Assembly (NCBI GenBank): GCA_037379345.1
Contig: CM074514.1
Coordinates: forward strand, 6,014,001 to 6,078,000
Length of the DNA stretch: 64,000 nt
Origin: Perna viridis
Taxonomy: Eukaryota
Direction: 5' to 3'
In this document: one piece after another, positions 1-64,000 of the stretch
Layout of the letters: every line of letters begins with the position of its first letter
Position numbering within the stretch: the first letter of the stretch is position 1
Program-made: the position numbers and the translations under genes
Notes under the pieces: model-generated
Seen by the model: only the letters and a program-made list of their open reading frames with translations
Database searches by the model: none
What the model was told of the DNA's origin: nothing

Positions 1-292
1 TGTGCAAGGTACCCTAAAATACAATCCTTCCAAGGTTTATTGAATTGAAGTAAATTCTTGGGAGAAGATCTATTAAAGGATGTTGACTAGTATGTGTTTG
101 TAAGGATATTATGGACATTAGACAAATGGACATTAAGGCAGCTGAATAGATAATAGCAACTTACTGGTAATTTGCAAGGCGATTTTTATGTGAAGCAGAA
201 TTGAGACTAAATAGCACAATTTGTTTTGTTGTTGCATTCAAGTTCTTTATGGACATGTGGCGGAATAGCGTAGAAGAACCTATGGTACATAC

Positions 293-440
293 CTCTGAAA
301 TCCCATCATTCTACATAGAACAGTGGCATCATTATCATCGAAGTTATCATCACAGATAGAACCTTCTTTACCATTGACATACAGGATGACACGTCCCTCT
401 GTACTACTGTCACCTGACAAGGTTACCTCCACATCCATAA
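293..440 (-). CDS. Mosaic gene exon 20: SRCR domain 4, N-terminal half
   Basis: [34 protein letters not shown]; AAG acceptor, GTATGT donor. Confidence 0.88.
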
Positions 441-3400
441 CTTAAATGAAACAATACCAAAGGATGTAGTTGTTCTTTGATTTTTTACCTGGAAATCCAG
501 ATACTTTGAAAACATGTGTGATACCTCATTATTTTTATGCTTCATTGTCACTTGAATGAAATTACAACATTTGGAAAAATAAAGTTTCTTGGATACTGAA
601 GTTTTAAGTTTAGAATTAAGAAAAAAAAAGTGAAAGAAAAAACATTGAACTATTGCTGCCATCCAAGATTTAGTGAGAGTCACAAATGATACCAAATTGC
701 TTTTATCATTTTAAATATTCTAAACTCCTTTCCATCTAAGTTTAGGAGATGTTGCACAGTTCAGCTATTAATCATATTATCTTCAGTTTGTATTATCTAA
801 ACACAAAAACATCTTTCATCAAGTTTTGAAAATCTATGTTAAATATCCAACATTCATATCATTTTAAGATTAACAAGAAGTGGTTTCAGAAGACAGACAG
901 ACAGACATTTTCAAAAGATTAAAAGTCATTAAGAAGAGCAGATACAGATTGAGTCTTTGTCTAAATTGTCATAGCCTACATGGTTTCTCTGTTGAAGTGG
1001 TTCCTTGGTTTTCCTCATGGGAACAAATGACACCAGCATCTTCAGTGTGGTCACAGTCATGTTTAGCCCAGGTAGAGTGATGACAACTATCTATACTTCT
1101 CTCTGAGCTGTCACATACTACATCATCTAACCATATTAGACCAGACCCTTGTCCATAACTACCTCCTATTTTAGCTATTCCAGAACTATAAAATTATATT
1201 AAAAATGGAATAAGTGTAGGTCTAGGAAAAGGTGTATACAAAAAAATATTTAATAGTATTATATAATATTCTCCTAAACTTTCATTACTTTACTCAATAA
1301 AGGTTATAGGTACGTCTTATCATATTAAAGGACCATTATTAATAGTTGAAGTATGAGCAAGCTCTCAAAGAGAATACCTCTGCTTAAAAAGAAGGTAAAT
1401 ATTTAATGTATAAAACCTTTAGGTCTCACTAACCACTTCTAACATTTCCATTACTTTACTTGTTAAAAATGTAATTTTCAATGTTTCACAGGACAAATGA
1501 TATCTTAAAGTTATATACTTGCAAAGCTTGGAAAATAAGGCTTTCAAAAACTTTATGCAAATGGATTGATGATTGTAGAAATTCTTCAAAAAATTTACTT
1601 GAATAAATAAAACTGAAAATCCACATTGTTACCTTTTCTACTTACTGACAGCATAGAGGCGAATTACTCACACATGTAAACAATATTTATACACTTTTGT
1701 AGTAAATTACAAATATGATATTAAAGTACAAATCCTTAGCTTCATTTTGACTACTTTTGATCAGAATACACACAAATAATGTACTTACAGTGCATAGATC
1801 TATATTCATTATGTTTTTGGCACTACATAGGGGGTGGTCAATTGACCCAGAAGTGTTTAGCGAGGCCTTAAGTTGGATTATTTCCCTTTAGAGCATACTG
1901 ACTATAAATATACTTCTTTATGCACATCTATATACACTGCTTAATGTTCCTATGAATTTCATTAGAATCTCTTCATATAACAATGCTGTTTGAACCAGGT
2001 GAGCTTAAACATGGTTTGATTGTGTTAATAACAAATTTCTGAAAGAGGCTGACACATATTAAAAATACTGTAAAGGTCATATCCAGTTGAAAAATATACT
2101 GTAGTGAAGAAACCTATAACCCAAACAGTTACTCATATGTAACCAAGCATTCTACAAACAGCTACTATTCTGTAGCCAAACATTCTACAAACAGTTACTA
2201 TCCTGTAGCAAAACATTCTACAAACACTTACTATCCTGTAGCCAAGCATTCTGAAGAAACCTATAAACCAAACAGTTACAAACCTATAGCCAAACATTCT
2301 ACAAACAGTTACTAACTTGTAACCAAGTATTCTAAACAGTTACTATCCTGTAACCAACCATTCTACAAACAGCTACTATCCTGTAACCAAGCATTCTACA
2401 AACAGTTACTATCCTGTAGCAAAACATTCTACAAACACTTACTATCCTGTAGCCAAGCATTCTGAAGAAACTTATAAACCAAACAGTTACAAACCTATAG
2501 CCAAACATTCTACAAACAGTTACTAACCTGTCACCAAGCAATCTACAAACAGTTACTATCCTGTCATCCAGCATTCTACAAACACTTAATAACCTGTAAC
2601 CAAGCATTCTACAGTTACCATCATGTAACCAAGCATTCTACTAACAGTTACTAACCAGTAGCCAAGCATTCTACCAACAGTAACTACCCTGTAACCAAAC
2701 ACTCTACAAACAGTTACTAACCTGTAACCAAGCATTCTACAAGCAGTTACCATCATGTAACCAAGCATCCTACTAACAGTTACTAACCTGTAACCAAGCA
2801 TTCTACAAGCAGTAACTAACCCGTACCAAGCATTCTACAAACAGTAACTAACCTGTAACAAAGCATCCTACTAACAGGTACTAACCTGTAACCAAGCATT
2901 CTACAAAAAAACACTATCCTGTAGCCAAGCATTCTGAGGAAACCTATTAACCAAACAGTTACTAACCTGTAACCAAGCATTCTACAAACAGTTACTATTC
3001 TGTAACCAAGCACTCTACAAACAGTTATTATCCTGTAACAAGCACTCTACGAACAGTTACCATCCTGTAACCAAGCACTCTACAAACGGTTACTATCCTG
3101 TAACAAAGCACTCTACAAACAGTTACTATCCTGCAGTCAAGCATTCTGAAGAAACCTATAAACCAAAAAGTTACAAACCTGTAGCCAAGTATTCTACAAA
3201 CAGATACTATCCTGTAACCAAGCATTCTACAAACAGTTACTATTCTGTAACCAAGCACCCTACAAACAGTTACTATCCTGTAACCAAGCATTCTACAAAA
3301 ATTTACTATCCTGCAACCAAGCACTCTACAAACAGTTACCATCCTGCAACCAAGCACTCTACAAACAGTTACTATCCTGTAACCAAACACTCTACAAACA

Positions 3401-6400
3401 GTTACTATCCTGTAGTCAAGCATTCTGAAGAAACCTATAAACCAAACAGTTACAAACCTGTAGCCAAGCATTCTACAAACAGATACTATCCTGTACCAAG
3501 CATTCTACAAACACTAAATAACCTATACCAAGCATTCTACAATCAATTACCATCATGTAACCAAACATCCTACTAATAGTTACTAAGCAGTAACCAAGCA
3601 TTCTACCAACAGTAACTATCCTGTAACCAAACACTCTACAAACAGTTACTAACTTGTAACCAAGCATTCTACAAACAGTTACCATCATGTAACCAAGCAT
3701 CCTACTAATAGTTACTAACCTGTAACCAAGCATTCTACAAGCAGTAACTAACCTGTACAAAGCAATCTACAAACAGTAACTAACCTGTAACCAAGCATCC
3801 TACTTACAGTTACTAACCTGTAACCAAGCATTCTACAAGCAGTAACTAACCTGTACCAAGCATTCTACAAACAGTAACTAACCTGTAACCAAGCATCTTA
3901 CTAACAGTTACTAACCTGTAACCAGGCATTCTACAAAAAATACTATCCTGTAGCCAAGCATTCTGAGGAAACCTATAAACCAAACAGTTACAAACCTGTA
4001 GCCAAGCATTCTACACACAGATACTAACCTGTAACCAAGCACTCTACAAACGGTTACTATCCTGTAACAAAGCATTCTACAAACAGTTACTATCTTGTAA
4101 CCAAGCACTCTACAAACAGTTACTATCCTGTTTCCAAGCATTCTGAAGAAACCTATAAACCAAACAGTTACATAGCTATAGCAAAGCATTCTACAAACAG
4201 TTACTATCCTGTAACCAAGCACTCTACAAACAGTTACTAACCTGTAACCAAGCACTCTACAAACCAAACAGTTACTATACTGTAACTAAGCATTCTACAA
4301 ACACTTAATAACCTGTAACCAAGCATACTACAGGCAGTTACCATCACGTAACCAAGCATCCTACTAACAGTTACTAACCTGTAACAAAGCATTCTACAAA
4401 CAGTTACTAACCTGTAACCAAGCATTCTACAAAAAATACTATCCTGTAGCCAAGCATTCTGAGGAAACCTATAAACCAAACAGTTACTAACCTGTAGTCA
4501 AGCATTCTACAGTTACTTTCCTGTAACCAAGCATTCTACAAACAGTAACTAACCTGTAACCAAGCATTCTACAAACAGTTACTATCCTGTAACCAAGCAC
4601 TCTACAAATATTTACCAACCTGTAACCAAGCACTCTTCAAACAGTAACTAACCTGTAACCAAGCATTCTACAAACAGTTACTATCCTGTAACCAAGCATT
4701 CTACAATCAGTTACCATCATGTAACCTTGCATACTACTAATAGTTACTAACCAGTAGCCAAGCATTCTACCAACAGTAACTATCCTGTAACCAAGCATCC
4801 TACAAACACAAAATAACCTGTACCAAGCATCCTTAAACAGTTACCATTATGTAACCAAGCATCCTACTAACAGTTACTAACCTGTAACCAAGCATTCTAC
4901 AAGCAGTAACTAACCTGTAACAAGCATTCTACAAACAGTAACTAACCTGTAACCAAGCATTCTACAAAAAATACTATCCTGTAGCCAAGCATTATGAAGA
5001 AACCCATAAACCAAACAATTACTAACCTATGACCAAGCATTCTACTAACAGTTACTATTCTGTAACCAAGCACTCTACAAACATTTACCAACCTGTAACC
5101 AAGCACTCTCCAAACAGTAACTAACCTGTAACCAAGCATTCTACAAACAGTTACTATCCTGTAACCAAGCATTCTACCAACATTAATTAACCTGTACCAA
5201 GCATTCTACAAACAGTAACTGTAGCCAAGCATTCTACAAACAGTTACTGTAGCCAAGCATTCTACCAACAGTAACTTACCTGTACCAAGCATTCTTCAAA
5301 AAGTAACTGTAGCCAAGCATTCTACAAACACTTAATGACCTGTAACCAAGCATTCTACAAACACTTAATGACCTGTAACCAAGCATTCTACAGTTACCAT
5401 CATGTAACCAAGCATTCTACTAACAGTTACTAACCAGTAGCCAAGCATTCTACCAACAGTAACTACCCTGTAACCAAACACTCTACAAACAGTTACTAAC
5501 CTGTAACCAAGCATTCTACAAACAACTGAAGCAGCATGATCATCCCACAAGTCATCACAGATAGTACCACGAACACCATTACGAATTATTTCTACCCTCC
5601 CTTCACTCTGTGTTCCATTTACAAGTTCAATGTTTAGTGCTGGAAATGTCAAAATCACACCACTGCTGTATTTTTCGCTGGTAAAAGATGATTGTTTTGG
5701 CCAGTCTAGACTGAATTATTGTTCACTTCCACTTATGTAGTGATCTTTTAATAAAATTGTTTATTAATCATTATACATTTCATTAGAACTTAGTGTCCTT
5801 TTCTAGGTTAAGTTTCACAGAATTGTAAGTAAAATAAAATTTAAACATGTACATAAAATAAAATCAATTATTATGATCAAGTTTTGTTTATGATGTATTG
5901 TAGACATTTGAACTTCTATACCCCTCATTTTCCGTAATGAGTCTAAAGTTAACTAATGGAAATTTTAACAGACTTTTTGGAAAGCCCTATAAGGCATACT
6001 CTAAAGCAAACAGAAAAAAATTGTAATCTCTTGTGTTGGAACACATTCAACTATTGAATAATGTAATTTTCAAATTTATTTGAAATGCTTCCATATCAAT
6101 TGAGGTCTGACTTATATATTTCTGATCCTTTTGAATGATTTAAGCTGAGGAAAATTTATGTGACAGACAATCATTATAAAGGGCAGGTGGACTGCACTAT
6201 AGCATACTACGTTAGTCAAAATAATGTGTACCTACCACAGTCAGTTTCATCCGAGTTGTCATGACAATCATCATCAGAATTACAAACCAGACTCGTAAGA
6301 ATACAGTTTTTGTTAGAGCAGGTAAATTCATCAGGATTACATGCTGAAGTAATTAATAATGTTAACTCTGATTTGGTTTACATTAATTATGATTTCCATA

Positions 6401-9400
6401 AAATCTACCAAAATTAAGCTCATAAGCAAGTATTGAACACATCCATTAGATTTATTTAAACAACTTAATATATGCAAACAATGTAATTATAACAGAAAGT
6501 AATATAATCAATGACTGAAGTCTTAAAAGTCGCTTATCATCCAATATTCACAGTAACTGGTTTTGACATACTTTTAAAATCCAAAATGGTACAAATGTGA
6601 TATGCACTAAAATCGGGTGACTTCTGCTAAAATCTTGGTTCCCTTGATATTATTGCATACTCTTTTGTTACCGTTATGACCCAAATGGCTATATATAGAT
6701 ATCTGTGTCCTGATAATATATATGACCTTTATATAATCAATTGTAACGAAAGCTTGTGTTTGAATCGGAAACTGGGTAATATTACATAAATTCAATGCTA
6801 ATCAATCATTTTATCTTTTAACTTCCTGTTCTAATACAAGCAAAAAACATGATTAGACATGTGTATGATATGTTTTAAAAAAGGTATGTTGTAGCGATCT
6901 TTGGGTCGCTTATGATATTAACAGGGAACCAGTTTATGAACCAGATTTAGCAGCTAGCGATGAATATTCATAAATATTGGGGCGTGCTAATGTATATGAC
7001 CTATATAGTCTTGTAACTAGTCTCAGTGACTGAATCAGAAACTGGGTAATGTTCAAAGCTAACTGATCATTTCAGTTAACTTCCCGTTCTCATACAAACA
7101 AGAAATACACGTAGAACACATGTATATGATATTTATGAGGTACATTTTTATCTTGTATGAAGCTAGAAATATGACGCTGTGGCGGTGAACATGGCAAAGA
7201 TCTGCTGGATTGTGTGGCGTATAATTACACATTAATGCAAATCATATGCAAATATTAAATACAGAAGTTATGAGTGCAAGAAGTGGCTTACACTATTAGC
7301 GACTTAAAAAGAAATCAAGACAAAATGTTTTATATAAATATAAATATGAAGCTACAACTCATAAAAAGTCTGACAGAAATTTACTAAAACCTCAAATTTC
7401 AAATAATACAAGAGTTCAGAGTACACAAATGAGATTGTAGGAAGGATTTTGAGCACACATTTCCAGTTGTAGAGAAAAACTGAGTACACATGCAAAGTTG
7501 TAGAATAATACTGAGTCCATATATGAGATTATAAAAAGAATTCTGAGTACACATCCCAGCTTGTAAAAAGAATTCTGAATACATTTGCCAGATTAATGAA
7601 ATAATTCTGAGTACACAAACTAGGCTGTAGAAAGAATTCTGAGTACATATGCCAAGTTGAAGATAGACATATGAGTATACATGTGAAGTTGAAGAAAAAA
7701 TCCTCAGTACACCAATTTATAGAAAGAATTCTGAGTACACATGCTAGATTGTAAAAATAATTCTGAGTACACACATTAGGCTGTTGAAAGAATTCTCTGA
7801 GTACACACACACTAGGTTGTAGAAAGAATTCAAAGTATACTTGCTAGGCTGTAGAAAAAATTAAGAGTACACATGCTAGCCCTTAGAAAGAATTCTGAGT
7901 ACACACACTAGGCTGTAGAAAAAATTCTGAGTACACATGCTAGGCTGTCAAAGAATTTTGAATACACACACCAGGTTGTTGTTATATTTACATTTTATCT
8001 GTTGACATTGTACACCAGCTATTTCATAGTCTTTACAGTCATGTTCTTTCCATGCACTAGAGTCACATGATAGTAGACTGGTCTCATTACCATAACAATT
8101 AACATCATCCAATAAAATATTTCCATTTCCACTTCCATATCTGCTTCTCCTTACTGCTGCTAAAGCATGCCTGATAATATTAAGTGATATTTAAAAATTA
8201 TGAAGGAAATATATTTCAAAATGAGATTAAACCTAATTTATCAACTGTTAAATGCTAACTGATTGCAATCAACCCTACTTTGGCAAATACTTTCTTTCAA
8301 GTTTTAAAGACTACTCAAGCAGTGTTTACCAATGTGTGTGTGTGTGTTAAGGACTACAGGTGAGTTTGTGGTGATTTTATTTTAAGAAGTTTTGTCATTT
8401 TGCAAAAGTCACACACCGGTGTTTTAAAGTCACATGAAAAGTTGACTGAGTGACTCTAAATTCAAAACATATCAAAGATATAGAAACAACTTACCCAAAG
8501 CCAAGCATTCTACAGACAACAACAGCATCTTTAATGTCCCAATCATCATCACAGATTACACCCCATTCTCCTAAATACTTTATCTCTACTCTCCCTGACT
8601 GTTGATCATCTCCACCAACAAGCCTCACATCAATATTCTCTGATTCTGAATCTCCTAAAAAAGATTTTACATTACATAACATTCATTGATAAAACAACAA
8701 CAAATGTCTATTTTACTGAACTCTCATATCTAAAAATTAAAAAAGAAACAGTGTCCCCGGCCACATTCAATGAAAATATATAAATAAATGGATGAAAATA
8801 ATTCAGCAAGATTTTAAGTCTGAAGGACAATAACTCTTACAAAACTGATGAGTACCTTTCTTATTTGTCTGTTTTTGTGATGGCAACCTTTGTATTAATC
8901 TCAGAAAAATATATAAAAATGTATGTGAAATAGCAACACTTTTAGTATAAAGCTAATGAACAATAATTAAGAGGTCTGAGAGAACTAACAACAATGAACA
9001 GACAGATGGACATGAAACTGTGTGGCAGGGTATAAAACATCACAACCCAAACATCAAAGGACATGAATAATGGTACATGACACATCGTCCTGAGCTAATC
9101 TACAGTCGTATCCAATATCAAATCCATACACCAAAGGACAAAAATTACAGCCTGGACATGAATTTGTATGCAAAAATCATTAAACTGACTTTGAGATCAA
9201 AGTCCAAGGTAAAACTTTATTAACCATGGTACATGACACATTGCCTTGAGCTGATCTTCCCTCATGCCAAATATTCAAATGCCTATACCCAAAGACAAAA
9301 AAGTTACTGCCTGTACAGGAATCTGTATTACAAAATCATTACCTAGAAGTCATAGTTCAAAGTCAATTGTCATCAACCATGGTATGCAGCAACACATTGT

Positions 9401-12400
9401 CAAGCTGATTTACCCTCATGTCAAAAAGAAAGCTTACACTGACAGCCCGAACATGATTTGTTATGGAAGGACAGACTACTATTGGGTGTCTGCTACATAG
9501 TGGCAGAGCATTATTAACAATGATCAGTCAGCACATTGTTTCAAACTTACAGTGTTCATTCCAGACCAGGCCCTTGAGCCAGTGGCATGGATATTTTATG
9601 TGTGGCACACAGAAAAGTGTGGCATGTGGGCTCTACCGACGCACAGTATTCCACAGACTGATCTCTGAATTTCAAGATGTGTTCAGATGCATTTCCATCA
9701 CTTTAAATCATAAATGGCCTTAACCATTTCATAGTAACGAAAGTAAAAAAATTTTCAGGTAAAAAAACAACTTAAGCAGTGCTACAGGGGACCAAGTGTT
9801 TCCCCTGACCCTGCTAACAGCACCTAATAAATCTAGACCTTGGCAGTGTATGATATGATCCCGATAAGAACAGAAAGATTCTAAAGGGAGCTGCAACATC
9901 AAAATGAATAACAATAAGAGTCCAAAGAATGCCAAAATAAACATTTTTTTTTATTCATTTGAAGTGTACCTATCACCGAAACTATAAAGTGTATACAAAC
10001 CTGAGATCAACTAAGTTGTTGGTTGAATCTATCCTGTTAACTAAAAATGATTCCTATCATACTTCCATATTGGCCCTTTTTTCTGAAAATGACCCCCTGT
10101 TTTACTGTCAAGAGGGCCACTGGCCCCGTTTTGCATTTTTTTAAAAATAAACACTGAACTTACTGTTATCTGAGCTATTGGGGGTAACAACGTTTAGTAC
10201 AAATTTAATGTTAATCTAATAAAGAAGTGCTGAAAATGTTTAGATGGATGGAGGGCATGGGCAGACAGAGGCACAGAAGTTAATTCACCCTTGTCATTTT
10301 GATCTAAATGACCCCAGATTTGTCTCCGAATAACCTTTTGACATCCATAAAACAATGTAGTTTTAAATTGTGACCTCATTAATCTTTTAAGTTGAAGGAG
10401 AATTCAGTACAAAAACAACAGGAATATGTGTTATTTTTGTTAATTGCGTCCACAAGTGTAAATATAAATATTGTGGTGGTAATGTATCAAAAGTACTACA
10501 AGAAGAGCGGGACATTAGCTGCTAGCTCAGACTCCATAAATAGCATACAACTAGGATGAGATGAAGACCGACACATTTGCTGCTAGCTCAGACTCCATAA
10601 ATAGCATACAACTAGGATGAGATGAAGACCGAGACATTTGCTGCTAGCTCAGACTCCATAAATAGCATACAACTAGGATGAGATGAAGACCGAGACATTT
10701 GCTGCTAGCTCAGACTCCATAAATAGCATACAACTAGGATGAGATGAAGAGCAGGACATTAGCTGCTAGCTCAGACTCCATAAATAGCATACAAATAGGA
10801 TGAGATGAAGAGCAGGACATTAGCTGCTAGCTCAGACTCCATAAATAGCATACAACTAGGATGAAATGAGGAGCAGAACATTAGCTGATAACTCGAACTC
10901 CATAAATAGCATACAACTAGGATGAGATGAAGACCAAGATATTTGCTGCTAGCTCAGACTCCATAAATAGCATACAGCAAGGATGAGATGAAGACCGAGA
11001 CATTTGCTGCTAGCTCAGACTCCATAAATAGCATACAACTAGGATGAGATGAAGAGCAGGACATTAGCTGCTAGCTCAGACTCCATAAATAGCATACAAA
11101 TAGGATGAGATGAAGAGCAGGACATTAGCTGCTAGCTCAGACTCCATAAATAGCATACAACTAGGATGAAATGAGGAGCAGAACATTAGCTGATAACTCG
11201 AACTCCATAAATAGCATACAACTAGGATGAGATGAAGACCAAGATATTTGCTGCTAGCTCAGACTCCATAAATAGCATACAGCAAGGATGAGATGAAGAC
11301 CGAGACATTTGCTGCTAGCTCAGACTCCATAAATAGCATACAACTAGGATGAGATGAAGAGCAGGACATTAGCTGCTAGCTCGGACTCCATAAATAGCAT
11401 ACAACTAGGATGAGATGAAGACCAAGACATTTGTTGCTAGCTCAGACTCCATAAATAGCATACAACTAGGATGAGATGAAGAGCAGGACGTTAGCTGCTA
11501 GCTCAGACTCCATAAATAGCATACATTTAGGATGAGATGAAGACCGAGACATTAGCTGCTAGCTCAGACTCCATAAATAGCATACAACTAGGATGAGATG
11601 AAGACCGACACATTTGCTGCTAGCTCAGACTCCATAAATATCATACAGCAAGGATGAGATGAAGAGCAGGACGTTAGCTGCTAGCTCAGACTCCATAAAT
11701 AGCATACATTTAGGATGAGATGAAGACCGAGACATTAGCTGATAGCTCAGACTCCATAAATAGCATACAACTAGGATGAGATGAAGACCGACACATTTGC
11801 TGCTAGCTCAGACTCCATAAATAGCATACAACTAGGATGAGATGAAGACCGAGACATTTGCTGCTAGCTCAGACTCCATAAATAGCATACAAATAGGATG
11901 AGATGAAGAGCAGGACATTAGCTGCTAGCTCAGACTCCATAAATAGCATACAACTAGGATGAGATGAGGAGCAGGACATTAGCTGATAGCTCAGACTCCA
12001 TAAATAGCATACAACTAGGATGAGATGACGACCAAGATATTTGCTGCTAGCTCAGAAACCATAAATAGCATACAACTAGGATGAGATGAAGACCGAGACA
12101 TTTGCTGCTAGCTCAGACTCCATAAATAGCATACAACTAGGATGAGATGAAGAGCAGGACATTTGCTGCTAGCTCAGACTCCATAAATAGCATACAAATA
12201 GGATGAGATGAAGAGCAGGACATTAGCTGCTAGCTCAGACTCCATAAATAGCATACAACTAGGATGAGATGAGGAGCAGGACATTAGCTGATAGCTCGGA
12301 CTCCATAAATAGCATACAACTAGGATGAGATGAAGACCAAGATATTTGCTGCTAGCTCAGACTCCATAAATAGCATACAGCAAGGATGAGATGAAGAGCA

Positions 12401-15400
12401 GGACGTTAGCTGCTAGCTCAGACTCCATAAATAGCATACATTTAGGATGAGATGAAGACCAAGACATTAGCTGCTAGCTCGGACTCCATAAATAGCATAC
12501 AACTAGGATGAGATGAAGACCGAGACATTTGCTGCTAGCTCAGACTCCATAAATATCATACAGCAAGGATGAGATGAAGAGCGGGACATTAGCTGCTAGC
12601 TCGGACTCCATAAATAGCATACAACTAGGATGAGATGAAGACCGAGACATTTGCTGCTAGCTCAGACTCCATAAATAGCATACAGCAAGGATGAGATGAA
12701 GAGCGGGACATTAGCTGCTAGCTCAGACTCCATAAATAGCATACAACTAGGATGAGATGAAGACCGACACATTTGCTGCTAGCTCAGACTCCATAAATAG
12801 CATACAGCAAGGATGAAATATATGTTGTGGTAAGGTTCTTTTTCATTTCCAAGGAACAATTGATGACTGTCATCTTTGATATTAACAATACTGCATGTGT
12901 ATTACATATCATATCAACAATAATACATGTGTATTACGTATCATATCAACAATACTACATGTTTATTACATATATCAACAATACTACATGTGTATTATGT
13001 ATCATATCAACAATACTACACATGTATTACATATCATATCAACAATACTACAAATGTATTACATATTCTAATATGACGTCCTTAAAAGGCTTTATCAGCT
13101 GTGGTCGATTTTCCATTGCTTTATGGGCAGCATGTGACTTATCAGGTGTGGCTTTTGTGTTTGTATATAACTACCCACCTTAAATCATGCAGACAAACAC
13201 ACATAATGTTATTCGGATGTGTTTCATCTGTTTCATTCATTTTAGTAGCAAGATCGAAGATTAAATCCGTATTTATCAAAAATATTAGACGTTATGTTTT
13301 AATAAAATTACAAACATACATGGTAGCAATCACCACATTCACCATCCATGTATGATAACAAACAATAACAATCGTCAATGAATGACATGTTTCAGTCCAG
13401 GCGTTGTACCTGTCCATGTGTGATCTTATAATGTAAACAACTAGTGCCATATCAAACATCATTCTACTTAATTCACCCTTTCTTTCATTTTAAATAATAT
13501 TACAAAGCACTAAGTTTCACTACCAACCATTGACATAGTGTAAAATGTACAGCCAAATTGGGTAAATATGATGGGTGTAAGGTCACCATAATAGGTCACA
13601 AAAATGTAAAATAAGTACCGTAATTGCCCTATTAGAATTGAAATAAATGACAGAAACTCCATTTTATCATTGTTTTACCACAGGCTGACAATTTATGTCA
13701 AAGTTTTACCCCTCAGTGTCATTTGGGGTTAAATAATGTGGCATAAATGGTCAGCCCGTGATAAAACAATGATAAAATGGAGTTTCCATGATTTATTTCT
13801 AAATCATATTAACAATTCTACATGTGTATTAAATATCATATCAACAATACCACATGTGTATTACATATCTCTAGACAGGAACATAATTCCCACCAAATCT
13901 TTAAGTTGAATCAGAAGTACAACTTGTCAAGATGAAGCTAAATACAAAATTTCAAATCATATTATATATAAAGGGATCTTTAGTTTTGTTATGCATAATC
14001 TACAGTACCAGTAAGTATATCAAATACTACAATATATTGAATGATAATAACTAAACCTGCCATCCAGAACATACTGGTCATATAGATAAGAAATAGATGA
14101 CTATTAGAAGTAAGTACTTTACCACAGCCATCTTCATCAGAGAAATCTTGACATTGATCTTTTCCATCACAAACAGCAGTAAAAGGTATGCAGCGTCCAT
14201 TCTTACACCTAAAACTCTCAGGGCATGACAGATCTGAAATGATAACCAATATAAATAACTCTCAGGGCAAGACAGATCTGAAATAACATCCAATATTATA
14301 GCCACCCATATGCTATTTCTGGAGTTATGAAGTTAAATTCTGTGAAATGCTTCTTTATGTTCTCTTTTTTCCTTAGCAGGGTTCACTGTGGAACTGTTTA
14401 ATAAATATTTTATGAAATTTGAATTTATAAGGAGTTATGGACAAGAAATGGGTACCCCCATGATGTTATGGAATGATCAAGTCCATGTACCTCAAATAAC
14501 AATCACATCAAAATTAATAATAGGAAGTACATGTACTATATGTTTACTGGAAAAAAGGATAATGTAACCATCACAGAGGGCTCCAGCTGGTCATATTATA
14601 AAAAAAACCACCTATTTGAAAGACAAAACCAATTAAACATTTTTTTCTTAATTCATGTTCTGCATTGGCCTTTTATTTTTTTCATATTTGGAGCTTCTGA
14701 AGTGTAACAGAGCAGACATTTATATTGGTCAGAGGGTATCCAAATAAAACTTTTAGTAGTGGTAATGTAACCTGCAAAAATCATTCATATGTCTTGAGGT
14801 CAAAATTCAAGGCCAAAAGTCACACATCGTCTAGACGTGTTCTACTTGTCATGTCAAATATTAAATGCCTACACTAAATGAAAAAAATATACAGCTGGAC
14901 AGATGGACAGATTGATCCTTAAAAGATGTCCACCACTTTTTGTGGTGGGGCCAAATAACTTCCCAAAACCAACAAATATTAGATTAATTGATTCCAAGTG
15001 AAGAAACTCGTATACCATATTGCAATTGATTTCAATAACATCTATTTCTTTCTTCCAATCTTTTGAATGCATAGCAAAGAATCAATTATGGTTTTTCAAG
15101 AGGTGATAATAAAAGTGCAGGATTACAATCCCAAAATATACTTTAACTGTCTGTTTAACCTTAAAATTCAGATTTCTGGTACTCAAATAATATATATGTA
15201 GACAGTCTTGTTGCAGGATTAAAACACATTAGATTTATATACAGTCATAGGTAATTATCAGTGGTTAATATAATTTTATGTGATAAATTATCTTACTTTT
15301 TTGTGAATCCAGCTCATAGAAATCATAATCAATAGAAAAGGAGAGTTGACCTGTGGAACTGCTATCTTCTGACAAAAGGCATTCCCTTGCACTTTTCTTG

Positions 15401-18400
15401 TACGTAATTGACCGACACACATAATTCTTTGATTCTACACACAGTCTGGCACACTATAACAGTAAATAAACATATATAGTCTTCAAACTATTTATATAAT
15501 AAAAATATTAATATTTGACCTCTAAATCAGATAAAATTGTCAAATGGAAGTCTAACGAAACAATACACCAATTTTACAGTAAATTCATAATATTCGGGAT
15601 ACATTTGATATTCTATTCTAAATACCTACATCACATTCTATAATAGCCCAACATTTTATTTTAAATGCCAAAAGTGTCACTTAAAAGAATCATATGGTTT
15701 GCAATATGTGATAATCACATAAAATGAGTGTGATATGACAATCACATGTTTCAGTTTACAAACAATTGTTGCATGATTATCATATGATAATCCTATGTTT
15801 TTCACAAACATATGTTTATCACATGTTTCTAAGCTAAAATTAATATATGAGAATTATATGATAATCATATAAATATTACATGCTAATTATCATATGAATA
15901 TCACATGCAAATTATCATATGAATACCATATGCAAATTAGCATATGATTATCATACAAATCGAGCACCAAATGATTATCATATGTGGCACATTTTGCTGT
16001 GTCAAGGTGTATTACAATCCCAATTATTGATTTTTACATTTGCATATGTTGCAGCAATAAATCTTAATAATAATTTGCTGCTGATGGGAGGTTACTATCC
16101 TTGAAACATGTGTAAAGCATACCTAAATTTGTAACATTTATTTACTTTTTTTTTATTTGCACATCTTAATTGACAAATAAGTAATGTTAGAAACATGACC
16201 CATAACATGTCTGGACCTACATCACAGTCATATACATGTCAGAGTGTGAAAATCTTCAATAAGTGCATAAACACTAAGGAAGCTATGTATAGAATGTACT
16301 TATAATAGCATATACTTCTGAAAGAGTAATCAAGGGAACCAAGGTTCTAGCAGTAATCAAAAGAATGTAATCCAGAGACAAAGACTTGACATGGAAAACA
16401 GACATACACAACAAAAAACATAAAGTAACTAAAATCATACATACAAAGTAACAAAAGTAAATGAGAAACTCAGACTCCATTAAAGAATGGGCGTATAGAC
16501 CAGGTGCACTGGTAAAATAAGTGTCCTCTGCTTTTCTAGAAACACCTGTCGAGTTGCTCATAAAAAATTAAGTCCTGGGTAGACAAAAAAGGAAAGGAAT
16601 TAAGTTTAATAGTTCATAATTCATACTATATTTGATAAATTTCTCCATAAAAGGAGGTGGACACCTTCGAAGTAAGTACCCCTAAAGCATGACAGATGGA
16701 GTTGAACAGCTACTAATCCTGTTTTCAGCATCTGTGACACAAGTAAAAACTAAGATACTGATGATGTCTGGATCATTAGACACCATATGTTACAGTCCTT
16801 GAACCAATCTGCGCAACGATTTGACAGTTCGATAACCAGTGACCAATTGATTGCTGAAGGCTCGATGACCGATGACCAGTGACCGATCTGATCACCGATC
16901 GATGACTGAACGGAAACTGATCGGTGATCGATGACTGATCGCAATTTTTATTGCACGGATTGGTTCTGGTACTGTACTTATAAAGTGTAAGTTTTTGTAA
17001 GAATCAGGCAATATGGGAAAAATCAGAAACATTCCTATCAAAAACCCACCTATCTGACAAAATAATTTCATTGAAGGATGCTCTTTCTCTATTTGAAAAC
17101 ACCATTATTTGTTCTCTGCATCACTGGATTTGCTGATAAATTTTTCGATAGAATGTTAGATAAATGAGGTTTTTGGCAGAGTTATCTATCCTAGAAATGT
17201 TCATTTTCAATGCATTTCAATGAAATTATAACTTAATTGACCAAATAAAGATGAAAAATCTTGTCTTTTTCCTTGATTCTGATGGTACAAATAGTCAAAT
17301 TTAACTTCCAAAATGATTGTGTTTTTCCATAACATGTTTCTTCCACTGCCTGATTCTTAAAGTGACTGACACTTAATCAATATGATAATTATAGTTATTG
17401 AGCAACATATATAAGGATTTAAAACTGTAGTTAGAACAGAATACTAAAATTGTAGAACGTAAGTGCATACATTTAATTGATAATAAAGAAGTTGTCAAAT
17501 GATGAAATAAACACTTACATATTCTAGTGCAATGGTGATGTATCTTTCTATTATACCAGTCTGTGCAATACGGTATGGCATTAAGTTGAATAAAGGCAAC
17601 TTATAATCTGAAGCAACAATATAATATCACTGATAAGAATTTTATCATCTTCAGATAGGGTACAGAAATACAGAGTTCTATTGAAAACAACATTAATTAA
17701 AAAGATTCTCATTATACCACTTCATCCCTGCACAATGAGAGGAAAACAGGTATTTTTATTAAAAAAAAATTTACCAAATGCAGAAAAACTATTATCCAGT
17801 AAGACAATCAATATAACATTGTTCCCATACTATGATTGCAGTGATGCTGTCCTTCCACTGGTATATATAAATATCCCCTCTTCATTACCTGTGCTAGTAG
17901 AGTCAAGGTACTGATTTCGTAGAGTTTTAGGGACCCTTGGTTAATCTGTTGTGCATGCATCATGCTCTACACAACTAATTTAGTAAGATGCCTCATTCAC
18001 TAGCTAAACTTCTTTTACTGTATTCATATCGTAATTCACTGGTAAAAAATATACTAAGCCTTATGCTACTCATTGCAAAAACAACCAAATGGCAAATATA
18101 AAAGACAGAAACATAGCAAAAAATATCAAATGGCAGACAGTCAAATATAAAAGACAGAAACAGCAAAAAATATTAAAAGGCAGACTGTCAAATATAAAAG
18201 AAAGAAACATAGCAAAAAATATTAAATGGCAGACAGTCAAATACAAAAGACAGAAACATAGCAAAAAATAGCAAATATAAAAGACAGAAACATAGCAAAA
18301 AATGACAAATAGCAAGCATTCAAATATGAGACAGAAACAGCAAAAAACAGCAAATAGCAGACAGTCATATATAAAAGACAGAAACATAGCAAAAACTAAA

Positions 18401-21400
18401 TTAGCCAAATAGAATGATTATTACAAAAAGCAATATCACCATAACAAAGACTGACACCATTCCTGAGAAATACATTATCAAAATTCCAGTGCCATCGTCT
18501 AAGCAAAGTTTCATTTTCATTTGTCACAAAGCGGTACCCTTAAAAAAAATACGCAATACAGTGAGTGATAATTGGGATGTTTTTGGGGTTATGCTACCCT
18601 TTTGTTAAAGATTTGGCCAAAAATGAGCTGCAAATAATAAAAAAGGAACTCCCTTTCTTTATATAAGTTTCTTGATCAGGTCCACTACCCCCTTTTTGTT
18701 AATATTTAGATCCACCAGGCCTGCATGAAATATCTAAAGATGGCTATTTCAATTGGTACTCATCATTCCTCTCTTTATTTTATTTCTTATTTTTATTTTT
18801 TATTTTTATAGTCTAGCAGGGTTTTCGTTTCTAGCTAAACATTAAATGGTTCATTATGCATATAAATTGAATATATGGACAGTGAATGACTGGCTTATTG
18901 GGGTAAAGATAAGAGGTTAGAGGTCAACCATTTTTAATTTTTAATTTTTAATTCTAATTAATCAGCATATTTAGTTCGCAGTAAAAGTTGCTTATTAGGT
19001 TAGTTAATTGACATGAAATTTGATAGAAGTACAAATGTACATATAAAATGGACTTAACTATCTGCATTTGAACCTAAATAGGGTATGTCAATGTAACTAT
19101 TTTACTGCAGTAGTGTACAATAATTGCAGAAGCTGTCAGGCATTACAGTCTAAAGGCTCTGGCCACTGTTATAATAATTCTGATCTTTGATCTAAATTGA
19201 TAAAAAGAAAGTAAAACCACAAAAATTATTTTATCAAAGTCAGAGTTCAAGACCAAAAGTCACCAGTAACCATGATATATAGTTTGCCACACACTGTTTA
19301 CCCACATGCCAAATATCAAAAGCCTATCCAATAAGACAAAGAATAACAGCTTGTACAGTTTTTTTTATATTTCTTAAATGATAAAATACACAAAATTTGA
19401 CCTGAAGGAAAAATTTAAAGGTTGAAAATAACCAACCATAGTTTGTGAAACGCTGTCTTAAAGTCTACTTACATGCCAAATATTAAAAACCTAACTAGAA
19501 AAACAAAACCCCATGCAGGATTTGAAACATGAAAAAGAAAAAAAATTACCTCAAAGTCAACATTCAGGTCAAAATATAATAAGTAAAAGTACTTTGCACA
19601 TTTTCCTGAAAGTTGTCTTCTTGTATGCCACATATTTAAAGCCTAAAAAATTACAGCTCAGACACAATTTGCTACAGACATACAGACTGATTACTTAAAG
19701 ATGTCTGCCATTTTTTGTGGCAGGGCCCTAATCTATAAAATGACATTAGATATCAGTAATCCCTATACCACAGACAACTTTACTTTCATTAGTAACAGTA
19801 TCTCATAGTCAACTTATCTTTCTAAGTTCTACATTATATCACATCTAACTACATCTTCAACAGTTTAATACCATATTACATACTTATTTTCCAAAGCCAA
19901 CTGAATCTTAAACAGTTTTACACCACATTAAATATTTTCCCACCAAGCCAACTCTATCTTCAACAGTTTTATACCATATTAAATATTTTCTCACATCTCA
20001 CACCAGACAACTCTATTTTCAACAATTTTATGCCACATTACATATTTTCTCACCACAGCTAACTTAATTTTCAACTGTTTTACACCATATTACATATTTA
20101 CTTTCTAAAGCCAACTCTATCTTCAACAGTTTTACGTCACACTAAATATTTACTCTCCAAGCCAACTTAATCTTCAATAGTTTTACACGACATTAAATAT
20201 TTTTCTAACTACAGCCAACTTAATCTTCAACAGTTTTACACTACATTAAATATTTTTCTAACTACACTATATTACATATTTACTCACCACAGCCAACTTC
20301 ATCTTCCCCACCATCACAATCATTCTCTTTGTCACAATGGAAACTTTCTGGTATGCATTCAGTCTCATACCTACGAAAGTGAGAACATGAAATAATTCAT
20401 ATTTTTATTCAAGTTAAAGGTTTGTTACATTGTGCCTCTGGGAATCATCTTTCATAAATTTAAATTCAATTTAATGCCAATTTAAGTATGAACAGCGATA
20501 AAAATTCAAATATAACAATCTCTTCAAATTAGACCTAACAATAAATCTGTGTTAGTGATAGACCAACAATCCAACCTTGGCCATGATATCAACTGAGGAA
20601 TAAACCAAAACAATTTGTCACAACTTCATGGAGCTTGTGTCAAAATATCAACTGTGGTTACAGAGAAAACTGTTATGCAAATTTAAATATCAAAACCATT
20701 AGGTCAAAATACCGGTATACCAAGTCAGCAGACAGGAAGTTGTTACAAAAGCCTGAAATAAAATCCCATGATATGTCATATCTGCAAAAAGCTTGTATCA
20801 AAATATCAATTTATTATTATAAGGAACAGTACTTGATGGAAAAAGTATGACAGACAGACAGACAGACAGTATATCCCCCTTTGGAGCATGAGTATACACA
20901 TTTGTGATTGATGTTGAATGTTAGGAAGTAATCCTTATATAAATTCTGCAGATTCTTGTAACTTACTCAGGATTATTTCTATAGTTGTAGCAATAAAACT
21001 TTCCTATTGGACATTCATTTGGTGCAACTGTAACAGAAAAGATTGATTTAGCAATTAGAATCATCAATAACATTTGGTAGTAACCAAAGAAATGTTTTAT
21101 GGGTTAAGAGAAAAAAAATAAATACTTAAATCTACATATCATGGAATTTCATTTATATTACAATAATGTGACTGACAGTAATCCATGATTGTAACAAAAA
21201 TTTAATGCTTTCACAATAGTACTACAACGTTTGTAAGGTCAAATTAAGTTAATTTGTTGATTCTCATTCCAGTCCAACCCATTTCAAAAGACCCCATCCT
21301 AATATATATTTTTATTTTCAATATTTTTCAGCAGTTCAAAGTCCCAGAATTTGTTCATATCCCTATTTGTCATGACACTTCTTTTACACAATGGCTATTG

Positions 21401-24400
21401 ACTTCCAGTCAAAACAAAGTTTCAAACCATGACAAAATGTGTTTTTTTATGTAATCTGGTCAGCAGGTCATAGGATAATTTTCATGAATCTAATCCATGT
21501 ATAATAGTAGTATGCATGTTAGACAGCATATGTCTGAGAATAAAATCCCATTACTCAACATAACTCTTAAATTTCAAGAGGCAGTCCACATCAATAGAAA
21601 ACTAGATGCTCCTGGCTAGATAAGCTACATTCTATTTTTTGTAAAAGCAGCCATACTTTTTTATGGTTGAAAGTTCCTAATAGTCATTTTGTGCAGGATA
21701 CCTTAGGAACAGTTATATAAAATTTCATTGAAATCTGTCCAGTAGTTTCTGAAAAGATTATTTAAACTAACAACATCAAAATTAGTAAGATAAAAAAACA
21801 TCTAAATAAGGCAATAACTCCAAACTGTTTATTGGATTCACACAAAAAATGACCACCAATAAATTTGATCATGCTGAACACTTTAACACCATGTTAGGAC
21901 ATGCTGCCTGACCCCTGTGTTGTACTTTTAGTAATGGCAGCAATGGAACAAAAATTTCCACATAAGTTCTAGTCAAAATACCCTAAGGAACATTCATATC
22001 AAGTTTGCACTAATTTACAGTAGTGTCAGAGAAGAGTATTTTTAAAATTTTTAAAGATGACAATGAAGGACGACAGATGCCAAGTGATGGCAATAGCTCA
22101 CAGAGTGAGATAAAAAGTTAAACATAATAATGCATACTAACAGCTAATGTGTTACAGAGAAATTACTATGGAAACAGTTAATTTTATTGTTAATAGTATC
22201 CTGAGTTGCTAAGCAAATCTTACGTGTTGTTGTGGAAACAGGTTGTATATCACATAGTGGAATATTACAGTATCCAAAGTCGTTGGTTCCAACCTTTACC
22301 CAACACCACGGTTGTTTATCATCATCAGGGTTACGACAAAAGTTATGATCTCCTAAACCCTACAAAGATATAAAAGCAGTTCTGAATCACTCCACTAATC
22401 AACTCAGAACTTTATTCAGTAGGAATGGTTAATGATGTATCATTGTGATACCACTTTATCTCTTTTGATACTAACCTGAAAACACTCTAGTACTGAGAAA
22501 ATGGGGTGAAATAAAAGTTTTGAGATAGTAGGACAGGACAGAAATCATAGAAATTAAAAAATCGGGGGACAGAAATAATAGTGCTGAGATAGAGGGGTGA
22601 GACAGAAACTATAGTGCTGAAACAGTGGGGTGAGAAAAAAAATAGTGCTGAAATAGTAGTGCTGAAGAGATGTTGCCACAGATGAAAGGAAAGTTGACAA
22701 TTCATATTAGTAGAGGAAATGGGTCAGCAACTAAAGGAGCACAATTTGTTCCCATTGGAATGCTGACCGTTTGTTGAAAAACATGTCCACTACACTGTAT
22801 GATAAATTTCTACCAAAAACTATATATTTGTATCTAGGTGTACCATCTTTTTTGTAGAAACAACAATGTGTAATGTTTTTGAGAGAAAAATAACAGTGCT
22901 CAGATGGTAGGGTGACACTGAAATAACACTGCTGAGAGAGTGGGTGAGACTGAAATAACAGTGCTGAGATAGTGGGATGAGACAGAAATAACAGTGAAGT
23001 TGTGTTAACCTTATTGGGCACAACTAGTTAATTGGTCTGTGGACATTGCATTCGATAAGGTACCACCAACCCTATCTTGTAAAGGTTGATAAGATATCCC
23101 TTTCCTCAAGTTGTTCAGATATAAATCAACCATGTAGTGACAATAAACCCTGAACACTTTTATTTCAATAAAGTAATCATATGCAAACTAAAGTTATAGG
23201 ACTGCCCGGTCTTCCAAAATAAATTTAGTGACATTAAACTTTGTTTGAGCTTTGTAACCTGACCTTGTCTGGGTGTGTTGATGGATTGGCTTCATCTGAT
23301 TCTGTCCACTTAATACAGGTAGATCCTATCTTGGTTACAGAAGCAGTTCCTCTATATGTATCTCCATTACCACGGTAACAGTCTGTTAAAGTAAAACTTC
23401 AAATAAGACACAAATTGTTCAATCTTAGATATAGTCATAGTCAAAATCTAAGAAATTAGAAAAAGCAAAAAGCAAAATCAACAGTCATGATATTCTGGGC
23501 ATAAGCTCACAAAGAGAATACTGCCATTTAAAGTGAATATTTTAAGCCAATAAGTTTGGATGATTAATCCTTGCAGTGACCTGACATTATCTATCTTCAT
23601 TCACAAACATTTACATATGCCTCCTCATCTTCCTATAAATTTAATCCAAATCCATTCAGCAATTTAAGAGGGTATTGCACCCTTTGTATAATATAAAATT
23701 TCATCAAAATATATAGAGGAGTTTAGGAGGATTATACACTTACAAGATTTTAACATGAGAAACTTGTAAGTTGAATGATCACCATTTGCAAACATTAAAT
23801 ATAATTACTCTTTTAAGCACAATACATATAATGTCTAACTTTCATATAAAATGTCATTTAAATTCACTAAACAGTTTAAGATGGTATGTACCTATAAGAA
23901 ATGTAGACATACTACCAGAAAGATGAAAGAATGAGTAGATGAACAAAAAGCATGATATATAGAATATAAGGCAAAAAGTTTTTGATACTGGCTTTATCAG
24001 GGGGTATCTCAGGTGAGTCCAGTAGGGCAAGCCTCAAACATCTTGTAAGAAAGCCAGTATCAAAAACCAATTGCCTCATATTCTGTTTATTGGTATTTTA
24101 TAAGTATTATAATACAAATCCCTTGCAAGAATATTTTTAACTTAATACTAAGTATATTTTTAAAAAGCCTATATGTCAGATAATTCAATTGTGCTGGTTC
24201 ATAGGTAACCAAAGTCATTTAGCATCACTGTGACGTAACAATTTTAAGGAGTGGATTTTTATGCATGCCTGGTAGTGAACTGATCTGTTATTTTTTGTAT
24301 CAAGGCCAGTCTTCTATGTTTATCTTTTTAGATCGAAGGCAAATGTTACAAATTATTGATAATTCTCTATATAACAAACCAAAGTATCTTTGTGGGGCTA

Positions 24401-27400
24401 TAAAGTCCATCTTTTGCTTTCATGTACAAGAATGATTTCTTTTATGATTACCTTCATCACTTGCTCTGAGAGAATGACTTAAAGATGGTTTCCTGGGTGT
24501 CTCACAGATGTAAAATGCCCTCTCCTTCCTGTTGGGTTTACATGGAGCACTGTCAAAGTAGTAAAAATCTACTAACCCAATCTGTCCACTCTGATGACGG
24601 TACATGTTGCTTAGTGTCATACATTGGTATTTGCCTTTAGTTGAAGAAGATTCGTTAGAAAACTGGCCAGGATTCCAACCTGTTAGTATCAAAACATTTA
24701 CTTTTAAATACCAAAGAATTCTACTTTTTCAAAATGTATACGTATAAGTGTAATGCATATAAAGTCTCATCACAATCAACAGAATGTTTTATGAACACTG
24801 ACAAGTTTTAAGTGTAAAACTTTCATAGTTGATTATCTCCCTAAGCATGTTAGGACGTTTCAAATGCGAAAATTTTATCGTGGATTATCTCATAAAGCAT
24901 GTTCCAAATGTAAGATTTTCTTACTTTGCGAGCATCTAAAATAATTATTTTTTTACAAGCACATCTTATCAATACATCCATTATATCAATTCATCAAAAA
25001 GTTTGAATTGACAACCGTGGGCAGACAGACTGACCGAAAGAGTTAATTCTGTAGAGATATACCCTTTTAAAAATAAATAAATTCTTACCTGGAAACCACT
25101 TCTTGTAGTTCATCTTGACCAGGTGTCTGTTCATTGCACCCCTCCATTTTTTCTTGCCACTAAGTTTTCTTGTAAACTGCTGCCATTTCCATACAGAACC
25201 TTTCTTTTTACTCAATTTTGAGCTCAGTAGAACTCGGTCTACCACTAAATAATGCAAATACAACATAAAGTTGATATCCAACATCCCCTAAAAATCACTT
25301 ACAACATATACCAAATCTATATAAAGCCAAACACAAATTTAATCCATCCATTGGGAGCTTAAACTATTGTGATGAAGATTTTCTCTTAGTTTCTTATATA
25401 ATCTTTTTTTGAGGCAAAAAGTTGACTTAAATATAAAGTATTCTATACTGACACTGTTACCTGACTTATATCTGAATATTAAATCTGACAAAAAGTAGTG
25501 CTCTGCTTCTGTTTCTATGGTAGCTAGATATGATTTCTCATTCTCTCCAGCACATGATTTCAATATCTTCTTAAAGTTATCTCCCTTGTTCATTTTCTTT
25601 ATCTTGTAACAAGACTTCTCTCCAGGAATCCATTCTCCATTAATAGAACCACCACATTCTGAAATATATGTACCTCAAAAAATCCTCTTAGTGAAGATAC
25701 TACAATAATTCAATCATCAGATTTTGAACTAACTAAGCGTCTTAGTTCAGTCAAAGTATAGTTTCACCTCAAACCAACTCCATAGAAAAATATATCTACC
25801 AAATTTAGACGATGAGAAACTTCAAAATAAGACTTTTGGGAGAGTTTTCATTGAAAAAGGGAATTAAATCATACTGAAACTATGTTTATTGTCATTTTTT
25901 TTCATGTTTTATAACCATTTCACAATTCACAAACATTTAAACATCACTTAAAGTACTTAGCTCACATAAATTAGTAGGAGAACATTCCTATTACATTCTG
26001 AAAAATTCTTTGCATGTAATTCCTTGATCACAAACTAACCATCACTGCTGTATTTCAAACATTTGACAGATACTGCTTCCCTCAGATTACAATCGGTATT
26101 GGTGCTATAAGGACAGCTGAGAAGAGAGATTTCATTTCCAGTACACTGGACATGGTTCACTATGAAGTTAGTGATTTTTAAATTATTTACATTGGTAGTA
26201 CTCCTTGTGGAGGGTTTCTCTGCACCTCTGAAATGTGGCAAAAAATAACTATACCTTTAGCTTTTGATGCAGAAAAAATGAATTTCGAGTCCGAGTATAC
26301 AAAGAACAAAACCACCATCACAAGCCATGCTCAAGGTACCCGGTCTCGCAAAACCTATTTTAAATATCAGTGACATTGAAAGTATTGAATAATTATGTCT
26401 GTCATGTCACATAGGCTACTATCTTGTGCAAGTTACATAACAAATATCATAGGTTTAGGGAACCAACTTTTCATAAAAAAAATCTGTTTTTAATTATGAT
26501 AACCTTGATCTTTGGTCTACTTATGTGAAAATAAAATGTGTTATTTTTGTTTCTCAAACTATTGTCATGTATTAATCATATCCAAAAACGCTAAGTAGCA
26601 TATATTACAAGGCAAAAAAGATGTCATTGATAGATAAAACAGATATAAAGCCAAACTTTACAGACTTTCATCAAAGAACATTTCCTTTGTACTTCTTTAT
26701 CTCTTAAAATTCAAAAGTCAAAATTGATACATGTATCAATCTAATAACAAACAACAAAACTTTAACTAATTGTCTGATGGTATTATTGTTAACAAGCCCT
26801 GCCCCCCTTCAGCACTGTACTTACAATGAGAATCCCAGCTGTCTACAAGCGACATCAGCATCTTGTACATCCCAGTCATCATCACAAACCAGACCCCATT
26901 TACCTCCCCTGAACACTTCTAAAACACCTTCATTGTAGTCTAGTAGACCATCTGTTCCTTTTAACCTAAAACAAGTTTTTAAATCTAACACTAAAACTTG
27001 GGATTCATATACATTCCCTTACTACTGGTCAGTACTAAAATATAGAATTTATCATTTAAATAAGCATTTTTGTCCACTTTGGCTTGCCATAGAGTTTTGC
27101 AGTAGCAGACAAAATAGGAGTATTTTCATTGCTATGCAAAAAAATCAATTTTTATTAATCCTGAAGATTAACCAAGTTTGGAATATTTTTTCCAACAAAA
27201 TTGAATAAATACTCTTGCTTAGTCCCAAAATCCACTGAAAACTGGGAGCATGGACCAGGTGCACCGCTAGGGTAAACATCCTCTGCTTTTCTAGAAACAT
27301 CCGCCAAGTTGTTCATAAAAAGTCAAGTCCGGGTTGACAAAAGAGGAAAAGAAAACTATGACACCTTGAACAAATCAGTTTTCATGGCACAGTTGGATAC

Positions 27401-29107
27401 ACCATAATGATCCACAAGTTAATAATGACAACTTCTTGTACAAACATAAATTTTCTGTAGTGATTACTTCAATCTTGTAGCAATATAACCCTGTTCCAGT
27501 AGCCTATTTGTTAGAATTCTAGCGCGATACAAAAAGTCTGCGTATTATCGGCAAGATCTGGCATGTTACGTACGAGTTGTAATATGAATACTCCATACGC
27601 AGGTGTTGAAGGAATGTTGCCACAGATTAGAAACATATTTACTGGTTATAAAGGAATTGAACAAAAATGAGTTGGAGGCTGTAGTCCAATCAATTTAAAA
27701 AAAAATTACCCTACGAAAGTTGTTAGTCAACTCGTCCAAAGTTTATGATATATCACAAAAAAAAGGTACTTGAAGTCTTGATTCTATAGTTCATTTAAAT
27801 TGTATTCAATTTTTGTCTATTATTCCTTTTTTTTTTCTGTCAACTTTCCAATAACGCGGTTTTAAAGTGACCTTGAGGCACGTGCCTTGAGGCGACGGTC
27901 CATACGTATATACCGTCATTAGGATTTCCGTAACAAAAGATGTTTATGACTCATCTCACTGGTATCTCTAGATGAAATGCAGTCTTTATACCATGATGTA
28001 TTGTCATGCCCTCATTAAACCAATAACACATAAAATTTCGAGCATGATTATTGAGTAAGCTACATATATGGTGACCGGAAACATCTTTTCTAATATCTCT
28101 TACGTTTCCGGTACAACAGCGGATACACTCCGAAATTGTATAAAATGAGACTTGCCTGATTCGTTGACCACTGAATGGTTGATCAGCTGAGAAATCTTTG
28201 ACCTCTGTCTGTAAAATGGGGAAATATTAGCCATTAATTACACCTGAATATTTATTCCTCAAATTAATCCCCGTAAACGCCCACAAAAATGTTACGGGAG
28301 TACATTAGGAACATGGTTATCCACGGAACACAGTTGAATGAACTTCCTTGGGTACATAACTAGGCAATTAACGATTACATTTTAAACTACTCAGGGGCGG
28401 ATGCAGACGGGGCGTGGCGGACCTGCGCCCCCTCTAAAATTTGCAAAGCATGGATTGTCAGGGGTAGATTTAGGCGCTTTTTTTTTAAACTTTAATTTCT
28501 CGCTAATTATAGCACAAAAGATATCTACATCTGTGCACCCCTCCCAATCCAAAATCCTGGATCCGCCCTGCTTTTGGAGAGTAAACTTCCCGAAGTTGCT
28601 TTTATCATAACTTGGCCAATATTAAAAAAAAAACCTATGGTCATTTAAACAAGGGAGGACCAAGTCCTCTGAAGTTTTAATCTTGTTACTCGCTGTAATT
28701 AGCTGGAATGGTGATAAAAAGAATGTTACTAAGTTACCGCATGTTGATACATTTGTCCAAATTCGTGCATTGTTTACATTTTAACTTTGATAAATTGGGC
28801 ACAGAAAAAGAGACTAAAGAGAGATGTTACTAGAACTCCAGATATGTATGTGTATTCGTGAGACTGCCTATGTGCTCGTAGATTGTATAGGGACTCAGTA
28901 AGTTTTCGTAAAATATAGCAGTCAAATGAATGAATAACTCCTGAGAAGTGTCTAAGAGAGAATTCATGGTATGACAATTGGTTCAGCGACTAGTCAGTCT
29001 GAACTTACCTTCAATTTTCCTTTCCCCTTCCTCCTCGTTTGACCTTTGGACGCATTGACCAAAACAATGATGAAGACAATCGCGTAACAGCAGAACTGTA
29101 ACTTCAT
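293..29107 (-). CDS. Secreted mosaic SRCR/C-type lectin/kringle/LDLa/PAN protein (Tequila/GRAAL-like); 3' end lies outside the window
   Basis: 20 phase-consistent exons (2759 nt, ~919 codons): 29107-29009, 28208-28156, 26965-26825, 26227-26040, 25658-25461, 25244-25089, 24679-24452, 23382-23264, 22359-22224, 21027-20967, 20370-20288, 17607-17519, 15453-15297, 14233-14123, 8654-8495, 8170-7992, 6343-6236, 5639-5501, 1185-980, 440-293. All introns are GT-AG except one GC-AG. Domain motifs were read directly from the translation. Confidence 0.88.
980..1185 (-). CDS. Mosaic gene exon 19: SRCR domain 3, C-terminal half
   Basis: [15 protein letters not shown]...[13 protein letters not shown]. Confidence 0.92.
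1422..1867. mobile_element. PIF/Harbinger-type MITE, copy 1
   Basis: TIR GGTCTCACTAACCACTTC...GAAGTGTTTAGCGAGGCC with TTA target duplication; inverted homolog at 30708-31168. Confidence 0.85.
2105..5523 (-). repeat. ~33-bp minisatellite, about 100 units, built from exon 18 end plus donor
   Basis: Unit GTTAGTAACT-GTTTGTAGAATGCTTGGTTACAG with variants; it explains the [11 protein letters not shown] ORFs. Confidence 0.95.
5501..5639 (-). CDS. Mosaic gene exon 18: SRCR domain 3, N-terminal half
   Basis: [43 protein letters not shown]; donor AG|GTTAGT at 5500. Confidence 0.9.
6236..6343 (-). CDS. Mosaic gene exon 17: LDLa repeat 3
   Basis: [35 protein letters not shown]. Confidence 0.92.
7415..7975. 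repeat. ~33-bp minisatellite
   Basis: aattctgagtacacatgctaggctgtagaaag-like units beginning about 16 nt inside the intron after exon 16. Confidence 0.85.
7992..8654 (-). CDS. Mosaic gene exons 15-16: SRCR domain 2
   Basis: VRLVGG..SGRVEI...[23 protein letters not shown] (8654-8495) plus [25 protein letters not shown]...HDC...AGVQC (8170-7992). Confidence 0.93.
9550..10156. mobile_element. Non-autonomous TIR element (CAGTG ends, 6-bp TSD)
   Basis: CAGTGTTCATT...AATAAACACTG flanked by AACTTA on both sides. Confidence 0.7.
10503..12815. repeat. 61-bp tandem satellite, about 38 copies
   Basis: gagatgaaga(ccgag/gcagg)acatt(t/a)gctgctagctcagactccataaatagcatacaactaggat at 61-bp spacing (10619, 10680, 10741, 10802...). 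Confidence 0.97.
12880..13070. repeat. ~32-bp minisatellite (further copies at 13805-13870)
   Basis: caacaatactacatgtgtattacatatcatat units. Confidence 0.85.
13631..13804. mobile_element. Palindromic (foldback) MITE-like element
   Basis: gaaactccattttatcattgtttta.cac.ggctgac.atttatg / cataaat.gtcagcc.gtg.taaaacaatgataaaatggagtttc inverted arms. Confidence 0.75.
14123..14233 (-). CDS. Mosaic gene exon 14: LDLa repeat 2
   Basis: [34 protein letters not shown], phase 1-1 exon. Confidence 0.92.
15297..17607 (-). CDS. Mosaic gene exons 12-13: PAN/apple domain
   Basis: ...LEY (17607-17519) plus [28 protein letters not shown]...DFYE (15453-15297). Confidence 0.82.
15690..15990. repeat. Dispersed element built of ATCATATGAT palindromic motifs; homolog at 41745-41940
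   Basis: Shared aaatcgagcacc..atgat.atcatatg and ttttcacaaacatatg segments. Confidence 0.65.
16322..16600 (-). mobile_element. Dispersed repeat, Penelope-like terminal region
   Basis: Homologous to 34846-35065, 60310-60590 (inverted) and 27230-27350; shared ctagaaaagcagagga...ccagtgcacctggtc...gttcccttgattactct. Confidence 0.75.
16825..16945. repeat. Short degenerate GACCGAT/TGACC repeat cluster
   Basis: gatgaccgatgaccagtgaccgatctgatcaccgatcgatgac. Confidence 0.6.
18080..18405. repeat. A-rich ~40-50-bp minisatellite
   Basis: aaatataaaagacagaaacatagcaaaaaat...ggcagacagtc units. Confidence 0.85.
19800..20307 (-). repeat. Degenerate ~55-60-bp repeat containing exon 11 end plus donor
   Basis: About 9 units of (GAAGAT.AAGTTGGCTGTG)(gtgagtaaatat...gtaaaactgtt). 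Confidence 0.8.
20288..21027 (-). CDS. Mosaic gene exons 10-11: LDLa repeat 1
   Basis: CPIGKFYC... (21027-20967) plus [23 protein letters not shown] (20370-20288). Confidence 0.85.
22224..23382 (-). CDS. Mosaic gene exons 8-9: kringle domain
   Basis: [25 protein letters not shown] (23382-23264) plus [16 protein letters not shown]...YCNIPLC (22359-22224). Confidence 0.92.
22490..23000. repeat. ~33-bp minisatellite flanking a retroelement fragment
   Basis: gacagaaataa(t/c)agtgctgagatag..gggtga units at 22490-22680 and 22880-23000. Confidence 0.75.
22690..22880 (-). mobile_element. Penelope-like reverse transcriptase fragment
   Basis: Minus strand encodes [20 protein letters not shown], resembling the PLE RT motif [17 protein letters not shown]. 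Confidence 0.7.
23961..24083. mobile_element. Small hairpin MITE-like element
   Basis: agaatat.aggcaa...tttttgatactggcttt / aaagccagtatcaaaaa...ttgcct.atattct. Confidence 0.65.
24452..25658 (-). CDS. Mosaic gene exons 5-7: C-type lectin-like domain
   Basis: [11 protein letters not shown]...C...[14 protein letters not shown]...WKW...WFPGW...QCM...C...FYICE; exons 25658-25461, 25244-25089, 24679-24452. Confidence 0.85.
26040..26965 (-). CDS. Mosaic gene exons 3-4: SRCR domain 1
   Basis: [34 protein letters not shown] (26965-26825) plus [13 protein letters not shown]...[11 protein letters not shown] (26227-26040). Confidence 0.9.
27220..27700 (-). mobile_element. Penelope-like element, 3' fragment (degraded ORF plus terminus)
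   Basis: [19 protein letters not shown], then [19 protein letters not shown] after a frameshift; 27230-27350 is homologous to the dispersed repeat copies. Confidence 0.7.
28156..28208 (-). CDS. Mosaic gene exon 2 ([18 protein letters not shown]), GC donor
   Basis: ttttacag acceptor; the AG|GCAAGT donor supplies the phase 2 that exon 3 needs and restores the SRCR start IRLKG. Confidence 0.7.
28392..28570. mobile_element. GC-rich MITE
   Basis: TIR CAGGGGCGGATGCAG...CTGGATCCGCCCTG; no clear TSD. Confidence 0.65.
29009..29107 (-). CDS. Mosaic gene exon 1: signal peptide [33 protein letters not shown]
   Basis: AAAAATG start context, hydrophobic core, AAG|GTAAGT donor (phase 0). Confidence 0.8.
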
Positions 29108-29614
29108 TTTTACAGATCTTTCACTGTTTCCTAAATTATACACCTTTTATTTACTTATTGAAATAAACACCACTTATTTTAAAACCTCAGAAATTTGGTG
29201 AATTGGATAGAAGGTCAATGTATGACAAGGTCCTAAGTGGTCTTACGGAAAAGAGCACTTCTCGACTGTTATCTAATTTCAAAACATATCACTTATTACT
29301 CAGGACACTTTGACAAGTTTAAGCTACAGATTAGCTGTGCAAATGATGTCAAATTGGTCACTATGTTGAGAAAATATCGCATGTCACGAAAAGGAATTAG
29401 CCAGGGTCTTTAAGTTAGGGCTCTGGTATACGAGAGATGCATAGCGGAAAATACCCAAATAAACATTTGGACAATATCCCCGAAACATGAAAATGATTGG
29501 AGATAAATGTGAATTGAAGTAAAAAAAAAACAAAAAATGTGTTTAAACCACATTTTTATCAGTGATCTAAAAATAATTTAAGTGTTCTTGGTCTGTAGAG
29601 TCTAGACATTCTTG

Positions 29615-30345
29615 TTACAAATTCAGGTAATGTAATTGTAAACGTCAGATTGCAACAATCTAAACATTCTTGCTACAATGTATGTACTGTAATTATTTGG
29701 GTCAAATTAAATTGCTAGAATCCAGGCAATGCGATTATTAAGGTCAAATTGCTACAATTTAGGCAAAGAATTTGTTAAGGTCCACTTGCTACAATCTAGG
29801 CAATGCAATTGTTAAGGTCAAATTGCAACTATCTGAAATGTAATTATTAAAGTCAAATTGCTACAATTCAGGCAACGTACTTATTTAGGTTGAATTGCTA
29901 GAATTCAGTCAATGTAACATTTTAGGTCAAATTGCTAGAATCCAGGATATGTAATTGTTAAGGTAAAATTGTACAATATCTAGGCAATGTAATTATTAAA
30001 GTCAAATTGCTACAGTTTAGGCAAAGAATTTGTTATGGTCCACTTGCTACAATCTAGGCAATGTAATTGTTAAGGTCAAATTGCAACTATCTATGAAATG
30101 TAATTATTAAAGTCAAATTGCTACAATTCAGGCAACGTACTTATTTAGGTCGAATTGCTAGAATTCAGTCAAGGTAATAGTTTAGGTAAAATTGCTACAA
30201 TCTAGGCAATGTAATTATTAAAGTCAAATTGTTACAAATATTCATGATGAATGATAGAATTCAAGTAATGTAACTGTTTAGGTCAAATTGCTACAATACA
30301 AGCAACGTAAGTGTCAATGTCAAATTGCTACAAGCAAAGCAATAC
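29615..30345. repeat. ~37-38-bp minisatellite upstream of the mosaic gene
   Basis: aggcaatgtaattgttaaggtcaaattgctacaatct units. Confidence 0.9.
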
Positions 30346-30707
30346 AATAGTCAATAATATGATATCATTTGTATTAGACATCTAACCACCCTATATATTT
30401 AGAAAGAAAATCAATCTTGGTAGTTACCTCTTAAGGGTGTTTCTTTTCTTGTCATTACAGGTATATATTACACATAAGGCACCCAGTCTTTGTTGGACAT
30501 GGGAGATTTCCATTTATCTGATATATTGGGCCCTCTTCTTTCATCAGACATTGGGATTCCCATTCATATCAGATGTTGAGGTCCCCTTTTAATCTAGCAC
30601 AGGTAGATACAACTTGAAAATACTGAACCCTGGTCTAGAAAGGTTGTTTACTGACTAATTTCATGTTTCAAATCAATTGTCAGGGGGGATAATTCACAAA
30701 AGGGTAA

Positions 30708-31168
30708 GGTCTCACTAACCACTTCCGGGTCAAATGGCCTACCCCCCTATGTAGTACCAAAAACACACTGAACCTAGACATATGCATTGTAAGTGCATTA
30801 TTTGTGTGTATTATGATTAAAAGTAGTCAAAATAAAGCTGAGAATGTGTACTTTAAGATCATATATGTAATTAACTACAAAAGTGTATGAATATTGTTTA
30901 CATGTGTGAGTAATTTGCCTCCATGCTGTCAGTTAGCAGAACAGGTAAAAATGTGGATTTTCAGTATTATTTATTCAAGTAAATTTTGTGAAGAATTTCT
31001 ACTATGATCGTACCATTAGCATAATGATTTTGGAAGCCTTATTTTCCAAGCTTCGCAACGGTATGCAGCTTTAAGATGTCATTTGTCCTGGGAATTCACA
31101 GTGAGACTTTGAAAATTACTTTTTTAACATGTAAAGTAATGGAAACGTTAGAAGTGGTTAGTGAGACC
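30708..31168. mobile_element. PIF/Harbinger-type MITE, copy 2
   Basis: Perfect TIR GGTCTCACTAACCACTTC...GAAGTGGTTAGTGAGACC with TAA target duplication. Confidence 0.88.
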
Positions 31169-34100
31169 TAATACTAAAACTTTGACCTTTTTAAGCCCTA
31201 TTATAAGGAACATATTTTATCTATTAAAAGTTTTTTTATCTGTTCCATTTTCAAAACTTTCGCTGGAAGGTACAAAATAACATCAAATTTGGCCTTTCAA
31301 GGGCAATAACTCTCAATAAGGAGTCATCAGACAATCTGCCCTAAACAAAACTTTTGTAGGACTTATCAGTAGGATCATTTCATCTATTGGAAGTTTTTTT
31401 TCTATCTGTCATAGTTTTCAAGATATTAATTAAAAACTACAAAAAACAAAATTTTTCGCCTTTCAAGGCCAATAACTAGGAGTGGCTAAACAACTTTGAA
31501 ACAATGGAGACTTTCATAGAGCTTTCGAGCTGAAGAAGGATAGTTGCATTTATTTTCCAATATCTCTTATAGTTTTTGAGATATATGTAGAAATTGGTGA
31601 CTTGACCCTGTTGTAAAAAAATAGTGGCTGTGGCCATGTTTTACACTTGATCTATATCATTGATACATTTTTAAAGTAGAAGCTCAAAAGATACTGGTGA
31701 TCAAGTTTTGTAAAAATCTACTGAGTTGTTATAAAGATTTTTAAAGAAAAATTAACGACAGTGTCAAGTGATAAAAGCTCATGTTTTCTCAGCCCAGGTG
31801 AGCTAAAAAATAAGATACACAAACATGACTGAAATGTGAAGAACAAAATGTTAAACTTTAAATGGAACAGATTCAATCTGCTGTTTTTCCTCGCAAGATA
31901 GGATAAAATACTTAACAGTTTGGGGTTATTAAGGTCTTGATGACTTTGTTATCTTTGTAATAGGCTTTATTACTGTTGTACAAATGTAATTTACAGGGTG
32001 AATATTTGCTTTTAAAACAAATATTCCAGATCAAACTTATTACATGCATCAATAAGCCTCATACTTCATTGGCACGACTGTGACTGAAAAGAAAACAAAA
32101 TGCAAAGTATGAAAATATCCCTCTTTATTTCTCTCTTTCAGGAAAACGTAAGAAAACATAAGAATAAGAAAATAAGAACAAATGGAATTCATGTGGCAGA
32201 GTATAAAAGTTTTAGGGCTAAAATCACATTTACATTTTGGAATTAACTTATTATTACAGAATCTGTAAGTTTCAACTGTATCAGTGTAAGTATACATTAT
32301 AAATGTTCAATAGAACTAAAATATAAAATGCAAAGGAAATGAAAAACATCTGTTTTATCAGAATTTGAGTGATGACAGTCTTCTGAGCTTAAATTTATAC
32401 ATATTCACAACCAAAAAATAGAACAATGAAGAAAAAAAAAAAACATAGCAATCACCTAAAATACAAACTTGCGTAATTATCCACTATTTTTTTTACAGAT
32501 GTATAAATATACTAGAAAAAATTAAGTATAATATCTTGAAACAATAAGAACTGATTCTCTGTAAACATGAGTTCTGTAGTGATTTATGTCCAAACAATAA
32601 GTCATCATTATGAATTACAGTTATTTCAATACAACACAATATCCCAGTGTAGATTCCACAAAAAGCAACCCAATAAACCCATAGTAACCACAATGTACTG
32701 GGTAACCTAGAGCAGAGAGAAAGCAACATCTCAGCAGATTTTATAACAATTCTCATAACACTGTTAACATGATCAATCCAGACTTTCATTAAATGAGGTC
32801 TGTGGAGCAAATTAAACTTTATAACTAATTGCTAAAAAAACACACAACATTTCGTCTGCAACATCTTATATTAAAACCAATGTAATGGTGTAAGTAGCCC
32901 ACAGATATAATGAGTATGATTAAATCAGTAAATAAAATAAACTTGTGTAACGAGTAACAAACATGATAAATAAATACATAAATAACATATAAAATACTAT
33001 AAATATCACAATTAATATTAATATGGTTTTCTCTACAGTATGTTCATACTTGGACCTTTTTCATTTTCAGAGTGGTTATCAAAAATAGCAGCTACCTCTA
33101 TGCTTCTGAAGCCTAAATGGTTAAAAAGAACATTGGTGTAGTATAGGGGTATCACCATTAACGCCCAATTCAGCCTCTATATATCACAAAGTGGATGGAG
33201 TACAGTCATTAAGGCCTATTTCAGGCTCATGTTAATACTATTTATTCAGAAATGGTTATCTAATTCTTTTACACTTACGTTTTTCAAACATTTTTCTTTT
33301 CGTGTTTCTAAGCAAATTTAGAATTTTGATGAAACCAATCAACTAGTACAGGAATTACCCCAAAAGTATATATTGTCACTTTCTTGTTATTTGCTAAGAT
33401 TAGGCTCTACATTCATAATTTCAACTATCTCAACACTGAAATTACAAAATTCAAAATTTACACAGATGGAGGAACATTAATAAGCAACTTATGGTAAAAT
33501 AAAATTTTATAACTCACATGCAGACACTTTCATTTCATACAAAATATGATAAAAGAATAACATATTTAATTCATTTTCAAACAATTTACAGAAAATGGTC
33601 ATTTTTTAAGCACTTAAATTAGCCAGAAAATTTAAAATTCTGCTATATCAGCTAAAGATAATCACAATCTGCAACAAAAAATTAATTTAGGCTATTTTGA
33701 CTATCTAAATGACCCGATCTTTGTCCTACATTGAGAAACAGTCATTATGTATTACTGATTCATTGTTTCATAATTAACACATCCGTTACAGGTGGAAGTC
33801 ATCATCATAAATACAATGCACATAAAACTAATGAATTTAATAGTTTGTAGACTTGTATTAAATCAATGAAGACATACAATTTATAAATGGCACCATTAAA
33901 GTTAATTGGAATGTCATAGGAGTTATGAAATAAAGCATCATTCAGCTGGGTTTTTCCTTGATCACACATATTTAGTATCAATCAAACAAATTATGTTTAT
34001 TAAAAACATAACAATTCATTTGTTATCAACTGTCAGCCTTTTTCTTATCTTCAAAATGTTTCCATAAAAAAAATATCCAATTACTTTTCACAAGTTAATA

Positions 34101-34645
34101 AGATTCAAAAGGGTTTCTTAAAATTATAAATAAACAAAGGCGTTACATTACCTTTACTTTTAGGTTTTCATCAATGATTATAAAAAGGATCAATAATAGA
34201 AAATGTAAAATGAAACAATAGTGTTTATATGTTCTGAACACATTTTTATTATGCCATAATACTGGGATATTGCAATTACAATGACTTAAAGTTATCAAGC
34301 AGATGAAAGGTTTGAATGTTTATAAGAAGTACTGACAAGCCAATCCTATTTAATACAAACTCACTACATAAAAATCATCAGTAGCATAAAGATAATTTCT
34401 CTTCATTTTCTTGACCAAGTTAATTTTTAGTATAGGACTCATTTTGTAAGAAATTAAACATTAAAAAGTCATAAAAAATATACATAAGAAGGAAACATAA
34501 AGATAAGAAACTCATAGATTGTCAACAAGTGGAAAACATGACAAAAAATTGCATAAAATATCACAATAACAGGCATGATTTCTTGTGATCCCATAATACC
34601 TCCCACAACAATGATGACCAAAGGAATTATGTCAAATCACAATAC

Positions 34646-37600
34646 TCATTTCAGATCAGAAGCATCCCTGGAAAAACAGAATAAAAAAATCAATTAAATA
34701 TCTTTCTGCATAGTATAGAGTTTAATTCATTTTTTAAAAGTAAAAATCAGAACAAGCCTCAAAGTTTTTGTTCATTAACTTGCATTATAACTTAAAGGAA
34801 ACTTCCATGCAAAAAGAATTCAATTAACTATCATTCCATGGCAGGTTTTTCTAGAAAAGCAGAGGACCTTACCCTACCAGTGCACCTGGTCCATGCTCCA
34901 AGTTTTCAGTGGAGTCCGAGTTGCTCATTTGCTTTTGTTACTTTGTATGTATGATTTTAGTTTATGTTCTTTGTTGTGTTTGTCTGTTTTCCATGTCTGG
35001 TCTTTGTCCCTGGATTATATTCTTTTGATTACTGCTATAACCATGGTTCCCTTGATTACTCTTCCATATAAAAGTCACATGATAGAAACTGATTCCATAC
35101 CATTGTGTGTTTTTGTATTTGTTTTTAACCTTTTTCTTCAAAATTTGAAGTTTTCTGTATATAACTATCGATGTACATAAAGCATATTTCCATGCATTCT
35201 AACTTCTATTGAAATTCCTGACAGTATCAATTAAGTGCAAAAAAAAAAACACCAGCACTTAGGACATTTTTTCCTAAGTTAAAGAACCACATTAAGTACA
35301 TTTCTAATCTTTGATCATGTAAAGTAACACTTTCTGTGATTTGGTTACTTTATCTACATCTAGGATCATTTGCCATTACAACTGGTTGTGTGATTGTGTC
35401 ACTTTGTCTATGAATTTTGATTGGTCAAAAGAATGGTAGTAATATTCCTAATGTTGTTCTCCAATAATGGTGACCTCATAGATTGTTACACTACAATGGT
35501 GGATGTCAAAGGTAAAGTAGTGTATGGAACCACAGAGAAAAAGTTTCATAACTCGTTAAACTTAAACATCCAAAAAAAATTAATTTGCTTTATTTAATTT
35601 CAACATCATAACAAACTCACCAAGGCTTGATTGTTATGATGTTGGAATTAAATTAATGGAGTTAATATTTTGCAATATTTTAGTTTCACTCATTACCAAA
35701 CTTATGATTATTAGTATTTACTTACTGGATGTTAGGAGGACCATCTGTTGTTTTCGGAGTTTCTGGACCTGGATTCTCTGTTGTCTGATAAAACATTTAA
35801 GCAAGATAAAAAGGTGAAAAACCTACTTTAGCCATAAATGAACTCAATAATGATATCTCTCTTTCATTAATATGAGTAAAACTAGTTTTTTTGGTTTTCT
35901 CTACACGTACATTTTCCAGAAATGTTTGATAGCTAGCACTGAATTTGTTACTGTTCAGCAAACTACTTTGTTAGGAAAAAACACTCAAAAATATATCCTC
36001 ACTTTCACTACTTTCTCTAAATCTTTAAAAAGCTGTTTAAGTTGCTAATCCTGTTCTATACAAAACATTCAAGAAAGAAATAACAGATGGATTTATTCTT
36101 CACTAAATAGTTTGCAAGTTTTTACACAGCAAAATATCTGAAGAATTATGAAATTTAGTGAATAAACCATTTCTACAATAATTCCAAAAAGACCATCCTC
36201 TAAACAAGCTTACACACTCTTTTCACCAGATTTTCTTTAGATGATATGATGTAGATTTATGTGAATTACATGTACCTGTTGCAAAGTTGTTTCTGATGCA
36301 GGTAAAATAGATTATTGTGATTTACTTGTTGTGGGGGTGTTTTAGATGTAGACAAAGTAGATTCCTGTAACTTACCTGTTGTGGAGGTGTTTTAGATGTA
36401 GATGAAGTAGATTCCTGTGACTTACCTGATGTAGAGGTGTTTCAGATGTAGATAAAGTAAATCCCTATGACTTACCTGTTGTGAAGGTATTTTAGATTCC
36501 TGTGACTTACCTGTTGTGGAGGTGTTTTAAACATAGGTGCTGAAGATTCCTGTGACTTACCTGATGTAGAGGTGTTTTAGATGTAGATGAAGTCGATTCC
36601 TGTGACTTACCTGTTGTGGAGGTGTTCTTGATGTAGGTGATGTAGATTCCTGTGACAACTCACTCCTTATTTCCTGTGCTGTTTTAGTAGGCTCTCCAGT
36701 TGAGTCCTTTTTAAACAGATTTGTCTTGGCTTTAGCCTCTTTCTGTTTTTTATATGTATCTTCCTGAATCTGCATATGGTATTTATAAGTAGATTCTGTG
36801 CTTGCCATAGTACCTAAACACAATACAAACAATAAAATACTGCAGGTTCAAATCACATCAATTGCTGGAAGGTGCACAAAAATGCAATACTCTGGGGTTC
36901 AAATTCACATCAGTCATTTAAATGTTTACTGTATTTTCCTGACTATAAGTCAATGTGGAGTATAAGTCGAATTGCCTAATTTTGACCAAATACCAAAGAT
37001 AAGTCAAACTCGGCAGATAAGTCGAGGGTCAGACATGTGTGTCAGCGGACACCTGAGTTGAGCTGTTTGTTTTCAACATCATATTATTCCAGCGATGTTA
37101 CTAAGTATAATATTTCTGAATTAAATTAATAATTGTTTTTTTGTTAAAGTGTACCTTGCAAGCAAGTTCAATCATATTTATTGAATGGGGTGTCACTGGC
37201 TCTGAAGCCTTAGATCATCAGGTGTACGAAATCATAAGCATGTCAAACGTGGGCATCCATGTGTGAAATAAGCGGGAAATTCATTTAATGAATTGGTCAT
37301 AATTACAAGCAGTAATTAATAAATAATATTAACTGGTATTACAAAATACAATAAAAAATAATTGTTAGCTACAAATTTGGTTGCAATTTGCCATTTAGAT
37401 AACACCTTAACTAATTTTAATTTGAGCCACGACCGAATGTGTTAAAACACACTGTAAATGGGTATAAATTTGCATATTAAAGGACCGATAACTCCAGAAC
37501 ACTCGATAATGTCTTTCCAGTTAAAAATTGTTTTGTTAACGTATCAAAGAACACTCTCTGTAATAAACAAGAACAATAAAAAAAAACTGATCCAGGGCAT

Positions 37601-40600
37601 TATATTCCTATTTTCTAGGGAAAGTGAAATTTTTCATGAAGAATTCATTTCATTATAGACATAATAAGTAATTTAATAAGGTTTTTTTCTCCAGCCTCTT
37701 ATATACAATAATGCTAGTATCTATGTTAAAACAGTCATTTATACACTGTAGTGACAGTTAACAACCATTACAGACGTTGAACACAAGTAATAAAACTTCC
37801 ATCTGTACAGTTATGGCAGTGTTTTGAATACAAAAAATACATGTATATGTTGTTGAAGGAATGATTTCAAGTCTTTCAAATAATTAACTATAGTTGATCA
37901 TACCAACCTGACTTGAGATTAAATGTCCTCCCCTTCACTAAGTCCTTGGGTGGGGGTGACCACCAATTTAACAATGAACCAACCAGGGGAACTTGTCTTA
38001 AAACGCCCTGGGGAATAAAATAAGATATATAATAACCTACTTAACTTAGTTATCATCGACTTATTTTTAATGCTTAATAATTGATATACTTTATTGCTGC
38101 GATAACAATACATAGTCCCCTACCAGGTGCAATATAAAAAAGAAAAGATTTTAACTGTGTAAATTATTGTTTAAATTTGGATTGTGATTTTTAAAAAATG
38201 TTTGACACAGCAAATCAAAATGACAGTGGTGAACAAACTTTAAAATTTTCAATAAGACATGAAAAATAAGTAATTTCTATGAAGTTGAGGAATTTGCTTT
38301 AAATATTTCTGACCCTTTAATTCCTAAAATGTGAGAGGCATAACCCTTTCAAATAACAAAACCTTTCTGTAATAGTAGTATGTAACCTAGTGGTACAGTT
38401 GCATTGAGATCCATTCATTTTCACTAAAGTTATTGCCTGGGAACAAAGAAAATGTTTTAGGCCCCTTTTGTTTATGATCATCATCCCCAAAATCAATCCA
38501 GTCTTATTTCTATTTGCATTGAACCTTCTGATATAATACAGAAATCAATATCATATACTCAAGAACTAAAGTAAAGTTATATATAAATGCCTGCTTCTGG
38601 CCCCTATACATAATTATTTAGGATTTTTACCCTAAAAATCATTCAAAATCTCTATTTTTTGTAGTATGGAACCATATGTTACAAGATAATAGAGATCCAT
38701 GCACTTTACTGCATGCTATAGTGAGGAAATCTGAAAAAAAATATGTCCCTTTTTGGCCCCTGATTCCCAACTGGTAAGAACCATAGCCTCTAATATTAAT
38801 ATCAGCCCCCCAAAATAAACAGAAAGATTATCAAATTATATGTTCATTTATAAACAATATGATATAAATATGTTTTTACCTCTTGTTGTAATTTATCCTG
38901 TGATTCTTTCTCCAAGTCTTTGTTGGCTATCTCAATTCCTTGTTTAATCAAATCTGCCAGAGCTTCAAAATACTGAAACACATTAAAGAATCTTTATGGA
39001 GTATGATGTATGCAGTGTTAATATAAAACATGAGGTATACAAATATTAGAAGTGAAACTATTAATTGTTAATAGATGAAAATGATAACAGACACCAAGTG
39101 AGCTCAAAAGTAAGAGCACCCATGTGCATGTTTTATCATTCGTTTAGTATAAAAGACCCAATTTAAAAAAGATACCTCAAGGTTAGTTATACTCAAATTA
39201 AGTTTTAACCCAGTAGTTTCAGAGGTAAAAAGAACTGTAATTGTAAACAAGAAAAAAATAAATTTGAGTTTGCTTTAATTGCATTCTTCTGAAAGCACCA
39301 GACAAATTGCAATAATAGGCTGGAAGGGCATACCAAGTTATTGGCCTATTCTTAGCTACTTCGTCCCCTGCTGTTAAAAAAATATTTAGACTTAATTTTA
39401 CTTAAACATTGTTAAGAGTTGCCATGTCAATGGGTCAGGCTGAAAAAAGGTCAGATTGATGGGTACTTTTTATGAAAGAAAAAAAACATGTCTCTTAAAA
39501 TTAACCTACAAATAATTGTGAAGCAGAAAAAAGACTAATAGTAAAATATTCTTCTAAAAAAATAGTGTTTTTTTTTAGTTTTGACTCCATAAGAGCGAAT
39601 TTCAGGAACCTATGTAATATTCTTGTGCAGACAGAAAGAAAAAAATTGCATAAACATGCTTATTACCTTTGAAGATTCTTCAATTTCTTTTCCACATTTA
39701 AGAACATGATCTATTAATTCTTCTACATCTGTATCATCAGTAATCAATCCAAACTTAACACAAGCCAATTCATTCTCTAACCGACCTATAACAAAGCGAT
39801 AACATCGTAACTGTACATCCGCCCTATACTCTACAATTCATTTGTTTGAATTGTCTAACCGACCATATAACAAAGTGATAACATTGTAACTGTACATCTG
39901 CCCTATACTCTGAAATTCATTTGTTTGAATTGTCTAACCGACCTAGAACAAAGCGATAACATCGTAACTGTATATCTGCCCTATACTCTACAATTCATTT
40001 GTTTGAATTGTCTAACCGACCATATAACAAAGCGATAACATTGTAACTGTACATCTGCCCTATACTCTGAAATTCATTTGTTTGAATTGTCTAACCGACC
40101 TAGAACAAAGCGATAACATCGTAACTGTATATCTGCCCTATACTCTAAAATTCATTTGTTTGAATTGTCTAACAGACCTATAACAAAGCGATAACATCAT
40201 AATTGTACATCAGACCTTTTGTCTGAATTGTTGAAATTTCAACCCTAAAGTTATTGCTCTTTGACAATATGTATTAATAATTGATCTTTAAAGAAATCAT
40301 AAACAACCTGATGTAGTAGTGACTTCTCACTTGGCAAGCATGATAATTGTTTGTCTGAGTACTTATACAAATGAAACCCAACCTCTGTAAAAAGTTTCAT
40401 CAAAGTCAGTTGAACAGTTAAAATAGAGTTGTTCATACCAAGTACATAGATTAACAGACAAAATAGATAGATAGGTATAGTTTTGCTATAAACCCCTAAA
40501 TACTTAGTCTGCGGTGAGAGGGTAATTACCCAATACTTTGTCTGCAGTGAGAGGGTAATTATCCAATACTTAGTCTGCGGTGAGAGGGTAATTACCCAAT

Positions 40601-43600
40601 ACTTTGTCCGCAGTGAGAGGGTAATTACACGATACTTTGTCAGCAGTGAGACGGTATTTTCCCAATACTTTGTCTGCAGTGAGAGTGTAATTACCGAATA
40701 CTTTGTCTGCGGTGAGAGGGTAATTACCTGATACTTTGTCTGCAGTAAGAGGGTAATTACCTGATACTTTGTCAGCAGTGAGAAGGGAATTTCCCGATAC
40801 TTTGTCTGCGGTTAGAGGGTAATCACCCAATACTTTGTCTGCAGTGAGAGAGCATAACTACATTGTCTACTTTTATTTCTAATAACAACATACCAAGAGA
40901 AAATGCAGTATCTGTTGCCTTCAGTTTCTTCACTAATTCTACATTAACAGTGTTAATCTCATGTTTATTCTTTGTAGACAAATGTTCAGTATGATCAACA
41001 CAAGACTCTGGTAGATATCTATAAAACAGTATGTTAGAGATATTGATTAATCTAGAGGACCCAAGCAGCTTGGCAAAAATGTGGGCACTGCTAGAAATAT
41101 AGGGTCAGTGAAATAAAAACACCTAAACACTCACACAATCTTATTGAAAGATATCTACTGAAACATATTTCTGGCAATCATACAGCAATTACTTTTGTTT
41201 TGATGAAGAGACTCATCGAAAGCCCTGGAGATGCCACTGCCAAAACGAAAACATGAACAACTGACATATTTCCAACACCATAAGTTCAGATTTTAGTTGT
41301 ATTGTCAGTGTTTCAGTGAGAAATCTTTTTCAGTGGTATATGAATTAAATAAAAGTCTCCTCATTCTTTGTAACTATACACAAACTTTATTTTCAAGCAA
41401 AAAAAACAGAAACCAGAAAAAATGTGTCTAAAGACATGGTAGCCCTGTCATTTCTAATTCTCGCAGTGAATAAAAGAACAGTGTTCCAATGTCCTCCGCA
41501 TACAAAGAATTTTGTAAGTCCAAGGGCCGTAACTTCCGTAAAAATCATTCAAACTCAAAGTGTAATTTCTCCTAGTAAGTCACATACAAACGATAAAATC
41601 AATTGGTAAAAGCATTACAAAAAACGTGTGGAAAACCTTAAATTCACTGAAATTTTCTAAGTCCAACGGCTGTAACTTCTGTAAAAATCATTCAACCATA
41701 AGCAAAGTCGAACATAATTTGTAACTCTCCATACACAGGCAAAAACATGAGAATCATATGGTTTGCATCTATGATTATCATATAAATCGAGCACCGTATG
41801 ATAATCATATGTTTCGGTATACAATTGATTATCGCATGATTATCATATGATAATCATATGTTTTTTTCACAAACATATGACTGTCATATGTTTTTAAGCC
41901 AAAATTACCATATGAATCAACACCATATGATTATCATAAGAGCATTACAAAAAAATTGTGGAAAACCTGGACAGACGGACACCCAGCATTTCCATGTCCC
42001 CTCGTGTCACGTTGTGGGGACAAAAAGATTATTTTGAAGGGAAATACAATGACCTGACTGTGAGATGACAATTTTCATTGCACCAATTTTCATTGCACCA
42101 ATTTTCATTGCACCAGAATTCCAATGTCCTAATGATGCACTCTAGACTGAACACTAGGTAAATGACAGCATAACATGTGACTGACTCAGTGAAGATGTTA
42201 TATTCGACTACAACAATGTAGGAAGGTCTTACATTGAAATCATTAATATGACTTGTTACAATAACATAACTATATAGGTAATGTGAAAAACTAAGTGTTA
42301 ATGATTAGACATGAACTTACTGTACTACACCTAATCCTGCCCATTTTGGCATTTCTATCAACTTGAAGTTCTTGTGCTTAGTCACAAGGGCTTTAAATTT
42401 ATCTCTCTGTGCTACTGTAGCATCTAATATGTTCTGGATAATAATTGTTAGACATATTATTCAGTTTGACTGTTTTTTGACCATATATATCAAACATATT
42501 TACAATATTTTGTATTTTCTATGTTTATTGATGAGTTTATTCAATAATAACTTCTTACTATGTAAATATTAACATCTAATAATAATAGAAATTCTGATCT
42601 TTCTACCATACTTCATCTTACTATTTGGAAGTCTCATCAAATTTATAAAGTTAAAGGTTTAAGCAATAAATCACCTACTGTTTGCTCCTTTAGTTTTGTT
42701 ATGGCTACCTCTATATCTTCAGGTTTAATATTCCTGACTGCAAAGATCATTATAAAATTATTAATAAATTTAGAATAACCAGACTGAAACAAACTGTTCC
42801 AGCTCAATAGGACAACAGAAGCCAAACCCTGAATACCTGAGTATATCATAGACAGTATAATTAAAAAATACTGATAAAACAATAATTTGAAATTTTGATT
42901 GTGATAAATGACACAGCAAAGGTTACTGACGCAGAACGATTGTGGTCAAAGAACTTTAAAATTGGAAATTTGACATTTACCAACTACAACCCAAGATCAT
43001 TATCCAAATACACCATTATAATTTTGGGATTGTCTAAAAGGCTATAAAGACAATACAACATAAACTGATTAAAAATCCGTAAACTTCTGTGCAAAACTTT
43101 TCAGCATTATTTATAGAAAAGTTTTATCAAGCATAAAAAAAATCCTGTAACATACCTTGAGCACATTCCAGGGGAGCAAAACGTATACAGATTCCTTCTT
43201 TTTCTAATTTTACAATCTGGAAATTCAATTTAGGACATTCCATTTGTAAAGTTTCTCCAAGCTGAAAAAAAAACAAAAATCATAAACTGACTTCAGCAGT
43301 TCCAGTAATGAAAATGTATTATTATATATTCTAACATGACATGCTTCAGATCTCTATAGACTACATCAATGGCCAACACATGGTAAAACAATAATAAAAT
43401 GAAGTTGCCAAGATTTATTTCTTTAACAAGCTGAATGTGGTCATAAAGAAAAATAAGTACCAAACATATCCCAAATGAAAAAAAAAACAGATAACAGGTT
43501 AGACATCACACCACACCATACGTTAATAATAAGCACTGCATCCACTATCAGGGTTCATACACCTTTTTTGCTCCAATTTTCCAGGATTTTTCCAGGACTT

Positions 43601-46600
43601 TTCAAAGGATTTTTTTTAATATTCCATACCAAAAACCAAAAAACAATTGTGCATCTTTTTATAAGTTTATCAATTTTTGTAAGCATACATTGTATTTATA
43701 TATATCAAATGTTTTGAACACATTTATTAAGTTGGTATGTGTTACCATGACTTCTAACAGGAGCAAAATCTAAGCTTCTGCTTGGACCTATAAAAAACCT
43801 AGCACTAATTTTCAGTGTTCTAGGATTTTTTAGAAATTGAGGTTTCCTCAGGAAAAATCCATATAAAATCAACTTTCCCACAGTCAACGACTGCTTTCCT
43901 AACAAAACAAATCCTTACAGCATATGAAGTTTTCAACTTGCCACGGGAAAGTGTAACTAAGTACCTATCTTTCCCTGACCCAAATTTCACTTGCCCCAGG
44001 TAATGGGAAAAAGGAATCCTAGAACACTGATTTTGTGAATACTTCAGCCCTTCAATATGTTTTAGCCAAAGTACCTGATGAGAGCTTTAGGTTCGAAACA
44101 TGTGTCCAACTTGACGGAATTTTGTTAACCTCGATATCTTTAATGACTGTATTTTGTTTTATAAGGTCATAATGTTTTGACATCTGGTTCCCTTTATGAC
44201 ATTCACAAATGGAAACCAGTCCCTGAACACTTACAGATTATTCCCCCTTGACTTACCTTCCCGAACGTGAGATTATGAAGATTGTAGATTGCTTATTTCA
44301 ATACTTAATAAAACAATATGTCACTTGAATAAAATTCAATGATTTTTCAAGGACTCTTGGCAAAGATACAGGATTTAATGACTTTTCAAGGCCTTTAATT
44401 TTCAAAATGAAATTCCATGACATTTCAAGGATTCAAGGACCCTGCACTATGTAGAGAAGGCATTCAGATGTTTTATCTAGGTTTGGGGTATGTTCAATAA
44501 TTATCAAAATCTTACCCCAAAAATGTGAGAAATTCAAATCAACTAGAAAATATCATAATTCAAGACAGAAAGACAAATATGGAATAGAAAGACACATGAA
44601 CTACAGCCTCAGTTTTGTTGAAGCAAGTGAATAATAACACATTTTACCCATAAATTAAGAGCATCAAAATATACTGCTGAGTTATCATGTTCCTGTTCCT
44701 CTATATCATCCAATTTATTGGAGCTGTATGGAGCTATCTGTACACCTGCAATTAAAAAGGGTTTATAGACATAACTACAATAGTTGTAAGATAGACAAGC
44801 TGAGAAAGAAATGAAATATCAGTTAACAGATTCCTTTAATATCACCAACATATTTTTGTAGTTGACTTTATTTCGTTTAGTCTGTATATATTTATTACTG
44901 TTAGAAAAGAAAAGTACTCTATGACATTGAGTATACTGTAAACTTATTAATTTTCACATATTCTGTCAAATTTTCGGGGTTTCAAAAAAAAATTTATTAT
45001 TGCTATATAGTGTCAAAATCCATTTCGTGGCTTTTTGTCCAACAGGAAAGTAGGGAGATCACAGTTTACATTATTCAGACCAAGGGTTCGGAAACGGTCA
45101 AAATTGCCAGTCATTGACCGACAAATTTTGCAAATGACCAATGACCATTTTCCAAAATCAGACAAAAAAAAATTGTCAACCATTATAAAAAAAAACAGTC
45201 TGTGTGGTGTTATTAGTGTATAAACATCCTGTCTGTCTACCGGAAGTTTTTGCCTGTTTGCCTATGTGATGAAAAAGTCCCAGAGATACGATATTTTGTT
45301 TACATGTTAGAACATCCATGTGTGGTCGAAACTGAACTCATTCACTCGTTCTGATGTTTTGTAAAAGACAGAGTATGTGATGAAAGAAATCAAATTCCAA
45401 TATTTATCTTAAAATAACTAAATAAAAAAGTTTTTTTTTAAAGTTTATTTTCGATCTGAGCATATAAAAGACTGACACAAACGTCTGCTGAAGTTTGATG
45501 AAATGAGCAGCATGTGCTGTCAAAATTTGCGGACCCTTGATTCAGACCAACAAGTATGATATAATGAAATGCTACTCACTACACTGTGATGTATCTTCAC
45601 CATACTGGAACACAATATTGGGGGTCACTATTTCAAACACAACCTAAAATACAAGATATCAATAAATATTCCAAACTACATCAAATGAATACAAAATACA
45701 TATATATATAAACAGTTCTTCAAAAAATAGATGAAGAGTCATTTTTACTTACTATCACAACTGAGAAGTCACCCTACATTAGCGTGTATCAAGTCCCATT
45801 ATTCAAAAATATAAATTAAAAATACAAAATTCATATCAATTTAAATCAATAAAAAAAACACTACTATTCACTACTAACAATGAGCATGTGATAAAAACAA
45901 AACACTTCAGAATGTTTAACTAACCAGAGCAGATATGACTTTAAATATCATGTCTTTTATTCCTGCAGCTTCCTCTTCAGTCTTCTTTTCAACACTCTAT
46001 AATTAGACGATCAATCAAACAGAATTAATTAGTTGCAGTTGCAATATCACAAAAAAAATGTCAAAGGTTTACTATAAGTGAATATACAATGTTCTTATAA
46101 AAGCTGAAAGTAACTGAACATTAATGTCTCTACTTTTCCTTGTATATGAAGATTAGCAGGTATCCTCTTGTTTATTGATTTACTATGAAGAATAGAAGGT
46201 ACCCTCTTGTTTATTGATTTATTTGTTATGACTGCTTTTGTTGTTGTCTACTGGATATTTCCTTTAAATCATCAGTTCTTCATGAATAAATTAGAAAAAA
46301 TGTGAGCAATACTCACTAACTTGATACCCTCCTAAACTGATAACATACACCTTTTGACCTCAATTTGATTCGGATCTAAATTTAAAATATGAGGTGCACA
46401 ATGGGAACATGTAAAAAAGATTCTGTGAAAGTTTCATTCAATTCCATTTGATCATGTAGGAGGAGTAACGGATAAGAGATGGGTATCCCCATATGCAACA
46501 GAATGAAGGAAGGACACTCCTTTTACAATATAGCCACCACTTTGCAAGCGGGTGGGGAGCATGATAAAATGCTTTATAGGGTGCAGCTTGATACAAACAT

Positions 46601-49600
46601 GGAGGTTGAACCCAGAACAGTTTAGACTAATATGAATACACAATTCAAGCTTGATGCAGCTCCAAATTTTGATTGAAATTTAAATATTTTACACAGGATA
46701 ACAATTTGACCGCAAAAAAAGTTAAATCTTTTTGGCCCCTTATTCATAAATGGTTTCATACACAACCCCCTAAATCAATCCCAGGCTTCCTTTTTGGGGT
46801 ATGGCACTTAATGGTACAATTTAAAAAGAGATTCACTCACTTGTAGCCAAATTATTATTATTGTATGACCCCATTTTAACTACTTCCGAAACAGCTCTGG
46901 TCACAACTGCAGCACAATCCCATCTTTCCTTTTGAGGTATGGCACCTTGTGGTACATTTTTAAAGACATACATTCACTAATAGTCAAGTTGCTGTCAGGA
47001 CATAATGACAATGCTTGTTTCTGGTCACTTTTCTGTCCCTTATACCTTAAAGGTTTGTACCATAAATCAACCCCAGCCTTCATTTTGTGCTACAGACCTT
47101 GTAGTACAATATCATAAAGATCTAAAAACTGATACTCAAGTTACTGAATGGGCATAAAATGTTTACTGACAATGAAGACAACAAAGACAGATGATACCAT
47201 TACACAACCACAATTTTTGTTGCAGTCATATAACAAATCTTGATAAAGCCATTAACGGACTGTGTAAAAAAACTATATAACAGTCTATAAAATAATAACT
47301 TACATATTGCTTAATGGTAGATATTTTATCTATTCCATTGTATAAAGCTTCAGCCTATAAATAAACAATATCAAGATACCAGGTTTGTCATTAAAAATGA
47401 AGAAACAATAAGAAGTTATTACAAAGTTCACTAGACCCTAAACACAAAATCATATCTGGAAAAAAAATTACTTGTAAACATTCTAAAAATCTCATTTCTT
47501 TTTAACATTTGCTTGAATGCAAATTCTGGACATACCCATGAAATGCACATGAGTCTACAACAAAGTTAATCAGTTTTTTAATTAAACAGGCTGTTTGTAA
47601 ATTTAGCACTGAGGGAAAGGAAATAGTCTGGTAGACCTTATGTATATGACTAACATTCAATAAATGAAATTCATTTAAATAAATTATAAATACATTTCAG
47701 AGGGTATGATCAAAATGACAGAAATTCTTCAATACCAATTCACAAGATGTTCTAATCCTCTCTACAATGCCATCATGTCCCAGACTCTGAAGACAAATCC
47801 ATAAGGGGAGACAATTCAGCTTAAGCTGAGAGTTGAATGTATTTAAACCTGCAGCTATCACAAGAGCTGGATCATTAGACTTATATAATGTCTTTAAAAA
47901 GTTAAGGAAAGTTAAAAACAGCGATTAAAAAAAACAATTAAAATATATATTGATACATTTGGTTTATTTTCATTTAATTTAATCTAAAATTAAATGAAAA
48001 TATAATGAAAGTATAAAAATGAAAGAACCTTACTGAGCACACTCAAATACCCCACACACTCCTAATACTGAATATTTAGTAAGAGAAAAAAGTCAATCAC
48101 ATCCATGTTTTCATGGTCAACAACCAAAAAATGTCAATAAAGGATACAGAATGAGGAAGTCCAGGTATTCCCAACCATTTACCAATATCTACAGTCATAC
48201 TGTCACCACACTTAGCATTCTGTAGAGATGTTGGTACAGAGAACATTGTCAGTGTAGCCAAACTATTCCTAAAAATTAAAATTGTCAATAAAAAAAATGA
48301 GTAAAAAGGCATTTTGTATTGATCTAGAAAAGTGGCAACATTAAAAAAATGAACACAGAATTGTTTAAAACTTATTAACTAAGCAGTAAAAATTTTGTGC
48401 TGAGAAAATGAGCCTGACACTTTCATACTTTAAAGGTTCTAGGTTGCATCATGCATGAAGTTGGGTTTCTGTAGGGCTGAATGTAAGGAAACATACAACT
48501 GATCAGATAAATGGCCAAAAGCAAAATCATTTTGTTTAATTATACCTGCCAAAAAATGTGACCAAAACATTTGTTGACATTCAAATATTTGAATAATGAA
48601 TGAAGAGACAAACTGAATGTCCATAAGAGTTTAAGTAAAATTATGACCACAATCAGGATTTTGTAGAACTGTGTTAGATTAGCTTAAGTTTCTTACCCTT
48701 CAACATGTAACCAGATAGAATTGGTTTTACATATCTGCTGTAGTTCATCTAAATTATCTACCTGACCAGTCAATGGAGTTCCTGAAATCAATTTGATAAA
48801 ATACTACTTCATGTTTTCCTGAATCTATTGATTCACACCCGGATAACATTTACTTATAAAATATTGGTGGATTGTACAAAAATGTAGACTTATCAGCATT
48901 TGTATCACATATCTATACTGATATATCTTTAGTTCTCAGTAACTTGACTATATACAACTCTGGCATGTACTTTCAATCAAGTGAAGTCCAGATTCATAGG
49001 GCCATATTGCCTAGCTATACAACCAGCATCATTCAACTTTATACTGATGATATATGAATTTATGCATCAAATATCACCGATCAACCTGTAGTCAACTTTG
49101 GTAATTACCACAACCAGTTGAAAAGCAAAATTCTACTAGCACAAATATTTGGGATCTTACCTGCAAAACAGACAAGCATCACTGGAGTTTTTGCAGCAGC
49201 AATATCATCTTTGATCAGCTCCTTCAGGACATCAATGTTCTGCAAATACAGAGAAAACTTAATCAAACAAGCTTTAAAATACAAAAAGTAAAAGGTTGAG
49301 TAAACTGACTGTAAAAAACTGGATAAATATCTTGAACATACATTAATCAGTATTGGAATATTAAGTAATAATGGTTGTAACCACGTATATTTCAAACATA
49401 ATTATTTTTTTGTAAATTAAAGATTAGTATTAAGTTCTTATTCAGTCATTTAAAAATGTATGTCGTTTTTGTTCAACATGAAAAAATTTCTTCAGTAATA
49501 CACTGTTTACAGAAAATTGAGGTGAATGATTAAAAAATTCTGCTTAGTAGTTCAGTACATAGTGACTTTCACCTACCATTCTGCCAACAGCTCCATTCAT

Positions 49601-52600
49601 AGTAATTACTGGTACAGTGCAGATACACGATAAAGGTAAACCAAGCTGAAATGACCAAATTTATACAGAACTAATATTATAACATGGCTTTACACCTTTA
49701 TTCTTTATTTCTCCAAAACCAAAATACAATGGTACAGAGAATATAAACACAGAAATTTATGGAAATACAAAATAAACAAATACGACGGTAATACAGAGGT
49801 ATCAGCATTTGTTAAATTAACAAACAACTATACCAGGAGATTACATTTTTGAGTTAATAATACCTATAAATTTGCAGAGATTGTTTAAATCAGCAATGTT
49901 TCTATTATTCATTAATTCATTGAACTTAATATTGTTTCGTCTGTCTCTAAATATCTTGAGATAACGACCAAGCTCTTTGTAAAAATTAAATGAAACCATT
50001 GTCATACATATTTGTATTTACCACAGACATACCAAACACTTTGTTATTCATTTGACTTTGGATTGTTATTCTTATCTTTGCTTGGCATCATAATTTTGTA
50101 AGTAGCTTTGGTTGAATGACCTTTTAATTGCATAGAAACTCAAAAGAAAAAAAACTTTTCCAATCTCATCAATGTAAAAAAATTCTCTTATTTGCATATT
50201 ATACCGTATAGCGGTTATTTTCGCGGTGGTTTTATTTTCGCTTATTTTCGCGGTGCGACGGAAATCGCGAAAATAAATCCCGCGAAAATATCCATCTATC
50301 GGAATACATATTTTCAACTAAATAGCAAGGGGACTTTCCATATTTCCTAACGGTAGACGGATCAATATGTATTTAAATTGTGAATACTTTTTAAGATCGA
50401 TCAACCCCGACATTCTAGTCCGACGTCATGAATGAATCTCACTACATTTCACACAAAATAGTATTACGACAGGAATGCTAAGTAAAAGTTGAAAATGAGC
50501 ATCTTAAATTTTTTCAAGCCGAAAACCTTTGTGCCTTCTGAAAAATCAGAATTGGCTGATGTAGTGGGTCCAAGTGCTTTGAAAGAAGCAAATGAGCGTG
50601 TGATTGAAATCATATATCAAAATAGTCTTTGTTCCAGCTTGCTGTACTGACAGACTGCAGCCCATGGATGTTAGTGTACAGAAGGCTGTAAAAAATCACA
50701 TGCGTGGTTCTTTCGAACAATGGTACTCAAATGAAATCGTCAAACCATTAGATAAAAAGGAACAAATAGACGAGGAAATCATTAATCCTATGGATTTGTC
50801 ACTTAGCAGATTAAAACCGCTTTCCGCAAAATGGCTGGTTAAGATGTTTCAACATATCAAAAACAATCCGGAGATTGTCCGAAGTGGATTCCGAGAAACC
50901 GGAATTAATGTTGTCTTGGGTGACCTTCTCGAGGACGAAATACCACTTGCTAGGATGTCACGCTCAAAATGATTTGATTTTATTTTAATACCGTATTATC
51001 TGTATATGTTTTATTCTGACTTTGTCTTTCTTGTCATTCAATAAAATATTTTATCTTTTAGTGTTTCGTACTTAAAACAATTTCCTTTTAGTACTGAACA
51101 TTTCCGTTTTTGCAATGATGCATCTTTTTTTTATTTCCTACAAAAATGAAACAAAAATATATGTACACAACACACTTACCGCGAAAATATTTTGTTGCAA
51201 ATTCACGAACCGCGAAAATTTTTTACACACTTTTTGATACAGAAACCGCGAAAATTTACCCCCGCAAAAATAACCCGCTATACGGTAAGACTAGAAATAA
51301 GGAAATTCCTTTTAATTGCATAAATATTTTTTTTTCTTCAAAATTTACTATTTATCTTTATTCTCATAAATAAATTGATATAGAGAAAATAAACAAATAC
51401 AATTTGAGACGCAAGAAAAAAAACACACACACAGACAAATTGCAAAAAAAAAAATGCACATAATATTTACACAAAAATATTTACATAAAACAATGTATGT
51501 TAGTGAAATACCTTAGTTTTTTAAAGGACTTAGTTTTTACAACAATATATTCTCTTTCTTGTAACTAGACACTATGACAGAAATGTTATTAGACATTATA
51601 ACAGAATATGTCCCACTTCAATATTGAAAGTATTAAGTATTTTCTCTTTCTGTTAATTGCATATTCCTGTTAATTGCAGATTTTTTTCTGACAAATAGGC
51701 TATGCAATTAATAGGAATCCACTATACTGCATTTAATGCTTAAAGAATGATTATTTAGTCAACCAAATGAGAGGATATTATAAAACATTTTATATTTTAT
51801 AAGGCACTAAATAATGTTTCACTGGGTGCAGCTTGATACAACTGCAGATGTTGAACCCTGAATATTGACACACAATTCAAGCTTTATGTAACCTTAAATT
51901 TTGATTGAGATTAACATTTGCCACAAGAAAAAAATTTGCACAGAATCAAAGTAGACCCTTTTTTAATTCTAATTCCTAAATTGTTTGTCCAGCTACATTT
52001 TCAAAAATCAATCCCAACCTTTCTTTTGAATTTTGGCACCTTGTGGTACAATTTGAAAAAAAAATTATCATCTAAAAATCAGGAAATGCTTGTTTCTGGC
52101 CCTTTTCAGCCAAGCCTTTCTTTGCTGGTATGGCACTATACAGAACAATTTGAAAGAGATACATTTATTTATAGCCATATTATTGTAAGGACATCGGAAA
52201 AAATGCATGCAATTCCTTTTTGGTCATCATTCTTCAATAGAACAAGTCTTAACCCCACAACCCTTGTCTGACCTCTGTCCTCGTACCTCAACAGAACAAG
52301 TCCAAATCCCACAACCTTAGCCTGACCTTTGTCTTTATTCCTCAATAGAACAAGTCCTAAACCCACAAATAAACCCTAGTCTGACCTTTGTGGTATAAAA
52401 TATTGCAGAACAATATTGATTTTTCTGAAGTTATATACAAGTACACTGTAGTTAAATTCTATGACATGCTTGTTTTTGGTACTATTTCCAAAACGATTGG
52501 GACTATAACCCCAGTAAAATTTTATAAAGATCAACCAACTTATATACAAGTTATCACACAAAAACCAACTGTCTACAGACTATCAAGACACAGACGATGA

Positions 52601-55600
52601 CAGCACCATACCATTATACAACCTAATTTTTTTTGGGGTACTATAAAATAAAAAAAAAATGTTATTAAAACATTAAGAAGTTCACCTCAAACTTAAATCA
52701 ATAAAACTAAATTATTATATATAGATATCAGTGATTTACAGAATGCTCCCAGTGTAAAAATTTGTGAAACTCTCTGACTTTCTCCTGTCAAAACATCACA
52801 AAACATCACATGTATATCAATCCACAGTTTACTGAATTTGAATTTAATGTTGAAAATAGCAACAAAAAAGGGAGAAAACCCATGAAATATATAGGATAAT
52901 TAATTGGTTATTGGTTTCTTGTGCCAAGAACACATTAAAATTTAACTGGTATGAGGAAGAAATTCCACACACAAGTCAAATCGAGGCATTCTTCATGATC
53001 ATATTTTGGTTATTCACTCTTTCCAATTGATTATCCTATTATCATATCACTGTTATGACTGGATCAAATACTAACCCGTAGGCAGAGATAGTTAGAAACT
53101 CCAGGTTTGGCAGCAGCACTAACATATATTACAGGAGGTCTGGAATACAAGGCTTCAAATCCTTCTGTTGGATATTTGGGATATTTCTGATACATTGCTA
53201 ATCTACATATTTTTACCAATCCATCCTTCTCCTCTTCGTGGTAAACAACTGAGCAATCACCAAATCTGTTGATAGTATACACATGTGAAGAAGATTGAGA
53301 TATTCAATTTGATCAAACAACACTTTGATGACGTACAGTATTATTCTGTACATAATTTCATTTTTATAAGGGAAAATATACATCAAATATATACCATTTT
53401 AAAGCATGATACTTGTACATTCAAACATAAAGCAGATAACAATGTTAATGTCACTATAATGAATGTTTATTTAAAATCCGAAGAATTCTATGTCGAATTG
53501 ATCATCAGACTGGAGCAGGCCTATATACTGCTAATCAGTCAACAGTCTGTATCATTGAATGCCAGATTGTCATCGCTATCAGCTGATTTGTAGTTATAGT
53601 AAGTGTTGTTTTGACAGAGAACATCATCTTCTGTCTTTGAAATGCAACACTTCTTAAAAGGACTTTATGATGAAGCTGGGATCCAATGAAGTCCAGGCAT
53701 CAAAAATCCATTGGCAAATTGTAGGTAGAGTGGGTTTCCTGCAAAGTCCCAAGGGTGTGAAAGTGTGTGGTCCCTCTTAATTCCAGTTGTTCCAAAATCT
53801 AGTGGTTGCAGTACACTGGTTATCCCACTGGGTATAATGCCTAGTGCTGTATCTTGGTTTTTCATCATTTTCTTTGCTGTGTGGGACATCTGAAGGCATC
53901 TAAAACTTGAACTAATTGCTTGAGTGATTCAGATCAACATCTCCATATGATCTTTAACCAGACTATCGACAACTAATCGTCTATTCAGCCATAAGCTTGT
54001 ACACATATCACTTCACCAGTTGGAAAGTCATCATTGTCATTCTTTTGAAGATTACATAGGGTGGTAGCTTCCCTCCATCAGCTGTGAAGGGGAGCATGAC
54101 AGTAAATCTGTTTTTCTCATTGCCAGTAGTTGAGATGTTCACAGTCTTAGCATCCTTCTTGTTGATTGTGTTTGAGTATTGCAGTTTGAACATGATAGGC
54201 TTTGGTCTGCGTTACCTATCTGACGAAGTTAAAAGTTGTGGATTCAGCATTGTTTTATGATGAAATCTAGGAGTTAGTTCTTGTAGTCCTCTGGCAGCCA
54301 TTGTGAAATGTGAGTACATATGTGTATGGAAAGGTTAATGCTTCTACATAGGAAGGCATATGTCCTGTTCTCAGATGCTTTGAAGTGAATAATTTGGTGG
54401 TCATTGGTGATGGATCTTGGCCTTCAGTTGTAGATTAGTCGTAGATATAGCTACCACCTTGTGGTCTGACTATAGTACACCAATCAATAAGAATCTTTTC
54501 TAATTGCAGCCACTAAGTGGACTTTGCCCACTCTACTTTCTTCTGTTTAGGAATATTTAGCAGACAGTCTATCACAGTGAATTAACTATCTGAAACAGGG
54601 AATTTTCTGCTTGGTTGCCATTTGCTTCTGCAAAGGCTATCACCCTTTTCTTTTGAATGGTAAAAATGAATTAACAGTACTATTTTTATTACCTGTACAT
54701 TAATTGAACTACTTCACAAATAATTCATCAATTAAGAAAGCCTTTTATATTGCCTTAAATTAAAAATAATCAAAAGAATAATTTTACAAGGTGTAAGCTG
54801 TCATTATATAAGTCCCTAAGTCAAAGCTGTCATCAACTAAATAACAGGTATCAGTAATAAGCTTGGTGTCATTAAAGTTAATTGTCTGATATCTTCCATT
54901 TCGAAAACCAAGCGTGATCGACAGATTGACGGACAGACGGATGGACGGAGTGCAAACCTAAGCCCCCTTCGGCATTTGCCGAAAGGGGACAACAAACATA
55001 ATTAGAATATACAAAGTAATCAGATATGATCAACAAACATGACTAGAATATACATAGTAATCATATTTGATCAACAAACATGACTAGAATATACAAAGTA
55101 TTCAGATATGATCAACAAACATAGCTAGAATATACATAGTAATCAGATATGATCAACAAACATGACTAGAATATACAAAGTAATCAGATATGATCAACAA
55201 ACATGACAAGAATATACATAGTAATCAGATATGATCAACAAACATGACTAGAATATACAAAGTAATCAGATATGATCAACAAACATGACTAGAATATACA
55301 TAGTAATCAGATATGATCAACAAACATGACTAGAATATACAAAGTAATCAGATATGATCAACAAACATGACTAGAATATACAAAGTATTCAGATATGATC
55401 AACAAACATGACAAGAATATACATAGTAATCAGATATGATCAACAAACATGACTAGAATATACAAAGTAATCAGATATGATCAACAAACATGACTAGAAT
55501 ATACAAAGTAATAAGATATGAACAACAAACATTGATCAATATAAACTATGCAATTGATAAAAGAATAAGCTGAAAGGTACTTCATTATTAAATGAACATG

Positions 55601-58600
55601 AATTTGTGACAAACTTACCAAGTGAAATTTGTTCATTTCGGCCCTCACACACAACTGCAATTTTAGTAAATTTTCCTTGTGCCCAATACACCTAAACTAT
55701 ACTTTTTTTCTAAAATTTCCGAAGCCAAGAAGAGGTGCAAGGAATACATGCATGTGGGATATACACAGAAGAATATGGTAACTAGAGTAGTAGATTATTG
55801 TAAGTACAAATAGTGTGAAATCAATCTCACAAAAAAATTATCTCTGCTTTAATGGGACTTTAAACAAGTAAAACTTATGTTGGATTGTCTTTTCTTGTAG
55901 GAATCCAACAATTATCACCTTTTTTCATCAAAGTATGATGTATTATCTTCCTATAAAATTTTATTTGAAAAGACTGCATAATATTTTGCACTTGTATAAA
56001 AAAATATACCTCTTCTTTTTCAAAAAGAGGGGGAATAATTATTAAAAACTATACCTGAACAGTCTCGACAACCATAATTCACAATCTGATATGATCTTAG
56101 ATGTAAATTTCTTGAGATGTTCATCGTCGAGAGTAGATACATAAGCTGACAAACTGTGGGCTGTTAAAGCTACTTTAGCATGGGTGTCTAGTTCTTGTAA
56201 CCTACCAGTACTATAATGATACAGATTCTCAATTATATAGATAGTTAAAGTCTCCATCATTTCAACTGATGTTACATATTGTGATATAAATTTATGTTTG
56301 GTGTCAACACCTAATATTCAGTCAGGGATGTAACCTATTCCACTTATTTTTTAAGTAACTATTTTCAGTTTTGCAAAAATGTAGCTAATAACTTATATCA
56401 GTTATTACGAAAAATGTATGTAATTTTATCCCAAATTTCAAATACAAGATTAATTTTCTTTCAGATGTTTAGATACTTACTAAGTTGATAGACATCTTTA
56501 GTCTAGAATAAATTAATTACAATTGGTGTCTATAGTGGATTATTGTGCCCATGTTCACATTATAACAACACCCATGGGATATTGAATTGAAATTATCTGT
56601 TCCAGACTTTTGAAGCACTTCATTAGGCCTTTACAATGACCTAATTTTAGAAGAAAAAAAAATGAATCAGGTATCATGGGTTTTCTCCTTTTTGTTAAAA
56701 TTAGGAGTTTATCAAATTTTCAAGGGCGAGAACTCTAGCTGCAAAATAACTGTTTCCATTTATCAAATATCAAAATATGTAACTGAATAAAATTAATCTG
56801 TAAAATAACTTCTACAGCTTACACCCCTGACTTAGTATTTGACGAAACTTCAGAATATGACTGGATAGAAATTTTGCATATAGAATATACAATTTTTTTT
56901 TTTACAAATATCACTTCTTTGCAAGAAATACCATCACAAAGAAAGACAATTCAATAAAAGCTAAAGCTTCAATCGAAAACTACGTTGGTTTATTCTTCTA
57001 AAAACTGCCAAGAAATAAATGGCATTTTGTTCCTGGATTTGATCAAAAACTTTTTGCACTTCTTTGAAAAGAAAAATAATTATTGATATTGATTGAAATA
57101 AATCTGTATTCGGAATATTAAAATATTTTTCCCTGCCTACTAACCCACTAAATTGGAGAGTTGGGAAAGGGAACACAATACATAAGACCATACCATTTAT
57201 ATTTATCTGAGGGGACAAAAAAATGGAGGCAATACCATTTATGTTTATCTGTTTCAGATCCTTCCTCTTCCTGAACATCTTCAATGCTTCCAAACAAAAT
57301 CAAATCTTCAACTTGCTTCATGATTTCAACCATATCTTGTCCACTGTTCAAAATAAAAAGTAAAGAAATAAATCATATGTCTGGTAATGAACTAGACTAC
57401 AGAAATAATCACAGAAACTGAATCACTTGTCTGGTAATGAACTAGACTACAGAATATCACAGAAACTGAATCACATGTCTGGTAATGAACTAGACTACAG
57501 AAATAATCACAGAAACTGAATCACATTCTGGTAATGAACTAGACTACAGAAATAATCACAGAAACTGAATCACATTCTGGTAATGAACTAGACTACAGAA
57601 ATATCACAGAAACTGAATCACATGTCTGGTAATGAACTAGACTACAGAAATAATCACAGAAACTGAATCACATTCTGATAATGGACTTGACTACAGAAAT
57701 AATCACAGAAACTGAATCACATTCTGGTACAGAACTAGACTACAGAAATAATCACAGAAACTGAATCACATTCTGGTAATGGACTTGACTACAGAAATAA
57801 TCACAGAAACTGAATCACATGTCTGGTAATGAACTAGACTACAAAAATATTCACAGAAACTGAATCACATTCTGGTAATGGACTTGACTACAGAAATAAT
57901 CACAGAAACTGAATCACATGTCTGGTAATGAACTAGACTACAAAAATATTCACAGAAACTGAATCACATTCTGGTAATGGACTTGACTACAGAAATAATC
58001 ACAGAAACTGAATCACATGTCTGGTAATGAACTAGACTACAGAAATAATCACAGAAACTGAATCACATTCTGGTAATGAACTAGACTACAGAAATAATCA
58101 CAGAAACTGAATCACATGTCTGGTAATGATCTAGACTACAGAAATATCATAGAAACTGAAACACATGTCTGGTAATGGACTTGACTACAGAAATAATCAC
58201 AGAAACTGAATCACTTGTCTGGTAATGAACTAGACTATAGAAATAATCACAGAAACTGAACCACATGTCTGGTAATGAACTAGACTACAGAAATAATCAC
58301 AGAAACTGAATCACATTCTGGTAATGAACTAGACTACAGAAATAATCACAGAAACTGAATCACATGTCTGGTAATGATTTAGACTACAGAAATATCATAG
58401 AAACTGAAACACATGTCTGGTAATGGACTTGACTACAGAAATAATAACAGAAACTGAATCACTTGTCTGGTAATGAACTAGACTATAGAAATAATCACAG
58501 AAACTGAACCACATGTCTGGTAATGAACTAGACTACATAAATAATCACAGAAACTAAATCAAATGTCTGGTAATGAACTACTTAACAGAAATAATTATAG

Positions 58601-60177
58601 AAACGGACACAGGTTAAAAGACATTAAAAATGCCATCATTGACCACAATATAGCAGCTTAATATCTTACCCCCCCTTCAATGCCTGGGGTATGTGCTCTG
58701 TCTGTCTGTCTTTAATTCTTTGTTTTCTCTCATCTTCCATGTTTCTGAAAAAAAGGACAATGGGATAATTCACACATTGATCACTTAATTTGTATAGATA
58801 TTCTGGTCCAGAAATAAAAATGAGAATCAGAATGTGAAAAAGCTGAGACAATACTAAGTTAACATTTAATTTAACTACATTTTGTGTACTTCTTAAAATT
58901 GTGTCATAACTTCAACTTTTAACCATTTTATTCCAATGGATCAGAGACTAGTCAAGTACAGAATTTCTTACCTCAAATTTCCAAATAAAATATTTTCGTT
59001 AATTTTTCCTTATCAAACAGAATAAATTTCATTCTTTGCTTTAGTTTCATTCATATTTGACAGTCAAACAATATACATGTAGTTTCAAGCTCATTTAAGT
59101 TATTTTTATTACAGAGAAAACTTTTTTAAAATAATATACAAGATCTTACTGTGTGCCCCATTGCATAGTTAATATATAGACGAGAAACTAAAATGGCAGA
59201 TCGTAAACAATTCGTTGTAAATGGAACTGCAGAAAACAGTCTCATTTACTTGGAACTTAGAAATTAAACTACATATTAAGAATGTTTAGTAATGTTTTCT
59301 ATGTTTTATGACAGAAGTTTTATCATTTAGCATGTTTAACATGTCAGTTTTCCCTAGAATTTGCCAAACAATTTTCAGTCCCCAAATAGATGAGTGTAAG
59401 TTCATAAGAACTCGCCAAAGCCACCTCTGCTTGCATTTAATGAGTTGGAAAGTGATGGTTTTCCACACTACAATTCATTATTCTATATAATTATAAAACT
59501 TCCTTCAGTTTTTATCCTTTTATATATACTGTTAAACACTGGTTGTTGACATGTTTCAGGTTTCAGTTATCTTTCCTTGGATCTGATTTCCAAATAAAGT
59601 GAATTCATATTCATTTATAAATCAGTGGAGTTCTCAAAAAACATCATCATCATACCCCAGTTTTACACAATGAATAAAAGGGCTATTTAAATGTTGATAG
59701 ATATAAGTCAAGTTGTACATTTTTGAACTTGTATCTCATCAGTATTTCCTCTATACCTGGCTATTCAAATGTATTGAGGTTGATGCACTTGTTTCTTCTA
59801 TGATATTTATTGACAGTACTTTCTAATGACTTCATGTACTATTTACTTGGTCACCAGAAATTAATGCTTACCATCTACTGTGAAAGTTCTTTAATCATGG
59901 ATACCAATTTTCATGGATTAGGGAAGAAACATAAGTTCGCAGATTTTTTAATCCTTAGTTTTGTGGTTTTCAGTATACACATCAATGGAAATCTCCTTTT
60001 CCTTGGGAACCAATTTCGTGGTTTGGCCTACCCACTAAATCCACGAAGATTGATACCCCACGAACAATAGTACTATCACAGTATTATATTTGACACTTAC
60101 TTTGCTAGCTTGTCTAAAATTTCTGTATTTGCCTGGACATGTTTTTCTAAATCTTTCATCATAGGGTCCATGAACAT
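34646..60177 (-). CDS. PDXDC1: Pyridoxal-dependent decarboxylase domain-containing protein 1
   Basis: 24 phase-consistent exons, 2400 nt (799 aa + TGA): 60177-60101, 58744-58670, 57343-57236, 56210-56055, 53265-53076, 49645-49577, 49239-49161, 48781-48697, 48268-48148, 47891-47736, 47354-47304, 45996-45925, 45643-45580, 44745-44648, 43261-43156, 42737-42679, 42433-42321, 41018-40894, 39785-39667, 38972-38880, 38007-37908, 36813-36611, 35784-35726, 34667-34646. Family motifs: LWLSRLFR, AGTPLTGQVD, WLHVEG, LPLWICLQSLG, WAGLGVV, GVLRQVPLVGSLLNWWSP, GRTFNL, STESTYKYH. The true start may be in a further upstream exon. Confidence 0.9.
34846..35065 (+). mobile_element. Dispersed repeat, Penelope-like terminal region
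   Basis: Same family as 16322-16600. Confidence 0.75.
36271..36655 (-). repeat. 50-bp tandem repeat of PDXDC1 exon 22 end plus GTAAG
   Basis: Donor-like sites at 36610, 36560, 36510, 36475, 36425, 36375, 36325, 36275. Confidence 0.93.
39777..40210 (-). repeat. 78/79-bp tandem repeat containing the PDXDC1 exon 19 acceptor
   Basis: 6 copies of ...ctttgttatag|GTCGGTTAGA. Confidence 0.93.
40495..40850. repeat. 33-bp minisatellite
   Basis: tactttgtctgcagtgagagggtaattacccaa, about 11 copies. Confidence 0.93.
43813..44029. mobile_element. TIR element with an apparent 5-bp TSD, nested in older repeat DNA
   Basis: Perfect 15-bp TIR CAGTGTTCTAGGATT...AATCCTAGAACACTG flanked by ATTTT. Confidence 0.75.
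45081..45539. mobile_element. hAT-type MITE
   Basis: TIR CAAGGGTTCGGAAA...TTTGCGGACCCTTG with a perfect 8-bp TSD ATTCAGAC. Confidence 0.85.
46575..47230 (+). mobile_element. Dispersed repeat with internal tandem cores (Helentron/HINE-like); homolog at 51820-52640
   Basis: Shared gggtgcagcttgataca...gttgaaccc...cacaattcaagctt start and aatcaatccc..cttcc...gtggtacaattt cores. Confidence 0.55.
47892..48147 (-). other. U12-type (minor spliceosome) GT-AG intron in PDXDC1
   Basis: 5' site GTATCCTTT; branch site TTCCTTAAC (47909-47901) followed by only tttttaaAG. Confidence 0.88.
50204..51285 (+). mobile_element. Internally deleted pogo/Tigger-like DNA transposon
   Basis: TIR CCGTATAGCGG...CCGCTATACGG, TA TSD, subterminal CGCGAAAAT repeats; DDE C-terminal fragment VPACCTDRLQPMDVSVQKAVK (50604-50972). 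Confidence 0.9.
53580..54700 (-). pseudogene. Degraded pogo-family (POGK-like) transposase
   Basis: TTGNEKNRFTVML..TADGGKLPPYVIFKR, IPSGITSVLQPLD and FKKCCIS spread over several frames with stops. Confidence 0.85.
54880..54995 (+). mobile_element. HINE/DINE-like 3' end
   Basis: GACGG/GACAG microsatellite followed by the hairpin CCCCTTCGGCATTTGCCGAAAGGGG and an A-rich end; similar ends at about 41970-42025 and 14895-14955. Confidence 0.55.
55000..55530. repeat. 41-bp minisatellite, about 13 copies
   Basis: gaatatacaaagtaatcagatatgatcaacaaacatgacta. Confidence 0.95.
56323..56829. mobile_element. hAT-like MITE
   Basis: CAGGGATGTAA...TTACACCCCTG termini; TSD imperfect. Confidence 0.55.
57365..58605. 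repeat. 48-50-bp minisatellite, about 25 copies, filling the intron between PDXDC1 coding exons 2 and 3
   Basis: gaatcacatgtctggtaatgaactagactacagaaataatcacagaaact. Confidence 0.95.
59878..60081. mobile_element. Tc1/mariner-type MITE
   Basis: TA-CTGTGA...TCACAG-TA termini with internal ttcgtgg/ccacgaa inverted motifs. Confidence 0.7.
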
Positions 60178-60309
60178 CTGAATCATAGAATAAAAATATT
60201 ACAGCATACTATGAAACATTTTGTTCCCAAAAGATTTTTTATCATAATAAACAAAGTATTTGTGCTAGAAATGTATAAAATACTGTAACATTGACTTTTT
60301 CTCAACATG

Positions 60310-60590
60310 TCATAGTTTTCCTTACCTCTTTCGTCTACCTGGACTTTTTATAAGCAACTCTATGGGCATTTCTAGAAAAACAGACGACGTTTACTCTACC
60401 AGTGTAACTGGTCCATGTTCCCAGTTTTTAGTGGAGTCTGAGTTGCTCATTTACTTTTGTTACTTCGTATGTATTATTTTGGTTATTTTATGTTCTTTGT
60501 TGTGTGTCTGTTTTCCATGTCTGGTCTTTGACCCCTGGCTTACATTCCTTTGATTTCCATTAGAATCTTGGTTCCCTTAATTACTCTTTG
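60310..60590 (+). mobile_element. Dispersed repeat, Penelope-like terminal region
   Basis: Same family as 16322-16600. Confidence 0.75.
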
Positions 60591-61329
60591 TTAACTTGAT
60601 GTTGTTAATGGGCTCATATCACAAATTATAAATGATCTATGAGAAGTAACTAACAGCTATGATCTTCATAGAAGTGGCTAATAAGATGCAGTCACTTCTA
60701 CAAAACAAACGCTTTTTAGAATTCTTTTATAAACACATTCATACTTAATAATGGGAGTAGATGTATATTTGACACAAGATTCAAGCAGTAAATTATTTTT
60801 GATTTACAGCATTGCATGTAAATATCTTAGTAAAAAACAGAACTACAGTGAATGACATATTACAGTCAGTGTGATGGACTAAGATTCCTAGTGGCACTTC
60901 GTCAACAGTTGACATTGTCCATACTGAGTTTGAGTAGGTACTTTTTTTCTCAATTGGTGAATCTAACCACAATATTTATCTTATGTGGGCTACTGTACAT
61001 TTTTTGTAAGTCAACTACTACAGTATAACACCCAGTGTTATAACATCTGTAAATTAGGATATTTTGGTGTCAGATTATTTTGGCGGTTAATTTTCTGTCA
61101 AAATATGCATGTTTAAGTATTGTGTTTAATTTTGATGCATTCAGAGTGTAACACATGAAAGTGTATAATTTTGGAATTTTCTAACAGTAGAAATGATAAC
61201 CCCTCAAGATTCTAGAGGGAATCTAACCAGCAGGTTGTTTTACATGGTAAAAATTGAATAGAGTCAAAATGCTAATATTTAATTGAAAGTTTGTAGGAGG
61301 AAATGCCAAGTAAATAGCTTCTTAATATG

Positions 61330-62150
61330 TTTTTAAAAATTTGTCAGTTTTAGGAATTTCTTACTGTTGTTGGAAGATTGTTCCACAGAGTTGGAACAGA
61401 GTAACTAAAATATCTTTTGTAGATTTGAGTTTACGTTCTAGAAATAGATAAGTTACTTCTGAATGTGTTTTGTAATGAGCAAGAGTTATCATTAGATATA
61501 TACTTTATCTTATTTGAGAGATACGATGGAGATTCATTTCTTATACTTAAAAAAAAGGACACATTTGACAATGTGACATACAAATGTATCATCCTATTTT
61601 CAACTGTCAACCATTTCAATTGTTCGAACAAGGGTACAGATGTAGCAAGTAAATCTGTACCAAGGATTGGTCATGCAGCTCTTTTTTTGTGGTTGAATAT
61701 TGCAATTCAGATTTTCTTGACTACAGTTTCCCCAAATGATTACAAAAATAATCAATTAGAGGTAAAATATAGGCTGAATAAAAAGGATTCCTTGAATCAA
61801 GATTTAAAAATTTCTTTATCTTTGATAGTAGATAAATAAGACTGGATATTTTTAGACATCCATCTTCCATCTGCTTTCACCAGCATAATTGAGGATTTAT
61901 CCTATCCTCCCTCCTAGTAACTTCTCACAATTGGATATTTGAATAATATTAGAGTTTATTGAAAATGATTGAACATCACTTTGTGACAAAAGTTTCTGTC
62001 CGGTTCCAATTAACATACACTTTGTTTTAGAACATTTCTCTATTTCTACTAGGTTTTGTTGTAGATATGGTTTTAGTTTGATTATACCTTTTCCAGATAA
62101 ATGAATTGTTGAATCATCTGTATAAAAATCAGTATTACATTTTTTTATGT
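61330..62150 (-). mobile_element. Degraded LINE (CR1/L2-like) fragment
   Basis: QKRAA*PIL and FEQLKWLTVENR, motifs typical of the region after the RT domain in CR1/L2 ORF2. Confidence 0.6.
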
Positions 62151-63710
62151 GAAGTTGAAGTTCATTGATGTTTAAAATAAACTAGAGGATATAGAGAGCA
62201 TGAAATGCCCACCTGGTCAAAAATATTCTTTATAGCTTTCTAAAGCTGGGCTCTTGACCTTACCGTACTATTGTCACAAGAAACATTTACTCAATACAGA
62301 GCATATTAGTTATCTACCTGGTTTTAATATTATAAAATAAATCTCTTTCAGCTAGGTGAGCTAACAAAAGGGGACCAAGAATGGGGAGATTTTGACTCAA
62401 TCATGGGAATAACAATAAATGACATTGAATGTAAATTCCTATGAGATCAAAGACAATTGTGAGTTCTGTTCAAGATCTAACCAATTTTGATGATTATACA
62501 TTGTACATGTCTATACATTATATACAGTAATACTATAAGTGTTTTAATGTCTTCTTATACATTTTTCTTAAGTAACTATCTTTGTAAGAATCATGCAAAA
62601 ATAGTAAAATGTGATACACCACAAAAGAGGCTACATATTTTTATTTTTGTAATTAAGTTGTTTCATGGGTCTATACTATACTATGTGTAATTATTCATTC
62701 AAATCTGCCTGCTCTTAGGAGATAATCAACATTGAAAATCCAATACATTCTATTGTATTTGGGTGTCATTTACAGAGTTTTCTCCCTTAATTTTGAAATC
62801 TACAGTGCATTCTATATAATTTTTATCTCCTAAGAACACAGGTTATATGAAAAACTGAATGTTAATTTCTGTTTACTATGGCAATTCAAACAAAATATCA
62901 AAAATAAAAATATGTAGGCTTTTTACCCATTAATCACATTTGGCATGATTCTTAGCTAGAGTGCTGCTTAAATTAAAACCAGAACAGGCATTTTCAACAA
63001 TGGTATGCCTTTTTCCAGATTTGTATGCCCCAGGCACTTTCTCCTTCCTAGGCACTCATGGAAACTTTTAGTAAGTGGCCCCTCGTCCACGCATTCGTGG
63101 ATGGGGAGCCTCTTCAGGCTAATCGTCCACACAATCAGTTTGCTTCATGAACATACATAATTTTGATGGATACAAATGATTTCGTAAAAAAGTATTATCA
63201 AATTTATCTGCAAATGTATGACTATTAAAGTGTTTGCGAACTGTGATCACATTTAATAAACATGACAGTTTTTTATTTCTGTTATATAGTAGTCAGGCTG
63301 CATATTCGATAGTGGGAGCAAGCCAATGAGCTTGAAAATGGATGGATTTTATGTTGGTCAGACACAGAACAAGTAACAGAAGTTAAGATGTTTGTTGTCA
63401 GTCGATGCATCGTCTTTACCAGATGTTTTAAAAATTTGTAATAAAATCATGGACGAAAATGTGAATAGTGAATATCTCACGTTAAAAAAAGTACTTCAGT
63501 GCTGACACATGGGATGTTGTTAAAATTTTAGTTTCTTCAAAGAAGGACCAGTGTGAATGGACATGTTTCACATGTAAGGTGAATTAATGCCGGTATTAGT
63601 TCTGGATCATTTTTAATCGATATCTATACATGTGAACCTACCAGCAGTAGTTCAATTTGTACCGGAATTAAAACCTCCCTACTGTTCTACCGTTGAAATA
63701 GAAAATCTAC

Positions 63711-63830
63711 CGCTTTCCAAACGTTATACCGTAAAAAAATTTTGGACACCATTTTTTTTATTTACTGAATGAAAAAACCTGAGAGGATTGAATAATGATA
63801 CTTCCGGCTGATCTCGGGTAGACAGGTGAA
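63711..63830 (-). promoter_or_regulatory. Possible PDXDC1 promoter or first exon
   Basis: Local CpG enrichment, ETS-like CCGGAAGT at about 63801-63808, and AAAAAAATG at 63752 opening MVSKIFLRYNVWKA with a phase-0 GTAGAT donor at 63710. Not otherwise supported. Confidence 0.25.
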
Positions 63831-64000
63831 CATGTTAATTACCGTTAATTAGAGTCATAAACAGTAATTTAGAGCTTTAGTGGTTATCAACGAGACCTAA
63901 TTTAAAAGATGTGTGATGATTGTAAAACAATAGGAGATGATTGACAATTATCCAATGTTGTAGTGGCACACACTTAATTGATTAAATGATTTATTACTGA

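What the first reader, a model, noticed from the sequence alone, without database searches (positions are those of the whole stretch)
2105..57252. Recurrent splice-junction-anchored tandem repeats: six exon boundaries in two genes amplified into ladders of duplicated splice sites
Seen directly: six unrelated arrays have a unit that spans an exon-intron junction. The real exon is the terminal copy and the array grows into the intron. Donor cases: mosaic exon 18 (33 bp x ~100), mosaic exon 11 (~56 bp x ~9), PDXDC1 exon 22 (50 bp x 8), PDXDC1 exon 3 (42 bp x 2). Acceptor cases: PDXDC1 exon 19 (78/79 bp x 6), mosaic exon 14 (44 bp x 2). That is 6 of about 85 junctions in 64 kb. Copy number and divergence range from a fresh doublet to a 3.4-kb array, like a life-cycle series, and many copies have lost the GT or AG. 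Established: tandem duplication of AG|GT-containing sequence is a proposed route to intron gain (Rogers model), and YAG|GT is the recursive splice-site motif. Inference: a process may nucleate or retain minisatellites at exon ends, for example transcription- or splicing-coupled slippage or breaks. It would create decoy, alternative or recursive sites that selection later silences, or provide a VNTR-based dial on splicing.
Basis: partly seen in the sequence, partly recalled or inferred. Interest (0 to 1): 0.85.

Follow-up and report, generated by a model that had tools for sequence, protein, structure and literature searches.

The report
Splice-junction minisatellites ("mirages") in a mollusc
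Six tandem repeats in two neighbouring genes really are built from an exon end plus its splice site, but this is a known kind of repeat (amphioxus "mirages", human F7 intron 7). In this repeat-rich mollusc genome it is only about twice as common as matched chance predicts, and the cell splices only at the genuine copy.

Summary
All six arrays have a unit that spans an exon-intron junction, and the exon-proximal copy is the terminal one. For the two arrays I could test with RNA (PDXDC1 exon 22 donor x8, exon 19 acceptor x6), spliced contigs show only the exon-proximal site in use: three runs from three studies for the donor, two for the acceptor.

The phenomenon recurs. In 229 kb of unrelated genes from the same 723-Mb genome I found nine more cases, in SRCR, fibronectin-3 and myosin exons. 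Other readers of this scan noted similar arrays elsewhere in this genome.

The proposed junction-specific nucleating process is not needed. A matched control asks how often a random intronic 24-mer is the end copy of a local tandem duplication.
- Independent sample: 4.2-4.8 junction cases expected, 9 seen (about 1.9x, P 0.03-0.05; P 0.11-0.16 at a looser match threshold).
- Window: 2.3-2.6 expected, 6 seen.

Slower divergence from a selectively frozen first copy could alone give up to 2x. Donors are over-represented (8 against 2.3 expected) and acceptors are not (1 against 2.0). This fits a tolerance filter but leaves room for a donor-specific effect. Loss of GT/AG is heterogeneous.

The kind is already described: amphioxus "mirages" and the human F7, IFI6, CBS, LMNB2 and PDGF minisatellites. 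This is a new, very abundant instance in a mollusc.

The parts
2122..5524 (-). 33-bp x103 donor array. Its first copy holds the last 20 nt of an SRCR N-half exon (exon ends at 5501, GT at 5500-5499) plus 13 nt of intron. It fills 3.4 kb of a roughly 4.3-kb intron.
   Evidence: Pfam SRCR match ends at the junction. 96 decoy copies, 48% keep GT.
5501..5613 (-). SRCR N-half exon (Pfam-matched part) that anchors the 33-bp array. The SRCR C-half exon follows at about 985-1190.
   Evidence: profile positions 5-44, then 53-100 in the next exon. The same split occurs in more than 50 paralogous SRCR exons genome-wide.
19853..20310 (-). 52-bp x about 8 donor array. Its first copy holds the end of an LDLa exon (exon ends at 20288, GT at 20287-20286).
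14213..14296 (-). 44-bp doublet that duplicates an acceptor (TTTCAG) plus the first 21 nt of an LDLa exon. The real exon starts at 14233.
   Evidence: Only the downstream copy keeps the LDLa reading frame.
36273..36660 (-). 50-bp x8 donor array. It contains seven perfect CAG|GTAAGT sites; the first (exon 22 ends at 36611) is the one used.
   Evidence: RNA joint 35784/36611 in three runs and absent from the DNA run.
36611..36813 (-). PDXDC1-like exon 22 (S/T/P-rich tail). All four runs carry a 12-nt insertion after 36685 relative to the assembly.
39772..40211 (-). 78-bp x5.6 acceptor array. The last copy is the real acceptor. Three of the five decoys keep AG.
   Evidence: RNA joint 39785/40894 in two runs.
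39667..39785 (-). PDXDC1-like exon 19 (PDXDC1-like_cen2 domain).
57165..57260 (-). 42-bp doublet of AAATG|GTAT. The presumed PDXDC1 exon 3 donor follows 57236; the second GT is at 57193-57192.
   Evidence: only. The boundary is not verified by RNA or by homology.
40499..40850 (-). 33-bp x10.7 purely intronic array that starts 40 nt after the exon 18 donor. It is not junction-anchored and is included as a contrast.

Best explanation
These are 'mirage'-type minisatellites. Ordinary local tandem duplications are extremely frequent in this AT-rich mollusc genome. Some of them happened to include an exon-intron junction and then expanded by slippage or unequal exchange. They survive because splicing keeps using the exon-proximal copy: the first of the tandem donors and the last of the tandem acceptors. 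All other copies therefore stay inside the intron and the mRNA is unchanged. Their number is close to what the local duplication rate and the short introns (median about 480 nt) predict. The roughly two-fold surplus is expected because the functional copy is frozen by selection, so an anchored array stays recognisable for longer. The donor-over-acceptor bias reflects tolerance. Downstream decoy donors are ignored, as in human F7. Upstream decoy acceptors can capture the branch point, so they are removed or inactivated. Shown here: the anatomy, the site usage for two arrays, the recurrence and the rates. Inferred: the mechanisms of duplication and expansion, the detectability factor and the selective filter.
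For: Anatomy of the six arrays. RNA: only the exon-proximal donor and acceptor appear in spliced contigs; the DNA run lacks the joints. Recurrence: nine further junction-anchored arrays in 229 kb from other chromosomes, in SRCR, fn3 and myosin exons, each with a different unit. Matched control: 1.35% of pre-expansion intronic 24-mers are the end copy of a 16-160-nt tandem duplication against 2.9% of junction cores (9 of 312). That gives 4.2 expected (P 0.028), or 4.8 with region-specific rates (P 0.053). Per-intron placement test: 2.2 expected, 4 seen, P 0.17. Window: local rate 3.06%, 2.3-2.6 expected, 6 seen. Duplication rates differ from 0 to 8% between regions, which explains clustering in particular genes. 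The SRCR intron position is shared by more than 50 paralogous exons, so the intron predates the array. Literature: the same structures, at both boundaries and without disturbing splicing, are described in amphioxus Adh3, TnC, globin and PGBD5 genes (PMC3087553, PMC3902484). In human F7, IFI6, CBS, LMNB2 and PDGF the most upstream donor is selected (PMC1557585).
Against: A cruder null (TRF arrays seeded uniformly) expects 2.3 against 7-8 seen (P 0.003-0.01). Donors alone are 3.5-fold over the matched rate (8 of 168, 2.3 expected, P 0.002). Genome-wide, triple ladders of the perfect donor 9-mers are 2.7-3.9 times more frequent per site than ladders of their mirror-image controls: CAGGTAAGT 30 loci per 6131 sites against 10-11 per 5865; AAGGTAAGT 19 per 8149 against 10 per 16855. 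A purely neutral model with a tolerance filter cannot by itself raise donors above about 2x. RNA evidence consists of assembled contigs, which drop rare isoforms, and it covers only two of the six arrays.
Confidence: 0.68

Rival explanations
1. A process tied to the 5' splice site favours the birth or retention of tandem arrays there. Candidates are transcription- or splicing-coupled breaks or template switching at polymerase pause sites, or a sequence-intrinsic propensity of GGTAAGT-like motifs. On this view donors are true minisatellite hot spots.
For: Donors 8 of 168 against 2.3 expected (P 0.002) while acceptors are 1 of 151 against 2.0. Donor to acceptor ratio is 12:3 over the window and the independent sample together. 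Perfect-donor 9-mer ladders are 2.7-3.9x per site over mirror controls genome-wide. In my 293 kb, five of the nine arrays known to carry three or more strong donor-like sites are junction-anchored on the sense strand; that count adds the PDXDC1 exon 22 array, which the script's copy-number filter dropped, and a sixth listed array proved to belong to one of the five.
Against: The donor/acceptor split was made after seeing the data. Four of the eight donor cases come from one gene cluster and two from one giant gene. The two mirror controls differ three-fold from each other, so variance between motifs is large. After allowing about 1.8x for the frozen first copy, the donor excess is 8 against about 4.5 (not significant). 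Selection against decoy acceptors alone produces the asymmetry.
Confidence: 0.17
2. The arrays are functional. They could act as clusters of U1-binding decoys that strengthen the upstream donor or suppress premature polyadenylation, as alternative or recursive splice sites, or as a length-variable dial on splicing.
For: In six arrays every decoy keeps its GT or AG, and in a seventh (PDXDC1 exon 22, perfect CAG|GTAAGT sites) six of seven do. The human F7 precedent has a length-polymorphic array of functional pseudo-sites (PMC1557585). The 33-nt period would give in-frame insertions.
Against: No joint at any decoy copy is listed for the RNA contigs of the three runs laid. In 4 of 13 arrays the splice dinucleotide is the most degraded position, and in the largest array about half the copies read GA. 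Periods are mostly not multiples of three. The introns concerned are short (826 and 1108 nt), so recursive splicing has no obvious role. Abundance is close to the neutral expectation.
Confidence: 0.08
3. The arrays are assembly artefacts, produced by mis-collapsed or mis-expanded repeats.
For: Short-read contigs of the DNA run break at the arrays, so their exact copy numbers are unconfirmed.
Against: k-mer depth rises over the arrays in a DNA run of another sample (237 against 63). Contigs from other individuals span two to eight units with few mismatches. Decoy copies carry individual substitutions.
Confidence: 0.02

Closest known systems
Amphioxus 'mirage' minisatellites (Adh3, troponin C, globins BflGb6/9, PGBD5)
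   Same: Tandem repeats whose unit spans an exon-intron boundary. Both 5' and 3' boundaries occur. Many copies keep AG/GT, normal splicing is undisturbed, and units range from tens to about 160 bp. They were already linked to the Rogers model of intron gain (PMC3087553, PMC3902484).
   Different: A different phylum: the best full-length PDXDC1 relatives are from Lottia and Lymnaea. Copy numbers reach 103. Here the frequency is measured (about 3% of junctions in an unbiased sample) and compared with a matched null. Copy-number instability could not be tested.
Human F7 intron 7 37-bp VNTR and the IFI6 (6-16), CBS, LMNB2 and PDGF minisatellites
   Same: The first monomer spans the exon-intron boundary, so the authentic donor is followed by identical pseudo-donors and the most upstream site is selected (PMC1557585). 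PDXDC1 exon 22 behaves the same way: seven perfect donor sites, only the first used.
   Different: The human cases are isolated donor-side examples. Here they are dense and include acceptor-side arrays. In IFI6 and CBS the nearest pseudo-sites are also used, which contigs cannot exclude here.
Rogers model (intron gain by tandem duplication of AGGT-containing exon sequence)
   Same: Tandem duplication creates extra donor and acceptor signals.
   Different: No new intron is created. The arrays sit in pre-existing introns; the SRCR split is shared by more than 50 paralogues.
Recursive splice sites (YAG|GT ratchet points)
   Same: Several units contain CAG|GTAAGT.
   Different: Ratchet points lie in very long introns and are used stepwise. 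These introns are 0.8-4.3 kb, and no internal joints are listed for the contigs laid on the two tested arrays.

Membership tests
Mirage / F7-type junction-spanning minisatellite | Head-to-tail repeat with a unit of roughly 10-160 bp | tested here: met
   TRF periods 33, 52, 50, 78, 44; 42-bp doublet by eye.
Mirage / F7-type junction-spanning minisatellite | The unit contains exon end, splice signal and adjacent intron, and the first or last monomer is the authentic junction | tested here: met
   Junctions fixed by RNA for two arrays and by domain ends and reading frame for the others.
Mirage / F7-type junction-spanning minisatellite | Normal splicing uses the authentic exon-proximal site and the pseudo-sites stay silent | tested here: met
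   Joints 35784/36611 (three RNA runs) and 39785/40894 (two RNA runs); no decoy joints listed. Contig level only, and not tested for the four arrays of the mosaic gene and exon 3.
Mirage / F7-type junction-spanning minisatellite | Copy number is polymorphic or unstable | tested here: inconclusive
   DNA contigs of another sample break at the arrays. Depth is raised but copy number is not resolved.
Recursive splice site | Internal YAG|GT sites are used as intermediate acceptor and donor during stepwise intron removal | tested here: not met
   No joints to internal copies are listed for the RNA contigs; the introns are 826 and 1108 nt. Lariat or raw-read evidence was not available.
Rogers-type intron gain | The intron lies between two copies of a duplicated exonic AGGT segment and is absent from relatives | tested here: not met
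   The SRCR intron lies at the same domain position (profile about 44-53) in more than 50 paralogous exons. The arrays lie inside existing introns.

The most novel reading that the evidence does not exclude
5' splice sites, but not 3' splice sites, are genuine hot spots for minisatellite birth or retention in this genome. They are about 3.5-fold over matched intronic sequence, and perfect-donor ladders are 3-4-fold over mirror motifs genome-wide. This would point to a U1- or 5'ss-linked mutational or selective process. It would also give thousands of natural F7-like ladders on which to test how a spliceosome chooses among identical donors.
Probability: 0.2. Interest if true: 0.65.

Novelty: new member of a known kind. 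Interest (0 to 1): 0.38.

Why it matters
If the ordinary reading holds, the value is descriptive. A mollusc genome carries mirage-type arrays at a few per cent of its splice junctions. This matters for gene annotation, because decoy sites and open frames run into the arrays. It also matters for assembly and for anyone using these loci as markers. It offers many natural experiments on splice-site choice as well: PDXDC1 exon 22 has seven perfect consensus donors 50 nt apart, and only the first is seen in use. If the donor-specific excess is real, it would tie minisatellite origin to splicing signals, which has not been shown.

Tried and rejected
1. The wider genome sample failed. About 70 kinase genes, the remaining SRCR clusters and the kinesin loci could therefore not be read, and the nine kinase seed loci (L001-L009) went unused.
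2. All-against-all ORF similarity as an exon finder was unspecific, because recent DNA-level duplicates match on both strands. I kept only exons supported by an HMM or by a family-search anchor.
3. Automatic junction calls with a splice-site weight matrix gave errors. There were two false junction cases (a misplaced acceptor inside an intronic array at C13, and a non-tandem copy 880 nt away at C8). Three real cases were missed. Two sat where the open frame runs into the array (the window's 33-bp array and the C7 30-bp array). In the third, TRF split one array into three pieces (C7 77-bp). All positives were therefore checked by eye.
4. Arrays that merely lie near a junction were rejected as anchored: window 7410-7979 and 40499-40850, C7 37412-37515, C3 1905-2122, which starts at intron base +3, and C8 4721-4771.
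5. The ladder-pattern test cannot separate junction effects from motif effects, because I could not read the flanks of the 49 ladder loci.
6. A literature search for such arrays in bivalves found nothing specific.
Full report
**What is there**

The window is AT-rich (about 32% GC) and full of minisatellites. TRF lists 34 distinct arrays with a period of at least 10, covering 18% of the 64 kb.

Two genes lie on the minus strand.
- A mosaic gene has SRCR, LDLa and Kringle exons by Pfam, and by eye probably C-type-lectin and PAN exons too (about 1-29000).
- A PDXDC1-like gene runs from about 35600 to 60200. A Lymnaea homologue (P0036) aligns in 20 segments, one per exon.
- The best full-length relatives are from Lottia and Lymnaea, so the organism is a mollusc.
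- The assembly has 723 Mb in 46 contigs, and the window is C4:6014001-6078000.

On the minus strand each of the six arrays has a unit that crosses a junction.

| Array | Window place | Unit | What it copies |
|---|---|---|---|
| SRCR donor | 2122-5524 | 33 bp x103 | Last 20 nt of an SRCR N-half exon plus 13 nt of intron. Exon ends at 5501, and the Pfam SRCR match stops there. |
| LDLa donor | 19853-20310 | about 52 bp x8 | End of an LDLa exon (exon ends at 20288). |
| PDXDC1 exon 22 donor | 36273-36660 | 50 bp x8 | Seven perfect CAG\|GTAAGT sites. |
| PDXDC1 exon 3 donor | about 57165-57260 | 42 bp x2 | AAATG\|GTAT. |
| PDXDC1 exon 19 acceptor | 39772-40211 | 78 bp x5.6 | Pyrimidine tract, AG and about 14 nt of exon 19. 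|
| LDLa acceptor | 14213-14296 | 44 bp x2 | TTTCAG plus 21 nt of an LDLa exon. |

The 42-bp doublet is the weakest case. TRF misses it, and its boundary is unverified.

**RNA and DNA evidence**

I laid contigs of three runs that behave as RNA (spliced contigs of 5.1-5.2 kb) and one DNA run from another sample on 35101-41100.
- The RNA runs share canonical GT..AG joints that the DNA run lacks: 35784/36611, 36813/37908, 38007/38880, 38972/39667 and 39785/40894.
- The 35784/36611 joint is in all three RNA runs, and the 39785/40894 joint is in two.
- The donor in use at exon 22 is therefore the first of the tandem sites, and the acceptor in use at exon 19 is the last.
- No joint at a decoy copy is listed. 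Two unlisted joints and the loss of rare variants in contigs are caveats.
- In the DNA run depth rises over the arrays (237 against 63), and contigs from other individuals cover several units. The arrays are real, but their exact copy numbers remain unconfirmed.

**It recurs**

In this independent sample I located 171 exons. This gave 319 predicted junctions and 80 TRF arrays.

Checking by eye gave nine junction-anchored arrays.
- Four lie in one SRCR cluster on C7, with units of 30, 58, 54 and about 77 bp. TRF had split the last of these into three pieces.
- Two lie in a giant fn3 gene on C13 (30 bp x10, 49 bp x5).
- One lies in another fn3 gene on C8 (35 bp x3).
- One is a 62-bp doublet in an SRCR cluster on C3.
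- One is an acceptor array (32 bp x4) in front of a conserved myosin-head exon on C11.

All have different units, so they are separate events.

Notes from other readers of this scan describe similar arrays in other windows of the same genome, in a K+ channel, dystrophin, dynein, P450, peroxidase and FRAS1. Two follow-ups reached the same 'tolerated, F7-like' reading. I did not verify those notes.

**Is it more than chance?**

The answer depends on the null model.

| Null model | Expected | Seen | P |
|---|---|---|---|
| TRF arrays seeded uniformly | 2.3-2.4 | 7 (8 with the split array) | about 0.003-0.01 |
| Each array placed uniformly within its own intron (introns are short, median 480 nt; 27 arrays) | 2.2 | 4 | 0.17 |
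| Matched 24-mer control, sample-wide rate | 4.2 | 9 of 312 | 0.028 |
| Matched 24-mer control, region-specific rates | 4.8 | 9 | 0.053 |
| Matched 24-mer control, looser threshold (17 of 24) | 5.6-6.1 | 9 | 0.11-0.16 |
| Window, own local rate of 3.06% | 2.3-2.6 | 6 | 0.03-0.05, before allowing for how the window was chosen |

The matched control is the fairest null, because it has the same sensitivity as the detection.
- It asks how often a non-exonic 24-mer has a copy of at least 18 of 24 identical bases 16-160 nt away on one side only. Such a 24-mer is the end copy of a local duplication.
- That rate is 1.35% per pre-expansion position. A mirrored-sequence control puts spurious matches at 0.08%.
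- Region-specific rates range from 0 to 8%.

The excess is therefore about two-fold and of borderline significance.

A two-fold excess is what one expects (an inference) from detectability alone. In an anchored array the functional copy is held constant by selection, so the divergence between it and its decoys grows at about half the neutral pairwise rate.

**Donor/acceptor asymmetry**

- In the independent sample donors are 8 of 168 (2.3 expected, P 0.002) and acceptors are 1 of 151 (2.0 expected).
- With the window added, the ratio is 12 to 3.
- Genome-wide, three exact CAGGTAAGT spaced 25-55 nt apart occur at 30 loci, against 10-11 loci for the mirror-image motif. Single-site counts are equal (6131 against 5865).
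- For AAGGTAAGT the figures are 19 against 10 loci, with 8149 against 16855 single sites.
- In my own 293 kb, five of the nine arrays known to carry three or more strong donor-like sites are anchored on the sense strand. The script listed eight arrays, and its copy-number filter dropped the PDXDC1 exon 22 array. A sixth listed array turned out to belong to one of the five.

This is the one signal that the by-product model does not fully absorb. However, the split was made after seeing the data. The cases cluster in a few genes, and the two control motifs differ three-fold from each other. Selection against upstream decoy acceptors gives an asymmetry by itself.

**Fate of GT/AG**

- In 4 of 13 arrays the splice dinucleotide is the least conserved adjacent pair of the 24-nt core. 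Binomial P is about 0.003, or roughly 0.03 if ties are allowed.
- In the 33-bp array only 48% of the 96 decoys keep GT, against 80% for other pairs.
- In 6 arrays every decoy keeps the site, and in a seventh (PDXDC1 exon 22) six of seven do.
- There is thus some sign of silencing, or of expansion from a dead copy, but no general rule.

**What is known**

- The F7 paper states that several human genes carry minisatellites whose first monomer spans an exon-intron boundary: F7, IFI6/6-16, CBS, LMNB2 and PDGF. It shows that the most upstream of identical donors is chosen (PMC1557585).
- In amphioxus such repeats are called 'mirages'. They occur at both boundaries in Adh3, TnC, globin and PGBD5 genes, do not disturb splicing, and were already tied to the Rogers model (PMC3087553, PMC3902484).
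- I found no report for molluscs.
- The introns here are not new. The SRCR split is shared by more than 50 paralogous exons.

**Verdict**

The kind is known. The new points are its abundance in a mollusc (about 3% of junctions in an unbiased sample, about 7% in this window), the RNA proof of exon-proximal site choice, and a possible donor-specific excess.

The proposed nucleating mechanism is not required by the data. The functional readings have no support so far.

Noticed in passing
window 36685: All four runs laid (three RNA-like, one DNA, from different samples) carry a 12-nt in-frame insertion in PDXDC1 exon 22 relative to the assembly. It is either a length polymorphism of the S/T/P-rich tail or an assembly error.
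   Followed up: no
window 36900-37500: k-mer depth in the DNA run is 9000-20000 against about 60 elsewhere. This marks a very high-copy repeat, presumably a transposon, inside PDXDC1 intron 21. Many loose ends occur at 36927-36990 and 37410-37527.
   Followed up: no
window 57364-58604: A 49-bp x25 array fills almost the whole of PDXDC1 intron 2. It ends about 19 nt before the exon 3 acceptor and begins about 65 nt after the previous exon, without including either junction.
   Followed up: partly
window 16283-16561 (-), 27158-27322 (-), 60269-60550 (+): Three copies of an element share a similar open frame (motif ...SRKAEDVY...GP.SQF...). It is probably a dispersed repeat and not an exon.
   Followed up: no
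window 50604-50972 (+) and 53665-53928 (-): Open frames with a 'LQP(M/L)D' motif, typical of DDE transposase C-terminal parts, lie inside PDXDC1 introns. They are likely transposon remnants.
   Followed up: no
whole genome G000: AAGGTAAGT is only half as frequent as its mirror image TGAATGGAA (8149 against 16855 sites), whereas CAGGTAAGT equals its mirror (6131 against 5865). This may reflect avoidance of strong cryptic donors or a context bias.
   Followed up: no
G000:C7:3866000-3912000 (L012-L016): One SRCR gene cluster holds four separate donor-anchored arrays in 46 kb, and 12% of it is tandem repeat. A similar SRCR cluster on C14 (L017-L020) has none and only 0.9% tandem repeat. Local duplication rates differ from 0 to 8% between regions.
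   Followed up: partly
G000:C4:34523059 and C4:34534016; C11:1919910: Two perfect-donor ladders lie 11 kb apart on the same strand, possibly in one gene. Another ladder lies 15 kb from the myosin exon that carries the acceptor array, but on the opposite strand. Their flanks could not be read.
   Followed up: no
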